Positions 1-64,000 of a stretch of 64,000 nucleotides of DNA are shown piece after piece. Position numbers and translations under genes: made by a program. The stretch covers positions 544,001 to 608,000 of the forward strand of contig NZ_JAQNDL010000005.1 of the NCBI RefSeq assembly GCF_028368995.1. The letters are read 5' to 3'. Origin of the DNA: Nannocystis bainbridge. GTDB lineage: Bacteria; Myxococcota_A; Polyangia; Nannocystales; Nannocystaceae. The notes below the pieces were generated by a model. It saw nothing but the letters and a program-made list of their open reading frames with translations, made no database searches and was not told the origin of the DNA. The number at the start of each line of letters is the position of its first letter. The stretch's first letter is position 1.

Positions 1-525
1 GCCGCCTTCGTCGCCCTCGCCGACGGCGGCCTCATCCGTGGCGACGTGCTCGACGTCGGCTGCGGCCCTGGCGACAACGCCCTCTTCATGGCTGAGCGGG
101 GTCACGACGTGTGGGGCGTCGACCTCGTGCCCGAGGCGATCGCGCGCGCCCAGGCCAAGGCCGGGGCGCGCGGGCTCGAAGTCCGCTTCCTCGTCCACGA
201 CGCCCTGAACCTCGCCGCGCTCGGCCGGCGCTTCGACACCCTGCTCGACTCCGGCCTCTTCCACGTGTTCGGCGACCGCGACCGCGTCCTCTACGTGCGC
301 TCGCTGGCCGACGCCATCCAGCCCGGCGGGCTGCTCCACATCCTCTGCTTCAGCGACGAGGAGGACGCCGAGCACGGCCCGCGGCGGATCGGCCAGGCCG
401 AGCTGCGCGACGCCTTCAAGGACGGCTGGACCGTCCGCGACATCCGCCCGGCCCGCTTCGCCAGCCTCGCGCACCCCGGCGGCGCGCGGGCCTGGTGCGC
501 CACGATCGAGCGCGCCGGCGAGTGA
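1..525 (+). CDS. Class I SAM-dependent methyltransferase (5' end outside window)
   Basis: Frame is open from base 1; SAM motif I VLDVGCGPGD, then GVDLVPEAIARA and FDTLLDSGLFH. Confidence 0.9.
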   Translation, partial: AAFVALADGGLIRGDVLDVGCGPGDNALFMAERGHDVWGVDLVPEAIARAQAKAGARGLEVRFLVHDALNLAALGRRFDTLLDSGLFHVFGDRDRVLYVRSLADAIQPGGLLHILCFSDEEDAEHGPRRIGQAELRDAFKDGWTVRDIRPARFASLAHPGGARAWCATIERAGE

Positions 526-711
526 CGCTGTTCGCCGCGATGCCGACCGCGCGGCAGCAGGCGCGCGCGCGGCCCTGACGGCCCGCTGGGGGATTCTCGT
601 GGCCGAACGCGACCCCGGCCCGCGAGTCGCGGCCAACCGCACGCTGCTCGCATTCTCGCCTGCGGTGATTCACCCTGGTCGCGCGCGCCCCCGGGTGTAA
701 CTTGCAGCCGC

Positions 712-1296
712 ATGAAAGCCCGCTCGCTCGCCGTCACGCTCTGTACCCTCGCGCTCGGCCTCGCCTCGACCGCCGCGCACGCCTCCAACTACCCGCCCGA
801 CTACGACATGTGCAGCCTCACCGAGACGCTGTACTCGGGGCCGTTCAAGGTGATCCGCGACTTCGTCGATCCGTGGGACGAGCACTACAAGCTCACCATC
901 GTCTACGACGGCTACCTGCGCGACAGCTACGCCGACGACCAGATCAACTTCTACGTGTCGGTCAACGGCAACAACGCCATGCTCGACGCCCTGCCCGGCG
1001 CCAACGACGACGCCTACGTGTTCCTCGACTCCGGCCCGCGCGCCTGTCACTGGTGCCCCAACGGCCCCAACCCGAACAGCTCGTGCGCCAACGTCACCTT
1101 CGACCCGTACCAGAGCGGCAAGTGGCTCTGCAGCTACCCGAGCGCCGTCGAGAACCACCTGTTCTACTGGACCCACGACGAGTTCGGCGGGCTCAACGCG
1201 TGGGACCTCGAGCTCGCGGCCGAGGCCGGGGGCCAGTGGGACAGCAACTACGGCGGCAACTTCGACCTGCGCTTCGAGCCCAACACCTGCTGGTGA
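712..1296 (+). CDS. Secreted hypothetical protein
   Basis: Signal peptide MKARSLAVTLCTLALGLASTAAHA; strong GC3 codon bias; C-terminal WDSNYGGNF motif reminiscent of carbohydrate-binding modules. Confidence 0.85.
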   Translation: MKARSLAVTLCTLALGLASTAAHASNYPPDYDMCSLTETLYSGPFKVIRDFVDPWDEHYKLTIVYDGYLRDSYADDQINFYVSVNGNNAMLDALPGANDDAYVFLDSGPRACHWCPNGPNPNSSCANVTFDPYQSGKWLCSYPSAVENHLFYWTHDEFGGLNAWDLELAAEAGGQWDSNYGGNFDLRFEPNTCW

Positions 1297-1411
1297 ATGA
1301 CGGGTCCCGAAAGCGCGGTCGTGCGGCCGCCGGGCCCCACCCGCTCGCTCGCGCGCGTCCCTCGGGGCAATCACCACAGTCGCACCCACCCTCGCCGCGC
1401 GCGGGAGAATC

Positions 1412-1462
1412 GTCGCAGCGCCTACCCGCTTAAAGGCGGGTATACACTGCGACCATTCTTTT
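1412..1462 (+). terminator. Stem-loop with T-rich tail (terminator or attenuator) upstream of the amidohydrolase operon
   Basis: GTCGCAG(1412-18)/CTGCGAC(1447-53) and TACCCGC(1423-29)/GCGGGTA(1436-42) arms, followed by CATTCTTTT. Confidence 0.5.
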
Positions 1463-1487
1463 GCGAAGGTCCGTGCGGACCTCGCCG

Positions 1488-3281
1488 ATGACAGCCCGCA
1501 CGGACGCCGACCTCTTCCTCTTCAACGGCAACATCACGACCATGGATCCGCGGGCCCCCGCGGCCACGGCGGCGGCGATCCAGAACGGGCGATTCGTCGC
1601 CGTCGGCGACGACGCGACCATCCTGGCCCGCGCCGGCGCCGGCCCGCGCATGATCGACCTGCGCGGCCGGCGGGCGATCCCCGGCCTCATCGATTCGCAC
1701 CTCCACCTCATCCGCGGCGGCCTGACCTACAACAGCGAATTGCGGTGGGACGGCGTCGCCTCGCTGTCCGAGGCGCTGCGGCGGCTGCGGGCCCAGGCCC
1801 AGATCACCCCGCCGCCGCAGTGGGTCCGCGTCGTCGGCGGCTGGTCGGAGTTTCAGTTCGCCGAGCGGCGCATGCCGACCCTCGACGAGCTCAACGCCGC
1901 CGCGCCCGACACCCCCGTGTTCGTGCTCCACCTCTATTCGCAGGCGCTGCTCAACCGCGCCGCGCTGCGGGCCGTCGGCTACACGCGCGACACGCCCGAC
2001 CCGCCCGGCGGCGTCATCCAGCGCGACCGTCACGGCGAGCCGACCGGCCTGCTCGTCGCCAAGCCCAACGCCTGGATCCTCTACGCCACCCTCGCCAAAG
2101 GCCCGCGGCTCGGCCTCGACGAGCAGCGCAACAGCACGCGTCATTTCATGCGCGAGCTCAACCGCCTCGGCATCACCGGGGCGATCGACGCCGGCGGCGG
2201 CTTTCAGCAGTACCCCGAGCACTACCAGATCGTCGAGGAGCTCGCGGCCGCCCGCCAGCTCACCGTGCGGATCGCCTACAACCTGTTCACCCAGCGCCCG
2301 GGCCAGGAGCTGGCCGACTTTCAGCAGTGGGCCGACAGCGTCGCTCCCGGCCGCGGCGACGATTATTACCGCCTCAACGGCGCCGGCGAGATGCTCGTCT
2401 ACTCGGCCGCCGACTTCGAGGACTTCCTCGAGCCGCGACCCGACCTCCCGCCGCACATGGAGGCCCAGCTCGGCGCCGTCGTCGAGCACCTGGTCGCCAA
2501 TCGCTGGCCGTTCCGCCTGCACGCCACCTACGACGAATCGATCGCCCGCATGCTCGACGTGTTCGAGGCCGTCGATCGCAAGGTCCCCTTCGCCGGCCTG
2601 CGGTGGTTCTTCGATCACGCCGAGACCGTGTCCCCGCGCAGCATCGACCGCATCGCCGCGCTCGGCGGCGGCATCGCCATCCAGCACCGCATGGCCTACC
2701 AGGGCGAGCATTTCCTGCGCCGCTACGGCCCCGAGGCCACCAGCGACGCCCCGCCGGTGAAGCGCATGCTGGCCGCCGGCATCCCCGTCGGCGGCGGCAC
2801 CGACGCCACGCGCGTCGCCAGCTACAACCCATGGGTCGGCCTCGCCTGGCTGGTCTCCGGCCGCAGCGTCGGCGGCACCGAGCTGCTCGGCCCTGGCGCC
2901 CGGCTGTCGCGCGAGCAGGCCCTGCGCCTCTACACCGCCAGCAACGGGTGGTTCTCCGGCGAGCACGGCCAGCGCGGCCTCGTCGCCGCGGGCTGCCTCG
3001 GCGACCTCGCCGTGCTGTCCGACGACTACTTCGCCGTGCCCGAGAGCCAGATCCGCGACCTCACCTCCGTGCTCACCGTGGTCGGCGGCGAAGTCGTGCA
3101 CGCCAGCGGCGAGTTCGGCGGCCTCGCCCCGCCGCCGCTGCCGTTCAGCCCCGACTGGGCCCCGCCCGCGCACCACGGCGGCTACGACCCCGGCCTCGTC
3201 GCCCACGCGCTCGGCCGCCGCGCCCACGCCCATCATCACCACCACCACTTCGGCCTCGCCTGCCCCTGCGCGGTGTTCTGA
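1488..3281 (+). CDS. Amidohydrolase 3 family (YtcJ-like) metallohydrolase
   Basis: PGLIDSHLH metal motif, RLHATY, FFDHAE and GGTDAT motifs; lies in the conserved amidohydrolase-ycaC-DUF1427-MFS neighbourhood. Confidence 0.93.
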   Translation: MTARTDADLFLFNGNITTMDPRAPAATAAAIQNGRFVAVGDDATILARAGAGPRMIDLRGRRAIPGLIDSHLHLIRGGLTYNSELRWDGVASLSEALRRLRAQAQITPPPQWVRVVGGWSEFQFAERRMPTLDELNAAAPDTPVFVLHLYSQALLNRAALRAVGYTRDTPDPPGGVIQRDRHGEPTGLLVAKPNAWILYATLAKGPRLGLDEQRNSTRHFMRELNRLGITGAIDAGGGFQQYPEHYQIVEELAAARQLTVRIAYNLFTQRPGQELADFQQWADSVAPGRGDDYYRLNGAGEMLVYSAADFEDFLEPRPDLPPHMEAQLGAVVEHLVANRWPFRLHATYDESIARMLDVFEAVDRKVPFAGLRWFFDHAETVSPRSIDRIAALGGGIAIQHRMAYQGEHFLRRYGPEATSDAPPVKRMLAAGIPVGGGTDATRVASYNPWVGLAWLVSGRSVGGTELLGPGARLSREQALRLYTASNGWFSGEHGQRGLVAAGCLGDLAVLSDDYFAVPESQIRDLTSVLTVVGGEVVHASGEFGGLAPPPLPFSPDWAPPAHHGGYDPGLVAHALGRRAHAHHHHHHFGLACPCAVF

Positions 3282-3285
3282 TCCC

Positions 3286-4875
3286 ATGCACCTGTCCTCG
3301 CGGACATACCAGGCGCCGCCCCGCGCCTGGCCGGGGGCTCGCGCGCCCGCAGCCCGGGCCGCCGCCCTGGCGGTCGCGCTCGGCGGCCCCGGCCTCGCCC
3401 GCGCCGAGCCGGCCGGCGGTCCGAACGGACATGTCCCCGGAGACATGCCGCATAGGCCAGGTTCGTTCGCACATGCCCACAAGGACATGTCCACGAAGCC
3501 AGCCTCGCCCGCCCAGGCCGCGGGCGCCAGCGAGGCCGCCGCGCTCGCCGGGCGCGGCGCCGGACCGCCCGCAGCCCCGCCGCCGTACCGCCTGCTGCGC
3601 GCCGACGAGGACTACCGCTACCTCCGCGACCCCCGGCGCCGCGTCGACTGGCTCGATCGCCTCAAGTACGTCCCGCTCGGCCCGCGCCGGCGGGTCGCGC
3701 TCGGCTTCGGCGGTGAGGCCCGCCAGCGCCTCGACAGCTTCCGCCACCTCGACTGGGGGGCAGGCCCGCCGCGCTCGCTGTCGTGGCTGCAGCGCTATAT
3801 GCTGCACGCCGAGCTGCGCGCCCCGAACTTCCGCGCCTTTGTCCAGCTCAAGAGCGCGCTCGAGCACGGCCGCCCCGGCGGCCCGCGGGACGTCGACCGC
3901 GACGACCTCGATTTCCACCAAGCCTTCGCCGAATTCGAGCACGAGCGCCCTGGCCTGCGCCTCGTCGTCCGCGCTGGCCGCCACGAGCTCGGATTCGGCT
4001 CGGGCCGGCTCGTGTCGCCGCGCGAGGGCCCCAACGTGCGCCGCAGCTTCGACGGCGTCTCGCTGATCGTCGCCGCCCGCCGCGTGCGCGCGCACCTGTT
4101 CATCACCCGCCCGGTCGCCACCCGCCCCGGCCTGTTCGACGACGGCTGGGAGCGCGGCCAGTGGTTCGCCGGCGCCCACCTCACCGTGCCCTCCCCGCTG
4201 CGCGGCGGCCAGGTCGACCTCTACGCGCTCTACCTCGACCGCCCCGGCGCCGTCTATCAGCGCGGCGCGGCCCACGAGCGGCGCCTGTCTCTCGGGACAC
4301 GTTGGTTCGGCGCCGCCGGCCGGCTCGACTACAACCTCGAGGCCGTGCTGCAGACCGGCACGTTCGGCGCCGCCCCGCTGCTCGCCTGGACCCTCGCCAG
4401 CGACACCGGCGTCGCCCTGCCGCTGCCGTGGCGCCCGCGGCTCGGCGTGCGCCTCGACGTCGCCTCCGGCGATCGCGGCGGCGATCGGCCGATGGGCACC
4501 TTCTCGCCGCTGTTCCCCAAGGGCTCCTACTTCGGCGAGGACGGCACTCTCGGCCCCGCCAACTTCTACGACCTCCACCCGATGCTGTCCCTCGCGCCGC
4601 TGCAGCGCCTGAGCCTCACCTTCGACTGGGTGTGCCTGTGGCGGTACAGCCGCGCCGACGGCGTCTACAACGTCCCCGGCGAGCCGCTCGTCGCCGACCT
4701 GAACCCCGAGCGCTTCATCGGTCACCGCGCCGGCGCCAACCTCGAGGTCGAGCTCGGCCGCCACATCGGCTTCGTCGTCACCCTCGGCCGGTTCTTCCGC
4801 GGCCCCTTCCTCGCCCGCGCCGGCCGCCCGCGCGACCTCGACTTCATCGCCACCTGGCTGACCCTCAAGTTCTGA
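3286..4875 (+). CDS. Alginate export family outer-membrane beta-barrel protein
   Basis: YRLLRADEDY...LKYVPL N-terminal motif, GRHELGFGSGRLVSPREGPNVRRSFDG, terminal Phe (LTLKF); start codon uncertain. Confidence 0.88.
   Translation: MHLSSRTYQAPPRAWPGARAPAARAAALAVALGGPGLARAEPAGGPNGHVPGDMPHRPGSFAHAHKDMSTKPASPAQAAGASEAAALAGRGAGPPAAPPPYRLLRADEDYRYLRDPRRRVDWLDRLKYVPLGPRRRVALGFGGEARQRLDSFRHLDWGAGPPRSLSWLQRYMLHAELRAPNFRAFVQLKSALEHGRPGGPRDVDRDDLDFHQAFAEFEHERPGLRLVVRAGRHELGFGSGRLVSPREGPNVRRSFDGVSLIVAARRVRAHLFITRPVATRPGLFDDGWERGQWFAGAHLTVPSPLRGGQVDLYALYLDRPGAVYQRGAAHERRLSLGTRWFGAAGRLDYNLEAVLQTGTFGAAPLLAWTLASDTGVALPLPWRPRLGVRLDVASGDRGGDRPMGTFSPLFPKGSYFGEDGTLGPANFYDLHPMLSLAPLQRLSLTFDWVCLWRYSRADGVYNVPGEPLVADLNPERFIGHRAGANLEVELGRHIGFVVTLGRFFRGPFLARAGRPRDLDFIATWLTLKF
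3290..3309. repeat. ACATGT-N8-ACATGT element copy
   Basis: ACCTGT-CCTCGCGG-ACATAC, 8 nt after the amidohydrolase stop. Confidence 0.65.
3421..3504. repeat. 14-bp-period array of the ACATGT element inside the porin ORF
   Basis: Hexamers at 3429 ACATGT, 3443 ACATGC, 3457 CCAGGT, 3471 ACATGC, 3485 ACATGT and 3499 CCAGCC. Confidence 0.8.
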
Positions 4876-4921
4876 CTCCTGTCATTTGCCAATCACACCA
4901 ATCACCCAAGGTCCATTCATC

Positions 4922-5578
4922 ATGCCCACCGCCACCGCCACGCCCGCCCGCTCGCTGCTCACCCCGCGCGACCACACCCTCATCCTCATCGATCACCAGC
5001 CGCAGATGGCCTTCGCCACCCGCTCGATCGACGCCGTCCTGCTGCGCAACAACGCCGCCATGGCCGCCCGCGCCGCCCGCATCTTCGAGGTCGCCACCAT
5101 CCTCACCACCGTCGCCGAGAAGACCTTCTCCGGCCCGATCTTCGCCGAGATCGCCGCCGCCCAGCCCGGGCACGACATCCTCGATCGCACCACCATGAAT
5201 TGCTGGGAGGACGCCAGCGTGGTCGCCCGCGTCAATCAGCTCGGCCACTCGCGGATCGTCATCGCCGGCCTGTGGACCTCCGTCTGCATCGTCGGCCCCG
5301 TGCTCTCCGCGCTCGAGCAGGGCTTCGAGGTCTACGTGATCACCGACGCTTGCGGCGACGTGTCCGAGGAGGCCCACGAGCGCGCCGTCACCCGCATGGT
5401 CCAGGCCGGCGCGCGCCCGCTGACGGCCCTGCAGTACCTGCTCGAGCTCCAGCGCGACTGGGCCCGCGGCGACACCTACGGCGCCGTCACCGGCCTCGCC
5501 GCCGAGCTGGGCGGCGCCTACGGCCTCGGGATCATCTACGCCAAGGCCATGTTCGGCGGCTCCGAAGGCGGCCACTAG
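4922..5578 (+). CDS. ycaC: YcaC-like isochorismatase-family cysteine hydrolase
   Basis: LIDHQPQM, DRTTMNCWED, AGLWTSVC (Asp/Arg/Cys triad) and ELQRDWAR. Confidence 0.92.
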   Translation: MPTATATPARSLLTPRDHTLILIDHQPQMAFATRSIDAVLLRNNAAMAARAARIFEVATILTTVAEKTFSGPIFAEIAAAQPGHDILDRTTMNCWEDASVVARVNQLGHSRIVIAGLWTSVCIVGPVLSALEQGFEVYVITDACGDVSEEAHERAVTRMVQAGARPLTALQYLLELQRDWARGDTYGAVTGLAAELGGAYGLGIIYAKAMFGGSEGGH

Positions 5579-5584
5579 GCGGCC

Positions 5585-5848
5585 ATGAAGCTCTACCTGC
5601 TCTCTCTGGGCGTCGGCGTGCTCGTCGGCGTCCTCTACGGCGCGCTCAACGTGCGCTCGCCGGCGCCGCCGATCGTCGCCCTGCTCGGGCTGTTCGGCAT
5701 GCTGCTCGGCGAGCAGGTCGGGCCGGTCGCGCGGCGCATCCTCGCCGGCCAGCCATTGACGGCCGCGTGGTTCTCCCGCGAGTGTACGCCCAAGATCACC
5801 GGCGTGACCGCGCCCGAGCCCGACCATGGCGACCCCGTTTCCCGCTGA
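5585..5848 (+). CDS. DUF1427 / XapX-domain small membrane protein
   Basis: GVLYGALNVRSPAPPIVALLGLFGMLLGEQ signature. Confidence 0.9.
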   Translation: MKLYLLSLGVGVLVGVLYGALNVRSPAPPIVALLGLFGMLLGEQVGPVARRILAGQPLTAAWFSRECTPKITGVTAPEPDHGDPVSR

Positions 5849-7454
5849 ATCACCACCCTCCGTCTCGGCCTGGGCGCCGCTGCGTCACCGCGTGTTCCGC
5901 TCGCTGTGGCTCGGCGCGCTCGGCTCCAACATCGCCTTGTGGGTGCAGAACGCCGTCGGCAGCTGGGACATGACCACCCTCGCCGACGCCCCGATCTACG
6001 TCGCCCTGCTGCAGACCATGTCCGGCGCCCCGGTCCTGCTCGTCGGCCTGCCCGCGGCCGCCTTCGCCGACCTCTTCGATCGCCGCGGTCTCCTGGTCGG
6101 CTTCGCCGCCTGGATGGCCGCCGTCTCGCTGGTCCTCGCCGCCCTCTCCTTCACCGGCGCGCTCGGCCCCGCCGCCCTGCTCGCTGCCACCTTCGCGCTC
6201 GGCCTCGGCGCCGCGCTCTCGGCCCCGCTGTGGCAATCGGTGCTGCCGTCGCAGGTCGCCGCCAGCGAGCTCGCCTCCGCCGTCACCCTCGGCGGCGTCG
6301 CCGTCAACCTCGCCCGCGCCGTCGGCCCCGCGCTCGGCGGCGTCGGCGTGGCCCTCCTCGGCAGCGGCGCCGTCTATGCCTTCAACGCCTGCCTGTTCAC
6401 GCTCGTCGTCGTCCAGGTGCTGCGCTGGCGACCCGAGCGCGAGCGCCCGCCGCAGAGCCCCGAGCGGGTCGTCGGGGCCATCGTCGCCGGCCTGCGCTTC
6501 GCTGGCCACGCCCCGGTGCTGCGCGCCGTGATCGCCCGCGCCGGCGCCTTCATCGTCTGCGGCAGCGCCTTATGGGCCCTGTTGCCGGTGATCGCTCGCC
6601 GCGAGCTGCACATGAGCCCCCTGCGGTTCGGCGCCCTGCTCGGCTGCGTCGGCGCCGGCGCCCTGCTCGGCGCCGCCGTCATGCCGCGCCTGCGCGCCCG
6701 CTGGGGCCCCGATCGCCTGACCCTCGCCGCCAGCCTCGCCTACGCCGCCACCATGCTCGCGCTCGGCTTCGTGCGCAGCGAGGCCCTCCTGTACCTCTCC
6801 ATGCTCGCCACGGGCGTCGCCTGGATCAGCATCATGTCGAGCCTCAACGTCGCCGCCGCCTCGGCCGCCCCCGGGTGGGTCCACGCGCGCGCGCTCGGCC
6901 TCTATTTATTGGTGTTTCAAGGCGGCCTCGCGCTCGGCAGCCTCGCCTGGGGCAGCCTCGCCGGCCTGCTCGGCCCGCCGCGCACCCTCGCCATCGCCGC
7001 CGCCGGCGTCGCTCTCGGCGCCCTCGTGACCGTGCGCTGGCGCCTCGGCGACGCTCGCCGCGAGGCCTTCGCGTCGTGGAGCGCCTGGCCCGAGCCCGTC
7101 GTGCTCGGCGCCGACCTCGACCACGAAGCCGGCCCCGTGCTCATCGTCCGCCGCCACCGCGTCCCCGCGGCCCACCGCGCCGAGTTCCTGCGGCTCTGCC
7201 AGGCGCTCGAGCACCTGCGCCGGCGCGACGGCGCCCGCGAGTGGTCGCTCTACGAGGACCTCGCCGACCCCGACCTCTTCGTCGAGACCTTCACCCTCGC
7301 CTCGTGGTCCGAGCACCTGCGCCAGCACGCCCGCGCCGTGGTCGCCGACCAATCCTTGCTCACTCGCCTCGCCGCCCTCGCCGAGGACGCCGGCGTCACC
7401 CACCTCGTCGACGCCCGCGCCCTCGCAGCCGCCCGCGCCCGCGCCCCGCAGTGA
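5826..7454 (+). CDS. MFS transporter (MFS_3 type) with C-terminal alpha/beta domain
   Basis: About 12 hydrophobic segments; ADLFDRR and NLARAVGPALGG; C-terminal RRRDGAREW...WSEHLRQHAR. Confidence 0.93.
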   Translation: MATPFPAESPPSVSAWAPLRHRVFRSLWLGALGSNIALWVQNAVGSWDMTTLADAPIYVALLQTMSGAPVLLVGLPAAAFADLFDRRGLLVGFAAWMAAVSLVLAALSFTGALGPAALLAATFALGLGAALSAPLWQSVLPSQVAASELASAVTLGGVAVNLARAVGPALGGVGVALLGSGAVYAFNACLFTLVVVQVLRWRPERERPPQSPERVVGAIVAGLRFAGHAPVLRAVIARAGAFIVCGSALWALLPVIARRELHMSPLRFGALLGCVGAGALLGAAVMPRLRARWGPDRLTLAASLAYAATMLALGFVRSEALLYLSMLATGVAWISIMSSLNVAAASAAPGWVHARALGLYLLVFQGGLALGSLAWGSLAGLLGPPRTLAIAAAGVALGALVTVRWRLGDARREAFASWSAWPEPVVLGADLDHEAGPVLIVRRHRVPAAHRAEFLRLCQALEHLRRRDGAREWSLYEDLADPDLFVETFTLASWSEHLRQHARAVVADQSLLTRLAALAEDAGVTHLVDARALAAARARAPQ

Positions 7455-7590
7455 AGCTCCATCGCAGCGCGACGCGGTGCGAAGGCATCGCCCGAGAGCA
7501 GGGCGAGCCCAAGGCGGTCACCACGCATTCGTCGCAGCGAGGCCCTGTCGCGTGATGGACGGTCTGCCTCCACAAGGCCGCCGGGGTCTC

Positions 7591-7941
7591 CTAACGAAAG
7601 GGCCGCCAGAGATCTCGTGCTTGTCCCTCAATCGTTCTTATGGGGCCGAATAGATCCTCGAGGCGTTGAAATAATGTGTAGAACTCAAAGAAGAAGACCT
7701 CATCAGACCACGCGTTCGCTCGAGTGGTTGCGACGAGCCGGAGCTCCTTCGGTGTTGCGCCGCGGGCCAGTTCGATATGCAGACGAGGTTGGTCGAGCTT
7801 CGCCGACGAGAGCACCGCGTCCGCGACTGGCATCTCGAATTCGAAGGTCCAGTGCCTTGCCCAACTGCCATCAGGTCCGCCAATCCAGTCGGGCCAGGGG
7901 TTCAGAATGATGGGTGCGCTATCGTACCCGTCGGTGCTCAT
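7591..7941 (-). CDS. Hypothetical protein with visibly lower GC (possible orphan immunity gene)
   Basis: 116-aa ORF, GAGAGGA RBS just upstream, non-biased protein composition, more AT-rich than its flanks. Confidence 0.6.
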   Translation of the reverse strand: MSTDGYDSAPIILNPWPDWIGGPDGSWARHWTFEFEMPVADAVLSSAKLDQPRLHIELARGATPKELRLVATTRANAWSDEVFFFEFYTLFQRLEDLFGPIRTIEGQARDLWRPFR

Positions 7942-8721
7942 GATCCTCTCTCCCGCGCAAGGCCGAATGTGGGCTCACGACCACTCTAGCAGCCCTCAAG
8001 TGGAGCTCACTGCGACCGCGGCGGTCGAGGGGGCTGCCGCGTGCACGACCCGCCATGGGCGCCTCCCGGGCCCCACGATCAGCGAGCGATTCCACGCATC
8101 CCCCGGGCCACCGCCTCTCGCCACCTCCGAACCCGGCTTCGACCACCACCCTTGAATCATTCTCGCGCATGCGAATGGCGGAACTTGCGCGGTTCCCCGA
8201 ACCATCTTCCAAGTCCTCGCCCGCCCACCCAGCGCATCCTGCGCGCTCCCGGCTCGAGCAGCCCGGTCCGCAAGTTTTACCCGCTCTCTGCAGGGACTTT
8301 CGCGAGCCCTGGCGGCCCTCGCGGTGCAAATCGCTGGTGCCCCGGGGCATCGCCCCCCGCACCTTCCGCGGCGCTCGCAGCCCGCGCCGGCGAGCAATGC
8401 CCCCGGTGCTAAGCGCGGCCGCGAGCGATTGTGAGCATTCCAGCGAGCTCGGGCACGCGAATCGGCGCGCCGTCCCCTGTGCCCGGACGCATGAACCCGC
8501 GCCCTCGCGAATGCGAGCACCGCCCCGACGATCCAGCCCACCCAGCCGGGCCCGTCGATCATGACAGCCTCGCCACGCTCCTCCCCCCGAACCCCGCGCG
8601 AACGCCCTCGTGCCCCCGCACCGCCCCTCGCGTGGGGCCGCGCGCGGTCACTGGCACTGTCTTGATCGAATATTGATACCTGACGTCGGGGACAGCCGCC
8701 GAGCGGCCTCTGCCGCGCCTG

Positions 8722-8883
8722 CTAGCCGAACAGCAGGCCCGCGGCCAGCATCACCGCGAAGCCCGCGAGGAAGATGTAGAAGAGGACCTGCGCCAGGTGG
8801 ACCGCGAACACCGTGATGCCGCCGAAGCCGAAGAACGCAGCGGCCAGCGAGATGAGAAGGAAGATGAGCGCCCAGCGAAGCAT
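8722..8883 (-). CDS. DUF1328 family small membrane protein
   Basis: MLRWALIFLLISLAAAFFGFGGI...AQVLFYIFL (53 aa), preceded by an AGAGGA RBS. Confidence 0.88.
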   Translation of the reverse strand: MLRWALIFLLISLAAAFFGFGGITVFAVHLAQVLFYIFLAGFAVMLAAGLLFG

Positions 8884-9359
8884 GTCCGAATCCTCTTGAG
8901 CCACGTATTTTCGGATCGCCGACAGGCGCAACCCGGTTCGTGGGGCCCACGAGGGACACCCGTTCTTTCGCCTCCCAGGCCCATCTCCGGGCCTTTCTCC
9001 GGCTCGCGGGCGTTCGTCCGCGCACGGGGCGCGGCCGCCCGGGCTTGCCACCGACCGCGCGCCCCTCCTCTCCGATCGCCGCGAAGCGCCTCCCTTCGGC
9101 CCTCCGCGGCCGAAAACCGCCCTCGACCCCGCGCGCGGGTCCGCTGGGCGCTTCGGACCCCACGCGTGTCCGCGAAAAAAGTTGCCGTGCCCGGCATTGA
9201 CATCCGTCCGGGCCCCGATCACGTCTCGATCATCACCACCGAGCGCCGGGAACAAGGTTCTCCCCGGAGCGAGGGCAGGATCCGCGGCTCGGCCTCGATC
9301 GCCGGCAAGCCGCACGGACCGCGGCGAATGACGCCCGGATTATGGAAGGAGCCGACACC

Positions 9360-10598
9360 ATGCTGCGAGAAATCGACACCCGCGAATCGAACGGTGCACT
9401 GGTGAATGAATCGCACCGGCCGCTCACCACTTACTTCCGCGACCTCTCGGAAGCCGACGTGATGACGCGCGAGGAAGAGACCACCGCCGCGATCAAGCTC
9501 GTCCATCTCCGCCGCGGCCTGTGGACCGCGCTCCTCGACTATCCGCCCTACGCCGAGCCGATCGGCGCGCTCCTCCGCGAGCGCCTGTCGGAGGACGACT
9601 GCCCGAGCGCCGCCGTCACCGCTTATGAGAAGGCCGCGCGGACCCTCCGCGACCGCGACCTCCGCAAGCACCACGACGCCTTCGCGGCGGCCCGTGACCG
9701 CGTCGCCGGCCTCCTGCTCGCCGTCGACGTCGACACCGAGATCGCCGACATCCTCGCCGCCGACCTCACCACCCTCGAGGGTCAGCGCGGCGCCCCGACC
9801 ACCCTCGCGGTCCATCCGCCGCGCCGCGGCAGCGTCCCGTTCGCCCGCTACGTCGCCGCCGTGCGCAGCAAGCAGGCCGCCTTCGTCGCCGCCCGCAACG
9901 CCTTCGTGCGCTCCAACCTGCGCCTCGTCGTCGCCCTCGCGCGCCGCTTCTTCCGCGGCAGCGTGCCCCTGCCCGACCTGATCCAGGAGGGCAACCTCGG
10001 CCTCCTCAAGGCCGTCGCCCGCTTCGACCCCGCCCGCGGCTGCCGCTTCTCGACCTACGCCGCCTGGTGGATCCGCCACGCCATCACCCGCTCGATCGCC
10101 GACAAGTCGCGCACCGTCCGCCTGCCCGTCCACATGATCGAGGCGTGCACCAAGGTCGCCCGGTCCCGCCGCGACTTCGAACTCTCCGAGCGCCGCGAGC
10201 CCACCGACGAGGAGCTCGCCGAGATCAGCGGCGTCAGCCGCGAGCGGATCGCCCGCATGGGTTGGTCGCTGATGGAGACCCCGCTCAGCCTCGCCTCCCC
10301 GGCCTCGCGCGACAGCGAGGGCACCCTCGCCGACACCGTCGCCGACCCCGACCACGTCGCCCCGTCCGACCTCATGGACCGCGACCTGCTGCAGTCACAG
10401 CTCGCCGAGGTCTTCGCCCAGCTCACCCCGCTCGAGGCCGACATCCTGCGCAAGCGCGTCGGCCTCGACGGCGAGAGCGAGATGACCCTCAAGGACATCG
10501 GCGCCGGCTACTCGCTCTCGCGCGAGCGGATCCGTCAGCTCCAGGAGGGCGCGCTCGCCAAGCTGCGCGCCGAGTTCTCGCGTCGCAGACTCATGTGA
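9360..10598 (+). CDS. Sigma-70 family RNA polymerase sigma factor (RpoD/RpoS-like, no region 1.1)
   Basis: Region 1.2 YFRDLSEADVMTREEE; region 2 NLRLVV...DLIQEGNLGLLKAV...FSTYAAWWIR; region 4 TLKDIG...SRERIRQ; AAGGAG RBS. Confidence 0.95.
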   Translation: MLREIDTRESNGALVNESHRPLTTYFRDLSEADVMTREEETTAAIKLVHLRRGLWTALLDYPPYAEPIGALLRERLSEDDCPSAAVTAYEKAARTLRDRDLRKHHDAFAAARDRVAGLLLAVDVDTEIADILAADLTTLEGQRGAPTTLAVHPPRRGSVPFARYVAAVRSKQAAFVAARNAFVRSNLRLVVALARRFFRGSVPLPDLIQEGNLGLLKAVARFDPARGCRFSTYAAWWIRHAITRSIADKSRTVRLPVHMIEACTKVARSRRDFELSERREPTDEELAEISGVSRERIARMGWSLMETPLSLASPASRDSEGTLADTVADPDHVAPSDLMDRDLLQSQLAEVFAQLTPLEADILRKRVGLDGESEMTLKDIGAGYSLSRERIRQLQEGALAKLRAEFSRRRLM

Positions 10599-10756
10599 CG
10601 CGCGCGGTCGGTGGCGCCGCAGCCTTCTTTCGCTTGCCCGCCGCCTCCGCGCGACGCGGGCCGAGCCCCCCGCTCGACCGCGAAACGATAACCTCGCTGC
10701 GCGTCACCGACCGATTTGTCCTGCCCCTCCCAACCCTTCACCCCTCGCGCCGCGCG

Positions 10757-10921
10757 GCGACCTGTCCGGAAGGACAAGTCGACCGCGCGGCTCCGTTCGC
10801 GGGGTCCCGCATCCCGCTGCGACCTGTCCCTACAGACAGGTCAGCCGCGCGGCTCCGTTCGCGGGGTCTCGCATCCCGCTGCGACCTGTCCCGAAGGACA
10901 AGTGCGCCGCGCGGCTCCGTT
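10757..10921. repeat. 62-bp tandem repeat (about 2.7 copies), each unit carrying an ACCTGT-CC-N4-(G/A)G-ACARGT palindrome
   Basis: Units start GCGACCTGTCC at 10757, 10819 and 10881, between the convergent sigma and LysR genes. Confidence 0.9.
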
Positions 10922-10946
10922 TGCCGTTCGCGCATCGCGGCAGCCC

Positions 10947-11825
10947 TCACGCGCGAGCCTTCACCGCGCCTGTCCCATGCGCCAGATTACCCCGCACGTG
11001 GGCCTCGAGCGCCGCCACCTCCGCGATCGCCGGCGCCCGCTTGCGCTTTATCAAATGCACCTGCAGCCGCGGCAGGTCGACCACCGGCACTGCCACCGTC
11101 CCGGGCGGCGTCGGGATGTACGCATTGACAACCGTCAGCCCGAGGCCGAGCGACGCGTAGTGCGTCATCAGCTCCCACCCGTCGACCTCGACCGCCACGT
11201 GCAGATCGCCGCCGAGCGCCGCCGCCAGCGTCGCCCGGTGCGTGCGCCCGGCCGGCGGCAGGATCAGCGGCCGCCCGGCCAGCGCGCGCGCGCGGATCTG
11301 TTTGCGCTGCGCCAGCGGATCGCCCGCCGGCACGATCGCCACCTGGCCGACCTCGAGCACCCGCGTGCCGTCGAGCTCCGGGTCGGCCTCGAGCAGCGAC
11401 GTGAGCCCCAGGTGGGCCCGGCCGCTGCGGACCGCCTCGATCGTCGCCGGTCGGTCCTCCGTGCGCAGCGACAGCGGCCCTGACCAGCCGCGCAGCGCGT
11501 GGGCCAGCACGTAAAGCTGCAGCGCTCGCCCGGCGCTGACGACCGGCACCGTCGCCCCCTGGCCGGTCGCGCGCGCCGCGAAGCGGTCGACCGCGCCCAG
11601 CACCTCGCGCGCCAGCACCTCGACCTCCTGCCCGCGCGGCGTCAGCCGCAGCGCCCGGCCCTCGAAGCGGTAGAGCGGCCCCGCCCACCCCGCCAGCTGC
11701 TTGACCTGGGTGTGCAGCGCCGGCTGCGACAGGTGCAGGCGCGCCGCCGCGGCCGTGAAGCCGCCGGTCTCGACCACGGCGAGGAAGGCGCGGAGCCAGT
11801 CGAGGCGGACCTCCGATGTATCCAT
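10947..11825 (-). CDS. LysR family transcriptional regulator
   Basis: LRAFLAVVETGGFTAAAARLHLSQPALHTQVKQL HTH plus substrate-binding domain. Confidence 0.92.
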   Translation of the reverse strand: MDTSEVRLDWLRAFLAVVETGGFTAAAARLHLSQPALHTQVKQLAGWAGPLYRFEGRALRLTPRGQEVEVLAREVLGAVDRFAARATGQGATVPVVSAGRALQLYVLAHALRGWSGPLSLRTEDRPATIEAVRSGRAHLGLTSLLEADPELDGTRVLEVGQVAIVPAGDPLAQRKQIRARALAGRPLILPPAGRTHRATLAAALGGDLHVAVEVDGWELMTHYASLGLGLTVVNAYIPTPPGTVAVPVVDLPRLQVHLIKRKRAPAIAEVAALEAHVRGNLAHGTGAVKARA

Positions 11826-11915
11826 TTCTTGAATATACCCTCCAAATCCAATCGTGTACATGGATGCTCCGACGATGCACGCTCCTGCCTGTAAATCACA
11901 CAGGAGAGACTATTT

Positions 11916-12413
11916 ATGCATCGCATCGGCATCGACATCGGCCGCGTCATCATCGGCCCCGTGGTCAACGGGCGCTCCGACACCAGCTTCCTCGGCTCCG
12001 GGCTCGAGCAGGCCATGCTCACCCCGCCGGCCCCCGGCGCCTTCGCCGGGGTCGCCGACCTGGTCGCCCGCACCGGCGGCAACGCCTGGCTGGTGTCCAA
12101 GTGCGGCCCCGGCGTGCAGGCCAAGACGCGCGCCTGGCTGACCCATCACCGCTTCTGGAACGAGACCGGCATGGACCCGTCGCACCTGCGCTTCTGCCTC
12201 GCGCGCCCGGACAAGGCCGTGCACGCGCGCAAGCTCCGGCTCACCGCCATGATCGACGACCGCCTCGACGTGCTCGAGCACCTGCGGGGGATCGTCGAGC
12301 ACAAGCTGCTGTTCGGCGAGCAGAAGCGCCCCGGCCCGCCGTGGACCACCCCCGTGCTCGACTGGGACGCCGTGCGCGCCTGGGCCGCCCGGCAGTGGGC
12401 CTCCGCGGCTTGA
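11916..12413 (+). CDS. HAD-superfamily protein (5'(3')-nucleotidase-like)
   Basis: IGIDIGRVI (motif I variant), WLVSK, DK and MIDDR (motif IV); AGGAG RBS; divergent from LysR. Confidence 0.7.
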   Translation: MHRIGIDIGRVIIGPVVNGRSDTSFLGSGLEQAMLTPPAPGAFAGVADLVARTGGNAWLVSKCGPGVQAKTRAWLTHHRFWNETGMDPSHLRFCLARPDKAVHARKLRLTAMIDDRLDVLEHLRGIVEHKLLFGEQKRPGPPWTTPVLDWDAVRAWAARQWASAA

Positions 12414-12429
12414 GCATCACCACCAACAC

Positions 12430-12465
12430 AAACGGGGCGGGCTCGCCGGCGAGCCCGCCCCGTTT
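12430..12465. terminator. Perfect 36-bp inverted repeat, probable bidirectional terminator
   Basis: AAACGGGGCGGGCTCGCC/GGCGAGCCCGCCCCGTTT between convergent genes. Confidence 0.75.
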
Positions 12466-12479
12466 CGCGTCCGATTCAA

Positions 12480-12513
12480 ACATGCCCGAAAGGACATGGT
12501 TGAAAGTTCATCC
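12480..12513. repeat. ACATGT element copy (3 units)
   Basis: ACATGC-CCGAAAGG-ACATGG-TTGAAAGT-TCATCC. Confidence 0.7.
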
Positions 12514-12531
12514 TCGATCCTGGCGCCCCGC

Positions 12532-13863
12532 TCACGCGAGCAGCGCCGCCGCCTCGTCGAGCGCGCGCACGCAGGCCGTCACCGCATCCTCGCCGCCGAC
12601 CCACCGGATGAACTCCGCCAGGTCGTACGCGTGATGCAGCGACCCCAGCAACGAAGCCCGCGGGTCGCTCGCCGCCCGCCGCATCACCGCCGCGAACACC
12701 CGGGCCGCCTCGTCCGGCGCCACCACCTCGCGCGCGGCCCACAGCTCGTCGAACCACAGCCCCTCGCGCAGCCCCGCCGGCGTCGTCACCTTCTCGAGGG
12801 CCGCTCGCGCGATCGCCCGCCCCTCGGGCTCGCCCGCCCGGGCCGCCGCCAGCAGCAGCAGCATCTCGATCTGCTCCCGTCCGCCCGCGTGCTCGCGCAC
12901 CCGCGAGAACCACACCTCGGCCTCGCCCGCGGCGTGCCAGCTATCGACCAGCACCTGCAGCGCCGCGCTGCGCAGCTCGCCCGCCTCGACCGCACACGCG
13001 CGCTCGAGGCAGCCGCGCACCATCGTCGCTGGCGGTGACGGGCGGTCCGGCGGTCCCAGCACCTGCGTCAGCCCGCCGAAGAATCGCAGCACCAGCGAAT
13101 CGTCGGACCACGTCGCGCCCGTCGGCCACGCCCACGGCTCGCCGCGCGCCGCCCGATGACCACAGATCTGCCCGTGCGCGTCGGCGCGGACCACCGCGTC
13201 GGCGATCGCCGGCAGCAGCCGCTCGGCCTCGTCCGCGTGGCCGAGCGCGGCCAGCCGCACGAACAGACAGGCCCGCGCCTGGCTGAGCTGGTGCCGCCAA
13301 TCGGCGGTGGCCATGCGCTCGCTGACCGCGATCGCGCGCCGCAGCTGCGCCTCGTCCATCCACGGCGCGAGGCGGGCGAAGGGCCCGGGGTCGTTGCCCG
13401 GATCGATCGGCGCCAGGGCGATCGCGGCGAACGCCGCGATCGCGCGATCGATGACCGCCGCGCGGCTCTCGGGCGCCACCGCCTCGGCCAGGGCGGACAG
13501 CCGCCAGGCGAACAACGGATCGCCCGGATCGATCGACGGCGCCTCCTCCTCCTCCGGCGCGTCGTCGCCGTCGCTGCTGTCACCGGTGAGTCGCCGCCGC
13601 AGCTCGACCGCGTACGGCCCGGGTCGATGCGGCCTGCGCTCGCGCATCCACTGGATCACCAGCGCGCCCCGCAGCATGCGTCCCATCGCCGCCGCTCGCC
13701 CCACGCCGCCCTCCACCGCCTCGCCGGCTGCCATGACGTCGCCGCGGAACCACCCGCCGATCGCCGCCGCCAGCTCGTCGCGCTCGGGCCCCCGGCACAG
13801 CGCGCGCCACTGCTCGCGCAACGCCCCCAGTTCGTCCGCATCACCCTTCACGATCGCGGCCAT
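12532..13863 (-). CDS. Hypothetical alpha-helical repeat protein
   Basis: Long ORF with GC3 bias, Ala/Leu/Arg-rich helical pattern (ALGHADEAERLLPAI); no recognised catalytic motif. Confidence 0.7.
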   Translation of the reverse strand: MAAIVKGDADELGALREQWRALCRGPERDELAAAIGGWFRGDVMAAGEAVEGGVGRAAAMGRMLRGALVIQWMRERRPHRPGPYAVELRRRLTGDSSDGDDAPEEEEAPSIDPGDPLFAWRLSALAEAVAPESRAAVIDRAIAAFAAIALAPIDPGNDPGPFARLAPWMDEAQLRRAIAVSERMATADWRHQLSQARACLFVRLAALGHADEAERLLPAIADAVVRADAHGQICGHRAARGEPWAWPTGATWSDDSLVLRFFGGLTQVLGPPDRPSPPATMVRGCLERACAVEAGELRSAALQVLVDSWHAAGEAEVWFSRVREHAGGREQIEMLLLLAAARAGEPEGRAIARAALEKVTTPAGLREGLWFDELWAAREVVAPDEAARVFAAVMRRAASDPRASLLGSLHHAYDLAEFIRWVGGEDAVTACVRALDEAAALLA

Positions 13864-13954
13864 CGTCGACCGCCGCGCTCGCCAGCGCAAGCGTCAGGCG
13901 GCCGGCCCGCGGCGAAACACGTTCTCGCGGGCGTGCGGCCGAACGTACGCAGCG

Positions 13955-15868
13955 TCACCTGTCCGCGAAGAACTCGTGCGCGTCGACGTACTTGACCCCG
14001 AGCGAGCGCGCGAAGTCGCGGTCGCTGTCCATGTCGCCGACCATGACGACCCCCTCGCGCGCCAGCCCGTGGCGCTGGATCAGCGACACGCCGAGCCCCG
14101 GCAGCGGCTTGCGGCAGAAGCAGCCGGCCGGGAACGCCGGGTGCGGGCAATACATCACCTCGGCCACCGGCAGGTCGAGCAGCGCCATCGTGCGCGCGAA
14201 CGCGGCCTCGACCGCCTCCTTGCTGACCGTCCCTGACGCCACCCCGCTCTGGTTCGACACGAAGAACAGCTTGTAGCCCTCGTCGACGAACCGTTGCAGC
14301 ACCTCGCGCCGGTTCGGCAGCAGCTCGACGTCCTCGGGGTCGCGCGGGTAGATCTCGCCGCTCCGGGTCTTGCGCAGCGTGCCGTCGACGTCGAGCAGCA
14401 GGCCCTTGCCGGTGAATTGCGGATCGACGCGTCGTACGAACGGGACCTCCTCGACCGCGCCGAAGCCCTCGTCGACGTGCGGTGCCTCGAAGCTGGCCGC
14501 CCACTTCGCCATCGCCGCCGGCGGCGGCAGGTTGGGGTCGTCCTTCGCCAGGTCCTTCAATTCCTCGGGCCCGAGCAGCTTGCCGTAGCGCTCGAGGATT
14601 CGCAGCACCACGTTCGCGTAGGCCTCGTCGATCGGCGTGGCGAGGTAGCGGCAGCGGACCGGCACCCCGTGCGCGTGCGCCGTGCGGATCACCGCGAACC
14701 GCGACGCCCGCGTCGAATAGGTGTTGTCGAGCACCACCCGCCGCTGCCCCGCGGCCAGCAGCGCGCCGAGCTTCGGCACCAGCTCCTCGAGGCTCCCGCC
14801 GATCAGATCGCGGTTCAGCCGCGCGTAGCCGCGATCGACGTAGCGCGCCACCTCCGACGATTTGCCGGCCCCCTGCACCCCCATCATGATCACGACCTCC
14901 GGCTCGTCGCCCGGGCCCTCGCCGGTCACCAGCGCGCGCAGCCCCGCGGGCACCGTCGGCGGCGCCGTGGCGGCCAGCGCCTCGGGCGTCGGCGCGAACG
15001 AGATCTTGCTCTCGAGGTCGACGCGGTCGCGGTCGCCGAACGGGACCTTCAGCGCGCGCAGGCTCGACTCGACGCTCGCGCGCTTGGTGGCCCCGAACAG
15101 CGGCACCACCGGCGGCCCGAGGGCGACCAGGGCCGCCAGCGCCGCCTCGTGCGGCGTGACGCCGTGGCGCGCCGCGATCGGCTTGACCGCCCGGTTCTTC
15201 AGCAGGTTGGCCGTCTTCGCGTGCCCGCCGAGCGGCCGGTGGGCCAAAAACGGGACGCCGAGCTGCCGCGCCAGCGCCACCAGCCCGTCGACCCCGCTGT
15301 TGCGATCCATGACGCTGAGCTCGTTCTGGATCGCCTGCACCTTGAAGTGCCGCTCGGCCTGGCGCACCTCCGCGATCGACGTGTTCGACAGCCCGAGGTG
15401 CTCGATCTTGCCTTCCTTCTGCAGCTCGGCCAGCGCCGCCAGGCTCTCCTCGAGCGGCGTCTTCGGATCGTTGGCGTGCAGCAGCAGCATGAAGATCCGC
15501 TCGACCCCCAGCGCCTTGAGGCTGCCCTCGACCATCTTGCGCAGGTGCTCGCGGCGCCCGTTCGGCACCCACTTGCCCTTCGGCCGCGCCAGCCCGGCCT
15601 TGGTCACCACGCGGACCTGCTCACGCGGGCCGCTCCAGCCGCTCAGCGCCTTGCGCACCAGCTCCTCGCCGTAGTGCAGGTCCTTGTCGGCGAGCGCGTA
15701 CGAGTCGGCGGTGTCGAGCAGCCGGATGCCCTGATCGAGGGCGAAGCGAATGACCTCGATCGCCTCGGCCTCGGCCGGTCGACCTTCCGTCGACAATCGC
15801 AGCAGACCGAGACCGAGCGGGACTTCGAGGGTACCGAGGACGCCATGGAGGGGGGTAGTGGTGCTCAC
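13955..15868 (-). CDS. Aldo/keto reductase + AAA_33 polynucleotide-kinase-like + HAD-IIIA 3'-phosphatase-like triple fusion
   Basis: AKR: LLDTADSY, TKAG, GKIEHLGLSN, IQNEL. Kinase: GVQGAGKSS, NRD, VLDNT, FEAP..DEGF. HAD: DVDGTL, SNQSGV, CPH..CFCRKP, VGDMDSD. Confidence 0.9.
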   Translation of the reverse strand: MSTTTPLHGVLGTLEVPLGLGLLRLSTEGRPAEAEAIEVIRFALDQGIRLLDTADSYALADKDLHYGEELVRKALSGWSGPREQVRVVTKAGLARPKGKWVPNGRREHLRKMVEGSLKALGVERIFMLLLHANDPKTPLEESLAALAELQKEGKIEHLGLSNTSIAEVRQAERHFKVQAIQNELSVMDRNSGVDGLVALARQLGVPFLAHRPLGGHAKTANLLKNRAVKPIAARHGVTPHEAALAALVALGPPVVPLFGATKRASVESSLRALKVPFGDRDRVDLESKISFAPTPEALAATAPPTVPAGLRALVTGEGPGDEPEVVIMMGVQGAGKSSEVARYVDRGYARLNRDLIGGSLEELVPKLGALLAAGQRRVVLDNTYSTRASRFAVIRTAHAHGVPVRCRYLATPIDEAYANVVLRILERYGKLLGPEELKDLAKDDPNLPPPAAMAKWAASFEAPHVDEGFGAVEEVPFVRRVDPQFTGKGLLLDVDGTLRKTRSGEIYPRDPEDVELLPNRREVLQRFVDEGYKLFFVSNQSGVASGTVSKEAVEAAFARTMALLDLPVAEVMYCPHPAFPAGCFCRKPLPGLGVSLIQRHGLAREGVVMVGDMDSDRDFARSLGVKYVDAHEFFADR

Positions 15869-16065
15869 GGGACCACTGGCATAACGCCGAGCGAGGGGCG
15901 GAATCAACCGCGTCCCCGTGAATTGTCGAGAGCACCCCGCCGCCGCCGTCCCCGCCGCCGGACTTGCCTCACGGCCTCCGACCCCCGAACTGCACGCCGG
16001 CTCCCGCGCTCACGAGCGAGGCCCGTCGCCGACCCACCGCCCGCGCGTCGCTAGGGCCGCGAATC

Positions 16066-16085
16066 ACCTGTCCTCGGGGACATAT
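16066..16085. repeat. ACATGT element copy
   Basis: ACCTGT-CCTCGGGG-ACATAT preceded by GCGAATC. Confidence 0.75.
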
Positions 16086-16175
16086 GCGCCGACGACCGCG
16101 CCTTCATGACGGTCGCGGCCTCCCCTCCTTCGCCCTCACCGGCGAATGCCCTTACGCGGACGCCCCGGCCAGTGA

Positions 16176-16367
16176 TGGCAGGCCCACGTGACGGCGTGGG
16201 CGTCGAGCGGGCTGTCGTGCAAGGACTATGCGGCCAGGGCCGGCGTCAACCCGCGGACATTGACTTGGTGGAAGTCGAAGCTGGCGAGCGTCGGCGCGGC
16301 CGGGCCAGCGCCGGTGAGCTTCGTCGAGGTGACGGAGCAGCTAACCGCGCCGGCGAGCTCAGAGGTC
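16176..16367 (+). pseudogene. tnpA: IS66-family accessory protein TnpA remnant
   Basis: WQAHVTAWASSGLSCKDYAARAGVNPRTLTWWKSKL...SFVEV; in-frame TGA immediately upstream; no tnpB or tnpC follows. Confidence 0.7.
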
Positions 16368-16572
16368 GCGGTGATCGCTGTTCTGTCAGCTGCGCGACTC
16401 GGTGGTGCGGGACCGGGGCTGACGGCGCACCCGCGACTTCCCGGCCACGTCGACATGATGACCGCGTGATCCCACGGCGCGGCGCGGTCGGGTGCGCACG
16501 GCGGAGCGAGGCGCGACGTCGACCACCGCGCCTGCGGGGACCGCGACGCAGATCGTGTGCTACTCGAGGGCG

Positions 16573-17109
16573 GTGACCACGACGCACACAGGGTTCGCAA
16601 TCGCCACGGAGACGATCCTGGAGACCGACTGGAGGCGCGTCGGGATGGTCGTAGCGATCGGGACAGTGGTCCCCGCGACCGTCGGCGCGCCGTTCTGGCA
16701 GGCGTTCATGGCTGATACGGGCGGCCTCCTGAACGCGTTCCAAGCGCTCGCGCGGACGCTCTTCTTTGTCATGGGGGGGCTGATCGTCGTCTGGCTCATG
16801 GTGCCCGGGGCGACCTACATCCGGCGGACCGCGATCCGCATCGATCTGTTCGAGCACGGCGTCGAGCTGCGCGACGCCGCGGGCGCGGTGCTCGGCCAGA
16901 CCGCCGACGGCAGCCTGCGGGTGACGCACGCCAACCTGCGGTCGACCAAGAGCATGCTGGGTGGTCTGCGCCTCGACCATCGCGGCGGCGCGCTGCTGAT
17001 CTCGCCGAACCCGACGCTCGCGCCGTGGCCGGGTCAAGCAGCGCAGGATGGCATGTGGCACTTCGTGTCCGGCCCGATGTACGAGGGGCTGCGGCGCCTC
17101 GCCGCGTGA
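16573..17109 (+). CDS. Hypothetical membrane protein
   Basis: Two hydrophobic segments followed by a beta-rich soluble domain; GAGGG RBS before GTG. Confidence 0.7.
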   Translation: MTTTHTGFAIATETILETDWRRVGMVVAIGTVVPATVGAPFWQAFMADTGGLLNAFQALARTLFFVMGGLIVVWLMVPGATYIRRTAIRIDLFEHGVELRDAAGAVLGQTADGSLRVTHANLRSTKSMLGGLRLDHRGGALLISPNPTLAPWPGQAAQDGMWHFVSGPMYEGLRRLAA

Positions 17110-17230
17110 GCATCAGGGCGCGTGCGTCAGCTCGAGGGTCTGCCACTCGAGGTCGAGTGCCCGGCGTGCCCGGACGCTGCGCCCCGCCGCGGGCGAGTCC
17201 GCCGCTCCACAACCGCGTGGCTGTGGGCGC

Positions 17231-17317
17231 GACGGTCAGCACGAGCGGGTGGGAAGGAGTGACTTCGTTGTCGCGGAAAGCTCCGACGACGAGGATGTGG
17301 TGGACTTCCGCACGCTG
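17231..17317 (-). pseudogene. Fragment of the AAA-ATPase domain of a Ser/Thr kinase-ATPase-His kinase hybrid
   Basis: Minus-strand peptide HILVVGAFRDNEVTPSHPLVLTV matches the conserved GAYRDNEV..SHPL motif; no flanking ORF. Confidence 0.6.
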
Positions 17318-17354
17318 CGCGCTCGAAGGCCGCCAAAAAATCGACCTCGCCTTT

Positions 17355-17380
17355 GCAACACTCGCCTGCGCGGCGGCGTG
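17355..17380 (+). promoter_or_regulatory. Putative ECF-type (autoregulatory) promoter
   Basis: GCAAC-N17-CGTG, 12 nt upstream of the ECF gene start; matches the generic ECF AAC/CGT pattern. Confidence 0.4.
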
Positions 17381-17392
17381 CCGCGGTGAACG

Positions 17393-20300
17393 ATGACCCA
17401 CTCCGTAGCGACCGCCGCCCTCGCGGACATGAAGTGGCTGCAACGCCTGGCCGCCGCCCTCGCACGCGACGCCGATGACGCCGCCGACCTCGTGCAGGAC
17501 ACACTCGTGGCTGCATGGTCCCACCCGCCGGCCGACGAGCACCAGCCGCTGCGTCCGTGGCTGGCGACCGTCCTTCGCAACCGCTTCCGCATGCAGCTGC
17601 GCACCCAGGCGCGCCGCGATCGGCGTGAGCAGTCCGGCGCGTCGACCGGGGCGACCACCACCGAGCCCGACCGGGAGTTGCTGCGCATCGAGCTGCTGCG
17701 GGTGCTCCTCCACGAGCTCGAGCAGCTCGCGCCCGAGGACCGGAAGATCCTGGTTCGTCGGTTCTTCCAGGGGGAGAGCGCGGCCGAGATCGCCCACGGG
17801 CTCGCCCTGCCCGCGGCGACCGTGCGCTCGCGCCTCCACCGCTCGCTCCAGCGGCTGCGTGCTCGACTGGACGAGCAATTCGGGGGGCGTTCGGCCTGGT
17901 GTGCCCTGGTCCTGCCCGCACCTCCCGGCGCCTCGATCCGACACGCGGGCCACAGCGGCACCATGAGCATCCCCGTGAAATTCATCCTCGGGACGGGCCT
18001 CGGTATCGTCGGTGTGGCCGGCTGGCTCGCGCTCACCGGACCATCCCCGGCACCTCCCTCCGCGGGCTCTACCGCCTCGCAACCCGTCCTGCAGCCACCG
18101 GTCGAAGGACGGGCGAGCACGGCCATCGAGCCGCGCCGTGCGGCTCGTGCAGCCATCTCCGGGTTCGTGCGCGATCGAGAGGGGGGCCCGGTCCCGGCCG
18201 CGACCGTGTGCGCGGCGTCCTCGTCGGAGGCGCTCGGCGCGTCCGAGCGGCGCGCGAGACCTTGCACGATCGCCGCGGCTGACGGCTCGTACCGCCTGGA
18301 CGGCCTGCTGGCAGCGCCGCATCGGGTCACCGCCAGCGCGCCGCATTTCATCCCGCAGGCGCATCGCAGCGGCACCGGGGCCCGGGCGCGCGAGCTGGTG
18401 CTCCTGCGCTCCGGGCAGGAAGAGCACGGCATCGACATCACGCTGCTGCCCGGCGGGGTCCAGCTCGTCGGCATCGTGCGCGACCTCGGCGGCGGTGAGG
18501 TCGATGGGGCGATCCTCGAAGCGGGCGACGCAGCCGGATACTCGGGCGCGGACGGGAGGTTCTCGCTGTGGGTCCCACCGGGCGAGGTGCTTGTGACAGC
18601 GACCGCGGAGGGCTATGCGGACAGGCAAGCCTCCGGACGCGCGCCGGGATTGACGCTAGAGATCCTCATGACTCCGGAGTCGGTGTTGCTCGGCCGGGTG
18701 GTGCGTGCCGATGATGGATCGCCGGTCGCAGGCGCCGAGGTGAGCGCGCTCGACGGCGGCTGGGGTCGCAAGGGGCCGTCGTTCACCGACGCGTCCGGGA
18801 ACTTCAGGATCGACGCGCTGCGACCCGGAGCCTACAAGGCGCGGGCGCTGCATGACGATGGTTATGGGGCCGGCGAGGCGCTGGTGGTGCTCGGCCTCGG
18901 TGAAACATCCGCGCCGGTCGAGGTTCGCATGCACCCGGCTTTCCTGGTCGAAGGGACAGTCGTGATCACTGGCGGAGGCAATTGCGATCGCGGCTCGGTC
19001 ATCCTCTCGGACCCCCACGGCCAGCGTCACTCGCCTATCGCCCCCGACGGCCGGGTGCGGGTCCCCGGGCTGTTGCCCGGGAGTTACGAGGTGGATGTCA
19101 GGTGCGAAGGGTTCGCATCGGCGCCGAGCTACCCGCCTCTGACGATCGCCGACCGCAGCCTCCGCGAGCTGCGGTGGGAGGTCCGACCGGGCCAGACGAT
19201 CCGCGGCACGGTCGTCACCACCACCCGTGGACCCTTCACTGCGATGACGGTGACGGCGAGCCCGCAAGCCGACCCGAGCCGCGCGAACGCGCAGTCGACC
19301 AGCGGACGCGCGCAGGCTGACAGCGCCGGACGATTCGAAGTCACGGGCCTGCTGCCGGGGCGCTATTCCATGCGCGTGTACGGCGGAGATCCACCGCAGC
19401 TCCTCGCGGGGCCCGAGGTCGAGGTTCGTGAGGGGCATGACCTCGACGACATCCGCATCGAGCTCCCCGCGGCCGGTGAGGTCCGCGGCGAGGTCCGCGA
19501 CTTCCACGGCCGAGCCATCCCCGGTGCGCGCGTCTTGCTGCGCGGACCGACCCACGCGCAGACGACCAGCCTCGATGACGGGAGCTTCCGTCTCTCCGGC
19601 ATCGCCCCCGGCGCGTACCAGGCGAGCGTGAACAAGAGCTACCAGCCGCTGCGCATGCACGGCGCAAACGACGGCGAGCAGCCGCGCGTGGCGGTCGAAG
19701 CCGGCGAGACCGCGGTCCTCGACCTCGTCGTCGAGGCCCCGGACGGGCGGATCTCCGGACGGGTCGTGGATGGCGACGCGGCAGCGCTCGACGACGTCTT
19801 CGTCGAGGTCTTGCGCGAGCCCGAGAGCGGCCCGCCCGGGGCCGCCTTGCGCGACATGCGGTGGAGCATGGACCGCGGCCTGCGGCCGCGCATGACCGAC
19901 AGCGAGGGGAGATTCGAGTTCGGCGAGCTGCCTGAAGGGACCTATGCGCTCGTGGCCCACCGGCGCGGCGGCGGCGAGGGAGTGCTCGAGCGCGTGGCGC
20001 TGGGCAGCGAGGTCATCGTCAAGATCGCCGCGCCGGGCTCGCTGGTCGGGCGGGTGCGCTTGCCCGGCGGCGGCGGGCCGGAGCGATTCTCGGTGGAGCT
20101 CCGCGATGTCGCGTCCGGCTACCAGGTGCGCGACAGCTTCTTCCGCACCGACGGGACGTTCGCGTTCCCGCAGGTGCCCGCGGGCGACTTCGTGGTCGCA
20201 GTCGAGGCGCCCGAGGGCGCGGGCAAGGCCGAGGTCACGCTGGCGACGGGCCAGCGCGCGCAGGTCGAGGTCGCGCTGGCGGGACGCGTGACCGTCCGCG

Positions 20301-20878
20301 GCCGCGTGCTCGACCTCGACACCGGCGCCCCGGTCCCGGGGATGCGCGTGAAGTTCGGCGCGGAGGGGAGAGAGGCGTTCATCAGCTCGGCCGACCACGT
20401 CGACGAGCGCTCCGTGACCGACGCGGAGGGCCGGTTCGAAGTCGCCGACGTGCCTGTCGGCCAGGCGACGGTGATCGTGACTGCCAGGAGCTTCGGAGCG
20501 ACGAGCGACCACGAGACCCTCTGGTCGCGCGCGCAGATCTCGAGCGGCAGCGTGGTCGAACTGGCGCCGCTCGAGGTGCTGCGACGCCGGCTTCAACCCG
20601 ATGACGAGGCCGGTGAGCTCGGAGTGACGATGCTTCGAGACGACCCAGCGGCGGGAGCGAAGGCGGCCCGGCCGACCGTCGCATTCGTGCAGCCTGGCGG
20701 CCCGGCGGCGCGCGCCGGCCTGCGGATCGGCGACGTGATCGTCGCCGTCGACGGCCATGACGTCACCGGCGACCACGTGCATCGCTTCGACGCCCTGACG
20801 CGAGTACCCGCGGGCACCGAGCTCCGCCTCGAGCTCGCGCGAGGAGACAGCGTCACGCTGATCGCCGCACGACGATGA
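17393..20878 (+). CDS. ECF sigma factor fused via a TM helix to carboxypeptidase-regulatory-like repeats and a C-terminal PDZ domain
   Basis: AADLVQDT...WLATVLRN (sigma2); SAAEIA...TVRSRLHR (sigma4); TM FILGTGLGIVGVAGWLAL; repeated GRV.D..G.PV.GA.V...TD..G.F; PDZ VQPGGPAARAGLRIGDVIVAVDG. Confidence 0.92.
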   Translation: MTHSVATAALADMKWLQRLAAALARDADDAADLVQDTLVAAWSHPPADEHQPLRPWLATVLRNRFRMQLRTQARRDRREQSGASTGATTTEPDRELLRIELLRVLLHELEQLAPEDRKILVRRFFQGESAAEIAHGLALPAATVRSRLHRSLQRLRARLDEQFGGRSAWCALVLPAPPGASIRHAGHSGTMSIPVKFILGTGLGIVGVAGWLALTGPSPAPPSAGSTASQPVLQPPVEGRASTAIEPRRAARAAISGFVRDREGGPVPAATVCAASSSEALGASERRARPCTIAAADGSYRLDGLLAAPHRVTASAPHFIPQAHRSGTGARARELVLLRSGQEEHGIDITLLPGGVQLVGIVRDLGGGEVDGAILEAGDAAGYSGADGRFSLWVPPGEVLVTATAEGYADRQASGRAPGLTLEILMTPESVLLGRVVRADDGSPVAGAEVSALDGGWGRKGPSFTDASGNFRIDALRPGAYKARALHDDGYGAGEALVVLGLGETSAPVEVRMHPAFLVEGTVVITGGGNCDRGSVILSDPHGQRHSPIAPDGRVRVPGLLPGSYEVDVRCEGFASAPSYPPLTIADRSLRELRWEVRPGQTIRGTVVTTTRGPFTAMTVTASPQADPSRANAQSTSGRAQADSAGRFEVTGLLPGRYSMRVYGGDPPQLLAGPEVEVREGHDLDDIRIELPAAGEVRGEVRDFHGRAIPGARVLLRGPTHAQTTSLDDGSFRLSGIAPGAYQASVNKSYQPLRMHGANDGEQPRVAVEAGETAVLDLVVEAPDGRISGRVVDGDAAALDDVFVEVLREPESGPPGAALRDMRWSMDRGLRPRMTDSEGRFEFGELPEGTYALVAHRRGGGEGVLERVALGSEVIVKIAAPGSLVGRVRLPGGGGPERFSVELRDVASGYQVRDSFFRTDGTFAFPQVPAGDFVVAVEAPEGAGKAEVTLATGQRAQVEVALAGRVTVRGRVLDLDTGAPVPGMRVKFGAEGREAFISSADHVDERSVTDAEGRFEVADVPVGQATVIVTARSFGATSDHETLWSRAQISSGSVVELAPLEVLRRRLQPDDEAGELGVTMLRDDPAAGAKAARPTVAFVQPGGPAARAGLRIGDVIVAVDGHDVTGDHVHRFDALTRVPAGTELRLELARGDSVTLIAARR

Positions 20879-20903
20879 ATCGCCGGACCGACGCGACGCG
20901 TGA

Positions 20904-21584
20904 TCACCGGCCTCTCGCCGACGCCTTCGACTCTCCCTTCTCGAGCGCGAGCATCGTGACGCTGCGGCGCGTCTTCAGGCGGGCGTGGGCCCGCAGCGCC
21001 ATGCCCGGGTGCCAGCGGTAGGCGGCGTGCAGCAGCGCCGAGTACGGGTGGACGAGCACCAGGAGACCTCCGGGCGCCAGCACGCGCATCACCTCGCGTC
21101 GCAGCGCCCGGCCGTAGCGCGAGAACGGGAACGGGGCGAGGTAGTACAGCAGCTCCGAGATCACGATCGCGTCGTACTCGCCGCTCCGCAGCCCGCGCAG
21201 CACCGTCAGCGCGTCGCCGACGTGGTCCTCGCCAGCGACCTCGACCCGCGCCCGCGCCCGCTCGACCGCCGCCGCCGAGATGTCGACCAGGCTGATCCGC
21301 TCCCCGTGGGCCCGCAGATGCCGCGCCAAAAAGCCCTCGCCGCAGCCGACGTCGAGCAAATGACGCGCACGCCGCCCCTGCAGCCCGTAGGCGGCCATCG
21401 CCCGCTTGAGCTCGTCGTAGCGGCTGGCCGCGTACCCCCACGGATCGACGCGCTCGTACTTGGCGTCGAAGAACGCCTGGCCGAAGCCGCTCTCGTTCCA
21501 TAGCTGTCGCAGGTAGTGCCCGAAATCGCGGAGGTCGCCGAGGTAGACGCCGAGGAAGGTCTTGCGAGGTTGCTTCGCGGTCAT
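20904..21584 (-). CDS. SAM-dependent methyltransferase (NodS-like)
   Basis: FFDAKYERVDPWGY...YDELKR, LLDVGCGEG, YDAIVISELLYYL. Confidence 0.85.
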   Translation of the reverse strand: MTAKQPRKTFLGVYLGDLRDFGHYLRQLWNESGFGQAFFDAKYERVDPWGYAASRYDELKRAMAAYGLQGRRARHLLDVGCGEGFLARHLRAHGERISLVDISAAAVERARARVEVAGEDHVGDALTVLRGLRSGEYDAIVISELLYYLAPFPFSRYGRALRREVMRVLAPGGLLVLVHPYSALLHAAYRWHPGMALRAHARLKTRRSVTMLALEKGESKASARGR

Positions 21585-21760
21585 CGTGCGGGGAACCTGT
21601 AAAGTGGGAGCTCGGGGGTGGATGGCAGGAAAACGCCGAGAGGTCCGCGGATGATAGGCCGAGGCGACGACCGCCGCACGGGACTCGCCTCTGGTGTTCA
21701 GGCCTCAGGCGACGCGAGGGCGTCGGAGATCGAAGCAGCGGCGGTGTCGAAGCGGAGACC

Positions 21761-22483
21761 ATGCGCCAGGCTCTGCCGCTCCGCGTCCGCGCGATGACAC
21801 CGCTCGTCTGGCTCCTGGGCGCCGCCTGCCCGCCGAATGGCACCACGACCGCGACCGAGGGCCCGGGCCCGGGCCCGACGACCGGCGATTCCGGAACGAC
21901 GGCGAACCATTCGGGTGCGAGCATGGGTGGCCCCACGGGCGACCCGCCGGACACCACGGGTGACTCGGACGGCACCTGCGAGCCGACCGCTGGCGAGCCG
22001 GTCTGCAGCGCCATCCCGGTGACTCCGGGCGGCGACCTCGGGTGCGGCGGCGAGGAGCTCACGATCTCCGGCTGCGATCAGCTCGCCGGCTACGAGCTCT
22101 GCCCCAACCTCGCGGTCCACCGCCACACCGCCAGTATCCCGTGCGACGACAGCCAGCTCTGCGATCCCCGGTTCTCCTGTAGCACCGACGAGGAGTGCGG
22201 CCCCGGCGAGGCCTGCGTCTGCGACGTCACCTGGGGCGAAGACCACCCCACCCCGGGGCCATTCTCACGATACACCTCATGCGTATCGGCGCAGTGCCGT
22301 ACGGACGCGGATTGCGCCTTTGGCATGCGCTGCGGGGTCGATACCCATTGTCGTGATGTCCAGGGGCTCTACTGTCACACCCCGGAGGACGGCTGCGAGG
22401 GCGACGCCGACTGCCCGGAGCGCTGCGGCTATTCGCCCGAGGAGAAGCGGTGGTTCTGCATGGGACACGTGTTCTGTGAGTGA
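21761..22483 (+). CDS. Cys-rich lipoprotein
   Basis: Lipobox LLGAAC, Thr/Gly linker, Cys-rich C-terminus (CSTDEEC, CRTDADC). Confidence 0.75.
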   Translation: MRQALPLRVRAMTPLVWLLGAACPPNGTTTATEGPGPGPTTGDSGTTANHSGASMGGPTGDPPDTTGDSDGTCEPTAGEPVCSAIPVTPGGDLGCGGEELTISGCDQLAGYELCPNLAVHRHTASIPCDDSQLCDPRFSCSTDEECGPGEACVCDVTWGEDHPTPGPFSRYTSCVSAQCRTDADCAFGMRCGVDTHCRDVQGLYCHTPEDGCEGDADCPERCGYSPEEKRWFCMGHVFCE

Positions 22484-22493
22484 GGGGGAGAGC

Positions 22494-23270
22494 ATGAAGG
22501 GGCGAGCCATCGACCGAAGTCGCCATCGTCAGGCCGCCACGAGCTCGCCGCGCGCCTGGTCCGTGTTCGTCAGCGCGGCCCTCGCAGGCGCGTGCCAGCA
22601 ACCGAGCGGCGTCCCGGAGACCACGGCGAGCGCCGCAACGACGACCACCGGCGCCGCGCAGACGACCGCGAACGCGTCCACCACCACGGGCGGGTCGACC
22701 GGGGCCAGCGCAACGACGACGCACGGGGGAGGCTCGAGCTCGGAGACCGAGGGCGAGTGCCCGATCCTCGAGGACCCCACGACCGGAGCGATCAACCCGC
22801 AGGTCGTCGAGGAGTGCGACGCCCTCTGCGCTCACTATCAAGAGTGCGGCTTCAAGGAGCACGCGCTCTGTCAAATGGGGTGTGTGGCCAAATTCGGGCT
22901 CGACCATCAGGACTGCTTCGAGGCGAGGAGCGCGGCGCGAAAGTGCCTGATGGCGCTGGCCTGCGAGGAGCTGGGCGAGTACCTCCAATTCAACGAGGGA
23001 GGCTCCTGCGCCCAGCTGCTCGAGGACGAGCATCAGGCGTGCACGTGTCAGACGCAGTCGGGCATGCACAGCGGGGGCGACGCGTGCACCTACAGGCTCG
23101 ACTGCCCGTATGTGCCGCTTCGCAGGATGGTCTGCGGCCAGGGCACCTGCGAGTGCTACGTCGGCGATGACGTGGTAAAGACCTGCCCGCAGGGCGACAC
23201 CTGCCAGGACTGGCTCGACCTGTGGGACAAGGCCGAGTCGTGCTGCTGTATGGTCCTCGGACCGAAGTAG
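22494..23270 (+). CDS. Cys-rich lipoprotein
   Basis: GGGGAG RBS; lipobox LAGAC; Thr-rich linker; C...C.....C helical Cys domain. Confidence 0.75.
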   Translation: MKGRAIDRSRHRQAATSSPRAWSVFVSAALAGACQQPSGVPETTASAATTTTGAAQTTANASTTTGGSTGASATTTHGGGSSSETEGECPILEDPTTGAINPQVVEECDALCAHYQECGFKEHALCQMGCVAKFGLDHQDCFEARSAARKCLMALACEELGEYLQFNEGGSCAQLLEDEHQACTCQTQSGMHSGGDACTYRLDCPYVPLRRMVCGQGTCECYVGDDVVKTCPQGDTCQDWLDLWDKAESCCCMVLGPK

Positions 23271-23372
23271 CCGCGAAGATCGACCGGCTCACGGCGACGG
23301 CCCCTATGACGCCTCGCTCGTGCGCGTCCTGTTCACGGATGCGATGAAACGACCTCGGCCGCTCCGGCCGGC

Positions 23373-24722
23373 TCAGCGCGCCGGGAACAGCAGGCCGACC
23401 GCAGACCACGCGAGCACGAGGCCCGGCACCGCGAACACTGCGAAGCCGATCACGCGGAACAGCAGCTCGGCCTGGAACATGCCGACCGCGTCGTCGATGG
23501 TGGTGGCCTGGCGCTCCTGGCGGATCGGCGTGCGCGGCGTGGCGACGGCGACGATGTTGCTGGCGCGGCAATAGGCGCAGCCGACGACCAATCCGTCGTC
23601 GGCGGCCGCGAGCGGGGCCCCGCACACCCGGCAGCGCAGCGGACTGCCGGCGCGGTCCGGCGGGGTGGCGGCGAAATCGAGGGTCAGCACGCGCACGGCC
23701 CGGCGACGACAGGTGTAGAGCCCGGCGGCGATCGGCAGGGAGATCCCAAGCAGCAGCGGCGGCGCGAAAAGACCGACGAACGCGGCCCCGTCGAGCGCAT
23801 CACGCCACAACAGCGCGCTGAAGATCGCCAGCGCGAGCAGCCACAGCAGCACCGGCAGTCCCGCGAGACCCAGCACCAGCGCCTGCGTCCACCCGGCGCG
23901 CGGCTGGGCGAGCAGGCGTCGCAATCTCCGGTGGTTGCGGGCGGCCAGCGCCGCCCCTCGCGAGACCTCGCGCAGGCGCGTGCGCAGCAGCTCGGGCATC
24001 GCACAGGCCGCGCCGCAGTGGCGGCACTGCACCGCCGGTGCATCGGCGGGGGCGACCGCCGCCCCGCAACCCGGGCAGCCCACGACATCGGGCGCGTCGG
24101 CAGGCCGCGGCTCCGGCGGCCTCAGAGCGGCGGGCTTCGGCTGCTCGCGCTCCATCGCTTCTGGTCTGTGCTGCTTCCTGCGCTTCTTCCCGCGCCCGCG
24201 CGCCTCGGTGAGCGCGTTCGGGTCGAACTCGGCGACCACGCCGTCGGGCAGCGGATCGAGTCCGTTGTACGCGCGCAATACGTCGAGCACCGCCGTGAAG
24301 CTCGCCAGCTCGTCGCCGCGGGCGAGCACGACGGAGCCGCCGTCACGGCTGGCGATCACGAGGCGGCGCATGAAGATGCCGTCGTCTTGGACGACGGCGC
24401 AGCGGGCCGGGTCGACGTCGGCCCACGCGAGGCGTACGCCGTCGGCCGCGCCACCGACCACGCGCAGGCCCTCCCGCGCGATGTACACGTCGGCGGGCCG
24501 CTGGGCCCACGCGTGGGCCGGGAAGCTCCACCACGCGGCGGCGAGGAACGACCCGACCAGCAGCACCAGCACCGCGACGATCCAGTGACCGGTGGCGAGC
24601 AAGGGGATCGCCGCAAGAGTTACCGTGCACGCCGCCGTCCACACACCGACGAACCCGAGGTCCTCGGCGAAGCCGTCGCCGGTGAACAGCGGGATGCGGA
24701 TCGGCGGCTCCTCGAGCGACAT
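23373..24722 (-). CDS. Membrane protein with two zinc-ribbon modules
   Basis: Several TM segments; CPGCG...CRHCG and CRVCG...CAYC. Confidence 0.75.
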   Translation of the reverse strand: MSLEEPPIRIPLFTGDGFAEDLGFVGVWTAACTVTLAAIPLLATGHWIVAVLVLLVGSFLAAAWWSFPAHAWAQRPADVYIAREGLRVVGGAADGVRLAWADVDPARCAVVQDDGIFMRRLVIASRDGGSVVLARGDELASFTAVLDVLRAYNGLDPLPDGVVAEFDPNALTEARGRGKKRRKQHRPEAMEREQPKPAALRPPEPRPADAPDVVGCPGCGAAVAPADAPAVQCRHCGAACAMPELLRTRLREVSRGAALAARNHRRLRRLLAQPRAGWTQALVLGLAGLPVLLWLLALAIFSALLWRDALDGAAFVGLFAPPLLLGISLPIAAGLYTCRRRAVRVLTLDFAATPPDRAGSPLRCRVCGAPLAAADDGLVVGCAYCRASNIVAVATPRTPIRQERQATTIDDAVGMFQAELLFRVIGFAVFAVPGLVLAWSAVGLLFPAR

Positions 24723-24799
24723 GACGCCAGTGTAGCGGCCTTCCGCGCGCGGTCGGGGCTCCTACGTCGCGGCGCCGGGCGAGGACGCGCCGCGGCTTC

Positions 24800-24870
24800 C
24801 CTGCCCTCCGTCACGCCGACCGGCTGCCCCATCACCCGGTACCTCGGCGTCTTCGCCAGCCGCCATCACC
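24800..24870 (+). pseudogene. Possible IS91-family transposase scar
   Basis: Peptide PITRYLGVFASRHH resembles the IS91/Y2 transposase C-terminal RY.GVFA motif; very short. Confidence 0.35.
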
Positions 24871-24922
24871 ACACCTCGTTCGCCCGCGCGGGCCGGCGAC
24901 CGAGGCGGCTCTCGCTCGGAGC

Positions 24923-25465
24923 TCAGAAGCTGAAGCCGGTCGTCGGGTCGTAGGTGACGCCGTCACCCGCGACGGACCGCAGGAACCACGTCAGCATCGC
25001 GTCGAAGCTCGGATGCTCGTCGCGCACGAGGCCCTCGCGTCGCGTCCAGGAGCGCACTGCGCCGTCCGTGCAGAGCGCGTGGTAGCGGCCGAGGCATGCG
25101 TCGGGTGGATCGTAGGTCGACGCGATCGGCAGCGCGCCCTTCGGCCACGACGGTGTCGCGTCGAGGGTGGCGCGCTCGCGCAGCACCACGCGCGCCGGCA
25201 GGAACTGCAACTCACCGAAGTACGGGAAGCTGGTCTCGATCGTGTCCGCTCCGCCGAAGGCGCGCAAAAATTCGAGGTAGCCGGCCGGCGCGTGGCTCGT
25301 GGCGATGGCGTCGAGGTCGGCGGCGGTCACCGGTCGCGGCGCGAACCAGCGGCCGCGCTCACGCCCGATCCGCGCCATCGCGGGCGGGAGGAGTGCGGCC
25401 CACGGAGCGTGGAGGTCCTGCGGCACCGCGGGGGGCTTCGGGGTCGTTCGCTTGCGAGCAGCCAC
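24923..25465 (-). CDS. SMI1/KNR4 (SUKH) family immunity-like protein
   Basis: PAGYLEFLRAFGG...LPIA...YHALCTDGAVRSW...PSFDAML. Confidence 0.75.
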   Translation of the reverse strand: MAARKRTTPKPPAVPQDLHAPWAALLPPAMARIGRERGRWFAPRPVTAADLDAIATSHAPAGYLEFLRAFGGADTIETSFPYFGELQFLPARVVLRERATLDATPSWPKGALPIASTYDPPDACLGRYHALCTDGAVRSWTRREGLVRDEHPSFDAMLTWFLRSVAGDGVTYDPTTGFSF

Positions 25466-25526
25466 GCGTCGAGTGTACTGCGCGGAGACGTTCCGCGGAG
25501 ACGCGCCTCTGAGGGAAGCGCGGGGT

Positions 25527-26390
25527 CTATTGCGGCAAATAGAACCCCGGCGCGTCCGCGGGGAGATCGAGGGACTCGGGCTGCTTCATGAGCTGCGGGT
25601 TCTTCTTCAAGCCGGTCATCTCGTGCAACGTCGGCTCGATCGTCGTGTCGGTGCCGTAGCCGCCCTCGGGCCTTCGGTCAGGGCGGAAATCGAGGCGTAT
25701 CCCGTCGCTCCCTGGCAGATCGATCCGCACGGAGCGCCCACCGTAGCCTGGCCCCATGGGCTCCGAGGTGAAGGTCGTCGCGCTCTTCGTCACGACGGCG
25801 CCCTTCTCCAGCTTCCGCGTGCGGATCTCGAGCGAGCCGCTGGTGGCCTCGCGCGGGTCCACCCCGAAATCGAGGAGGATCTCGTGGCCATGGCGCACGA
25901 GGTACAGGTCGTGGTGGTCCATCTCGGCGACGGCATCCAGGGAGAGCTGATCCAGGGGTGTCCCGCCCGGCGGGTCGTTGACCTGCGTGCTCAACACCCA
26001 CACCGTCTGATCGCACACGAGGACCTCGCCGCAGATCTGGCAGTCCTTCTCGATCTTCTTCGGCGCTGCTTCCTTACCGGTGGCCTCCTCCAAGACGTCG
26101 TAGGTCAGCGCGACCTTGCCGTCGCGCGCCTCGAGCTGGAGATCGTTGCTGCGCCGCCACAGCATCGGCGGACCATGCATCGAGCCGCGGCCGCCGTCGC
26201 GACGCGCCCAGTGCTTGCCCACGACCGCCTTGCGGATCTCGTCTCCCCCGAGGCGCTCGCGCGGGTAGAGGGTGGCGACGGCAGCACAGGCCTCCACCGC
26301 GGCTTCCTCGGCCCCGGGGCCTGGCGACGTGGGCGAGCACCCGGCGACGAGGTTCCATACGACGGTGGTGAGCACGACGACGCGGCGCAT
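25527..26390 (-). CDS. Hypothetical lipoprotein
   Basis: MRRVVVLTTVVWNLVAGC lipobox-like signal; globular composition. Confidence 0.7.
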   Translation of the reverse strand: MRRVVVLTTVVWNLVAGCSPTSPGPGAEEAAVEACAAVATLYPRERLGGDEIRKAVVGKHWARRDGGRGSMHGPPMLWRRSNDLQLEARDGKVALTYDVLEEATGKEAAPKKIEKDCQICGEVLVCDQTVWVLSTQVNDPPGGTPLDQLSLDAVAEMDHHDLYLVRHGHEILLDFGVDPREATSGSLEIRTRKLEKGAVVTKSATTFTSEPMGPGYGGRSVRIDLPGSDGIRLDFRPDRRPEGGYGTDTTIEPTLHEMTGLKKNPQLMKQPESLDLPADAPGFYLPQ

Positions 26391-26576
26391 GAGCGCACGA
26401 TACCAGACCCAGGCCGCGATCCGGCCCGCGACGAATCGCAAGAGTGCGCGGACGCATCGCCGGCGAAGCGAGGACGCCGAGCGGAATCTCGGCGGACCAC
26501 GGGCGCGGCTCCGTGCTGCAGAGGCGCGACGAACTGCCCCCTGGACCCTCCGCCGGCCACTCCCTACACTCGACCG

Positions 26577-26972
26577 ATGCGGGACGCCCTCTCTCTGTCG
26601 CTGCTGCTCGCCTGCAACTCCGCCGCGCCGCCGTCGCCCGGCTCCGCCCCTGCCGCCTCGGCAGGCGCCGACGGTGCTGCAGCGCCGGCCGGGCCGATCG
26701 AGCTGACCGCGATCGCGCAGCAGCCGAGCCGCCTGCCCGATGGTACGGAGCTCGAGGTCGTCTCCGCCGGCTACGCGCACACCAAAGACGACCGCAACCT
26801 TTCGGACTGCAGGCTCGAGGTCCGCCGCGCGGGGCAACGCGAGACGCTGTCGCTCGAGCGCGTCGACGCCCCCGCGCCGCAAGTCGCGCTCGGGTGGCGC
26901 TTCACGCTCGATTCGGTCGCCGCGTACAACCCACCTGCAAAGTGCTTTCTGACGGCCGAGCGCGCCCCCTGA
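26577..26972 (+). CDS. Hypothetical lipoprotein
   Basis: MRDALSLSLLLAC, Pro/Ala linker, small beta domain. Confidence 0.65.
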   Translation: MRDALSLSLLLACNSAAPPSPGSAPAASAGADGAAAPAGPIELTAIAQQPSRLPDGTELEVVSAGYAHTKDDRNLSDCRLEVRRAGQRETLSLERVDAPAPQVALGWRFTLDSVAAYNPPAKCFLTAERAP

Positions 26973-27108
26973 CGATCCCGGCCGGTCGGCGGCCACGCGT
27001 GCGTGACGAGCGTCGCCCGGGCTTCGCTGTCGACATCACCCGACGCCGAAGAGCAGCGCCCGCATGCGCGTCAAGGACTCCCAGCGGGCGCCAATCATGT
27101 CACCCAAC

Positions 27109-29052
27109 TCAGAGGCCGTTGGGGATCACCGTGAGCGTCGCGGAGCCCTTATTGGTCAGGATGAGGTCGTCGTAACCGTCGACGTTCAGGTCGGCGACGG
27201 CGATCGCGTTGAGCCCGGGCGAGACGCCCGTGGCGACCAGGGGCGCCGCGGTGAAGGTGCCGGTGCCGGTGCCGGTCATGGGATACACGCCGCCGGCGGC
27301 CGTGGTGTAAAGGATGTAGGCGTCGAGCTTGCCGTCGCCGTTGAAGTCGCTGGCCACGACCCCCAGCGCCGAATTGGCGATCGCGCCGGCGCCGGTGGAG
27401 GATTGCACTCCGTTGGCGAAGGTGCCGTCGCCATTGCCCTTGAAGAAGTAAAGGTACGCGCCGGCGGCCCCGTTGGCGAGGATGTCGAGCTTGCCGTCGC
27501 CGTCGGCGTCGCCGAAGGCGAGGCCCGCGGTCTGGCCGTTGAGGGCGTTGGCATAGGAGACCGGGGCGGCGAACGTGCCGTCGCCCTGATTGACGAGGAT
27601 CGACAGGCGCGCCGAGCTGGGGCTGGTCACCACGAGGTCGAATTGGCCGTCGCCGTCGAGGTCACGGCAGGCGATCGTCGACTGCACGCCGCCGGTCGCC
27701 GGGATGGTGATGAGCACGGGCGCGCCGAAGGTGCCGGTGCCGGTGCCGGGGATCACGCTCACCTGATTCGAGGTCACGCTGGTGGTCGCGATGTCGATCG
27801 CCCCGTCCTTGTTGAAGTCGGCGGCGCAGAGGTGGACCGAGCCCGTGGCGCCGGTGGTGAACGGCGCCGGCGCCCCGAAGGTACCGGGCGCGTCCGGGCC
27901 GAGGTTGCGATAGACGCTGAGGTTGCCCTGGATCGCCGGCAGGTTGGTCTGGCCGTCGACGGTGACGGCGTCGAGCCAGCCGTCGCCGTCGAAGTCCGCC
28001 GCGACGACCGCGTTGCTCGACAGCGGCGCGCCGGCGTAGTTGACCTCCGCCTGCACGGTGGCGTCGCCGTTGCCGCGATAGACGGAGAGCGAGCCGGAGG
28101 GGGTCATCGGCGAGCCGGACTCGGCGTTGGCGACCAAGATGTCGAGCTTGCCGTCCTTGTCGATGTCGGCGACCGCGGGGGCCAGCGGGGTGTGCGTCGC
28201 GGGCACGTCGATCGGCTCGCCGGGGACCTGGCCGACGGGCGGCGGCTTGCATTCGCCGTTGGTGCAGATATCGTTCGCCGCGCACGGATCGCCGCAGGCG
28301 TTGCAGTGGTCGGCGTCGCTCTGGAGGTTGACCTCGCAGCCGTCGACCGGGTCCGCGTTGCAATCGCCGAGGGTGCCGGTGCAGGCGTCGCAGTCGGTTC
28401 CCGTATAGGTCGGGGCGCACTCGCAGGTGTAGCCATTGATGGCGTCGGAGCAGGCGCCGCCGTTCTGGCACGGGTTCGGGGCGCAGTCGTCGATGTCGGT
28501 CTCGCAGTTCGCTCCGGTGAATCCAGGGGCGCACTCGCAGGTGTAGCCATTGATGCCATCGACGCAGGCGCCGCCGTTCTGGCAGGGGTTCGGCTCGCAG
28601 TCGTCGATGTCGGTCTCGCAGTTCGCTCCGGTGAACCCGGGGGCGCACTCGCAGGTGTAACCGTCGACGCCGCCCTCGATACAGGCGCCGTCGTTGAGGC
28701 AGGGGTTTGGAGCGCAGACGTCGGGGTCGGTCTCGTGGGTGTCGCTCGAATCGGTGACCAGCGTCGTGCTGCTCGTGCCGGTCGTCGGGTCCACGGGCTC
28801 GGTCGTGCTGGTGCTCTCGCTCGAAGCCGTGGCGTCGCTGCTGGAGGTCGTCGGGCCGTCGCAGCCGGCGCTGCTGCAGGTGCTCGAGTCCGGCGCCGTG
28901 GTCGAACCGTCGGTGGTCGTCGTCGTGGTCCCCGTCTCGGTCTCGGTCGCCGAGGTGGCGGGGGTGTCGGATCCGCAGGCCGCGCTCCCCAGTCCGAGCA
29001 GGAGCAGCAGGTATTTGTCGAAGGCACGGCTCTTGGCTTCAAAACGACGCAT
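27109..29052 (-). CDS. Lipoprotein with three EGF-like repeats and an FG-GAP/VCBS beta-propeller
   Basis: Lipobox LGSAAC; Thr/Ser stalk; C.PNPC.N.G.C..G..GYTCECAP x3; seven-ish ADFDGDG.LD repeats. Confidence 0.92.
   Translation of the reverse strand: MRRFEAKSRAFDKYLLLLLGLGSAACGSDTPATSATETETGTTTTTTDGSTTAPDSSTCSSAGCDGPTTSSSDATASSESTSTTEPVDPTTGTSSTTLVTDSSDTHETDPDVCAPNPCLNDGACIEGGVDGYTCECAPGFTGANCETDIDDCEPNPCQNGGACVDGINGYTCECAPGFTGANCETDIDDCAPNPCQNGGACSDAINGYTCECAPTYTGTDCDACTGTLGDCNADPVDGCEVNLQSDADHCNACGDPCAANDICTNGECKPPPVGQVPGEPIDVPATHTPLAPAVADIDKDGKLDILVANAESGSPMTPSGSLSVYRGNGDATVQAEVNYAGAPLSSNAVVAADFDGDGWLDAVTVDGQTNLPAIQGNLSVYRNLGPDAPGTFGAPAPFTTGATGSVHLCAADFNKDGAIDIATTSVTSNQVSVIPGTGTGTFGAPVLITIPATGGVQSTIACRDLDGDGQFDLVVTSPSSARLSILVNQGDGTFAAPVSYANALNGQTAGLAFGDADGDGKLDILANGAAGAYLYFFKGNGDGTFANGVQSSTGAGAIANSALGVVASDFNGDGKLDAYILYTTAAGGVYPMTGTGTGTFTAAPLVATGVSPGLNAIAVADLNVDGYDDLILTNKGSATLTVIPNGL
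28390..28720 (-). repeat. Intragenic tandem EGF-coding repeats (114-117 bp period)
   Basis: CAGGCGCCG anchors at 28451, 28565 and 28682, with near-identical DNA between units. Confidence 0.85.
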
Positions 29053-29324
29053 GACCTCGACAGGGTCACACCCGCAGTCTGCGGGGGATACGAGCAATCC
29101 CGCGCGACCTACGGCGTGTCGTCGCCACGGACGGGCCAGTCCGCCCCGGCCCGGGTGCCTGGCCCGGGCGACGCACGCGAGCAGGTGCTCCGCGTTATCG
29201 CCGCACGAGTTCCAAAAAAAATTACGCGTGACCTTGATCATCGCCCGGTAGTGCGCCGCTCCAAGATCTCCGGCCGCGGCGGCTCGGGGTCGCCCTATCC
29301 ATCGCGTGATGTTATGAAGTCTGG

Positions 29325-29948
29325 ATGATGCGTGGCCGCCTCCTGGGTCTGTGCCTGGTTGCCTGTCAGGCCGGAGCCCCGGAGGCGGAGCCCGGGGCAC
29401 AGGGCGTCGCCTCGGCTGCGGATGCGTCGACCGAGGAGCGACGGCGAACGCGAGTGCTCGGGTTCTTCGACGACGTCGCCGATCGCATGGTCGAAGCCGT
29501 CCGGCAGGTGTCAGCGACGAAGCCGAAGAGCCGGGTCGCGTACGTCGAGGCGCTCGCGCTCGCCACCCCGGCGGCGATGCCGTTGCACGCCGACCTGGTC
29601 GAGAAGTGGCAGACGAACATGCTCGAGGTGGGAGCCGCGATGCTCGAGCCCGGGTTCCAGGAGGCGATGCTGAAGAACCTTCAGCCCAGGCTGGAAGCGG
29701 CGATGAAGGAGGTCGCGGCCCCGAGCCTGTCGGAGGTCGATGCCACGGACTGCACGCGGCTCGCCCGGCGACTGGTGGAGCTGGCCGGCGAGGGGCGGAC
29801 GATGAAGGGCATGCTGGCCGTGCTCGCGCCCGCTTTTCTACCCTGCGCGCCGGTCCTGCCGCCCGAGGTCGCCGCCTGCCAGCCGACCGGCCGGATGTCG
29901 CTCGCGGCGTACGACGCGTGTGTCGCGGCCGAGACTCCAGCGCCCTGA
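29325..29948 (+). CDS. Hypothetical lipoprotein
   Basis: MMRGRLLGLCLVAC signal; helical body. Confidence 0.7.
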   Translation: MMRGRLLGLCLVACQAGAPEAEPGAQGVASAADASTEERRRTRVLGFFDDVADRMVEAVRQVSATKPKSRVAYVEALALATPAAMPLHADLVEKWQTNMLEVGAAMLEPGFQEAMLKNLQPRLEAAMKEVAAPSLSEVDATDCTRLARRLVELAGEGRTMKGMLAVLAPAFLPCAPVLPPEVAACQPTGRMSLAAYDACVAAETPAP

Positions 29949-30044
29949 GCACGTGGACCCGGGACGGAACGCGTGGGAGGCCCCTCCGCGCTCGTTGCGC
30001 CGTTGTCGCTGGACCACGAGCGCGTAGAATGCTCGGAGACCTGC

Positions 30045-30881
30045 ATGGTTCGTGCAATCCGAATACCCGCAATCGTCGCGCTGATCGGCGCACTCGCGGG
30101 CTGTCGCACCGACGCGGGGATCCAGGCACCCGCGCGACAGCCCGCGAACATGAAGGCCACGCCGGCGCCCGCCGCTGGCGACGAGCCTGTCTCTTCGACC
30201 ATGTGCAGCGATTCTGCGGCGTTCGTTCGCTACGACTGGATCCCCGGCAACGCCCTCCGCCTGCTCGCCGTGCGCTTGCAAGCGCCAGAATTGCCCCGAT
30301 CGCTCGCCACGCTCGCCGGGCTGCGCTCGGGGATCTTCGTCGACGCGCCGACGCGCGCCTTCATCGGCCGCTTCGAGGCCGAGCTCCCGGCGCTACCGAC
30401 AGCCCTCGAGGCGCTCGGGCTGCGTCTGGACGAGGTCGTGTTCGTGTCGACGACCACCGACCTCGAAGGCTGGGCGCTCCCTGACGGTTGTGACGGCGAC
30501 GGGCTTGCTCGACTCGCGGCGATGCACGGCCTCGCGGTGCGACACAGTGAAGCGCGTGAGCCGGTGGACTTCGTCGAGCTCCCGAACCTGGGGTACACCC
30601 TGCTGCGGTCGCGCCTGGGCGGCCCGCTGTGGCTCGCGCGCACCGAGGCCGCGGGCGGCTGGCGGGCCAACCTCGGCAGCATCGTGTTCACCGGCTTCAG
30701 CGAGTGGCTCGATGCCCGCAAAGTCGACACCCTGCGCCTGTCGACCTCCGACCCGCCGCCGGCCTCGGGCTACGGCGGCATCACCCAGCGCTTCTTCGCC
30801 ATCACCGGCAGCGACCTCGCGACGGCTTCGTCGCACTCGCTGGTCGCAGTGCCCGATCGGGCCCGCGATCCGAAGCCGTGA
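30045..30881 (+). CDS. Hypothetical lipoprotein
   Basis: MVRAIRIPAIVALIGALAGC lipobox; GGAG RBS. Confidence 0.7.
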   Translation: MVRAIRIPAIVALIGALAGCRTDAGIQAPARQPANMKATPAPAAGDEPVSSTMCSDSAAFVRYDWIPGNALRLLAVRLQAPELPRSLATLAGLRSGIFVDAPTRAFIGRFEAELPALPTALEALGLRLDEVVFVSTTTDLEGWALPDGCDGDGLARLAAMHGLAVRHSEAREPVDFVELPNLGYTLLRSRLGGPLWLARTEAAGGWRANLGSIVFTGFSEWLDARKVDTLRLSTSDPPPASGYGGITQRFFAITGSDLATASSHSLVAVPDRARDPKP

Positions 30882-31027
30882 CCGCTCGGGCCGCGGTGAT
30901 GGAGGCAGGCGCGCTCGGCTTCGACGCGGGCGATGGGCCGGGCACGCGCATCCACCCGGATGGGTGAGCGCCGCCGACAAGCAGCGGACAGCGCGATGAA
31001 TCGATGGTATGACGGGCGTCGTCGCCC

Positions 31028-31825
31028 ATGCCTGCTGCCATCGAAGCGATCGCGCGATACATCGATCACCTCGAAGATCGGGCATGGATCGAGCGACTCG
31101 TCGAGAGACACGGTGTGCCGCAGGTGCTTCGAGGCATCTCGGAGCTGGTCGAGCACGGGGCACCCGGCCCGGCTCACAACGCCCTGACGCTCGCGCGGGA
31201 CCTCGGCGTCCACGGCATCGTCGACCGGGACCTGACATCGCAGGTGCGAGCCGAGATGCCCACGCTGCTGTTCCCCGCGTTGCAGCGCGGCCTGCGAGCG
31301 ACGGCGTACGCGGTCCGGGCCGGCGTCGTGTATACGATCGGCAAGCTCAGCTTCGACGATCAGGCGCAGCTCTTGCGAGACGCCTTCGAGCAGTCCCTGG
31401 ATCGCGATCCGCTGCTGCTCCCGCGGATCGTCTTCGAGCTCCACTGGCTGATGCCTGGCCCGGACTGGTCCTACGTCCATCGCCTCACGGCGGCGCCGCA
31501 CCGTCTGATCCGCTGGTCCGCGCTCGCAGCCGTCGAGGCCTACCCCTGCGCGCCGGGGGATGACGCGTTCGCGCAGAAGCGGCAGACGTACGAGCGTCTG
31601 GCGACGGACCCCTTCGAGCCGCTCGCCGCGGAGAGTCGCCATCGTCTGGCCGCGCTGCTGCGAGGGACCGAAGAGCACGGCTCGCACCAGCTCGTGGAGC
31701 CCGGTCTGACCTTCGAGGCCGTCGAGCTCCGCTTCACGAACACTCTGCCGCCCGCCGCGGACTACACGCTCGAGCAGCTCGATGCATTCGTCGACTCGCT
31801 GACGCCGCGCCAGCGCGACGATTGA
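31028..31825 (+). CDS. Hypothetical HEAT-repeat-like protein
   Basis: VRAGVVYTIGKL and IRWSALAAV HEAT-like helices. Confidence 0.7.
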   Translation: MPAAIEAIARYIDHLEDRAWIERLVERHGVPQVLRGISELVEHGAPGPAHNALTLARDLGVHGIVDRDLTSQVRAEMPTLLFPALQRGLRATAYAVRAGVVYTIGKLSFDDQAQLLRDAFEQSLDRDPLLLPRIVFELHWLMPGPDWSYVHRLTAAPHRLIRWSALAAVEAYPCAPGDDAFAQKRQTYERLATDPFEPLAAESRHRLAALLRGTEEHGSHQLVEPGLTFEAVELRFTNTLPPAADYTLEQLDAFVDSLTPRQRDD

Positions 31826-32129
31826 GGCCGCATACGGCGCCCCCAGGACAGCGCCACAGTCCTTCTTGATCTTTCGCCTGCGCGAGCTCGCCGGCCCGCA
31901 CGCGAGCGCACCAGACATCCTCCTTCGCGCATCCGGGTCACGTCGGACCTGGCCTCGAAGCCATGGGAATGGTCCCGCGGTCCGATCCGCGACCGACGAC
32001 CTCGAAGTGCCGACTCCGGCGACCGCGATCGCCGGGCACCATTCCTCTCCTTCTATTAATTCCGATCGACCACGCCATGTTCGGGGCTCGATCGCGCCGC
32101 GCGACTCCGACCGCCGGCCGGTCTGCGGC

Positions 32130-32157
32130 GCGAACCCACATGTCCCGAAGTTCATGT
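32130..32157. repeat. ACATGT element copy
   Basis: GCGAACCC-ACATGT-CCCGAAGT-TCATGT. Confidence 0.65.
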
Positions 32158-32321
32158 GGCCCCCGCGCTCCTCCGGCCGATCGATCGAATCGTCATCTCC
32201 GCGGACTCATTCTCCGCGTTGACGCGTTCAGGTCGGCCCCGCGTTCGCGCCGCGCCTCGCGGTCGCGGCGTGGGTTGCTCGTATCCAATCGGTCGATCGG
32301 AGTAGAAAACAGATGGAGAAG

Positions 32322-34655
32322 ATGAAAACCCTCGCGGCTCGTCGCGCGTACCCGTGTGCGCTTGCGACGGCCCTGTACCTCCTGGCCACCGGATGTGACG
32401 GTGGCGTCGAAGTCTCGATCCACATTACCAGCCCTGCCCCCGAGCCTCCTTGTGGCGACGGCGAGATCGGGCCCGGCGAAGAATGCGACGAAGGGGCCGA
32501 AAACGGCGACGACGCCGCCTGCAAGCTCGATTGCAGCCTCAACGTCTGCGGCGACGGCCACGTCGGTCCGGGCGAGGCCTGCGACGACGGCGACGACGAC
32601 GACGACGACGAATGCAGCAACGCCTGCGCGTTCGGCCCGTCCTGCGGCGACGGCGTCGTCCAGCCTGGCGAGGCCTGCGACGACGGCAACGACATCGACG
32701 ACGACGCCTGCAACAACGCCTGCGTCCTCGCCACCTGCGGCGACGGCATCGTCCAGATCGGCGAGGCCTGCGACGACGGCAACGCCGTCGACACCGACCT
32801 CTGTACCAGCGCGTGCGCGCCCGCCAGCTGCGGCGACGGCTTCATCCAGCCTGGCGAGGGCTGCGACGACGGCGACGTCAACGGCGCGGGCGCAGCCTGT
32901 CGCGCCGACTGCCAGCCCAACGTCTGCGGCGACGGCGACATCGGCCCTGGCGAGGCCTGCGACAACGGCCCGAGCAACGCCGACCACGCCGCCTGCAAGC
33001 TCGACTGCAGCCTCAATTTCTGCGGTGACGGCCACGTCGGCCCGATGGAGGGCTGCGACGACGGCAACGACATCGACGACGACGCCTGCAGCGACGCCTG
33101 CGTGGCCGCCGAGTGCGGCGACGGCGTCGTCCAGGCCACCGAGGCCTGCGACGACGGCAACGGCGACGACACCGACGCCTGCACCAGCGCCTGCACCGCG
33201 GCCGCCTGCGGCGACGGCTTCGTCCAGGCCGGCGAGGCCTGCGACGACGGCAATGACAACAGCGACGGCGGCGATTGCACGCTCGCCTGCGCCGTCGCCA
33301 CCTGCGGAGACGGCCTCGTCCACGATCAGGGGGGCGGCGGCGAGCAGTGCGACGACGGCCTCGCCAACGGCCCCGGCCACGCCTGCCTCGCCGGTTGCCA
33401 GGCCAACGTCTGCGGCGACGGCGACCTCGGACCCGGCGAGGCCTGCGACGACGGCAACCTCGTCGGCGGCGACGGCTGCGGCCCGATGTGCACCCACGAG
33501 GCCTGCGGCAACGAGATCGTCGACGCCCTCGAGCAGTGCGACGACGGCATGGACGGCGACCCGGACGACGGCTGCACCGACGCGTGCATGCTCCCGAGCT
33601 GCGGCGACGGCGTCCTGCAGATCAACGCCGGCGAGCAGTGCGACGACGGCCCCGGCAACAGCGACGCCGGCGAATGCACCGCTGGGTGCACCGTCGCCAC
33701 CTGCGGCGACGGCCACGTCCAGCTCGCGGTCGAGCAGTGCGACGACGGCCCCGGCAACGCCAACACCGGCGCCTGCAAGCTCGACTGCACCCTCGGCTAC
33801 TGCGGCGACGGCTACGTCGGCCCCGGCGAGGCCTGCGACGACGCCGACGCCATCGACAACGACACCTGCAACAACGCGTGCAAGCTGCAGACCTGCGGCG
33901 ACGGCCTCAAGCAGGGCACCGAGCCGTGCGACCTCGGCCCGCTCAACAGCAACACCGGCGCGTGCACCCTCGCCTGCACCCTCGCCGTCTGCGGCGACGG
34001 CTTCGCCCACGAGGGCGTCGAGCCGTGCGACGACGGCAACGCCAACAACACCGACGCCTGCCTGATCGGCTGCGTCGCGGCCACCTGCGGCGACGGCTTC
34101 CTGCGCGCCGGCGTCGAGGCCTGCGACGACGGCAACAACCTCGACGGCGACATGTGCAACGCCGACTGCACCCGGCCCAAGCGCGTGTTCATCACCAGCA
34201 CCACCTACAGCGGCGCCATGGGCAATTACCTCGGCACAAAGAGCAGGTGCCAGACGCGCGCCACCGCGGCCGGCCTGACCGGCACCTGGGACGCCTGGAT
34301 CAGCGTCGCCAGCAGCAGCCCTGTGCTCCGCTTCGTCAAGTCGACGACGCATTACGCCCGCCTCGACGGGACCGAGATCGCCCAGTCGTGGGCCGACCTC
34401 ACTGACGGCAGCATCGACGCGCCGATCAACCTCGACGAATTCGGCGTCCTCGTGCCGACCGCCGGTGTGTGGACCGGCACCTCGGCCACCGGCACCCCGC
34501 TGTCCGACAACTGCAACAGTTGGTCCAACAACTTCTCCAGCGGCAAGGGATACGACGGCCGCAACGACGCCACCGACTTCAACTGGACCGCCCGCTCGCT
34601 CGGCCTGTCGAGCAACTGCTCGATCCTCCAGCGGCTGTACTGCTTCGAGCAGTGA
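32322..34655 (+). CDS. DUF4215 Cys-rich repeat lipoprotein with C-terminal DUF1554 (endostatin-like/CLec) domain, paralog 1
   Basis: Lipobox LATGC; 18 CGDG...E.CDDGN modules; RVFITS...VWTGT...RLYCFEQ. Confidence 0.92.
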   Translation: MKTLAARRAYPCALATALYLLATGCDGGVEVSIHITSPAPEPPCGDGEIGPGEECDEGAENGDDAACKLDCSLNVCGDGHVGPGEACDDGDDDDDDECSNACAFGPSCGDGVVQPGEACDDGNDIDDDACNNACVLATCGDGIVQIGEACDDGNAVDTDLCTSACAPASCGDGFIQPGEGCDDGDVNGAGAACRADCQPNVCGDGDIGPGEACDNGPSNADHAACKLDCSLNFCGDGHVGPMEGCDDGNDIDDDACSDACVAAECGDGVVQATEACDDGNGDDTDACTSACTAAACGDGFVQAGEACDDGNDNSDGGDCTLACAVATCGDGLVHDQGGGGEQCDDGLANGPGHACLAGCQANVCGDGDLGPGEACDDGNLVGGDGCGPMCTHEACGNEIVDALEQCDDGMDGDPDDGCTDACMLPSCGDGVLQINAGEQCDDGPGNSDAGECTAGCTVATCGDGHVQLAVEQCDDGPGNANTGACKLDCTLGYCGDGYVGPGEACDDADAIDNDTCNNACKLQTCGDGLKQGTEPCDLGPLNSNTGACTLACTLAVCGDGFAHEGVEPCDDGNANNTDACLIGCVAATCGDGFLRAGVEACDDGNNLDGDMCNADCTRPKRVFITSTTYSGAMGNYLGTKSRCQTRATAAGLTGTWDAWISVASSSPVLRFVKSTTHYARLDGTEIAQSWADLTDGSIDAPINLDEFGVLVPTAGVWTGTSATGTPLSDNCNSWSNNFSSGKGYDGRNDATDFNWTARSLGLSSNCSILQRLYCFEQ

Positions 34656-34695
34656 CCCTACCCGCGCCATCGACGACTCTGGAGATTTCACAGTC

Positions 34696-36951
34696 ATGAC
34701 CATGAAGCTTCACTCCGTTCATTCCCTGCGCGCGGGCCTGCTCGCGGCCGGGCTGCTGCTCGCGGCCTCCGGCTGCGACAGCGCCCTCGACGTCGCCGTC
34801 GACATCAACGTCTCCTCCGGCGGCTCCGCCGGCAGCGCCTGCGGCGACGACCAAATCGGCCCCGGCGAGCAATGCGACGACGGCCCCGAGAACGGCCCCG
34901 GCAAGGCCTGCCTCGCCGATTGCCAGACCAACGTCTGCGGCGACGGCGACATCGGCCCCGGCGAGCTGTGCGACGACGGCGACGACAACGGCTTCGACGC
35001 CCCCTGCACCGATCAATGCCAGCCGGCCGCCTGCGGCGACGGCTTCGTCGGCCCTGGCGAGACTTGCGACGACGGCAACGCCATCGACACCGACCTCTGC
35101 ACCTCCGCCTGTCTGCCCGCCGCCTGCGGCGACGGCTTCCATCAATCCGCGGTCGGCGAGCAATGCGACGACGGCGGCGCCAACGGCCCCTCCGGCGCAT
35201 GTCGCAGCAATTGCACGACCAACGTCTGCGGCGACGGCGACATCGGCCCCGGCGAATCATGCGACAACGGCCCGAGCAACGCCAATAACGCCGCCTGCAA
35301 GCTCGACTGCGCCCTCGGCGTGTGCGGCGACGGCCACGTCGGCCCGATGGAGGGCTGCGACGACGGCAACGCCATCGACCTCGACGCCTGCAGCAACACC
35401 TGCGTCGCCGCCACCTGCGGCGACGGCCTGGTCCAGGCCACCGAGGCCTGTGACGACGGCAACGCCAGCGACACCGACCTGTGCACCACCGCCTGCACCC
35501 CCGCCGCCTGCGGCGACGGCCACCTGCAGCCCGGCGAGGCCTGCGACGACGGCAATGACAACAGCAACGGCGGCGACTGCACCCTCGCCTGCGCGCTCGC
35601 GGCCTGCGGCGACGGCCTCCTCCACGCCCAGGGCGGCGGCGGCGAAGAATGCGACGAGGGCCTCGCCAATGGCCCCGGCCACGCCTGCCTCGCCGACTGT
35701 CAGCTCAACGTCTGCGGCGACGGCGACCTCGGCCCCGGCGAGGCCTGCGACGACGGCAACCTCACCGCCGGCGACGGCTGCAGCCCCGTATGCGCCCTCG
35801 AGGGCTGCGGCAACGGCGTCGTCGATCCGGGCGAGCCGTGCGACGACGGAGCCGACGGCGATCAGAACGACGGCTGCACCGACGCCTGCACCCTGCCGGT
35901 GTGCGGCGACGGCCTCGTCCAGCCGAGCATCGGCGAGCAGTGCGACGCCGGCCCGGGCAACAGCAACAGCGGCGCCTGCACCCTGACCTGCAAGCACGCC
36001 ACCTGCGGCGACGGCCACGTGCGGCTCGCGGTCGAACAGTGCGACCAGGGCGCGGCCAACGGCAACGACAAGCCGTGCAAGCTCGACTGCACCGGCGCCG
36101 TGTGTGGCGACGGCGTGGTCGGCCCCGGCGAGGCCTGCGACGACGCCGACGAGGACGACGACGACGAGTGCACCAGCGCGTGCAAGGCCATGACCTGCGG
36201 CGACGGCGAGGTCCAGGTCGGCGAGCAGTGCGACGACGGCCCCGCCAACGACAACCTCGGCGCCTGCACCCTGTTCTGCCTCGAGGCCAGCTGCGGCGAC
36301 GGCTTCCTCCAGACCGGCGAGGCCTGCGACGACGGTGACGGCGACGACGGCGACGCCTGCCGCACCAACTGCGAGGCCGCCACCTGCGGCGACGGCGTGG
36401 TGTGGGTCGGCCACGAGCAGTGCGACGACGCCAACGACGACGACACCGACGCTTGCAAGTCCGACTGCACCGTGCCGAAGCGCGTGTTCGTCACCGCCGT
36501 CACCTACAACGGCAACCTCGGCGGCCTCGTCGGCGGCAAGGCCAAGTGCCAGGCCCGCGCCGACGCGGCCGACCTCGGCGGCACCTGGGACGCGTGGTTC
36601 GGCGTCACCAACAGCTCTCCGGCGACGCGCTTCGTCAAGGCGGCCGGCGGCTATCGTCGCCTCGACGGCGTGGTCGTGGCCGACAATTGGGCCGACCTGA
36701 TCGACGGCAGCCTCGACGCGCCCATCAACGTCAACGAGTTCGGCGGCCTCGCCGGCGCCCAGGGCGTGTGGACCGGCACCCTGCAGACCGGCGTGGTGAC
36801 CGGCTCCCGCTGCAACGACTGGACCTACGGCGCGGCCGAGCTGTGGGGCGCGTACGAGGGTCGCACCAACCTCGTCGACGTCGGCTGGACCTACCTCGGG
36901 GCGCAGGTCCTTTGCAACCAGCAGCGCCGCCTCTACTGCTTCGAACAATGA
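34696..36951 (+). CDS. DUF4215-DUF1554 lipoprotein, paralog 2
   Basis: GGAG RBS; AASGC; 17 modules; RVFVTA...RLYCFEQ. Confidence 0.92.
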
Positions 36952-36983
36952 CCCGCGCGACCCAGAATCACAGGAGAATCGAC

Positions 36984-39341
36984 ATGACCCACTCTTTCAT
37001 TCGTACTACTGGTATTCGCGCGGGCCTGTTCACCGGCGCCCTGCTGCTCGCGGCCGCCGGCTGCGACGCCGACGTCGGCGTCAACCTCGACGTCGAGCCC
37101 CCGAACCTCACCGGCGGCGGCAGCGGCGGCGGCAACCTCAGCGTGTGCGGCGACGGCCAGCTCGGCTACGGCGAGGAGTGCGACCTCGGCGTCGCCAACG
37201 GCCCCGGCAGCGCGTGTCGCACCAATTGCCTGCTCAACGTCTGCGGCGACCACGAGGTCGGCGCCTACGAGGAGTGCGACCTCGGCCAGGCCAACGGCGA
37301 CGACAAGGCCTGCACCGCCGAGTGTCTGCTCGCCACCTGCGGCGACGGCCTGCTCGGCCCCGGCGAGCCGTGCGACGACGGCAACGGCGTCGACGGCGAC
37401 GCCTGCACCAACGCCTGCACCCTGCCCGACTGCGGCGACGGCATCATCCAGGTGCTCGAGGCCTGCGACGACGGCAACACCGTCGACGACGACGCCTGCA
37501 GCAACGTCTGCGTCGCGGCCGTGTGCGGCGACGGCGACCTGCAGCCCGGCGCCGGCGAGCAGTGCGACAACGGCCCGGCCAACGGCCCCGCCGCCGCCTG
37601 TCGCGCCAATTGTCTGCTCAACACCTGCGGTGACGGCAACCTCGGCCCCGGCGAGGCCTGCGACAACGGGGTCAACAACGCCGACCACGCCGCCTGCAAG
37701 CTCGATTGCACGATCGGCGTGTGCGGCGACGGCCACGTCGGGCCGATGGAGGGCTGCGACGACGGCAACGCCGTCAACAACGACGCCTGCTCCAACGCGT
37801 GCAAGCTCCCGACCTGCGGCGACGCCATCGTCCAGGCCACCGAGGCCTGCGACGACGGCAACAAGTCCAACACCGACAACTGCACCAACACCTGCACGGC
37901 CAAGGCCTGCGGCGACGGCTACTCCCAGCCCGGCGAGAGCTGCGACCTGGGCGCCAACAACAGCAACGGCAACATCTGCACGCTCAGCTGCAAGTACGCG
38001 ACCTGCGGCGACGGCCTCCTCTACAACCAGGGCAGCGGCACCGAGCAGTGCGACAACGGCCCCAACAACGGCGCCAACAAGGCCTGCCTCGCCAACTGCA
38101 AGATCAATATCTGCGGCAACGGCGATCGCGGCCCCGGCGAGGCCTGCGACGACGGCAACCTCGTCAGCGGCGACGGCTGCAGCTCGCTGTGCGCGATCGA
38201 GGCCTGCGGCAATGGCATCGTCGATCAGGGCGAGCAGTGCGACGACGGCATGGATCACGATCAGGACGACGGGTGCACCGACCTGTGCCGCTTCCCCGCG
38301 TGCGGCGACGGCTTCACCCAGGCGAGCCTCGGCGAGACCTGCGACGCCGCCAATGTCAACAGCGACAGCGGCGCGTGCACGCTGAGCTGCAAGCTCGCGA
38401 CCTGCGGCGACGGCCACCTGCAGCTCGGCGTCGAGCAGTGCGACGGCGGCGACGACAACGGCGAGGACCAGCCCTGCAAGCCCGACTGCACCGGCGGCAT
38501 CTGCGGCGACGGCTTCGTCTCACCGACCGAGCCGTGCGACGACGCCAACCTCGTCAACGAGGACGGCTGCACCAACGTCTGCAAGCTGCCGACCTGCGGC
38601 GACGGCTTCCTGCAGGCCGGCGAGCCGTGCGACGAGGGCGAGGCCAACGACAACGGCGGCACCTGCACCCTCGCGTGCACCCTGCCCGCCTGCGGCGACG
38701 GCTTCCTTCAGGCCGGCGAGGCCTGCGACGACGGCAACCTCGTGCAGACCGACGACTGCCTCAACAACTGCCAGCTGCCGGTGTGCGGCGACGGCTTCGT
38801 GTGGGCCGGCCACGAGACCTGCGAGGACCTCAACACCGCCGAGGCCGACGGCTGCTTCGCCTGCACCGCCGCCCGGCGCGTGTTCGTCACCAGCACCTTC
38901 TACGACGGCAACCTCGGCGGCCTCGCCGGCGCCGCCGCGAAGTGCCAGGAGCGCGCCCTCGCGGCCGGCCTCGGCGGCACCTGGGACGTCTGGCTCAGCA
39001 CCGACGAGAGCACCCCGCTGGCCCGCCTGGTGCCGTCCCTCGCCGGCTACCGGCGGCGCGACAGCGTCATCGTCGCCAACACGTTCGCCGACCTGACCGA
39101 CGGCACCGTCGACATCGCCATCAACGTGACCGAGACCCTGTCCTCGGTCGCGGCCTCGGACGTGTGGACCGGCACCACCTCCGCCGGCCTCCTGGCGACC
39201 CACCACTGCTCCAACTGGACGAGCAACAACGCCGCCCTGTCGGGCCGGATCGGCCGCACCAGCCTGACCAACCTCGGTTGGACCGACTCGACGGTCGGCG
39301 CCTGCAACACCGCCCGTCGCCTGTACTGCGTCGAGCTCTGA
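36984..39341 (+). CDS. DUF4215-DUF1554 lipoprotein, paralog 3
   Basis: AGGAG RBS; AAAGC; 18 modules; RVFVTS...RLYCVEL. Confidence 0.92.
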   Translation: MTHSFIRTTGIRAGLFTGALLLAAAGCDADVGVNLDVEPPNLTGGGSGGGNLSVCGDGQLGYGEECDLGVANGPGSACRTNCLLNVCGDHEVGAYEECDLGQANGDDKACTAECLLATCGDGLLGPGEPCDDGNGVDGDACTNACTLPDCGDGIIQVLEACDDGNTVDDDACSNVCVAAVCGDGDLQPGAGEQCDNGPANGPAAACRANCLLNTCGDGNLGPGEACDNGVNNADHAACKLDCTIGVCGDGHVGPMEGCDDGNAVNNDACSNACKLPTCGDAIVQATEACDDGNKSNTDNCTNTCTAKACGDGYSQPGESCDLGANNSNGNICTLSCKYATCGDGLLYNQGSGTEQCDNGPNNGANKACLANCKINICGNGDRGPGEACDDGNLVSGDGCSSLCAIEACGNGIVDQGEQCDDGMDHDQDDGCTDLCRFPACGDGFTQASLGETCDAANVNSDSGACTLSCKLATCGDGHLQLGVEQCDGGDDNGEDQPCKPDCTGGICGDGFVSPTEPCDDANLVNEDGCTNVCKLPTCGDGFLQAGEPCDEGEANDNGGTCTLACTLPACGDGFLQAGEACDDGNLVQTDDCLNNCQLPVCGDGFVWAGHETCEDLNTAEADGCFACTAARRVFVTSTFYDGNLGGLAGAAAKCQERALAAGLGGTWDVWLSTDESTPLARLVPSLAGYRRRDSVIVANTFADLTDGTVDIAINVTETLSSVAASDVWTGTTSAGLLATHHCSNWTSNNAALSGRIGRTSLTNLGWTDSTVGACNTARRLYCVEL

Positions 39342-39764
39342 GCGCCGCGCCCGCGCGAGGCGACTGCCGGCACTCTCGGGTGACCGGCAGTTCGTCTTTC
39401 GCCGGCCGCCGGGACCGCGAAGATCATCCTCTACACGATCGACCTGCGGAGCGCCGCGAGAGCGCGCGGAGGAGCGCCTCGTCCGACGGCTGCAGACCGC
39501 TCGCGCGCTGTCGTCGCGCCCGGTGTGCCCGGATCTCGCCGAGGCTCGCGCACTCGCGGTCGAAGTCTCCGCCCTTCGTGTGTGGCGAAGGCCCGACGCG
39601 CGGGTTCGACGGCATGGGAACCCCTCGATCGATCGCCCCTGGACTTCACCTTGCCGCGCGCGTCCGCATCGCCCCGGTCCCCGAATGGTCGACCTCGCGC
39701 CTCGGCGCGACCTCTCGCCGCGAAATCACGGAGCCCGTCGGGACGATGGTGTTAGTATCCGCCG

Positions 39765-41357
39765 ATGCTCTGTTCGCGTGCCTTGGTGGTCCTCTCATCG
39801 TTCGTCCTCTCTTCCCTCGTCGTCGCGTGTGGCGACTCCAGCTCCGGACCTACCAGTCAGGCATCCGCGAGCGAGTCCGGCGCCACGGACCCGAGCACCG
39901 GCAGCACCGCCAATCTCCCGACCAGCACCAGCAACGGCACCGACCCGACCACCGACGGTACCAACGGCAACAGCAACAGCGACGGCACCACCACCAGCAC
40001 CAGCACCAGCACCACGACGACTTCGACGACCACCGTCGACCCGTCGACCACCTCGACCGAGACGACGATGGGCGTCGACACGACGACCACCACCGGCGGC
40101 TTCAAGTTCGACCTCGGCCAGCAGGCCGACGTCGACGTCGTCATGCCGGGCAAGGGCTCGTGTCGGCCGTCCGAGACCTACGGCGCCGCTGGCGGCTTCC
40201 CGAAGTACACGGACCCGGCGTTCGCCCCGTTCCTCGAGAAGTCGATCGCCATCGTCACCCACACCGTGCACAACCCGGCGCCGAACGACTTCGCGCTGAC
40301 GATCGTCGACATCTCGGGCGACGCGCCGCCGCCCAACACCAACTACCTCGCGCCGCTCTACCACCACTCGAGCTGGACCTCGGCCAACCTCGGGCGGATC
40401 TTCGGCGTGACGCTCGACTCCGACGGCAACATCTACGTCGCCGCGACGACCGCCTACGGCGCCAACCCGACGCCCGCGGTGATCAAGCGCATCGACAGCG
40501 TCACCGGCGTGATCTCGACCTTCGCCACCCTGCCGAACAACGGCCCCGCGTTCGGCAACCTCAACTATGACTGCGTCAGCGAGACGATCTACGTCAGCAA
40601 CTTCGAGGACGGCCGCATCTACCAGGTCGACCTGAACGGCCAGGTCGTCAGCACCTTCCACCACGCCAGCAAGACGGTGTCGATGGGCCTGCCCAACGAT
40701 CCGGGCGAGCCCAACGGCGCCTACGCCCCGCTCGGCGAGCGCCCGTGGGCCGTGCAGTCCAACGCCGGCCGGCTCTACTACAGCCTGTGGGTCGAGCACA
40801 GCAACATGCCCAACCCGAACCGCGAGAACGAGGTCTGGTCGGTCGGCTACGTCGACGAGACCGGCGTCATCGACCCCAGCACCGCCAAGCTGGAGTTCTC
40901 GCTGCCGACCATCGGCGGCGGCCAGGGCTCGAGCCCGGTGTCCGACATCAGCTTCGCCCAGACCGGCTGGATGCTGGTGGCGCAGCGGACCATGATCCAG
41001 GACAACGTCACCTCGGCCCACCAGTCGACCACGTTCGAGTACGACTACCAGAACGGCCAGTGGGTGTTCCTCGGCACCACCTACGTCGTCGGCGAGCTGC
41101 TGCCCTACAGCGCCTGCGGCGGCGTCGACCACTCGTTCGAGGAGGACGGCTACGTGTGGATGACGGGCGACGCGCTCGACTTCTACACCCCCAACGTCGT
41201 CTACGGCCTGCAGGGCACGCCCTACGGCGGCGGCGGCATCGCCACCAGCACGATCATCGACCTCGACCACGAGATCGTGAACCAGGACAAGGGCATCTAC
41301 GGCGACGTCGAGATCCCGATCCCCGGCGACGCGACCCCGGTGCCCCCGCCGATGTGA
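39765..41357 (+). CDS. Surface lipoprotein with Thr/Ser stalk and probable beta-propeller
   Basis: LVVAC lipobox; TTTSTST linker; FGVTLDSDGNIYVA and IYVSNFEDGRIY blades. Confidence 0.85.
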   Translation: MLCSRALVVLSSFVLSSLVVACGDSSSGPTSQASASESGATDPSTGSTANLPTSTSNGTDPTTDGTNGNSNSDGTTTSTSTSTTTTSTTTVDPSTTSTETTMGVDTTTTTGGFKFDLGQQADVDVVMPGKGSCRPSETYGAAGGFPKYTDPAFAPFLEKSIAIVTHTVHNPAPNDFALTIVDISGDAPPPNTNYLAPLYHHSSWTSANLGRIFGVTLDSDGNIYVAATTAYGANPTPAVIKRIDSVTGVISTFATLPNNGPAFGNLNYDCVSETIYVSNFEDGRIYQVDLNGQVVSTFHHASKTVSMGLPNDPGEPNGAYAPLGERPWAVQSNAGRLYYSLWVEHSNMPNPNRENEVWSVGYVDETGVIDPSTAKLEFSLPTIGGGQGSSPVSDISFAQTGWMLVAQRTMIQDNVTSAHQSTTFEYDYQNGQWVFLGTTYVVGELLPYSACGGVDHSFEEDGYVWMTGDALDFYTPNVVYGLQGTPYGGGGIATSTIIDLDHEIVNQDKGIYGDVEIPIPGDATPVPPPM

Positions 41358-41382
41358 TCGGCGCCCACGCGCCGTGAAAGAC

Positions 41383-41417
41383 CGAGGTCCCCTCGCCGCG
41401 CGGCGACGGGGACCTCG
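41383..41417. terminator. Stem-loop between convergent genes
   Basis: CGAGGTCCCC...GGGGACCTCG arms with an inner TCGCCG/CGGCGA stem. Confidence 0.55.
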
Positions 41418-41533
41418 CTCGTTTCGTCGTCCCACCGCGCCCGACGGGTCACCGCGCTCGCGCGACGATGCGGTCCCGCTCGCCGCACGACGGGGACCTC
41501 GCACGAGTCACCGCCGCGCTCGCGCGAACGGCC

Positions 41534-43378
41534 TCACGGGATCGTGACGGGGACCTCGATCGTGTTGTTGTCGTACACGCGCTCGTTGAGCAGCGGCAGC
41601 GCCCACTCCGGGCGCGGCTGGTTGACCGAGATCTGCAGCGTGTACTCGCCGGGCGGGACGCCGGTGACGTCGACCCACTGGCACGGCAGGCCGGCCTCGT
41701 AGTGGTCGGTGAAGCCGCGGCTGATGCCCTGATTGGCGCAGTCGAACCGCGGCAGCGCCAGCGGCCACGCCCAGCTCACGGTGTCGAGCATGCAGAACGC
41801 CTGCTTGTGCCCGGTCGCCACCACCATGTCGCCTTCCTGGTCGCGCAGCTCGTAGCGCGCGAACTCGTCGAAGTGATAGTGGTCGTGGCAGCCGCTGTAG
41901 TGGAACAGCTCGGGGTGGTTGGCGGGGATGCCCATCACCAGGTCGGCCGAGCCGATGTTCGGCATCGCCGCCGTGAACAGCATCAGTCGCCGCATGCCGA
42001 GGTCGCCGAGGCAGCCCTCGGCGACCTCGCAGGTGTCCTTGGTGGCGAGGATCTCGGTGAACAGCGGACTTATCCACGTGCCGTCGACGATCAGGTCGGG
42101 CGCGTCGCAGCCGAGCGGCCCGTTGCCGGGCGCGTCCGGGGTCGCGGGCGGGCTTGCGAAATCGAGGCCGGCGACCGGCTCGGTGCAGCGATAGACGCCG
42201 GTGTTGAGCACGCCCTGCGAGCAGCACAGCAGCGCCTCGGGGCAGGCGGCAGGGCCCGCGCCCGGATCGCACAGCCCATCGAGGCCCGACGCGCAGATCG
42301 TCGGCTCGGCGTGGGCGCGCACGATCACCGAATCGATCGCCGCCTCGAGGATCCCCGCGCCCTCGTCGGTGGCGGTGAGGCGCAGCCGCGAGCCCGCGGC
42401 CATCGGCACCCCGCACGCCCCGTACTCGCGCGGGGTCCACAGGTTCGCCGGCGCCAGCGCGTGGTCGACATCGAGCCGCTCGAGCTCGTGCGCGACGGGA
42501 TTGCCCTGCGCGTCGGGCACCAGCAGCTCGACCTTCAACGCCGACAGCGCGCCGGGCTCCGACTTGTAGAAGAAGCGGTGGAGCTGCACGGTCGCGGTCG
42601 CGGCGCCCTCGAGGTCGAACTCGGGCGAGGTGACGATCGTGCTGCCGCCGGCGACGTCGGCCGCGTCGGCCAGCCCGCCCGGGTTGTGCCCGGTGAACAG
42701 GCAGTTCAGCCCCGTGGCGCACAGCTCCGGCTGCGACAGGTCGCCGGCGTGCGAGGTGCCCTCCGGGTTGCCGCGCACCCACGCGCCCGCGCCCGCGTCG
42801 CCCTCGATCTGCCACGCGAAATCGCCGTCGAACTCCTCCTCGAACACGATCCCGGTCAGGCCGTCGGACTTGGTGGTGAAGCTCCACGCCGGCCGCTTGA
42901 GCGAGACCCGCGTCGGATCGTCGGCCTCGAACGCCTGCACCTGCCACGAATAGGTGGTCTCGAAATTGAGGTCGAGCGGGCCGACGCACGGACCGGGGTA
43001 GCCGGGCTCCTCGCCGAGGATGCCGTGCGTCAGCTCGGTGTCGTCGACGAACACGCGGTAGCGCACCGCCTCGCCCTCCGGATCGACGACTGGCTCCCAG
43101 CACAGCAGGGCCGCGGTCGACACGTCGGTCGCGCCGTCGACCGGCGAGACGAGGAACGGCGGCAGCGGCAATTCGTCGACGCCGGGCGCCCCGGTGGTCG
43201 GCGGGCCCGTTCCGCTCGAGCCGGCCGAGGCCTCGCCGCTCGAGCTCTCGCCCCCGCTCGAGGAGGTCGATGCGGCCTGCGCGGTCGTCGTGTCGCCGCG
43301 GCCGCACGCGAGCAGCACGAGCGCGCCGCCCAGCGCCACGCGCCTGGAATTGCCTCGATCGCGCGAAACGCCGCTCAC
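41534..43378 (-). CDS. Lysyl oxidase family lipoprotein (FN3-like and MAM-like N-terminal domains)
   Basis: Cu-site SGCHDHYH; GHKQAFCMLD (LTQ Lys); QGISRGFTDHY (LTQ Tyr); CQWVDVTGVPPGEY; ERVYDNN; lipobox VLLAC. Confidence 0.9.
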   Translation of the reverse strand: MSGVSRDRGNSRRVALGGALVLLACGRGDTTTAQAASTSSSGGESSSGEASAGSSGTGPPTTGAPGVDELPLPPFLVSPVDGATDVSTAALLCWEPVVDPEGEAVRYRVFVDDTELTHGILGEEPGYPGPCVGPLDLNFETTYSWQVQAFEADDPTRVSLKRPAWSFTTKSDGLTGIVFEEEFDGDFAWQIEGDAGAGAWVRGNPEGTSHAGDLSQPELCATGLNCLFTGHNPGGLADAADVAGGSTIVTSPEFDLEGAATATVQLHRFFYKSEPGALSALKVELLVPDAQGNPVAHELERLDVDHALAPANLWTPREYGACGVPMAAGSRLRLTATDEGAGILEAAIDSVIVRAHAEPTICASGLDGLCDPGAGPAACPEALLCCSQGVLNTGVYRCTEPVAGLDFASPPATPDAPGNGPLGCDAPDLIVDGTWISPLFTEILATKDTCEVAEGCLGDLGMRRLMLFTAAMPNIGSADLVMGIPANHPELFHYSGCHDHYHFDEFARYELRDQEGDMVVATGHKQAFCMLDTVSWAWPLALPRFDCANQGISRGFTDHYEAGLPCQWVDVTGVPPGEYTLQISVNQPRPEWALPLLNERVYDNNTIEVPVTIP

Positions 43379-44218
43379 GCCCGCATCGTAGCCCGTCGCG
43401 CGCGGGCCGTCACCGTGCGGGCGACGTCAGGGCGGCTTCGCCCAGGCCCCGCGGCCGCACAGCAGGACGGGCCTTTCGCGCGTCCCTCGTGCGCGGACCT
43501 GCCTGCGTGAGGGCCGCCGGGCTCTTCACGTCGCGGGCTTCGACCGCGCCATGCTTCGGGCCGCACGGGACGTCACTCGAGCGCGGAGTCCCCGAGGAAC
43601 TCGACGGCGGTGCGCGGGTCGACCATGGGCGCGGAGACCTGCCCGGTCATTCGCCAGATTGCGTCGACACCTGCGTATCGTCAATATGGACATACGAACA
43701 CCACGGCTGCGCCTGCTCGCATCGCCGATTCGCACCTCATCCGTCAGGCTTGCGAGTCGATCCTCATGACTCGAAGGGACACATCTTTAAGAAACAATCG
43801 CAGCACGCCCTGCGCGGCGACGGTCGGTTGCCCCGCGAGCGAGGAGTCAGGGAATTCGGAAACGACGATTCCGAGCCCCCGAGGAGAGCAGGACGTCAGG
43901 CCGGCGCGCGCCGACGCTGTTGCGATTGCTCATGCTCGAGCCTTGACGGATTCTCGCCTCTGCGGCAACCCATTCGGGCTTCCGAGCCGGGGAATTGCCG
44001 CCTTGGCGCCCCGGCAATTCGCACCGTCGGTACAGATCTTGGAAGCGATTTAAATAGAGTGACTTTAAAAACTCGCGGGCCTAAGCTCGGTGAAGCTTGG
44101 ATCTCGTTCGGCCGCGCTCCCCGCGTCGCCGGGGGTCCATGCATGGATTGGAGCTTGCGTGAACATCGAAACGTTCGTAGCGACCGCTCGTCGGGTGGTT
44201 CAGACCTCTTATTTGCCG

Positions 44219-46237
44219 ATGGCCGGCGCCCTCGTGCTCGCATCGGTATACGCGACGCCGCGGATCGCCGAAGCCTACCCCGTCAAGCCGCCCTGGCGGG
44301 CGGATTCGCTGCCGGCGGACAACTTCATGATCACCAAGGGGCACGGCGGGTACAACTGCCCCGGCAATTGTGGCATCGACCTCAAGGTCTGGCGATTGGA
44401 CCCCACGAGCTCGGCCTGGACGTTCCTCAAGCCGGGATCCACGGCGACGCCGACGCCGCACGAAGATCATCTCGCGTGGGGCATGCCATTGTTCTCACCG
44501 GTCGATGGTGAGGTGGTCGCCTGCTGGTGGAACATGGAGGAGGACCTGCCTGGTGGTTCGGTGGGGCCTACCAACGGCGAGCCGCTGTCATGCTTCTCGA
44601 CCCCGGACGGCGGGTGTGTCGTCTCGGGCAATCACCTGATGATCCGCACCTTCGACGGTCACGTCGTCTATCTGGCGCATCTCCAGCGCGGCAGCATCCC
44701 GGCCGGGCTGTGCCCGATCCCCGGGACGGCCACGACCAACCTGACGCTGACGGCGTCGTCCGGAGAGGTGTGCAACAAGAGCGGTTGGGGGGGGATGTGG
44801 AACGGGGCGCGCCTCGATCTGCAGCCAGGATTCACCGCGTACCCTCAGGTCAAGAAGGGTGATTTCGTCGCCCGAATCGGGAGCAGCGGCGGATCGGATG
44901 CACCGCACCTCCACATGAGCGTGTACGAGTATTCGGAGGACTCAATCGTCACCAAAAACCCCTGCATTCGCGGGGAGCCGTGGGAATTCAGCGAGGCGTT
45001 CTCGCAGGAGGTCGTTTCGGGCGTCGAGCCCGACGTGAACGACTGGGACCGGCTCGAGGGCGAAGAGCTGCCGTTCGACGGCATCACCGGCTTCCACTTG
45101 TGGGGCGACCCGCTCGGGCCGCGCAACGACCACGTCTTCGTCGAGAACGGCACGATGCCCGCGGTGGCCGCCACTGCCTCCGGCGGCCTCATCGCCTACA
45201 AGAACTCCTCGAACATCCTCGAGGCGGCCGGCTTCACGATCGACCTCGCGGGCCAGATCGACCTCGGGCCCGAGGACGTGCGGTCCGGGGCCGTCGACTT
45301 CGACGTCGCGCGGATCAACCAGGTCGACCCGCACGCCGTGGTGGCGTACATCGACGGCACGACGACGCGACTGTCGCTCCTCCCGTACTTCGTCGAATCG
45401 GACGCCGACATCATCGCGGGCGGCTTGCACAGCGAGCTCAGCTCCGGCGCACAGTTGGTCCGCGCGACGGCGTCGCCGAACGACAACGGCATCGTCGTCG
45501 CCATCAAGAACAGCCTCGACGGCGTCTCGGTGGTCAACTACGAGACGACCCGGGTCGGCACCCACATCACCGTCTCGCGCGAGGCCAGCGATCTCACCTC
45601 GCCCGAGATCATCGACCTCGACGTCGCCACCATCGTGGCCGGGCGCGCGCGCAGCGAGACCACCGGCGCCTTCAAGGGCGTGGTGACGGCGGAGCGGCGC
45701 GACGACAATACGCTGTGGCTGCAGAGCTGGAAGCTCGACTCGACTGGGTCGAACCTCGACCAGATCGACGCGAAGCAGGTCACGACCCTCGTGGGCAACG
45801 TCGGCTTCGGGGTGAGCGAGGTCGACGTCACGGTGACCGGCAGCTTCGGCCGCGAGTACATCCTGGTGTCGTCGGCGCTCGACACTGGTTCGAGCAGCCT
45901 GCGGCTCCAGACCTGGGAAGTCTCGTCGCTCGGGATCCTCGGCAAGGTCGACCAGTTCGACGGCGGCGGGCCGATCTCGCACCTGTCCTCGACCCGCTCC
46001 GGCCTGCAGGACGCGCTCGTCGGCATGCGCCTCGGCACCTCCAGCCACACCCTGCTGTCGTTTCACGTGACCTCCGACGGGCTCATCCGCCGCGTCGGCA
46101 CGTGGGACGGCGAGAACATCCAGGCCCTGGCGCTGGCCGGGCGCAGCTCGCAGGAGGACGCGATCGCCCTGTTCCGCACCGCCTCCGGCATGCTCGACCT
46201 GGCCCGCTACGTCACCAATTATATGTGGTCCCTCTGA
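44219..46237 (+). CDS. Secreted M23/LytM-fold protein with C-terminal beta-rich (propeller-like) region
   Basis: GIDL, SPVDGEVV, GNHLMI, YLAHLQRGS, VKKGDFVARIGSSGGSDAPHLH; start uncertain (44090, 44159 or 44219). Confidence 0.8.
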   Translation: MAGALVLASVYATPRIAEAYPVKPPWRADSLPADNFMITKGHGGYNCPGNCGIDLKVWRLDPTSSAWTFLKPGSTATPTPHEDHLAWGMPLFSPVDGEVVACWWNMEEDLPGGSVGPTNGEPLSCFSTPDGGCVVSGNHLMIRTFDGHVVYLAHLQRGSIPAGLCPIPGTATTNLTLTASSGEVCNKSGWGGMWNGARLDLQPGFTAYPQVKKGDFVARIGSSGGSDAPHLHMSVYEYSEDSIVTKNPCIRGEPWEFSEAFSQEVVSGVEPDVNDWDRLEGEELPFDGITGFHLWGDPLGPRNDHVFVENGTMPAVAATASGGLIAYKNSSNILEAAGFTIDLAGQIDLGPEDVRSGAVDFDVARINQVDPHAVVAYIDGTTTRLSLLPYFVESDADIIAGGLHSELSSGAQLVRATASPNDNGIVVAIKNSLDGVSVVNYETTRVGTHITVSREASDLTSPEIIDLDVATIVAGRARSETTGAFKGVVTAERRDDNTLWLQSWKLDSTGSNLDQIDAKQVTTLVGNVGFGVSEVDVTVTGSFGREYILVSSALDTGSSSLRLQTWEVSSLGILGKVDQFDGGGPISHLSSTRSGLQDALVGMRLGTSSHTLLSFHVTSDGLIRRVGTWDGENIQALALAGRSSQEDAIALFRTASGMLDLARYVTNYMWSL

Positions 46238-46246
46238 ATTACGAAC

Positions 46247-46266
46247 ACATGTCCTCGAGGACATGT
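46247..46266. repeat. ACATGT element, perfect 20-bp palindrome
   Basis: ACATGTCCTCGAGGACATGT, 9 nt after the M23 stop codon. Confidence 0.9.
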
Positions 46267-46286
46267 CGATGAAAACGTGATCCCAT

Positions 46287-46313
46287 TCCGGAGCTCGCCC
46301 GCCGAGCTCCGGA
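46287..46313 (+). terminator. Stem-loop downstream of the M23 gene
   Basis: TCCGGAGCTCG-N5-CGAGCTCCGGA followed by CCGGTGCTTTT. Confidence 0.5.
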
Positions 46314-46431
46314 CCGGTGCTTTTCGCTGACCTCGCGCCGAGGTGTGTCGATCCCGCCGCCATACGACCTGCGGCGCGCCCTCACCCGCCCTGCCCTCGA
46401 CCGCGCGTCCCGGCCCCGCTACCCTCGCCGG

Positions 46432-47508
46432 GTGGAGCTCCACGTCCCAGCCCGACCCGCGCCCTTCCGCTTCCGCCCCCGCGCCACCGCCCTGCTCGTG
46501 ATCGACATGCAGGGCGACTTCCTGCTCCCCGGCGGCTTCGGCGAGGCCCTCGGCAATGACGTGCGCGAGCTGCAGCGGACCATCGCCCCGACCCGCGCCC
46601 TCCTCGACGCCGCGCGCGCCGCCGGCCTGCTCGTCGTGCACACCCGCGAGGGCCACCGCCCCGACCTCAGTGACTGCCCGCCGGCCAAGCACGCGCAAGG
46701 CCGCGAGGGCCTGCGGATCGGCGATCCCGGCCCGCGCGGGCGGATCCTCGTGCGCGGCGAGTCCGGCTGGGACATCGTGCCCGAGCTGGCCCCGGCGCCT
46801 GGCGAGCCGCTGATCGACAAGCCCGGCAAGGGGGCCTTTCACGCCACCGACCTCGAGCTCATCCTGCGCAACCGCGGGATCGAGGCGTTGCTGGTCGTCG
46901 GCGTGACCACCGAGGTCTGCGTGCAGACCACCGTGCGCGAGGCCAACGACCGCGGCTTCCGCTGCCTCGTGCTCGCCGACTGCGTCGCCTCCTACTTCCC
47001 CGAGTTTCACCGCGTCACCCTCGACATGATCGCGGCCCAGGGCGGCATCGCCGGCTCGGTCGGTCAATCCGCCGACCTCATCGCCGCGCTCGCGGGCGCC
47101 CCCGAGGCGCTCGAGCGCACGGTGCTGCGCTTCTACGAGGAGGCGCTCAACGCCGGCCGCGACGACGCGTTCACCGAGCTGCTCGCGCCCGACGTCGCCT
47201 ACGACAACCCGGCGACCGGCGTCACCCGCGGGCCCGCGGGCGTGCTCGCGGCGATCCGGGGCCTGCGCGCCGCCTTCCCCGACCTGCGCTACACCGTCGA
47301 GGAGCTGCTCGTCGACGGCGACCGCGTCGCCGCGCGCTTCACCCTCCGCGGCACCCACCACGGCCCCTTCCGCGGGCGGGCTGCGACCGGCCGCAGCGTC
47401 GAGGTCGGCGGCAGCACCCACTACCGCGTCGCCGGCGGCCAGCTCACCGAGGTCCGCGTGTTCGCCGATTTCCTCGGCTTGCTGCGGCAGATCGGCGCCG
47501 AGATCTAG
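46432..47508 (+). CDS. Triuret/biuret hydrolase-like cysteine hydrolase fused to a SnoaL-like (ester cyclase) domain
   Basis: [58 protein letters not shown]; C-terminal [21 protein letters not shown]...GTHHGPF. Confidence 0.88.
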
Positions 47509-47528
47509 ACCTGTCCTTCAGGGCAGGT
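47509..47528. repeat. ACATGT element copy
   Basis: ACCTGT-CCTTCAGG-GCAGGT, starting on the first base after the TAG stop. Confidence 0.8.
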
Positions 47529-47988
47529 GATTGCCCGTGCGAACCTCGCCCTGGCCTGCGACGACTCGAGCCCGTCGCTCGCTCGCACGCGCGGATCGTG
47601 CAGGCGAAATTCGTCCGCGCCGAGACGGGCGAGGCCGGCCCACGCGCGACCACTTCGCGGACGACCTGAGCCGCGCACCCACGTATCGCCGCACGGCATC
47701 GAGCGCTCCGAATCCCCGCCGCGTCACGCCGCATTCTCGCGTGAAGTGCGCGAGGCGACCTGCAGATCGCCGGCCGCAGATCCACCGTCCAGCGCCCGCA
47801 AACACCCCTCCCCGGCTCCCTCGCGTCGCCTGCCCGCAGGGCGACGAGCGCTTCGCCTGCGGGTGCGACCCGAGCCGACTCGCGCCCGCGGCAGGCCGCG
47901 CGGCCTCTCCCCACGGCGCGGGCGTCCGCTCGCGCCGAACGATTTGCGGCCCTCTCCTTCCGCCGGGACGGTGTTACCCTCCCCGGCC

Positions 47989-48636
47989 ATGCGTACCACC
48001 TTGATCTTCGCCGGTCTCGTGGCGCTCTGCGTCAGCCCGGCGGCGGCTTGCAAGCGGAACAGTGATTCTCGCGGTCCCGGCGACTGCGGCGGCCTGTGCG
48101 GCAAGGGTACCCACTGCGAGGCCGGTGCGTGCGTCGTCGACGGCGAGACCGACCAGCCGGTCAAGCAAGAGGTCGAGACCAACGAGATTCCGATGCGGCC
48201 GCAGATCACGTCGTGGGGCGAGTGCACCATGGAGCGTGACGAGCTGCCGAAGAAGTTCGTCCCCGTCGACGACTCGGCCGTCCCGCAATTCGACATCGAG
48301 CGCCCGCGCGTGCTCGACTGGAGCGAGGGCGAGGAGCAGCTCAACGAGCAAGTGCTCAGCGCCCACATGCGCGAGGTCGAGTACGGCATCAACGAGTGTC
48401 TGGCCGTCGCCGCCTGTTACAAGGGCGGCAGCCTCCGCGGCGGTCGCCTCGACATGGTCATCAGCCTGGTCGGAAAGACAGGCAAGGTCGACGCCGTGAC
48501 CGTCACCGCCTCGAAGGACCTGCAGGTCTTCGGCATCGTCCCGTGCGTCCGCAAGGTCCTCGCCGACCACCAGTTCCCGCGCTACAACGGCCCGTCGATG
48601 ACGGTGAAGTACAACATCGAGATCGGCGAAGAGTAG
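47989..48636 (+). CDS. Lipoprotein with AgmX/PglI/TonB-C-like C-terminal domain
   Basis: Signal ...PAAAC; Cys motif CGGLCGKGTHCEAGAC; INECL...GRLDMVISL...GKVDAV...CVRKVL...FP. Confidence 0.7.
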   Translation: MRTTLIFAGLVALCVSPAAACKRNSDSRGPGDCGGLCGKGTHCEAGACVVDGETDQPVKQEVETNEIPMRPQITSWGECTMERDELPKKFVPVDDSAVPQFDIERPRVLDWSEGEEQLNEQVLSAHMREVEYGINECLAVAACYKGGSLRGGRLDMVISLVGKTGKVDAVTVTASKDLQVFGIVPCVRKVLADHQFPRYNGPSMTVKYNIEIGEE

Positions 48637-48652
48637 CGCCGACCCGGGCCTG

Positions 48653-51196
48653 CTAGCCCTCGGCGGCGTCGCGGCGCCGCAGCATCCACGCCGTCAGCAG
48701 CAGGCACACCAGCGTGTAGCCCGCGAGCACCGCCCACACCAGCCCGATGTGCTCCGGCGTCGGGCTGTAGTTGACCGACGCGTAGACCTCGCAAGTCAGT
48801 GGGTCGCCCGGGAACTCGCAGCGGGTCATGTCGCGCGGCTCGAGCAGCGCCGCGATCGACCCCATCGACTCCATGCCCCAGCGCGCGCCGGTCAAGTACG
48901 ACAGCGGGGCCAGCACCGCCGGCAACGGCATCAGCGCCAGCGCGAACACCAATTGGGGGATCAGCGCCAGCGGCACCGTGCTCATCGCCTTGTCCGAGCT
49001 CGACACCCACGTCGAGATCAACAGCCCGAGGCCGACCCCCGACAGCGACGTCAAGAACACCGACACCAGCATCGCGCCCCACAGCCCGAGCGGCGGCTGG
49101 CGCGTCATGTCGATGAACCCGTACTCGGTCAGCGCCACATAGTCGGCCGCGAAGTCGACGCGCAGCAGCAGCAGCAGCATCAGCACCAGGCTCTGGACCG
49201 CGCACAGCCCCGCGAGCACGCCGAGCTTCGACAGCAGGTAGGCCGGGATCCGCAGGCTCGCCAGGCGCTCGCGGCGATAGATCTCCGACTCCTTGGTGAT
49301 CTCGCGGACCGAGTTGATCACGCCGAACCACACCGCCACCACGCTGAGCAAGAACAGCAACAGCCGCCCATTCGTCGACGGCGACGATTGCAGCGCCGTC
49401 GGCCGGGCCGCCAGCAGCAGCACCGCCCCGATCACCGGCGCTTGCAGCAGCAAGATCAGCAGGTTCTTGCGGTCGGCCGTGATAAGCCGCAGGTAGCGGT
49501 CCGCCAGCACGCGGGTCTGGAACAACCACGACGCGTCGTCGGTCGGCGGCGGGCGGACCGGCGTGCTGGTGGCCTTGACCGGCTCGTCGGCGATGCGGAA
49601 GTGGCCCGGCGCGACCGCCTGCAGCCGCACCCCCGACACCTCGCTCTCGGTCTGCCGCTCGTACACGTAGACCCGGTACTCGTCCGAGCGGCGGAACCGG
49701 ATCTCCCACAGCTCGGCCATCGTCGGCGCGCGCTTGGCCTGCGGGTTGTGCTCGTGCCACGAGCGGTACTCGGCCGCGAGCTCGCCCTGGCGCATCACCT
49801 CCGGCGGCCCGACCCGGCCCCCGAGCTTGGTGTAGATGTCGGCGAAATCGCCGCTGGTGACCCCGAACAGCGCCAGCGCCCCCGCGGGCGGCCCGTAATA
49901 GACCAGGCGTCCGCCGGCCATGAACGCCACCAGATCGCACTGCGTGATGTTGGCGGTCGCGTGGGTCACCAGCACCACCGTGCGGCCCGAGTCGGCGATG
50001 TACCGCAGCGTGTACATCATCTTCTTCTCGAGCCCCGGATCGAGCCCGCTGGTCGGCTCGTCGAGGAAGAACAGGTTGGGATCGGCGAGCAGCTCCGACG
50101 CGATCGAGACCCGCTTGCGCTGGCCGCCGGACAGCTCCGTGATCCGCTGCTGGCGCGCCTCGACCATCTCGACCTCCTCGAGCACGCGGACGATCCGCCC
50201 CTCGATCTCGGCCGCCGTCGTGTCGATCGACAGGCGCAGCCGCGCGGTGTAGCGCAGCGCCTCCTCCACCGTCAGGTTGCTGTGCAGGATGTCGTCCTGC
50301 GGCACGTAGCCGATCCCGCTGCGATAGCAGTGATAGTTCGAATACAGGTCGTCGTCGCCGACCCGCACCTGCCCGGCGTCCGGCCGGCGCACCCCGGCGA
50401 GCGCCGCCATCAGCGAGCTCTTGCCCGCGCCCGAGGCCCCGACCAGCGCCACGAACTCGCGCGGCTCGATCACCAGCGACACGTGGTCGAGGATCGCCTT
50501 GCCCGTCGAAGTCACCCGCACCAGCTCGCGGGCGTCGATCCGCATCGCCCCCTTCTGCTCGAATTGGTCGAGCGACTTGCCGGTGTAGATCAGCTTGAAC
50601 GGGCCGATCTGCAGCACGTCGCCCTGCTTGAGCTCGTGCACGTGGACCCGCACCCCGTTGACGAAGGTCCCGTTGGCGCTGCCGTGATCGGTGAGCTCGT
50701 GGCCGCGGTCGAACGCGCGGAGGGTCGCGTGCCGGCGCGACACCTGCAGGCTCGGCAGCACCAGGTCGCAGGCCTCGCGGCCGATCGTCACCTGCGGCTT
50801 GTCGAGCGCGCACCGCTGCACCGGCGACGTCGGCTGGGCCTGCGCCCGCTTGCCGATGTCCTGATACGTCAAGCTGACGAAGTTGCCGGTCACCGGATCG
50901 CCGATCCGGATCACGTCGCCGTCGTTGAACGCGTGCGAGCCGACGCGCCGCCCGCGGTAGAGCAGGCCGTTGCCGCCGCCGAGATCGACGATCCGGTGGC
51001 CCTGGCGATCGGGCTCGACGCGCGCGTGGTAGAGCGCGACCCAGGCCGACTGGATCACCACCTCGTTGTCCTGCCTGCGGCCGATCCGCAGCGGACGCGC
51101 GCCCAGGCGGACATCCTGCAGTTTGCGGCCCGCCGCCTCGATCGTCAGGTAGGTCGTCGCCGAGCGGATGACGACCGTATCCTCGGGCTCGTGCAC
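48653..51196 (-). CDS. FHA-FHA-ABC ATPase-permease transporter (Rv1747-like)
   Basis: IGR..DN and IGR...VSRRHA...SANGTFVNG FHA domains; GASGAGKS, LSGGQRKR, FLDEPTSGLD; C-terminal TM domain. Confidence 0.95.
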   Translation of the reverse strand: MHEPEDTVVIRSATTYLTIEAAGRKLQDVRLGARPLRIGRRQDNEVVIQSAWVALYHARVEPDRQGHRIVDLGGGNGLLYRGRRVGSHAFNDGDVIRIGDPVTGNFVSLTYQDIGKRAQAQPTSPVQRCALDKPQVTIGREACDLVLPSLQVSRRHATLRAFDRGHELTDHGSANGTFVNGVRVHVHELKQGDVLQIGPFKLIYTGKSLDQFEQKGAMRIDARELVRVTSTGKAILDHVSLVIEPREFVALVGASGAGKSSLMAALAGVRRPDAGQVRVGDDDLYSNYHCYRSGIGYVPQDDILHSNLTVEEALRYTARLRLSIDTTAAEIEGRIVRVLEEVEMVEARQQRITELSGGQRKRVSIASELLADPNLFFLDEPTSGLDPGLEKKMMYTLRYIADSGRTVVLVTHATANITQCDLVAFMAGGRLVYYGPPAGALALFGVTSGDFADIYTKLGGRVGPPEVMRQGELAAEYRSWHEHNPQAKRAPTMAELWEIRFRRSDEYRVYVYERQTESEVSGVRLQAVAPGHFRIADEPVKATSTPVRPPPTDDASWLFQTRVLADRYLRLITADRKNLLILLLQAPVIGAVLLLAARPTALQSSPSTNGRLLLFLLSVVAVWFGVINSVREITKESEIYRRERLASLRIPAYLLSKLGVLAGLCAVQSLVLMLLLLLRVDFAADYVALTEYGFIDMTRQPPLGLWGAMLVSVFLTSLSGVGLGLLISTWVSSSDKAMSTVPLALIPQLVFALALMPLPAVLAPLSYLTGARWGMESMGSIAALLEPRDMTRCEFPGDPLTCEVYASVNYSPTPEHIGLVWAVLAGYTLVCLLLTAWMLRRRDAAEG

Positions 51197-51291
51197 GCCG
51201 GCATCGTACCCAATGGCGCCGGCCGCAGCGCATTCCGTCGCCGCTTCGGACCGGAAAGGCGCGTCCGCCGAGCGCGAGCCGCGCGAGCGAT

Positions 51292-51311
51292 GCCTGCTCA
51301 AGCGGACAGGT
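51292..51311. repeat. Degenerate ACATGT element copy
   Basis: GCCTGC-TCAAGCGG-ACAGGT in a divergent intergenic region. Confidence 0.45.
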
Positions 51312-51372
51312 CGCGTCCTCGCCCGCCGCGCGCGATCCCGAGGTGCGGCGATCGTGTTACGCTCGGCAGCCG

Positions 51373-51906
51373 ATGACACTGGCCACCCCGCGCCCCACTT
51401 CTCCCGGCCTCCTGCGCCGCGTGCACCTGACCGGGATGCTGGCCCTGACCCTCGCCAGCGCCGCCTGCGACGTCGACGAGATCGAGGTGTCGAGCGACAA
51501 GTCGGGCGCCTACAAGTCGGAATCGGGCGGCCGCGGCACCAAGGTCCTCACCGCCGCCGACGGCTCGACGGTGACGATCCAGCGCGACGGCACGGTCACC
51601 AAGCCTGACGGCACCAAGGTCCAGGTCAAGAAGGACGGCACGATCGTCATGTCCGACGGCAAGCGCGTGCGCGTGTTCCCCGACGGCTCACGCTCGACGC
51701 TGTCGGTCGAGCGCACCGAGTTCACCGCCGACGGCTCGATGGTCGTGGTCGCCGACGACGGCTCGCGCACGACGATCGCCCCCAACGGCACCGTCACCCG
51801 CGAGCTCCCCGGCGGCGCCCGCTCGTCGCTGACGATCGAGAAGCCCACGCCCCCCTCGGCCGCCCCGGCCCCGACCCCCGCCCCGACCCAGACCGCCACG
51901 CCCTGA
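51373..51906 (+). CDS. Lipoprotein with repeated DG[ST] beta-hairpins
   Basis: Lipobox ASAAC; DGSTVTI, DGTKVQV, DGSRTTI repeats; Pro/Thr tail. Confidence 0.75.
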   Translation: MTLATPRPTSPGLLRRVHLTGMLALTLASAACDVDEIEVSSDKSGAYKSESGGRGTKVLTAADGSTVTIQRDGTVTKPDGTKVQVKKDGTIVMSDGKRVRVFPDGSRSTLSVERTEFTADGSMVVVADDGSRTTIAPNGTVTRELPGGARSSLTIEKPTPPSAAPAPTPAPTQTATP

Positions 51907-52015
51907 GCCCCGCGCCGGGCCGGCTCGCGGGCCGCGCTCGGGGGGATGCCGCGAACTCAGCTTCACGATCTGCGAGGCGCCGCGCGACGGCCGCGAGATC
52001 GCTCGCTCCCGGAAA

Positions 52016-52091
52016 AGATGGCCACAAGGACATGTCCTTGTGGCCATTTCTCTTCGCACATGTCCTCGTAGGCATGTCCCACGGGCCATCT
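52016..52091. repeat. Six-unit 14-bp-period ACATGT array including a perfect 30-bp palindrome
   Basis: Hexamers at 52016, 52030, 52044, 52058, 52072 and 52086; ATGGCCACAAGGACATGTCCTTGTGGCCAT at 52018-52047. Confidence 0.9.
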
Positions 52092-52219
52092 ACCCTCAAT
52101 CCATCCAGCGGGACCCGGACCGGGCCAGCCGCGGCGAGGCGTTCGCCGGAGGTCGTCGGAGAACCCGCTGAAATCGACGACCTCGAGCACGCAGCTCCGC
52201 CCGCGCAGCTCGCCCGCGC

Positions 52220-53284
52220 TCAGCGACCGCCCGTGCGCGCCTGGTCGATGCAATACACCAGCCCGTCGCGCAGGCTGGCGCGGGTCGTCAGCTTGGACAG
52301 GTCGATCCCGATCGACACCATCGTCTGCGCGATCGAGGGGCGGATGCCGGTGATGATGCAGCGCGCGCCCAGCAGCTCGGCCGCCATCACCAGCCGCAGC
52401 AGGTGCTCGGCCGTCGCGGTGTCGATGAACTCGACCCCCGTCAGATCGATGATCGTGTGGCGCGCCTTCTTCTGGATGATCGCCTCGAGCAGGCGACCCA
52501 TCGTATCGGCCGCGCGTCGGCCGTCGACCGCCCCGATCAGCGGCAGGCTGAGCACGCCCTCCCAGACCTCGATGATCGGGGTCGCCAGCGCGCGGATGGC
52601 CTCCTCTTGCTGCGCGATCAGGCTCAGCTTCTCCAGCAGCTGCCTCTCCGTCTCGGCCCGCTCGTCGACCTCCTTGCGCACCCGCTCGAGCGCGACCGCG
52701 AGGTCGGCCCGGGTCGCGTCGTCGGTCGCCAGCATGTGCTCGATCCGGTCCTCCAGGCTCGCCTCCGAGGGCGTGACCACGAACTCGTCGTACGCGTCGC
52801 CGCTCGTGACCGACGCGACCTGCTCTGCCCAGCACTGCGACACCTCGAAGTGGCGCTGGAAGATGCCGGCGAACTTGCCGCCGAGGTAGCTCGCGCCCCA
52901 GCTGACCCCGAGCACCTTCTGGATGTTCGTCTCCCAGTGATGGTGCACGCGCAGCACGGCGCGGCGGGCCTTGCGATCGAGCGAGACCAGCTCCCAGCGG
53001 CCCCACCCGAACGTCGCGGCGACCTCGACCAGCGCGGCGAAGCCCGCCTCGAAGCTGGGGAACTGCGAGATGTACGCCCAATCGCCCTCGACCCCGTCGC
53101 GTCCGCCGCCGTGCAGCGCGAGGCGGAAGCGATCCGTGCCGACCATGCGCTGCAGCCCGCTGATCAGGCCCGTCAGCGTGCTCTCGGTCCAGATGAAGAT
53201 CGCCGGGTTACCCGCCATGCGGATGTTGCCGCGTTCGGTGTCGTACTCAAACTCGAGTCCCCCCAGAGTCGCGCGCTCGATCAT
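52220..53284 (-). CDS. V4R-STAS domain protein (RsbR-like)
   Basis: FGWGRWEL...YLGGKFAG...EQVAS...DEFVV (V4R); LATPIIEVWEGVLSLPLIGAVD...IIDLTGV...TGIRPSIAQT (STAS). Confidence 0.9.
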   Translation of the reverse strand: MIERATLGGLEFEYDTERGNIRMAGNPAIFIWTESTLTGLISGLQRMVGTDRFRLALHGGGRDGVEGDWAYISQFPSFEAGFAALVEVAATFGWGRWELVSLDRKARRAVLRVHHHWETNIQKVLGVSWGASYLGGKFAGIFQRHFEVSQCWAEQVASVTSGDAYDEFVVTPSEASLEDRIEHMLATDDATRADLAVALERVRKEVDERAETERQLLEKLSLIAQQEEAIRALATPIIEVWEGVLSLPLIGAVDGRRAADTMGRLLEAIIQKKARHTIIDLTGVEFIDTATAEHLLRLVMAAELLGARCIITGIRPSIAQTMVSIGIDLSKLTTRASLRDGLVYCIDQARTGGR

Positions 53285-53777
53285 GTCGTCGCAGCGACTG
53301 AAACACTTTCCTGGCGCCGGCACCACGGAGAACTTCGACTTCGTCGCGGGCGACGAACGGCGTCTGGGCCGCGATTGCGCCCGCTTCGTCGCGCCGCCGA
53401 TCGACGGCGAGCCCGGCGCCTCGTGGCGAAGCCGATACTACATTGTGGTCGGACCTCACCGTCGGAATGTGTCCATGACGATCGCGCCGCGTCACGGTCA
53501 CGAGACGGCCTGATGCCAATGGTGGCGACCGCACCGCACGTGAGACCCCACGCGGCGCCGCGAGCGAACGCGTCGATACGACGACTGCCATCCGCGCCGG
53601 CCCTGCCCATCCGCGCAGCATGGCGGAGCGGACAATCGTCCGCCAACCATTCACAGCACCTGCCATCCCGGCGCTTCCATGACTCCGAGCGGCGCGAATA
53701 TCGCGACCCGCCGCCGGCGCCGTCAGCGACTGCCGACCCACACGAGGCGCGAAGGCGAGCCCCACGACGGGGCGCGG

Positions 53778-54836
53778 CTAGTCCTGGCCCTTCGGACAGC
53801 TACGGAGCGACGACGCGGCGCCCCGGCGGGCCGGCCAGTGGAACCACGCCACGAAGTGATCGCGGATCAAGCGGGCCCCGAGATAGCGCTGGACCAGCGC
53901 CTCGCGGGCGGAGTCGAGGCCGTAGCCGTGGCTGACGATGTCGCTGCAGATCTGCAGGCCGATGCCGTGACCGTCGGTCGTGTAGCGGGTGGCGAAGATC
54001 CGGCTGAAGTCGTCGCCAAGATCGGCGAGCAGGCGGGCGCGGTGCTCCGGCGTGACCTGATTGCTGACCACCACCCGCAGGTCGGTCTCCTGCGCCTCGC
54101 CGAGCGGGAAGATGTCGACGTGCACCACCGCGTCGGAGGCGAACCGCGCCGCGTTGTTGATCAGGTTGTACATCACGCGATCGAGCGCCGCGAACTCCAT
54201 GCAGCACTCCGAGACCGCCCCGTGGAACTCGCAATCCAGGTCGACCCGCACGCGCCCGGCGTCGGCGGCCCCGTAGGCGATCCCCGCCCACTTCTCGACC
54301 AGCAGCGACGCGTCGTGATCGACCGGCGCCAGGTCGACCGCGTAGCCGCTCGGGTCGAGGTCGGGCAGCGCGTTGCGCATGATCTTGAGGTGGTCGCGGA
54401 CCAGGAAGAACACGCGCTCGAAGTCCTCCACCTCGGCCTCGCCGGCCTCGCACAGGTCGAGGTGCATGAGCAGCCCGCTGAGGCTGCCGCCGCGCACGTC
54501 GTGATAGACCTTGCGCACCGCCAGCGGCGTGTCCTCGGCCACCAGAGCCGCGCCCAGCCCGCGGATCTGCTCGCACAGGGTCGGGTAGTCCTGCCGCTTC
54601 AGCTCCTCGCGCACGCGGGCGAGCCCCTGCTCCGGCTCGTCGAGGCCGCCGACCAGCGCGTACAACCCCCGCAGGAAGTCGTAGATCCGCCGCACCACCG
54701 CGGCGTCGCCGGGCGCCAGGTCTTGGATCGAGGCCACGACCGTGTCTCCGACATAACGACGCGCACGCGGGCGAATATTGGCAGGGGGCGCGAGCGCGAC
54801 CAGTTCCGGGCGGGTGAGCGGTGAGGCGGTTTCCAT
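53778..54836 (-). CDS. Cytoplasmic histidine kinase-like protein without sensor domain
   Basis: H-box-like YHDVRGG; N-box NLINNAARF; F/G2 IFATRYTTDGHGIGL. Confidence 0.8.
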   Translation of the reverse strand: METASPLTRPELVALAPPANIRPRARRYVGDTVVASIQDLAPGDAAVVRRIYDFLRGLYALVGGLDEPEQGLARVREELKRQDYPTLCEQIRGLGAALVAEDTPLAVRKVYHDVRGGSLSGLLMHLDLCEAGEAEVEDFERVFFLVRDHLKIMRNALPDLDPSGYAVDLAPVDHDASLLVEKWAGIAYGAADAGRVRVDLDCEFHGAVSECCMEFAALDRVMYNLINNAARFASDAVVHVDIFPLGEAQETDLRVVVSNQVTPEHRARLLADLGDDFSRIFATRYTTDGHGIGLQICSDIVSHGYGLDSAREALVQRYLGARLIRDHFVAWFHWPARRGAASSLRSCPKGQD

Positions 54837-55354
54837 GGCCGTCTCCTCGAGACTGCTCCCCATTCCGCACGGATGCAAGGTGACGCCGAATGAGAGGACC
54901 GTCTCGTACGCGGGGTCGCGCCTCACGTGCGAGGCATGATTTCGACCTCGGGGTAAACCGCGCCAACGCCACGGCCGAGGCCGCTTGGCGGCCGTTCAGC
55001 AACCTTGGACAGATACTACGAACCTTATCTACGGCTATCACCGAATCATGCGATGATCCGCATCCGAATCACCACATGCGCAGTGCCATCATCGCAGCGG
55101 GGGCCGTCGGACCCGCGCTGCGCGCCCGTTCACGCGCCGCCGGGCCTGTCGAACCTTCGCCTCCTGTGTTCAAGGTCGGGTCGGGCTCCGCATGAGCCCG
55201 ACGTGCTCCCTATATGGTGTCCGCGCCGACTTGACGCCTCGCCGGGCTGCATCCATGGTCGTAGGACCGCGGCGAAGCTGATCTCGTCGCGCCCCACGCG
55301 GAGGCTCGACCGAGCAGAGCGAGCGAAGCGCCACCCTTGAACCAGAGCCTAATC

Positions 55355-55957
55355 ATGCAGAGAGCCGCCACCCCCTATTCGCTCCGCCTGACCTTGCGCT
55401 GCCCGCTCGTCGCGCTGGGCCAGGGGCCCCAGCGAGCATTCGACACGTTCCGCGGCGAGCTCGTGCGCGACGATGTCGTGTGCGCCGCCGCGGACGTGTA
55501 CGCGGTGCGGCTCGACAGCCGCGACGCCGCCTATGCCCGGGCCGCGGCGAGCCTCGGCAGCGAATACCTGACGCGGGTGTGCGGCGAGGCGCTGACGGGC
55601 GAGGGTTACGTCCAGGACCAGATCGCCGATTGCTTCTGGCACCCGGTGACCGACGTCTACGTCATCGACGGCATCACCACCAGCTTCGCCGCCGCCGAGC
55701 GCCCGGTCCTGCTCGGGCTGTTCGTGCAGACGATCTGGGCCGCGCTCGCGCGCGACGGCGGCCTACTGTTCCTCGACGTCCCCGCGACCGAGCTGCCGTT
55801 CTGGCGCTACCTGATGGGCGCCGATCTGCAGTCCGGCTTCGTCGTCGCGGCCAGCGAATACCTGCTGCGGAGCGACGACAGCCCGCGCCCCGCCCAGCTC
55901 ACCGAGCCCACCGCGCGGCCGGCGTCGCAGTGGCGAGCCGCCGCCAGCCGCAACTGA
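55355..55957 (+). CDS. Hypothetical protein
   Basis: Strong GC3 bias, globular composition; no recognised motif. Confidence 0.7.
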   Translation: MQRAATPYSLRLTLRCPLVALGQGPQRAFDTFRGELVRDDVVCAAADVYAVRLDSRDAAYARAAASLGSEYLTRVCGEALTGEGYVQDQIADCFWHPVTDVYVIDGITTSFAAAERPVLLGLFVQTIWAALARDGGLLFLDVPATELPFWRYLMGADLQSGFVVAASEYLLRSDDSPRPAQLTEPTARPASQWRAAASRN

Positions 55958-55959
55958 GG

Positions 55960-56334
55960 TCAGCCGCGCGGGCTCGCCGGCGGCCCGCAGTAGCTCCGCA
56001 CCAAGTTCAGGAGCACGTCGAATTCGATCGGCTTGCGCACGAATGCGGCGACCCCCGGCGGCGCGGTCCTGGGATTCTCGGCCGACAGGATCACGACCGG
56101 CAGCGCGAGGATGCGGTCCTGATCGCGCAGGACGTCGATGACCTCCCAGTCGCCGAGGATCGGCATCATGAGGTCGACGAGGATCAGGCACGGATCGCGG
56201 TCCGACCGGCGCAAGAACGTCTGCGCCTCTTCGCCGCTCGCGGCCTCCTCGACGACGTAGCCCTCGCGTCGCAGCAGGACGGCCGAGACTCCACGAATTT
56301 CGGAGTCGTCTTCGATGATGAGAATCGTGGGCAT
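55960..56334 (-). CDS. Single-domain response regulator
   Basis: ILIIEDD, LVDLMMP, VILSA, RKPI. Confidence 0.9.
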   Translation of the reverse strand: MPTILIIEDDSEIRGVSAVLLRREGYVVEEAASGEEAQTFLRRSDRDPCLILVDLMMPILGDWEVIDVLRDQDRILALPVVILSAENPRTAPPGVAAFVRKPIEFDVLLNLVRSYCGPPASPRG

Positions 56335-56509
56335 GAGGGCCGGGAACCTAGCAGACCCGCCACGCGCGAGGACTACGGCGCCGTCGGCGCAGCCACCATG
56401 GGTCCGCGTCCTCGTCACGACCGGGGCGCGAGCCCCGCGACGCATCGACCTTGCGTCTGCGACATCTGCCAGCAAATCCGCCGCAGCATGCTAGGCTGAA
56501 CGCGGATCG

Positions 56510-57229
56510 ATGAGCGACCTCGGGCCCGAATTTTCCCCTGATGCTCGTGCCCGCCTCGCCGCGATCGTCGACGACGCCCACGACGCGATCCTGAGCCGCT
56601 CGCTCGACGGCACCATTTTGTCGTGGAACCGCGGCGCAGAGCGCCTGTTCGGCTACCTGGCGCACGAGGTGATCGGCCGCCCGGTGAGCATGCTCGTGCC
56701 GGCCGACCGCGCCGACGAGGAGGCCCAGGTGACGGCGCGGATCGGCACGGGCGAGCCGCTGCCGCCGTTCGACACCGAGCGGCGCCGCAAGGACGGCCAG
56801 CTCGCCGCCGTGGCCCTCGCCGTCTCCCCGCTCAAGGACGAAGGCGGCCGGGTCATCGGCTCCTCGATCGTCGCCCGCGAGCGCAATGATCACACCCACC
56901 GCGAGTACGACGCCGCCGCGCCGTTCAGCGGCCTGCACCACGCCAACCCCGACATGGCCGCGCTGCTGTCCGCGCTGGAGGACGAGCTGCGCAACCGCCT
57001 CCACGTCGTCACGATCTCCGCCCACCTGCTCGCCCGCAGCCCCCGCGGCGACGCATCCGCCGCCACCGCCCGCGAGCTGCTGGCCCGGCAGGCGAACGAG
57101 CTCCCGCGCCTGATCCAGCTGTTCACCGAGACCGCCGCCGGGCTCGAAGACTCGGCCCGGGGCCCCGCAGAGCCGCCCCTGGGCGCCGCCGACCTCACCG
57201 CCCCGGCCCAGCCCGAAAGCTCGCCCTAG
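56510..57229 (+). CDS. PAS domain protein with degenerate HisKA helix, no HATPase
   Basis: DAILSRSLDGTILSWNRGAERLFGY...RRRKDG (PAS/PAC); EDELRNRL where SHELRNPL is expected. Confidence 0.8.
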   Translation: MSDLGPEFSPDARARLAAIVDDAHDAILSRSLDGTILSWNRGAERLFGYLAHEVIGRPVSMLVPADRADEEAQVTARIGTGEPLPPFDTERRRKDGQLAAVALAVSPLKDEGGRVIGSSIVARERNDHTHREYDAAAPFSGLHHANPDMAALLSALEDELRNRLHVVTISAHLLARSPRGDASAATARELLARQANELPRLIQLFTETAAGLEDSARGPAEPPLGAADLTAPAQPESSP

Positions 57230-57234
57230 TCCAG

Positions 57235-57268
57235 CCCTGGCCCTCGGGACATGTCCCCGGGGACATGT
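57235..57268. repeat. ACATGT element with perfect 20-bp palindrome
   Basis: CCCTGG-CCCTCGGG-ACATGT-CCCCGGGG-ACATGT just after the PAS gene stop. Confidence 0.9.
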
Positions 57269-57499
57269 CACTGCATTCGCAGACGCCGGCGGCCGCCGCC
57301 TCCGGACAGTGTCACCACCGGACGGCGAGGCCGGACACCTGTCGTGGGCCGGACACCCCGCCGCGGCCGACGTAACCCACGAGCGAGCGGCGCTCGCAAG
57401 TGACCGGGCGTGCACGGCCTGCGCCTCGCCCACCTCCCGACAATGGCGGCACCTGCGGCGATCCGGCGCCGACGAATGGTACGAGCACACGCGGGGGTC

Positions 57500-57529
57500 G
57501 GGCGCCCACGGGCGCCCACGGGCGCCCAC
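57500..57529. repeat. 10-bp tandem repeat GGGCGCCCAC x3
   Basis: Read directly from the sequence. Confidence 0.85.
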
Positions 57530-57601
57530 CGGGCCGCCGGCTGCGATTGGTCAATGTTCACCTCGTGGGACGGCGCCGGGGATTCGGCTACGATGCCGCG
57601 C

Positions 57602-58234
57602 ATGCAAGTATCTCGTTCGGTCGCCTTGCTCGACGTACCTTTTCGGGTGCTCGGGCCCACGCCGCTGGCCCCGTATCGGCTCGGCGCGCGGCTCCGGTCC
57701 GCCGGTCTCCACGTGCGCGTGCAAGATCTGAAGCCCATATTGGTCGCCAAGATCGGTCGCGGCGCCTATCGCGAGCTGAGCGAGAACCACGAGGTCGGCA
57801 AATTCGGCGAGTGGTTGTTCTCTTCTTATGTGTATGGCGACGGCGCGAGCACGCGTGACGACGCCTTCTTCGACACCTACGCGTCCGACCTCGCCCCCCT
57901 GCACGTCGTCGGCGACCCGCGGCGCTGGTTGCGACGGATCCGCGACCAGATCGTCCCCGAGTTCCTGCAGGACGCCTGCACCTGCATCGAGGCCGCGGGC
58001 GTGCCCGCGGCGATCGGGTTCGCCTGCGAATCGTTCCAGACCAACGCCGCCCTCGCTCTCGGGCGCCGGCTCAAGCGCCGTCACCCGCAGCTCAAGCTGG
58101 TCCTCGGCGGCGTCGCAGTCCCCGAGGACGCGCGCTCCGGCCCGTCCTCGTCGACGCCGTGGATCGACGCCATCGCCCTCTCGAGCGAGGGCGAGCTGCT
58201 GGTCCCGCTGTTCCAGCGCCTCGTCGCCGGCTGA
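57602..58234 (+). CDS. Stand-alone cobalamin-binding N-terminal part of a RiPP-maturation radical SAM C-methyltransferase (no rSAM domain; possibly a pseudogene)
   Basis: VALLDVPF, GEWLFS, IGFAC..FQTNAALALGRRLKRRHP.LKLVLGG, PWID...EGE; stops before any CxxxCxxC. Confidence 0.7.
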   Translation: MQVSRSVALLDVPFRVLGPTPLAPYRLGARLRSAGLHVRVQDLKPILVAKIGRGAYRELSENHEVGKFGEWLFSSYVYGDGASTRDDAFFDTYASDLAPLHVVGDPRRWLRRIRDQIVPEFLQDACTCIEAAGVPAAIGFACESFQTNAALALGRRLKRRHPQLKLVLGGVAVPEDARSGPSSSTPWIDAIALSSEGELLVPLFQRLVAG

Positions 58235-58268
58235 GCGCGCCGCCGCGGCCCGCGAGCCGGGCGCATCG

Positions 58269-58288
58269 ACATGTCTCATGAGACAGCT
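58269..58288. repeat. ACATGT element copy
   Basis: ACATGT-CTCATGAG-ACAGCT. Confidence 0.65.
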
Positions 58289-58324
58289 TTGCGTAGCTTC
58301 CCCCGCTCGCCCCGATCGGGCACG

Positions 58325-59866
58325 ATGATCGCCGTGCGGAAGTCCAGTCGATGGCGATTTTTCGGCCTCGCGCTGCCCTCGCTGGCCGCCTGCCCCGCGC
58401 CGGGCGGCGACCCGAGCCCCTCGTCCGCGACGAGCCCGCTGCTCCCCACGACCACCACGACCTCCACCACGACCACGACCGGCAGCGACTCGCCCGAGCC
58501 CGCTCCGACCACCTCCACGACCTCGTCGACCTCGACGACCACCAGCGAGACCAGCGACGCGACCACGAGCGACGCGGGCCTCGTCGCACTGCAGATCGAT
58601 CCGCCGCAGCACCTCGTCACCGTCGCCAGCGGCTGGTCGTTTCCGGCGTCCTACAGCGTCGTCGGGCTCGACGGTCGCGGTCACATCGTCCCGGTCACCG
58701 CCGCCTGGAGCCTCGACGATCCGTCGCTCGGCACGCTCACGCGCCACGGCGGCACCTTCCAGGCCAGCAACACAGCCGCGGGGGTCGCCACGATCACCGC
58801 CAGCGCCGCCGGTCTGCAGGCCAGCGCCGAGGTCGTCGTCGAGCTCGTCGACGACCTGCCGAGCTGTCCGCCGCGTCCACCGCTGACTGACGGCGAGCCG
58901 GCGCCCGGCGCCTTCGTCAAGGTCGTCGCGCCCGAATATCAGGGCACCGGCGTCTACCACGGCCTCTATCTCCCGCCGGACTGGCAGCCCGGGCGGCGCT
59001 ACCCCATGATCGTCGAATCGCCGTGCAACGAGTACGGTGATTTCACCGGCAAGGTCGACGACGCCATCCTCGGCTACCACCTCGCGGGCTGCCAGCAATT
59101 CGTCTGGTTGGTCCTGCCCTACCTCGAGAGCGGCGCCAACCTCGATTTCGGCTGGGGCGACGTACCGGCGACCGTCGCCTACTGGCAGACCAACCTCGCC
59201 CGCACCATCGACGCCTGGGGCATCGATCCGGGCGCCGTGGTCGTGTCCGGCTTCTCGCGCGGCGCCATCGGCACCAGCTTCGTCGGCCTCCACGACGACG
59301 GCATCGCCGACGCCTGGCTCGGCTTCGTCATGCACAGCCACGCCGACGTCGTCACCCCGCTCACCCCCGACGGCGGCGCCGGCTCGGCGTCGCGAATGCA
59401 GCGCGTGCGCGGCCGGGCCGCCTGGCTGTCATGGGGCGCCGCGGGCGACGGCGGTCAGCCCAACAGCCTCAAGGGCGTCGAGCTGCTGGCGTCCTTCGGC
59501 TACCCGATCACCACGCTCGCGGTCCCTGGCGTCGGCCACACCGATGCCTGGCTCGCCGACGATGTCGCCTCACGGCAGGTGGCCCAGCAATGGCTGTTCG
59601 CCACCATCGCCGCCCGCCCCGGCACGCACGCCCTCCGCGGCCGCGTGGTCGACAGCGGCGGCCACGGCGTCGCCGACGCCCAGATCGCCTCCGGCGCGCA
59701 CGTCACCCGCACCGACGCCCACGGCTATTATTCGTTGCTCGGGCTGCTCCCCGGGCCGCGTGACGTCGCCTGCACGCACGCGAGCCTCACCTGCTCCGCG
59801 GATAAGTCCGTCGACATCACCGCCGCCGACGCGAGCGACATCGATTTCATCGCCGAGCGCCCCTGA
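58325..59866 (+). CDS. Lipoprotein: Ig-like domain + alpha/beta hydrolase + carboxypeptidase-regulatory-like domain
   Basis: Lipobox LAAC; YLPPDWQPGRRYPMIVE; nucleophile elbow SGFSRGA; GVGHTDAW; LRGRVVDSGG. Confidence 0.85.
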   Translation: MIAVRKSSRWRFFGLALPSLAACPAPGGDPSPSSATSPLLPTTTTTSTTTTTGSDSPEPAPTTSTTSSTSTTTSETSDATTSDAGLVALQIDPPQHLVTVASGWSFPASYSVVGLDGRGHIVPVTAAWSLDDPSLGTLTRHGGTFQASNTAAGVATITASAAGLQASAEVVVELVDDLPSCPPRPPLTDGEPAPGAFVKVVAPEYQGTGVYHGLYLPPDWQPGRRYPMIVESPCNEYGDFTGKVDDAILGYHLAGCQQFVWLVLPYLESGANLDFGWGDVPATVAYWQTNLARTIDAWGIDPGAVVVSGFSRGAIGTSFVGLHDDGIADAWLGFVMHSHADVVTPLTPDGGAGSASRMQRVRGRAAWLSWGAAGDGGQPNSLKGVELLASFGYPITTLAVPGVGHTDAWLADDVASRQVAQQWLFATIAARPGTHALRGRVVDSGGHGVADAQIASGAHVTRTDAHGYYSLLGLLPGPRDVACTHASLTCSADKSVDITAADASDIDFIAERP

Positions 59867-59879
59867 CGACCCGCGGGTT

Positions 59880-60776
59880 TCAGCCGGACGGATCGCTGCG
59901 CAGCACCTCGATCACCGCGCGCAGCGCCGGCGTCACGTGGCGACCGCTCGGCCAATAAAGGAAGCTGCCCGGGAACGGCGGGCACCAATCCTCCAGCACC
60001 CGGACCAGCCGGCCCGCCGCCACGTGGGCCGCCACGTGGCTCTCGAGCGCGTAGGCCAGGCCGACCCCCGCGAGCGCCGCCTCGACCAGCAGCAGCGGCT
60101 CGTTGGTGACCAGCGCCGAGTCCATCGCCACCGCCAGCGCGCGGCCGTCCTGCTCGAGCTCCCATTTGAAAAGCGCCCCCGACGTCTGACGATAGTTGAT
60201 CGCGCGGTGCTGACGGAGCTCCTGCGGCGATTGCGGCGGCGGGTGGCGGCGCAGATATTCGGGCGACCCGACGATCGTCGCGCGGTCGTCGGGCCCGATG
60301 CGGACCGACACCATGTCTCGGTCGACCATGTAGCCGAGGCGCACCCCCGCGTCGAAGCGCTCGGCCACGATGTCGGCCAGCTTGTCGTCGGCCACGATCT
60401 CGAGCACCACCCGCGGATACCTGCGCGCCAGCTCCGGCAGGCGCGGCGCCAGCAGCCGCATCACCGCGTCGCGGTGGACCGTCAGGCGCACCGGCCCGGC
60501 CGGCTCGTCGCGCAGCTCGGCGAGCCCCGCCACGGCCGCGGCCACCCCGTCCATCGCCGGCACCAGCGTCGCCAGCAGCTGCTCGCCCGCCGCCGTCGGC
60601 GCCACGCTGCGAGTCGTGCGGTGGAGCAGTCGCAGGCCCAGCCGCTCCTCGAGCCCCGTCATCGCGTGGCTGATCGCCGACGTCGAGAGGCCCAGCCGCG
60701 ACGCCGCCCGCGTGAAGCTGCGCGCCTCAGCCACCGCCACGAACACCGCCAGGTCCGGCCAGTCCTCGCGCCTCAT
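59880..60776 (-). CDS. LysR family regulator (CrgA/PgrR-like)
   Basis: FVAVAEARSFTRAASRLGLSTSAISH...LLHRTTRSVAPT; DIVAERFDAGVRLG. Confidence 0.95.
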   Translation of the reverse strand: MRREDWPDLAVFVAVAEARSFTRAASRLGLSTSAISHAMTGLEERLGLRLLHRTTRSVAPTAAGEQLLATLVPAMDGVAAAVAGLAELRDEPAGPVRLTVHRDAVMRLLAPRLPELARRYPRVVLEIVADDKLADIVAERFDAGVRLGYMVDRDMVSVRIGPDDRATIVGSPEYLRRHPPPQSPQELRQHRAINYRQTSGALFKWELEQDGRALAVAMDSALVTNEPLLLVEAALAGVGLAYALESHVAAHVAAGRLVRVLEDWCPPFPGSFLYWPSGRHVTPALRAVIEVLRSDPSG

Positions 60777-60862
60777 TGTTGAGCCTCGTTCATCGACCCT
60801 TCCAGCTCCGGCTATCTACTCGACCGCGCCGGCGATGCCTAGCCTGCGGGTCCAGGAGCCTC

Positions 60863-61921
60863 ATGCCCGAAATCCGAGCCTACGCCGCGCAATCGCCGAC
60901 CAGCGGCCTCGCGCCGACCACCATCGTCCGCCGCGACCCGCGCCCCGATGACGTCGTCATCGAAGTCGCCTACTGCGGGATCTGCCACACCGACCTGTCC
61001 CAGACCCGCGACGAGTGGGGCGGCGCCACCTACCCGATGGTGCCTGGCCACGAGATCACCGGCATCGTGCGCGCCGTCGGCAGCGCCGTCACCGACCTCC
61101 CCGTCGGCGCCCGCGTCGGCGTCGGCTGCTTCGTCGACGGCGGCTGCTCCCGCGGCCACGGCGACCGCGAGCACGAGCACCAGGACCTCGACAACCTCGT
61201 GCTCACCTACAACGGCCGCGAGCACGACGGCGCCCCGACCTACGGCGGCTACGCCCAGACCATCGTGGTGAAGCGCGCCTACGTGCTCGAGATCCCCGAC
61301 GCCTTGCCGCTCGACGCCGCCGCCCCGCTGCTGTGCGCCGGCATCACCCTCTACTCCCCGCTCGTCCACTGGCGGGCCGGACCGGGCCGCAAGGTCGCCA
61401 TCGTCGGCCTCGGCGGCCTCGGCCACCTCGGCGTCAAGCTGGCGCGCGCCTTCGGGGCCGAGGTCACCGTCCTCAGCCGCGGCGAGGGCAAGCGGGCCGA
61501 CGCCCTCGCGCTCGGCGCCCACGACTACCACGCCACCTCCGACCCGCAGACCTTCGCCCGCCTCGCCGGCCGGTTCGACCTCGTCATCATCACCGTCGGC
61601 GCCACGCTCGACTGGAACGCCTACCTGCGGCTCGTGCGACGCGAGGGCGCCCTCGTCCTGGTCGGCATGCCCGACGCGCCCGGCGAGGTCAGCGGCTTCG
61701 AGCTGCTGTCGCAGCGCCGCTCGCTGGCCGGCTCCGGCATCGGCGGCATCCCCGAGACCGCGCGCATGCTCGAGTTCTGCGCCCGCCACGGCATCACCGC
61801 CGACATCGAGACCGTCGCCATCCAGGACGTCGCCGCCGCCTACGCCCGCGTCGACCGCAGCGACGTCCGCTACCGCTTCGTCATCGACATGAAGACGCTG
61901 AGCCGCGACCCCGGCGTTTGA
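60863..61921 (+). CDS. NADP-dependent zinc alcohol dehydrogenase (CAD/AdhC/YahK-like)
   Basis: CGICHTD, PGHE, APLLCAG, GLGGLG, DVRYRFVID; AGGAG RBS. Confidence 0.95.
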   Translation: MPEIRAYAAQSPTSGLAPTTIVRRDPRPDDVVIEVAYCGICHTDLSQTRDEWGGATYPMVPGHEITGIVRAVGSAVTDLPVGARVGVGCFVDGGCSRGHGDREHEHQDLDNLVLTYNGREHDGAPTYGGYAQTIVVKRAYVLEIPDALPLDAAAPLLCAGITLYSPLVHWRAGPGRKVAIVGLGGLGHLGVKLARAFGAEVTVLSRGEGKRADALALGAHDYHATSDPQTFARLAGRFDLVIITVGATLDWNAYLRLVRREGALVLVGMPDAPGEVSGFELLSQRRSLAGSGIGGIPETARMLEFCARHGITADIETVAIQDVAAAYARVDRSDVRYRFVIDMKTLSRDPGV

Positions 61922-61997
61922 ACCTGCGCGAACGGACATGCCCTTTCAGGCATGTCCGTTCCATCATGTCCGTTCGGACCTGTCCTTGCGGACTATC
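61922..61997. repeat. Six-unit 14-bp-period ACATGT array
   Basis: ACCTGC(61922) ACATGC(61936) GCATGT(61950) TCATGT(61964) ACCTGT(61978) ACTATC(61992); fills most of the gap between convergent stops. Confidence 0.9.
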
Positions 61998-62012
61998 GCC
62001 GGTCGTCCGCAC

Positions 62013-63710
62013 TCACGGCGTGAAGGCGACCTCGAGCTTGCCGCCCAGCGCCACCGCCGCGTCGACCAGCCCGTCCTTGACGCTGAAGTTCTCGACCTCG
62101 ATCGCCGTGACCTCCGCGTCCACCTGCAGGCGGCCGGCCACGGCCCCGCCGAGCGCCTTCGACACCGCGTCGCTGAGCGCGGCCGCCCGCGTGTCCAGCT
62201 TCCAGCGGGCCTTGTCGGCCACCAGCTTGCGCAGCGCCGCGTACTGCGACTCCGACAGCTTCTTCAGCGCCGCGTTGTCGGTGTCGACCGTGTAGTCGAA
62301 GTTCTCGATCGCCAGCTCACGCGCCCGCGCGTCCCACTCGAGGTCGCCCTGCAGCTTGAGCTCGCCGCGGATCGCCCCGCCGACGCCGACCGCGAAGGTC
62401 AGGCGGTGCGGGTGCCGGCCCTCGAACGCGTCGACCAGCTTCACGTAGGTGATGACGATGTCGGGCGTGTTGCGGCCGTCGAGCTTGACGTTGCCGAGCC
62501 GCTTGCTCAGCTCCTCGTTCAGCTGGCTGATCGGCAGGCGCAGGCGCGACTTGAACGCGAAGCCCGGCGGGTCGGTCACCGGCTGCAGCTTCGGCAGCGG
62601 CACCGGCTTGACCGCCGGCTTGGCGCCGAGCGTCACCACCAGCTGACCGGCCAGCCCGAGGTCGACGCGCAGGGAGCCGCCGTCCATCCGCGGCTGCGAC
62701 ACCCCGAGCGCCGTCGGCTTGGCCACCAGCCACGCCGGCGTCGAACAAATCGCCCCGGCCTCGGGCGGGCAGCGGCCCTGCGCGAACTGCTGCAGCGACT
62801 GCGGCTGCTGCAGCCCCGCCCACAGCGTCTGCGCCTGCTTCTTCAGGTTGAGCTGCTTCTCGAACTGCGCGTCGGCCTGCGCGAGCGCCTGCTGGATCTT
62901 CGGCACCAGCTGCTTCTGCAAGTTCTTGTTGACCATCGGCGCGACCGACTCCTTGGTGATGCACACCTTGGCCAGCGCCTTGACGCACACCTGCCCGCTC
63001 GGCGCCGGCCCGAAGTCGATGTCGTCGAGCGCCGGCGCGGCCGTCACCCGGAAATCGTTCTCGATCTTGAAGTCGGCGTGGAACTTGGCCGCCACCTTCT
63101 GCGGCTCGGCCTTGGTGCCCCACGTCTCGCCCTTCGTGATCCAGATCAGCCGCTTGCCGATCTTCGTCGACGCGCGCACGTCGGCCGCGTAGCGCACGTT
63201 CACGGCCACGTCGAGGCGACCGTCGTCGAACTTGGCCTTGATCGGATCGCGCCAGATCGTGTAGCGGACCTCGATCTTGGTGGCCGACTTCGGGTCGCTG
63301 ACCACCTGCCAGTCCTGCGTGATCGTCTTCTGGATCAGGCTGTCGACCTTGTTCACCGCGCCGTCGAAGTCGACGCGCAGCGGGACGACGATCTGGGTGC
63401 CGTCACGCACGCCCGGCGGCGGCTCTTCCGGCCGCGGATCGGGCCGCGGCGGCGGCTCTTGCGGCTTGGCCGGCTTGCCCGGCCCGGACGGCTTCGGCGT
63501 CGGCTTGGCGGGCTTCGGCGCCGGCTTCGGGGTCGGCTTCGGCTTCGGCTTCGAGCTCGACGGCTTCGGCTGCGGCTTCTTCGCGGGCTTCGGCTTGCCC
63601 GCCGTGCCCCTCGGCGGCGAGCTCGGCCCCGAATACGGCACGCGGACGATGGTGCAGCTGCAGAGAAATGCGAGCAGCGTCGCGAAGGTGAGCTTGGGTG
63701 TCGGGAGCAT
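62013..63710 (-). CDS. DUF4403-like lipoprotein with Pro/Lys-rich stalk
   Basis: Signal ...FLCSC; KPKP linker; IVVPLRV...YTIWRDPI...LWAGLQQP...WLVAKP pattern. Confidence 0.75.
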   Translation of the reverse strand: MLPTPKLTFATLLAFLCSCTIVRVPYSGPSSPPRGTAGKPKPAKKPQPKPSSSKPKPKPTPKPAPKPAKPTPKPSGPGKPAKPQEPPPRPDPRPEEPPPGVRDGTQIVVPLRVDFDGAVNKVDSLIQKTITQDWQVVSDPKSATKIEVRYTIWRDPIKAKFDDGRLDVAVNVRYAADVRASTKIGKRLIWITKGETWGTKAEPQKVAAKFHADFKIENDFRVTAAPALDDIDFGPAPSGQVCVKALAKVCITKESVAPMVNKNLQKQLVPKIQQALAQADAQFEKQLNLKKQAQTLWAGLQQPQSLQQFAQGRCPPEAGAICSTPAWLVAKPTALGVSQPRMDGGSLRVDLGLAGQLVVTLGAKPAVKPVPLPKLQPVTDPPGFAFKSRLRLPISQLNEELSKRLGNVKLDGRNTPDIVITYVKLVDAFEGRHPHRLTFAVGVGGAIRGELKLQGDLEWDARARELAIENFDYTVDTDNAALKKLSESQYAALRKLVADKARWKLDTRAAALSDAVSKALGGAVAGRLQVDAEVTAIEVENFSVKDGLVDAAVALGGKLEVAFTP

Positions 63711-64000
63711 CGCGTCCTCAGACTCCGAAATCCCGGCGCGCTTCACCTCGCGCGACCCCGGACCACGGGCCGGGCGAGCATCGCCGGCGCGGCCGCGACA
63801 GGGAAGCCGGCTCGCTCCGGCGCGCGATCGCCCGCCTCTCGCGCATGCGCCCGCGCCCTCGCGCGCGACCTCGCCGGACCCCTCGGCTCGCAAATGCGAG
63901 CAGGCCCCACAAAGCCGGGCCCCGGGCCGTTCGCGCAGCCTACGCCGAGCTCGACCGCAGCGCTCGCGGGCCTCGCCTGCGGCCGATACGCGGGCGCCCA

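Follow-up and report, generated by a model that had tools for sequence, protein, structure and literature searches.

The stretch of Nannocystis DNA analysed here (the window, 64 kb) carries a dispersed palindrome that tiles along the DNA, and this observation was confirmed: a re-scan of the window gave 19 matches at three or fewer mismatches where 0.16 were expected, and 0 of 100 shuffles reached 19. The palindromes at 46247 and 57249 were both perfect, as had been stated, and the copies at 58269 and 51292 were recovered by weight matrix with scores of 20.8 and 12.7. Five copies had been placed 0-9 nt past stop codons, and the gene calls predicted in this analysis, on which these distances rest, agree. 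A single unit (3290..3309) lies 8 nt past an amidohydrolase stop (3281) and overlaps the predicted start of the next ORF; a perfect unit with a weak second unit (46247..46280) lies 9 nt past a stop; a single unit (47509..47528) follows at 0 nt, immediately 3' of an isochorismatase/SnoaL stop; a two-unit chain, the second unit perfect (57235..57268), begins 5 nt past the stop of a PAS gene; and four units with a weak fifth (61922..61997) start at 0 nt, immediately 3' of an alcohol-dehydrogenase stop and convergent with a DUF4403 gene. At this last junction an array is present in 5/5 sister genomes, one or two units longer in two of them. Another single unit (58269..58288) is 34 nt past a stop.

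Convergent gaps hold a two-unit chain (12480..12513) and a five-unit chain (52016..52091), while single units occupy a divergent gap (16066..16085) and a co-directional gap (32138..32157). The weak unit at 51292..51311 sits in a divergent promoter region, and 5/5 sister genomes have exactly the same 14-bp core as the window. Three further weak single units were absent from the first list: 4283..4302 (score 15.4) within ORF 3286-4875, 19435..19454 (14.5) within ORF 17393-20878, and 30185..30204 (15.8) shortly 5' of a predicted start. Two points of detail were corrected. Between the convergent sigma-70 and LysR genes, the three single units (10760..10903, with starts at 10760, 10822 and 10884) are 62 bp apart and off the 14-bp phase, and form a local repeat instead of one 14-bp lattice; and the copies at 3421-3504 belong to a six-unit phased chain (3415..3504) within the coding frame of a predicted alginate-export-family ORF (3286-4875, + strand), in its N-terminal linker.

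The element was originally described as ACATGT-CC-N4-GG-ACATGT; the palindrome is real, but the true unit is the 14-bp TGTCC-N4-GGACA, ACATGT being the junction of tiled units. In chains genome-wide, CATG is found at the terminal hexamers in 20-44% and at the internal hexamers in 65-92%. The genome contains about 10,000 units in 4,755 phased chains, amounting to 1.6% of its DNA. The predicted genome-wide enrichment was borne out by 5,905 units at three or fewer mismatches and, on contigs C4 and C5 at two or fewer mismatches, by 372 matches against a mean of 0.47 and a maximum of 17 for 60 permutations of the palindrome that keep its base composition. The anticipated spacing was also found, with genome-wide peaks at 14/28/42/56/70 bp (1672/775/503/222/77) while no distance up to 200 bp that is off the 14-bp series counts more than 30. 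Within the unit the spacer is strictly 4 bp (1,987; the other gap lengths from 0 to 11 gave 16 or fewer each), and motif position G2 is near-invariant (A 38, C 3, T 9 versus 3,974). The central 4 nt, said to vary freely, do not do so wholly: CGAA/TTCG are the commonest, and A/T spacer bases at four-fold sites are kept in 16/19 cases. The spacers of neighbouring units are nearly independent of each other, and therefore the units are not slippage copies. Chain length peaks at 5-6 units, and this holds also in gaps of 160-250 bp (80, 60, 18, 30, 47, 36, 7, 2). Genome-wide, no conserved flank or tetranucleotide tag was found around the units, and the intergenic DNA of the studied genome yielded no second abundant spaced palindrome. 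A 14-bp step corresponds to a turn of ~120 degrees per dimer, which would favour a protein spiral along the DNA over a one-face wrap.

Genome-wide, the element occupies 806/1,316 convergent gaps (61%), 981/3,710 tandem gaps and 212/1,447 divergent gaps, with site positions peaking just 3' of stop codons. The proposal that most copies follow stops or lie between convergent genes thus holds as an enrichment, but predicted CDS contain 1,831 of the genome's 4,755 chains. Coding matches number 1,722; the count is 62-86 once synonymous codons are shuffled and 3-5 once codon order is. Coding copies are present in all three frames. Consensus A/T at four-fold sites is kept in 46/49 cases within units versus 390/1,537 outside them; synonymous sites in coding units are under purifying selection. 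Compared with orthologs, 16/25 coding sites are ungapped and 9/25 fall within alignment gaps. In orthologous convergent gaps of two species, units are present in both in 13/18, in neither in 4 and in one only in 1; these arrays are kept while their spacer sequences turn over, and unit number differs between species in 14-bp steps. The 32-kb ribosomal/rpoBC cluster has merely 2 single sites, and an expression proxy, which ranks HU genes low, is weakly linked to sites (rho 0.10). Low constraint alone would also yield a gene-end bias.

The element had been called lineage-specific, and it is: motif-rich genomes make up 23/73 of those in the family, all in three Nannocystaceae genera that form one clade in an RpoB tree (100/99). 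Samples of 30-140 kb, which are small, showed no gene-end dialect motifs in five motif-poor genera. Viral contigs gave 8 exact matches, by estimate about the chance level for a collection of that size, and matches in Mesorhizobium (14/49) were rejected as a coincidental match to a different perfect inverted repeat. We found no published account of the element in Nannocystis in the REP/palindrome literature, with subscription papers and supplements outside the scope of the search. Rho was found in 0/73 family genomes and, in other families of the class, in 0/7 (f19) and 3/22 (f10); Rho can thus be lost where the element is lacking, being absent as well from the family's 50 motif-poor genomes and from other families. 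The genome does have mfd, by motif match.

The original prediction that this is no ordinary regulon, and rather the site of a tiling DNA-binding protein, is upheld by the strict 4-bp spacer, the mostly uncompensated mismatches and a candidate XRE protein, and a double-stranded-DNA-binding protein very probably reads the element. The candidate is encoded outside the window at C3:1091654-1092055 (+), with a paralog, also outside it, at C1:4266693-4267073 (-). It was chosen by eye among 127 short, soluble proteins whose genes have a chain close to the promoter, a set that leaves out longer proteins, response regulators and genes lacking such a chain. XRE was found in 20/23 motif-rich genomes and 0/50 others, the three motif-rich genomes without a match being just 60-67% complete, and given that the motif-rich genera are one clade, the co-occurrence of motif and XRE counts as a single event. 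Amplification is seen at two stages, with one XRE gene accompanying about 100 perfect sites and two accompanying up to about 2,000: there are two copies in 11/11 Nannocystis and one in the low-density genera. Among six control DNA-binding proteins, one, a MarR, fits the same profile, and more completely (23/23); in a panel of 5 genomes a third XRE occurs in 5/5, and two TetR, one ArsR and one HTH_11 protein misfit the profile.

The protein has an HTH_3 domain (PF01381, E 5.8e-13) with a five-helix fold; a basic, proline-rich insert precedes the HTH, and a pair of helices lies at the C terminus. Its recognition region is nearly invariant. Its closest fold neighbours are C-proteins, SinR and P22 c2, all weak (E about 1e-3). 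Invariant T53 and K63 have, by our mapping, the same offsets from helix 3 as C.Esp1396I T36 and R46, which read GTC in a complex with two dimers on about opposite faces, according to the accessible part of PMC3351150. A PDB sequence search gave no match, the ESM Atlas gave generic HTH_3 clusters only, and a four-copy complex prediction scored 0.24 against a mark of 0.42. Some distant relatives (P0035, P0036) have a comparable helix, and no relative outside the clade was found with DNA context. Judged by eye from their translations, the neighbouring genes resemble a TonB-type receptor and a peptidase, and look unrelated to restriction-modification. At 28/30 XRE loci, including 9/9 in the sister genera, the 300 bp upstream contain a site with a score of 9.5 or more, over baselines of 6-9% in the sister genera and 21% in the studied genome. 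A phased triple (at least 5/6 TG/CA ends) stands 5' of the XRE ribosome-binding site at 5/5 loci of genus g4, against 0/135 other upstream regions of g2 and g4 and 7/499 in the studied genome. Nannocystis loci have a degenerate self-array (5/6 ends or more in 3/20 loci, 4 or more in 12/20), and g2 loci have single sites only (phased triple 0/4). On these grounds we consider, with moderate confidence, that the clade-specific XRE is the putative reader of TGTCC-N4-GGACA.

We tentatively propose, at somewhat below an even chance, that TGTCC-N4-GGACA serves as the operator of a cooperatively tiling XRE dimer that would block uncoupled and antisense transcription at gene ends; given a reader, the chance that such a roadblock is its main job seems to us about even. 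The unit would be the operator of a homodimeric protein whose dimers bind cooperatively every 14 bp into short spirals, preferably of 5-6 dimers (76-90 bp). XRE would repress its own gene via a low-affinity phased array, and in Nannocystis, with the gene duplicated, weak selection would have amplified the site about ten-fold at gene ends and in coding sequence. Where GC is high, Rho absent and U-tract terminators few, the arrays might act as a roadblock or insulator working in both directions: a ribosome following close behind RNA polymerase would push it through, whereas polymerase beyond a stop codon or running antisense would stall at the array and be released by Mfd. Both ribosome push and Mfd release are described for roadblocks to polymerase in the available portion of PMC10310618. 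Hairpin+U terminators occur in 117/694 convergent gaps with arrays versus 31/289 without, so that gaps with arrays are not poorer in them. Single sites 0-10 nt past a stop are awkwardly placed for a roadblock.

The same XRE could instead serve chromosome architecture or topology, as a nucleoid protein marking resident DNA, and might stiffen it, bridge it or relieve supercoils at convergent genes; we regard this as unlikely, if worth keeping in view. Sites are present on all contigs and in about 1,068/8,188 predicted genes, the longest site-free stretches are for the most part islands of low GC and weak skew, convergent gaps have the highest occupancy, EspR and BldD are also among the XRE fold neighbours, and HIP1 has been linked to nucleoid structure (PMC5861425, in the part accessible). 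Against this, even spacing is unsupported (gap CV 1.6, with coding sites clustering at short range), site depletion near gene 3' ends is seen with or without a downstream array, and there is no ori or ter bias; density is similar on both sides of both GC-skew switches, and the analogy with matS, SlmA and Noc sites fails for distribution. One 30-kb site gap, among many such gaps, lies near the GC-skew switch of C3.

A real rival as reader, though an improbable one, is the clade-specific MarR (G000:C1:3992406-3992810, -) instead of XRE. Close orthologs (58-100% identity) are in 23/23 motif-rich genomes, with only 36-44% homologs in 10/50 others, all three genera have the same recognition helix, and a 14-bp site scoring at least 11.5 lies 157-175 bp upstream in 18/23 loci. 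That site, however, is single, unphased and well upstream of the -35 box, and MarR is single-copy in 10/11 Nannocystis. Moreover, 6/7 distant homologs examined have a different promoter palindrome, TGYR-N2-YRCA, mostly TGTATATACA; 6/7 orthologs of genus g4 keep TGCATCTRCA; and this 10-bp word has undergone an amplification of its own in two genomes of g2, with counts of 770 and 787 compared with 0-44 in the others.

LexA was considered given that a similar 5-4-5 LexA box is known from Verrucomicrobia, and was rejected: no chain occurs at lexA or at either recA promoter, and the lexA promoter has a different box, which resembles the Myxococcus type. We found no Verrucomicrobia LexA literature carrying this string, and PMC8565304, in the part accessible, did not give it.

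It is quite improbable that the element is a self-DNA mark for uptake or recombination, under DUS/USS- or HIP1-like drive and read by a competence protein or methyltransferase. The element resembles uptake sequences in its frequency of roughly one unit per kb, in having coding copies that change the encoded proteins, and in being depleted in islands and enriched past stops, but recA, rpoB and rpoC, as core genes, have no chain, and to our knowledge a dyad with fixed spacer, seamless tiling and a preferred size of 5-6 units are not features of DUS/USS. Very improbable, too, is an RNA element in which each unit would fold as a hairpin, its loop 4 nt long, and either stop transcription or protect the 3' ends of mRNAs. 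The 3'-end bias, a modest compensatory excess (157 vs 105, 40 vs 16, 133 vs 99) and, at two positions out of the three, more U-G-compatible than C-A changes (310 vs 207, 250 vs 197, 225 vs 228) are as such an element would have them, yet these asymmetries could stem from transcription-linked mutation or quasi-palindrome correction. The loop is strictly 4 nt, most changes are uncompensated, the U-tract is lacking (7.8% vs 8.3% in the control), the strand bias of TTCG vs CGAA is small (88 vs 69), the element is found in all coding frames, and an Rfam search of the window gave no match. An intrinsic terminator was likewise rejected, with no U-tract after the hairpin and little strand specificity. 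Finally, a REP/REPIN-like selfish element spread by a transposase, as first suggested with a RAYT in mind, would agree with extragenic palindromes past stops, 14-bp steps in unit number and the 9/25 gapped coding sites, but is largely refuted by the absence of Y1_Tnp/RAYT matches (0 in the studied genome, 90% complete; the control rings in 6/14), the lack of flank or tag, the differing spacers of neighbouring and orthologous units, and coding copies that are mostly substitutions under purifying selection.

A broader and rather doubtful proposal is that, once Rho had been lost, an ordinary autoregulated XRE repressor became a genome-wide, sequence-encoded form of punctuation, with a parallel amplification of the MarR operator in a sister genus. 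About 10,000 selected sites would then serve as templates for filaments of 5-6 dimers at gene ends and for single blocks within genes, and uncoupled and antisense transcription would be ended through Mfd. How transcription ends in GC-rich bacteria without Rho is an open question, one that PMC13289151 poses for cyanobacteria in its accessible part, and a protein-lattice roadblock, if true, would answer it in a new way. Palindromes of very high copy number, HIP1 among them, have resisted explanation, in part because no protein is known to read them by sequence; Nannocystis, a genus in culture, has a selected motif of 10,000 sites and a small candidate reader, so that binding and function are directly testable in vitro and in E. 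coli, and three genera display amplification at two stages together with a second amplified operator.

REP/BIME/REPIN sequences with RAYT are lineage-specific extragenic palindromes, present in hundreds to thousands past stops and in convergent gaps with variable unit number. The Nannocystis element is likewise enriched past stops and in convergent gaps and varies in unit number, but has no RAYT and no tag, its copies are non-clonal, and many are intragenic by substitution under selection. DUS/USS occur at about one per kb, lie within genes where they reshape proteins, are common past stops, and are non-palindromic, untiled and read outside the cytoplasm; the Nannocystis element is like them in density and placement, but is palindromic and tiled. 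The sites of MatP (matS), SlmA (SBS) and Noc (NBS) are short palindromes with dimeric readers and a chromosome-level role, in tens of copies restricted to or excluded from the terminus, unlike the thousands of Nannocystis sites with no terminus pattern. MetJ binds MET boxes, seamless head-to-tail palindromes, in cooperative short arrays; the seamless palindromic tiling is alike, but the MET box is 8 bp, read by a ribbon-helix-helix protein in a small promoter regulon, whereas the Nannocystis unit is 14 bp, genome-wide and has an HTH candidate. C.Esp1396I, C.AhdI and XRE repressors share with the candidate the XRE fold and, as is proposed for it, an autoregulatory array, and in C-proteins two dimers occupy tandem operators, with T and R/K readout of GTC and TG at the ends (PMC3351150, same part); they have few operators beside a restriction-modification locus, compared with about 10,000 sites here and chains that reach 6 or more units. 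LacI, CodY, CcpA and Fis form roadblocks in which bound protein stalls polymerase, Mfd releases it and the ribosome pushes (PMC10310618, as above); these are single loci or a side effect, whereas a dedicated genome-wide system is proposed for Nannocystis. HIP1 (GCGATCGC) is, like the Nannocystis element, a hyper-abundant palindrome in and between ORFs that is maintained by selection (PMC5861425, same part), and its cyanobacterial hosts are also without Rho (PMC13289151, same part). HIP1-type elements are marked by a contiguous octamer that orphan methyltransferases recognize and by a 10-90-kb periodicity; the Nannocystis element shows their over-representation in and between ORFs kept by selection, but is bipartite with a fixed 4-bp spacer and a spacing known at short range, and differs further in its phased chains, its bias to gene 3' ends and its candidate HTH reader.

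The window contains 19 matches to the 20-mer ACATGT-CC-N4-GG-ACATGT at three or fewer mismatches, where 0.16 would be expected by chance, and the enrichment and 14-bp periodicity claimed in the original prediction were both borne out across the host genome (G000; 11.05 Mb, ~71.5% GC, 5 contigs). At ≤3 mismatches G000 holds 5,905 units, with inter-unit spacing peaks at multiples of 14, and a weight matrix derived from these units returned 7,890 sites scoring ≥16, compared with ~50 in an order-5 Markov simulation. Linking sites in 14-bp steps gave 4,755 chains comprising 10,255 units, or 1.56% of the genome. The unit originally proposed is indeed palindromic, but the hexamers at the ends of chains conserve only their inner half; therefore ACATGT is not the end of a unit but the junction of two, and the unit proper is the 14-bp TGTCC-N4-GGACA.

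The spacer is 4 bp long (1,987 perfect sites, as against no more than 16 at any other gap in the range 0-11), and the TG/CA ends are almost invariant, with one-sided changes tolerated at inner positions. Compensatory changes at positions 3-5 were just 1.3-2.5-fold over expectation, with no excess at positions 1-2, and no U-tract was found at the units. The spacers of adjacent units are nearly independent in sequence. Chains of one to seven units number 2,263, 1,172, 509, 251, 327, 177 and 40, with 16 longer, a bimodal distribution, and given that the peak at 5-6 units persists in long gaps, available space does not set that peak.

All gene-context counts derive from our dicodon gene caller (8,188 genes) rather than curated annotation. 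Chains occupy 806/1,316 convergent, 981/3,710 co-directional and 212/1,447 divergent gaps of G000, and most gap chains start within ~20 nt of a stop codon, in agreement with the placement after stops and between convergent genes noticed in the window. An analogy to chromosome-organizing sites such as matS or Noc boxes had also been drawn; mapping against ori and ter in G000 revealed no pattern, nor were the sites evenly spaced across the genome. The 32-kb ribosomal/rpoBC cluster contains two single sites.

Chains also lie inside 1,068 genes, with all three reading frames represented. Coding matches number 1,722, far above the 62-86 obtained after synonymous shuffling and the 3-5 after shuffling codon order, and therefore both codon choice and protein sequence have been bent toward the motif. 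When G000 was compared with 400 kb from a second species (G001), the consensus A/T at four-fold sites was kept at 46/49 positions within units versus 390/1,537 outside, and 37 of 47 coding units stayed strong. Of the 25 coding sites that could be scored in alignments with orthologs of other genera, 16 were ungapped and 9 fell in gaps; a further 8 sites lay beyond the aligned regions.

The longest motif-free stretches of G000 are mostly low-GC islands, and motif density could mark how long DNA has resided in the genome. Two large, low-GC, weak-skew and nearly motif-free regions (C1:1098870-1257510 and C1:533338-583723) are candidates for recently acquired islands. An operon judged by eye to be imuA-imuB-dnaE2-like (C3:1245066-1250849; record L117) is unusually site-dense, with 8 chains, coding arrays among them, at C3:1247794-1250979. 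At C3:1096000-1098000 (record L116) at least 13 chains of 1-2 units are packed into 2 kb in which our caller placed no gene. Genome-wide, 111 chains overlap a predicted start whose codon is the ATG of an ACATGT junction; these starts may be real or may be artefacts of the gene caller.

Of 18 orthologous convergent gaps compared between G000 and G001, 13 contained units in both species, commonly ~5 in each, with unrelated spacer sequences. Similarly, the array at the adh/DUF4403 junction of the window was present in 5/5 sisters, two of which carry 1-2 additional units. A conserved lattice with turnover of sequence resembles a protein footprint more than it does a copied element. A weak unit in a divergent promoter region of the window (51292-51311) has a core identical across six species and probably represents a regulatory use of the site.

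Across the family (73 genomes), counts of the perfect 14-mer per genome are 114-2,090 in Nannocystis (n=11), 87-169 in the sister genus g2 (n=5), 67-696 in the sister genus g4 (n=7) and 0-20 in the remaining 50. A 16-bp version, sought in 151 genomes of the class, was enriched only in G000 and the three g4 genomes, and 32 of 49 records matching a two-unit pattern are labelled Nannocystis. In an RpoB tree of 30 genomes, rooted at the midpoint only, the three genera form one clade (100/99). Mesorhizobium records (L025, L027, L029, L033, L037, L051, L053, L056, L062, L063, L066, L067, L069 and L071) were set aside, as they share a perfect inverted repeat of ~44 bp unrelated to TGTCC-N4-GGACA; several copies lie within coding regions that appear by eye to be cobalamin-type or ABC-transporter-like. 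The window also has an unrelated excess of TGCA-N8-TGCA, the likely source of which is the Cys-rich DUF4215 repeats; three tandem ORFs of ~750-785 aa each occupy 32313-39341, the first with such repeats.

A chain lies close to the start of 127 short soluble proteins, and from these we picked by eye, as a candidate reader, an XRE-family protein (PF01381; XRE-A, C3:1091654-1092055, +, 4 kb upstream of the dense run at C3:1096000-1098000), which has a paralog 74% identical (XRE-B, C1:4266693-4267073, -). All 11 Nannocystis genomes carry two copies, and one copy is present in 4/5 g2 and 5/7 g4 genomes, those without a match being only 60-67% complete; none was found in the 50 motif-poor family genomes. 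Identity across genera is 68-78%, versus a median protein identity of 51-55%, and the HTH region is almost invariant. The structural model (pLDDT 86) has C-proteins, SinR, P22 c2, ClgR and BldD as neighbours, all of them weak matches with none at an E of 0.001 or better. A site scoring ≥9.5 lies within 300 bp upstream at 28/30 loci, including 9/9 in g2 and g4, where the baseline is 6-9%. Furthermore, an alignable three-unit array lies immediately 5' of the RBS. In g4, whose arrays played no part in choosing the candidate, this array has 5-6 of 6 TG/CA ends at 5/5 loci, compared with 0/135 other g2/g4 upstream regions and 7/499 in G000. The Nannocystis version is weaker (≥5 ends at 3/20 loci, ≥4 at 12/20), and 0/4 g2 loci have the array. 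C.Esp1396I reads GTC through T36 and R46, with two dimers on approximately opposite faces (PMC3351150); by our mapping the invariant T53 and K63 of the XRE protein would match these offsets, lending weak support. A wider uncharacterized XRE subfamily (P0036-P0109; ~120 aa, a basic insert before the HTH) has differing recognition helices, and its hosts might carry other amplified operators.

Rho was detected in 0/73 family genomes with TIGR00767 and 0/23 with PF07497, and in 71/151 genomes of the class sample (0/7, 3/22, 2/10 and 7/20 in families f19, f10, f7 and f15); the relevant passages of a Rho survey (PMC11347177) name Haliangium ochraceum as a member of the Myxococcota without Rho and do not mention Nannocystis. 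By our own simple rule, hairpin+U terminators are present in 148/983 convergent gaps of G000. Speculatively, a palindromic protein block would halt polymerase from either direction, and the ribosome would push each polymerase some way into the array before leaving; passages of PMC10310618 describe a trailing ribosome making polymerase more termination-resistant and Mfd freeing stalled polymerase. Together these would explain tolerance within genes, concentration after stops and long convergent arrays. Against such a roadblock, the 50 motif-poor relatives also lack detected Rho, arrays do not take the place of hairpin+U terminators where these exist (117/694 convergent gaps with arrays versus 31/289 without), the association with an expression proxy is weak, and low constraint alone would favour gene ends. 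The main rival is an architectural role for the same XRE protein.

Given that the three genera are one clade and thus a single event, we used a panel of five genomes to profile six further DNA-binding proteins. The distributions of five do not fit the motif, and a clade-specific MarR (C1:3992406-3992810, -) also fits the reader profile. Its close orthologs occur in 23/23 motif-rich genomes, 10/50 others have distant ones only, and a single 14-bp site lies 157-175 bp upstream of marR at 18/23 loci. However, 6/7 distant homologs examined have a different word, TGYR-N2-YRCA, at the promoter (mostly TGTATATACA), and a word of this type is retained with 6/7 g4 orthologs. The marR locus (L229, L237-L259) has a conserved near-consensus sigma-70-type promoter, whose -35 box lies ~75 bp downstream of the conserved 14-bp site. 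Perfect TGTA-N2-TACA copies number 770 and 787 in two g2 genomes (G011, G057) versus 0-44 in 49 others, two further g2 genomes having 41-44. In G011 and G057 TGYA-N2-TRCA is a highly iterated second palindrome, mostly within genes (records L072-L074, L112-L115), and it matches the promoter word of the MarR homologs; 140 kb of sequence held 90 sites at gap 2 and no more than 11 at any other gap. The simplest reading would be a pair of clade-specific repressors that recognize separate operators, with the marR promoter additionally guarded by the XRE site. No homolog outside the clade with DNA context for an independent pairing test was found.

In the open literature searched, we found no published description of the element. 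It is similar to HIP1 and to uptake sequences in abundance and selection, to REP in position, and to C-protein and MetJ operators in tiling. Yet the tests that define each of these families are ones that it fails or is unable to pass. The lattice of operator-like palindromes is real, under selection and specific to one clade; it is akin to the highly iterated palindromes and has, in the XRE protein, a concrete and testable candidate reader.

Follow-up and report, generated by a model that had tools for sequence, protein, structure and literature searches.

Nannocystis bainbridge encodes a protein that joins an AKR13-type aldo-keto reductase (AKR), a P-loop kinase and a HAD-IIIA phosphatase in one chain, with all catalytic motifs intact. 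Its gene lies in the window, the whole stretch of 64,000 nucleotides that was analysed. Our main reading, to which we give even odds (a probability of roughly 0.5), is that the protein would heal polynucleotide ends with a catalytic AKR.

Gene and domain architecture

Table 1 Features of the fusion gene in window coordinates.
Feature	Position	Strand	Details
Whole coding sequence	13955..15868	(-)	637 aa, GTG start at 15868, stop 13955-13957
Upstream block conserved among Nannocystis orthologues	15869..15935	(-)	directly 5' of GTG
AKR13-type aldo-keto reductase domain	15026..15820	(-)	residues 30-294, Pfam PF00248
AKR-kinase linker	14906..15025	(-)	residues 295-334, mostly coil, block pLDDT 86-96
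PNKP-type P-loop 5'-kinase domain (predicted)	14417..14905	(-)	residues 335-497, AAA_33, TIGR01663
HAD-IIIA phosphatase domain with Zn loop	13967..14407	(-)	residues 501-647, TIGR01662, PNK3P

The longest open reading frame, 13955..15907 on the reverse strand, counts 650 aa from the farthest TTG at 15907 (P0001). Its residue numbers are used throughout; numbers counted from the GTG are lower by 13. The original prediction had placed the gene's end at 15868, which is this GTG codon. As upstream conservation among the six Nannocystis sequences compared stops at the GTG, and as residues 1-14 of the 650-aa frame are disordered in the AlphaFold model (pLDDT <50), the product is likely the 637-aa chain; homologues are about 633-650 aa long. 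The third-position GC content (GC3) of 0.94 indicates a real gene. The conserved upstream block is a possible promoter or operator; a consensus promoter and terminator scan of 12300-16600 returned 0 sites, hence none in the block. A search of sequencing runs for the gene retrieved environmental runs only, with small word shares (0.05-0.14), and the contigs matching it at ≥85% likeness come from relatives. Contigs from two true RNA libraries span parts of the gene; DNA carry-over is possible there, so we make no claim of expression.

The three domains announced for this frame by the original prediction are recovered by profile search: Pfam Aldo_ket_red, AAA_33 and PNK3P all score above their gathering thresholds, on residues 30-294, 338-434 and 505-647, respectively, and every motif string that it quoted is found in the translation. 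The AlphaFold (AF2) model is compact, and its pLDDT of 95 and pTM of 0.88 describe a fixed three-domain body. With the full model as query, the Foldseek list against the PDB is filled by AKR structures and is thus uninformative on the kinase-HAD half; against viral structures, the matches spanning kinase and HAD are PseT, baculovirus Nrk1, actinophage Pnk and Catovirus/Hokovirus PNKP.

Catalytic domains and their relatives

The AKR domain matches PF00248 at 167.2 bits (gathering score 24, E 5.6e-49). Its tetrad, announced beforehand as Asp/Tyr/Lys/His-like residues, is intact by alignment to that of AKR13B2 and consists of Asp65, Tyr70, Lys103 and His144; it is at least 90% conserved in homologue set A1. 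The nearest AKR structures are AKR13B2 (8hnq, E 5e-34), perakine reductase (AKR13D1) and the pyridoxal reductase PdxI. With these the domain shares 27-32% identity, a target TM of about 0.83, an identical tetrad and the short form of ~286 aa. They are free-standing enzymes, whereas the AKR here forms the N-terminal part of a kinase-phosphatase. From its sequence, the domain is predicted to be an NAD(P)H-dependent carbonyl reductase.

The known substrates of these relatives are small molecules, namely perakine, 3-keto-DON and pyridoxal. The presence of PdxI (8tf1/8te8) and other small-molecule AKR13 enzymes among the nearest structures, along with a 105-bit match to NF007695 'oxidoreductase', speaks for an alternative in which the AKR would reduce the carbonyl of a metabolite, the kinase would phosphorylate the resulting alcohol and the HAD would trim a phosphate. 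Such a small-molecule enzyme could serve a B6-salvage-like route (pyridoxal to pyridoxine to its phosphate), act on aldose/alditol phosphates or salvage free nucleoside-5'-aldehydes. We hold it to be rather unlikely. Known pyridoxal kinases have another fold, pairing a kinase with a phosphatase would be a futile cycle if both worked at the same position of one molecule, and the DkgA/B equivalog cut-offs are not reached; the other two domains and the genomic context, below, bear on it as well.

The kinase domain contains a P-loop (G343-x4-G348-K349-S350), Arg366-Asp367 (N-R-D), Asp394 (D-N-T), Arg403, Arg436 and Glu480-Gly481. It matches AAA_33 with E 8.8e-11 and aligns with positions 363-509 of TIGR01663. 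Among 177,635 PDB sequences, mammalian PNKP is its only match at E≤0.01 (E 1.2e-13, the next being at 0.045), and this sole detectable kinase family argues against a metabolite as substrate. Homologue set A1 shows no variation at the P-loop, R-D, D-N-T and three Arg residues. We take the roles of the P-loop, R-D and downstream Asp and Arg residues to be those known from studies of PNKP and T4 Pnk. The P-loop, the R-D motif and the downstream Asp and Arg that characterize the polynucleotide 5'-kinase clade are all present, and the domain is predicted to be a PNKP-type polynucleotide 5'-OH kinase. In this analysis, no prokaryotic family came closer in sequence to the eukaryotic PNKP kinase than this one.

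For kinase and HAD together, the top solved-structure match is mouse PNKP (E 6e-26), through two separately significant stretches, kinase (i-E 2e-11) and phosphatase (i-E 7e-10). The PNKP strings that the original prediction had given as human are visible in this alignment, in the mouse protein instead, and so is the domain order that it gave, kinase before phosphatase. Mammalian PNKP (1yj5, 3zvl, 3u7e) has in common with the fusion the P-loop, N-R-D, D-N-T and a C-terminal F-E-x-P-x3-E-G-F block, as well as a first HAD half that can be aligned gap-free through motif I, the T-R-S-G-x-x-aromatic-P loop and E-G-Y-K-L...N-Q. In contrast to its arrangement of FHA, HAD 3'-phosphatase and 5'-kinase, the order here is reversed, the FHA domain is absent and an AKR stands at the N-terminus; in the alignment, the Cys/His Zn loop of the fusion has no counterpart in PNKP. 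Likewise, the PNKP equivalog TIGR01663 (FHA, phosphatase, kinase) reaches 106.7 bits over both halves against a cut-off of 502.8, in two stretches of reversed order and with no FHA.

The HAD domain has motif I (Asp506-x-Asp508-G-Thr510), motif II (Ser551, in S-N-Q), motif III (Lys600) and motif IV (G-D-x3-D, 624-629). Its predicted Zn ligands, Cys587, His589, Cys596 and Cys598, are at least 90% conserved among homologues, and the C-x-H...C-x-C-R-K-P string, rightly foreseen as a GmhB-type motif, aligns with the Zn-loop region of the GmhB structures 3l8h and 4pnh. The domain scores above the cut-off of HAD-IIIA TIGR01662 (76.5 against 44.6 bits) and the gathering score of PF08645 PNK3P (36.5 against 22 bits, E 5.2e-9), a broad model that is no proof of a DNA substrate. 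In the PDB, GmhB is slightly ahead (52 bits for 3l8h, 49 for 4pnh) of PNKP (46).

Profile and PDB scores were used to compare the HAD with PNKP and GmhB. Its first half is PNKP-like: the alignment with PNKP runs gap-free through the T-R-S-G-x-x-[FY]-P loop, where GmhB requires a gap. The aromatic residue of this loop is kept in all HAD-intact loci; of the HAD-dead acidobacterial ORFs in which the loop is present, a single one retains it. The second half carries the Zn loop of GmhB and the HisB N-terminal domain (C-x-H...C-x-C-R-K-P-x-P-G), together with their motif III/IV region; unlike in these enzymes, the HAD here shares its chain with a PNKP-type kinase and an AKR, and the loop that follows motif I has a length similar to that in PNKP. 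All more specific models stay below their cut-offs: DNA 3'-phosphatase TIGR01664 (48.5 against 107.65 bits), the GmhB models NF006506 (71.1 against 178), TIGR00213 (44.7 against 149.6) and NF050049 (34.3 against 250), HisB N-terminal TIGR01261 (42.5 against 140) and, as a near miss, histidinol-phosphatase TIGR01656 (75.9 against 84.15). The designation 'eukaryote-type PNKP' proposed for the whole half therefore holds for the kinase and not for the HAD, which is about as close to GmhB and fails every equivalog cut-off. For the small-molecule enzyme this domain cuts both ways: it scores equally with the GmhB/HisB-type sugar and histidinol phosphatases and with PNKP, and carries the Zn loop of the former, but the GmhB and HisB cut-offs are failed as those of DkgA/B are. 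The genome has a separate GmhB-like gene at C1:530642-531058.

With T4 Pnkp (PseT), the kinase-HAD half shares its domain order and overall fold. In sequence, BLASTP with the T4-type Pnkp of one phage-like locus (L178) gives a marginal E of 0.002 in the P-loop region only, phrog_505 reaches only 22.4 bits (E 1.5e-4) with the window protein, and PF25109 HAD_PNKP is not among its Pfam matches at E≤0.01. The T4-type enzymes have no AKR and, in the L178 comparison, no Zn loop. The Clostridium thermocellum Pnkp of the Pnkp-Hen1 system is likewise reported to be a multi-domain bacterial end-healing protein with a P-loop polynucleotide kinase; it differs in its binuclear metallophosphoesterase (not a HAD), its ligase domain and its Hen1 partner, none of which is seen here.

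Distribution and genomic context

The fusion occurs in Myxococcota, Planctomycetota, Lysobacterales, Verrucomicrobiota and Acidobacteriota, where databases name it only 'aldo/keto reductase', 'HAD-IIIA hydrolase' or 'histidinol-phosphate phosphatase family protein'. In bacteria and phage, the kinase-phosphatase family counts 358 clusters at E≤1e-30.

Both the AKR tetrad and the kinase motifs are intact in 69/70 three-domain sequences, while 22 of the 70 have lost one or both Asp of HAD motif I. The named loci (n=73) agree, with the AKR intact in all 72 that reach this domain, the kinase in 73/73 and the HAD in 54/73. Because the first two motif sets are nearly always kept while one acidobacterial clade has lost the HAD nucleophile, the AKR and the kinase form, on the sequence comparison, the conserved core of the family. 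This is the retention expected if the product of the reductase feeds the kinase. A HAD that is dispensable in one clade is also a point for the small-molecule enzyme.

The same counts bear on the possibility that the protein is a plain polynucleotide kinase-phosphatase, whose AKR would be an NADP(H)-binding sensor or scaffold for redox tuning or oligomerisation. The AKR fold is a regulatory subunit in Kv-beta, which also keeps the tetrad, and the window protein has a weak 40-bit match to Kv_beta TIGR01293. The tight packing suggested by the high pTM of the model would suit this role, as would the kinase-HAD core standing without an AKR in phages and in 3/29 myxobacterial loci. Yet the tetrad is retained across phyla, down to about 40% identity, which exceeds the need of cofactor binding alone, notwithstanding the case of Kv-beta; we consider a non-catalytic AKR improbable, more so than a metabolite-directed enzyme.

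Long forms of the fusion (740-860 aa) have an extra ~180 aa at the N-terminus that are absent from the window protein. This extension has no Pfam match and no usable Atlas match, and one query did not find it in the window's genome (90.5% complete). Its AF2 model (pLDDT 86.5) resembles nothing in the PDB significantly (best E 0.39); winged-helix regulators head the list of weak matches.

Around the bacterial fusion, 20 phylum loci and 80 named loci contain no conserved neighbour; the recurrent families are generic ones, i.e. histidine kinases, response regulators and SDRs. No metabolic or biosynthetic operon surrounds it in these 100 loci, which counts against a small-molecule enzyme and, with the lack of conserved neighbours, fits an autonomous repair enzyme. 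No DNA-repair neighbour was found either, a point in favour of the small-molecule enzyme, and the neighbourhood search that the original prediction had named as a check showed no ligase, Ku, RtcB or Hen1 beside the bacterial fusion in the loci searched.

It had also suggested the co-oriented helical-repeat gene at 12532..13863/13890 (452 aa) as a partner and, as one option, an anti-toxin system. A two-gene defence or toxin-antitoxin system would agree with the shared strand, the 64 bp between the two genes and their adjacency in 5 other Nannocystis genomes. It is nonetheless highly improbable: the 452-aa gene is present in only 5/10 same-genus genomes and 0/30 of the other relatives searched, against 8/10 and further genera and phyla for the fusion, and PADLOC-DB 2.0 has no matching family for the fusion or any of 3 neighbours, so that neither protein of the pair has a match. 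The 452-aa protein also lacks Pfam and NCBIfam matches, and the Atlas offers only 'hypothetical' or TPR-like look-alikes (0.86-0.92). With synteny at genus level only and no family or defence-model match, we rejected this gene as a conserved partner.

Unfused homologues of ~311 aa, 41% identical to the window kinase-HAD over 313 aa (E 1e-81), are located on contigs that look phage-like and reach 498 kb; two records titled 'uncultured phage' (462 and 595 kb) also contain homologues. Of the 37 unfused loci of one sublineage, 24 have a T4-type Pnkp in the vicinity, 16 an Rnl1 ligase, 12 an Rnl2-like ligase and 10 RlaP. By BLAST, no RNA-repair partner is found near the other 43 loci, and the association thus belongs to one related sublineage; a Pfam sample of 10 neighbours in a distant unfused group gave Thg1, DUF4419, SPFH, GNAT and a flavoprotein. 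There are 0 AKR-like ORFs near the unfused genes in all 80 loci (40 of them >8 kb), hence the link to an AKR is known only as a fusion.

The position of unfused homologues in RNA-repair islands with a T4-type Pnkp, two RNA ligases and RlaP favours nucleic-acid ends over sugar phosphates as the target, and weighs against the small-molecule enzyme. Both this family and the T4 Pnkp family occur beside RNA ligases in phage-like RNA-repair islands. Since a single phage-like contig can hold both types next to each other, redundancy between them is unlikely. As these islands already hold a T4-type Pnkp, the role of the family in them may differ from plain end healing. Altogether, the PDB match of the kinase, the viral folds and the phage-like islands lend support, in outline, to the nucleic-acid end-healing role originally suggested for the kinase-HAD half.

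A possible route for end healing

In the end-healing reading with a catalytic AKR, we infer all enzymatic activities, the carbonyl substrate and the nature of the target, DNA or RNA. The protein would then be self-contained and trifunctional: its C-terminal two thirds would be a polynucleotide kinase-phosphatase with the domain order of T4 Pnkp, and its N-terminal third an AKR13-type carbonyl reductase, catalytically intact and NAD(P)H-dependent, that packs against the kinase and the HAD. The carbonyls first considered for this AKR were those of AP sites, 3'-unsaturated aldehydes and dicarbonyls; we think that a 5'-aldehyde terminus suits the architecture better, as reducing it gives the substrate of the kinase. 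An AKR that supplies the kinase in this way would be the most economical mechanism.

Radicals or enediynes, by oxidizing the sugar at C5', leave a 5'-terminal nucleoside-5'-aldehyde with a 3'-phosphate across the break. The AKR would use NADPH to reduce the 5'-aldehyde terminus, on DNA or RNA, to 5'-CH2OH, the PNKP-type kinase would convert the 5'-OH to a 5'-phosphate, and the Zn-loop HAD-IIIA domain would remove the 3'-phosphate, giving a ligatable nick with no nucleotide excised. In this precise form, AKR reduction followed by kinase and HAD clearing, the route is tentative and less probable than not. To our knowledge, no AKR has been shown to act on a nucleic-acid terminus, and our literature search likewise returned no paper on an AKR-polynucleotide kinase fusion or on a DNA or nucleoside 5'-aldehyde reductase.

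According to a review and a preprint of 2025, 5'-aldehyde termini are a major and long-lived C5'-oxidation product of radical attack on DNA, and the repair they describe is non-specific and long-patch only (PMC12564780; 10.1101/2025.02.19.636396). One widespread protein is here predicted to join the three chemistries that such ends need: carbonyl reduction, 5'-phosphorylation and 3'-dephosphorylation. If this is true, C5'-oxidised strand breaks would have a direct-reversal enzyme devoted to their repair. No AKR before it would have been shown to work on the end of a nucleic acid, and it would provide the first end-processing activity specific for 5'-aldehydes. Should the aldehyde hypothesis prove wrong, the analysis still defines a large, unannotated family of bacterial and phage kinase-phosphatases, distinct from T4 Pnkp.

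Three domains in one reading frame

At the coordinates of the fusion gene, in DNA of 70-75% G+C, a single gene is left after the GC3 filter: the minus-strand ORF 13955..15907, with a GC3 of 0.94. Its longest reading starts from a TTG and gives 650 residues (P0001, whose numbering is used here). The true product is most likely 637 residues long and encoded by 13955..15868, because in an alignment with five other Nannocystis sequences the upstream conservation reaches the GTG at 15868 and runs on into coding sequence, residues 1-14 of P0001 are disordered in the AlphaFold2 model, and the nearest homologues measure ~633-650 residues. The same evidence bears out the coordinates of the original prediction, 13955-15868. 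A consensus promoter scan gave no site in the conserved block upstream of the GTG.

Pfam recognizes the three domains that had been read in this ORF: Aldo_ket_red (residues 30-294, E 5.6e-49), AAA_33 (338-434, E 8.8e-11) and PNK3P (505-647, E 5.2e-9). The AlphaFold2 model of the whole protein, computed from a 127-sequence alignment, reaches a pLDDT of 95.0 and a pTM of 0.88, which implies a defined arrangement of the predicted domains.

By sequence and by fold, the aldo-keto reductase (AKR) domain is nearest to AKR13B2 (E 5e-34), perakine reductase and the pyridoxal reductase PdxI. Its Asp-Tyr-Lys-His tetrad, already proposed from the sequence, aligns with that of these AKR13 structures. Against all PDB sequences, the kinase domain alone matches only PNKP (E 1.2e-13; next 0.045), as its earlier assignment to the PNKP type had it. 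Mouse PNKP is also the best match of the kinase and HAD half (E 6e-26); its kinase and phosphatase stretches are each significant and align in reverse order, confirming that the kinase precedes the phosphatase in the fusion.

The HAD domain is mixed, and the description as eukaryote-type fits the kinase alone. The first part of the HAD, from motif I via the T-R-S-G-x-x-Tyr-Pro loop to E-G-Y-K-L...S-N-Q, aligns with PNKP without gaps, whereas a gap of two residues is required to fit GmhB. The stretch from C-P-H to C-x-C-R-K-P-L-P-G corresponds to the GmhB Zn loop, as predicted; the aligned part of PNKP lacks cysteines. On its own, the domain reaches 52 and 49 bits against two GmhB structures, compared with 46 for PNKP, 35 for E. 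coli GmhB and 32 for HisB-N. Among NCBIfam models it exceeds the cut-off of HAD-IIIA (TIGR01662, 76.5 bits). The protein stays below the equivalog cut-offs for PNKP (TIGR01663 'PNK-3'Pase', 106.7 bits in two stretches, far under 502.8), HisB, GmhB (71.1 vs 178) and DNA 3'-phosphatase (48.5 vs 107.65), and below that of the histidinol-phosphatase domain (75.9 vs 84.15).

Elsewhere the genome (11.0 Mb searched, 5 contigs) encodes a free-standing AKR, G000:C1:3100155-3101054, 40% identical to the AKR domain, and a separate GmhB-like HAD, G000:C1:530642-531058, 38% identical to the HAD domain.

On these similarities the protein belongs to the AKR and HAD-IIIA superfamilies and to the PNKP-type kinase clade, and we rate it as a putative polynucleotide kinase-phosphatase whose HAD has a Zn loop and to which a reductase is fused.

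Distribution and conservation of the family

The nearest protein is an 'aldo/keto reductase' of N. pusilla (89% identity), followed by Minicystis (80%) and Sorangium (76%). The gene is found in 8 of 10 other Nannocystis genomes, the two without it being 64% and 84% complete, and in 2 of 14 genera in the rest of the Nannocystaceae. By hand count, 33 genomes of a 400-genome phylum sample have a match across both kinase and HAD; the other matches (E<=1e-10) are confined to the HAD, and then GmhB-like, or to the kinase. The three domains share one frame in 26 of 29 fetched loci, the other 3 having kinase-HAD alone.

Beyond this sample, at least 572 of the 600 pattern-matched stretches listed (one genome per GTDB species) encode relatives. 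All three domains are spanned in 79 of the best 80 of these, from Myxococcota, Planctomycetota (57-61% identity), Lysobacterales MAGs (62-64%), Verrucomicrobiota MAGs (65-73%) and Acidobacteriota (about 41%); some MAG labels in this set may reflect binning errors. An exhaustive search with the kinase-HAD half gave 358 clusters at 50% identity (E<=1e-30). Three length classes are seen: kinase-HAD of about 310-330 residues, the AKR fusion of 560-650, and a long form of 740-860 that adds an N-terminal region to the fusion. The family is present in databases, yet without a kinase-phosphatase name: its labels are 'aldo/keto reductase', 'HAD-IIIA family hydrolase', 'oxidoreductase' and 'histidinol-phosphate phosphatase family protein'.

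Many myxobacterial members (loci L011-L037, e.g. L036:3217-3771 on the minus strand; proteins P0124, P0125, P0132) carry an extra N-terminal domain of ~180 residues, in which a helix-helix-hairpin unit comes after a long helix and Leu/Glu/Leu, Arg, Ser and Pro positions are invariant. This domain matches nothing in Pfam or the Atlas, and its PDB fold search is non-significant (best E 0.39, winged-helix-like). It is missing from the window's protein, and a one-query search of the genome found no copy elsewhere. Two MAG proteins of 1059-1061 residues (L128, L129; P0133) extend ~306 residues past the HAD, with no Pfam match to the extension at E<=0.001. In P0163 (818 residues) the region before the kinase is unalignable with the AKR and looks like a different, repeat-rich module. 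Two Hokovirus proteins (BFVD A0A1V0SF72 and A0A1V0SEI7, 'aldo/keto reductase', 723-725 residues) match through the AKR domain only and are thus AKR fusions with other partners.

Across 27 aligned sequences, the AKR tetrad and the four Zn ligands of the HAD are conserved at >=90%, and there is no variation in the kinase P-loop, Arg366-Asp367, Asp394, Arg403, Arg436 and Glu480-Gly481. The 127-sequence alignment includes 70 sequences with all three domains; 69 of them keep the tetrad, 69 the kinase motifs, and 22 have at least one motif-I aspartate of the HAD replaced. Of 73 ORFs from named genomes, 72 extend into the AKR domain, and every one of these has an intact tetrad. The kinase motifs are intact in all 73 and the HAD motifs in 54; the 19 defective ones comprise 18 acidobacterial ORFs and one from a deltaproteobacterial MAG. 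The window's protein falls in a clade with all three domains intact.

In the acidobacterial proteins the nucleophile Asp is mostly replaced by Trp. All HAD-intact proteins of this set have the aromatic residue of the S-G-E-x-[YF]-P loop, and all but one of the acidobacterial ORFs with that loop lack it; the equivalent residue in mouse PNKP is a Phe that contacts the DNA 3' end. The S-N-Q motif of this clade (L130-L157) has become S-W-Q. Since the nucleophile is lost, yet the Zn ligands, tetrad and kinase motifs are retained, the acidobacterial HAD is probably a pseudo-phosphatase domain under selection. The same pattern of near-constant tetrad and kinase motifs makes the AKR-kinase pair the invariant core of the fusion, and phosphatase chemistry dispensable in one lineage where the Zn-loop body is kept. 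A regulatory, Kv-beta-like role of the AKR domain is possible, and such near-perfect conservation of the tetrad would be less expected from it.

Genomic context of the fused and unfused forms

Clustering of ORFs from 20 phylum loci and 80 named loci found no conserved neighbours of the bacterial fusion; besides the target, only generic families recur (histidine kinases, response regulators, SDRs). The 452-residue protein encoded next to it, whose Atlas entry begins at residue 10 (a start at 13863), had been proposed as a possible partner. Its gene adjoins the fusion in five other Nannocystis genomes and is always adjacent where present; it was not found in the other five, three of which have the fusion, or in 30 further relatives. 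This genus-restricted protein has no Pfam, NCBIfam or PADLOC match. A defence or toxin-antitoxin pair of the two is unsupported, and we rejected the candidate as local synteny.

Features around the fusion gene and at loci of its unfused homologues (L numbers are fetched loci)
Feature	Coordinates or loci	Strand	Remarks
Conserved upstream block	15869-15935	-	kept among Nannocystis orthologues; abuts GTG start, almost no leader
452-aa gene	12532-13890	-	alanine/arginine-rich helical-repeat protein, 64 bp downstream of fusion
Small ORF	11916-12413	+	GC3 0.98; no Pfam, NCBIfam or PADLOC match
Small ORF	16492-17109	+	GC3 0.91; no PADLOC match
NAD-linked neighbours of phage kinase-HAD homologues	L076:9898-11577; L077:9046-9522
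RNA-repair island	L158-L191, e.g. L178:1-14933, L177, L163

The unfused core occurs in phage-like DNA. Homologues covering 94-95% of the kinase-HAD half, at 40% and 31% identity, occur in 'uncultured phage' records of 595 kb and 462 kb, respectively. A glutamine-dependent NAD synthase gene follows 1 kb downstream in one record, and a NADAR-domain gene comes directly after the homologue in the other; as only two cases (n=2), these may be chance. When metagenome contigs were scanned with aligned unfused members, 80 loci were recovered, often on contigs in the 250-500 kb range (up to 498 kb) with dense same-strand ORFs, and none of the 80 has an AKR-like ORF.

The sublineage nearest to the query comprises 37 loci (55-63% identity), and here the gene lies within an RNA-repair island. 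This comprises a canonical T4-type Pnkp (PF25109 HAD_PNKP, E 2e-46; phrog_505, E 3e-78), an Rnl2-like RNA ligase (PF09414), a T4 Rnl1-type ligase (PF09511), an RlaP nucleotidyltransferase (PF10127), a thioredoxin, an SPFH protein and an AAA ATPase. By BLAST, T4-type Pnkp is near the gene in 24 of the 37 loci, Rnl1 in 16, the Rnl2-like ligase in 12 and RlaP in 10; many loci without detected partners are short contigs, and the 37, on contigs called phage-like only, are mutually related rather than independent observations. Two kinase-phosphatase types stand side by side in the island. The window's kinase-HAD half is 41% identical to the family member over 313 residues (E 1e-81) and barely related to the T4-type Pnkp (E 0.002). 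In the 43 more distant unfused loci, BLAST detected none of these four partners; ten sampled neighbours there include a Thg1-like enzyme (one locus), DUF4419, SPFH, GNAT and a flavoprotein.

The island is the sole informative genomic association found, and it points to nucleic-acid ends. Foldseek matches of the full model to viral structures agree with this: giant-virus AKRs come first, then, over both domains, PseT, Nrk1, actinophage polynucleotide kinases and giant-virus PNKP.

A candidate chemistry for the fused reductase

An always-intact reductase joined to a kinase-HAD, and a kinase-reductase pair that outlives the loss of the phosphatase, call for an explanation. In PNKP and T4 Pnkp, the corresponding kinase adds a phosphate to 5'-OH ends and the corresponding HAD takes off 3'-phosphates. 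The simplest chemistry suggested by the domains would be sequential, from carbonyl to alcohol to phosphate ester. The serious alternative is that this sequence serves a small molecule, for example pyridoxal, converted to pyridoxine and then to its phosphate: the AKR relatives, PdxI included, are small-molecule enzymes, and the HAD is as GmhB-like as PNKP-like. Several points speak against it: the kinase resembles PNKP exclusively, no metabolic operon surrounds the fusion in the 20 + 80 loci, the unfused core has a phage RNA-repair context, and a kinase paired with a phosphatase would be futile on a single small molecule.

The nucleic-acid lesion that would fit is a nucleoside-5'-aldehyde terminus, formed by C5' hydrogen abstraction. 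C5' cleavage leaves a 3'-phosphate across the break, and 5'-aldehyde ends are classically labelled by borohydride reduction followed by polynucleotide kinase. Making a ligatable nick of such a break would thus require each of the three domains just once. Passages of a 2025 review (PMC12564780) describe this terminus as the expected major product of sugar oxidation and the main product of neocarzinostatin, with a half-life of days; the one repair known for it in vitro is non-specific and works through strand displacement and flap removal. The 5'-aldehyde reading goes beyond the AP sites, 3'-unsaturated aldehydes and dicarbonyls of the original prediction, and we prefer it because reducing those would give no substrate for the kinase or the HAD. 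We infer every functional step of the fusion, and its target may be RNA, as the phage context says, or DNA, the substrate on which PNKP and the chemistry of the lesion were studied.

A full-text search aimed at AKR-polynucleotide kinase fusions and 5'-aldehyde reductases found no literature on either. The fusion is real and widespread, it suggests a mechanism, and it can be tested directly; if the 5'-aldehyde reading is true, the activity itself would be new.
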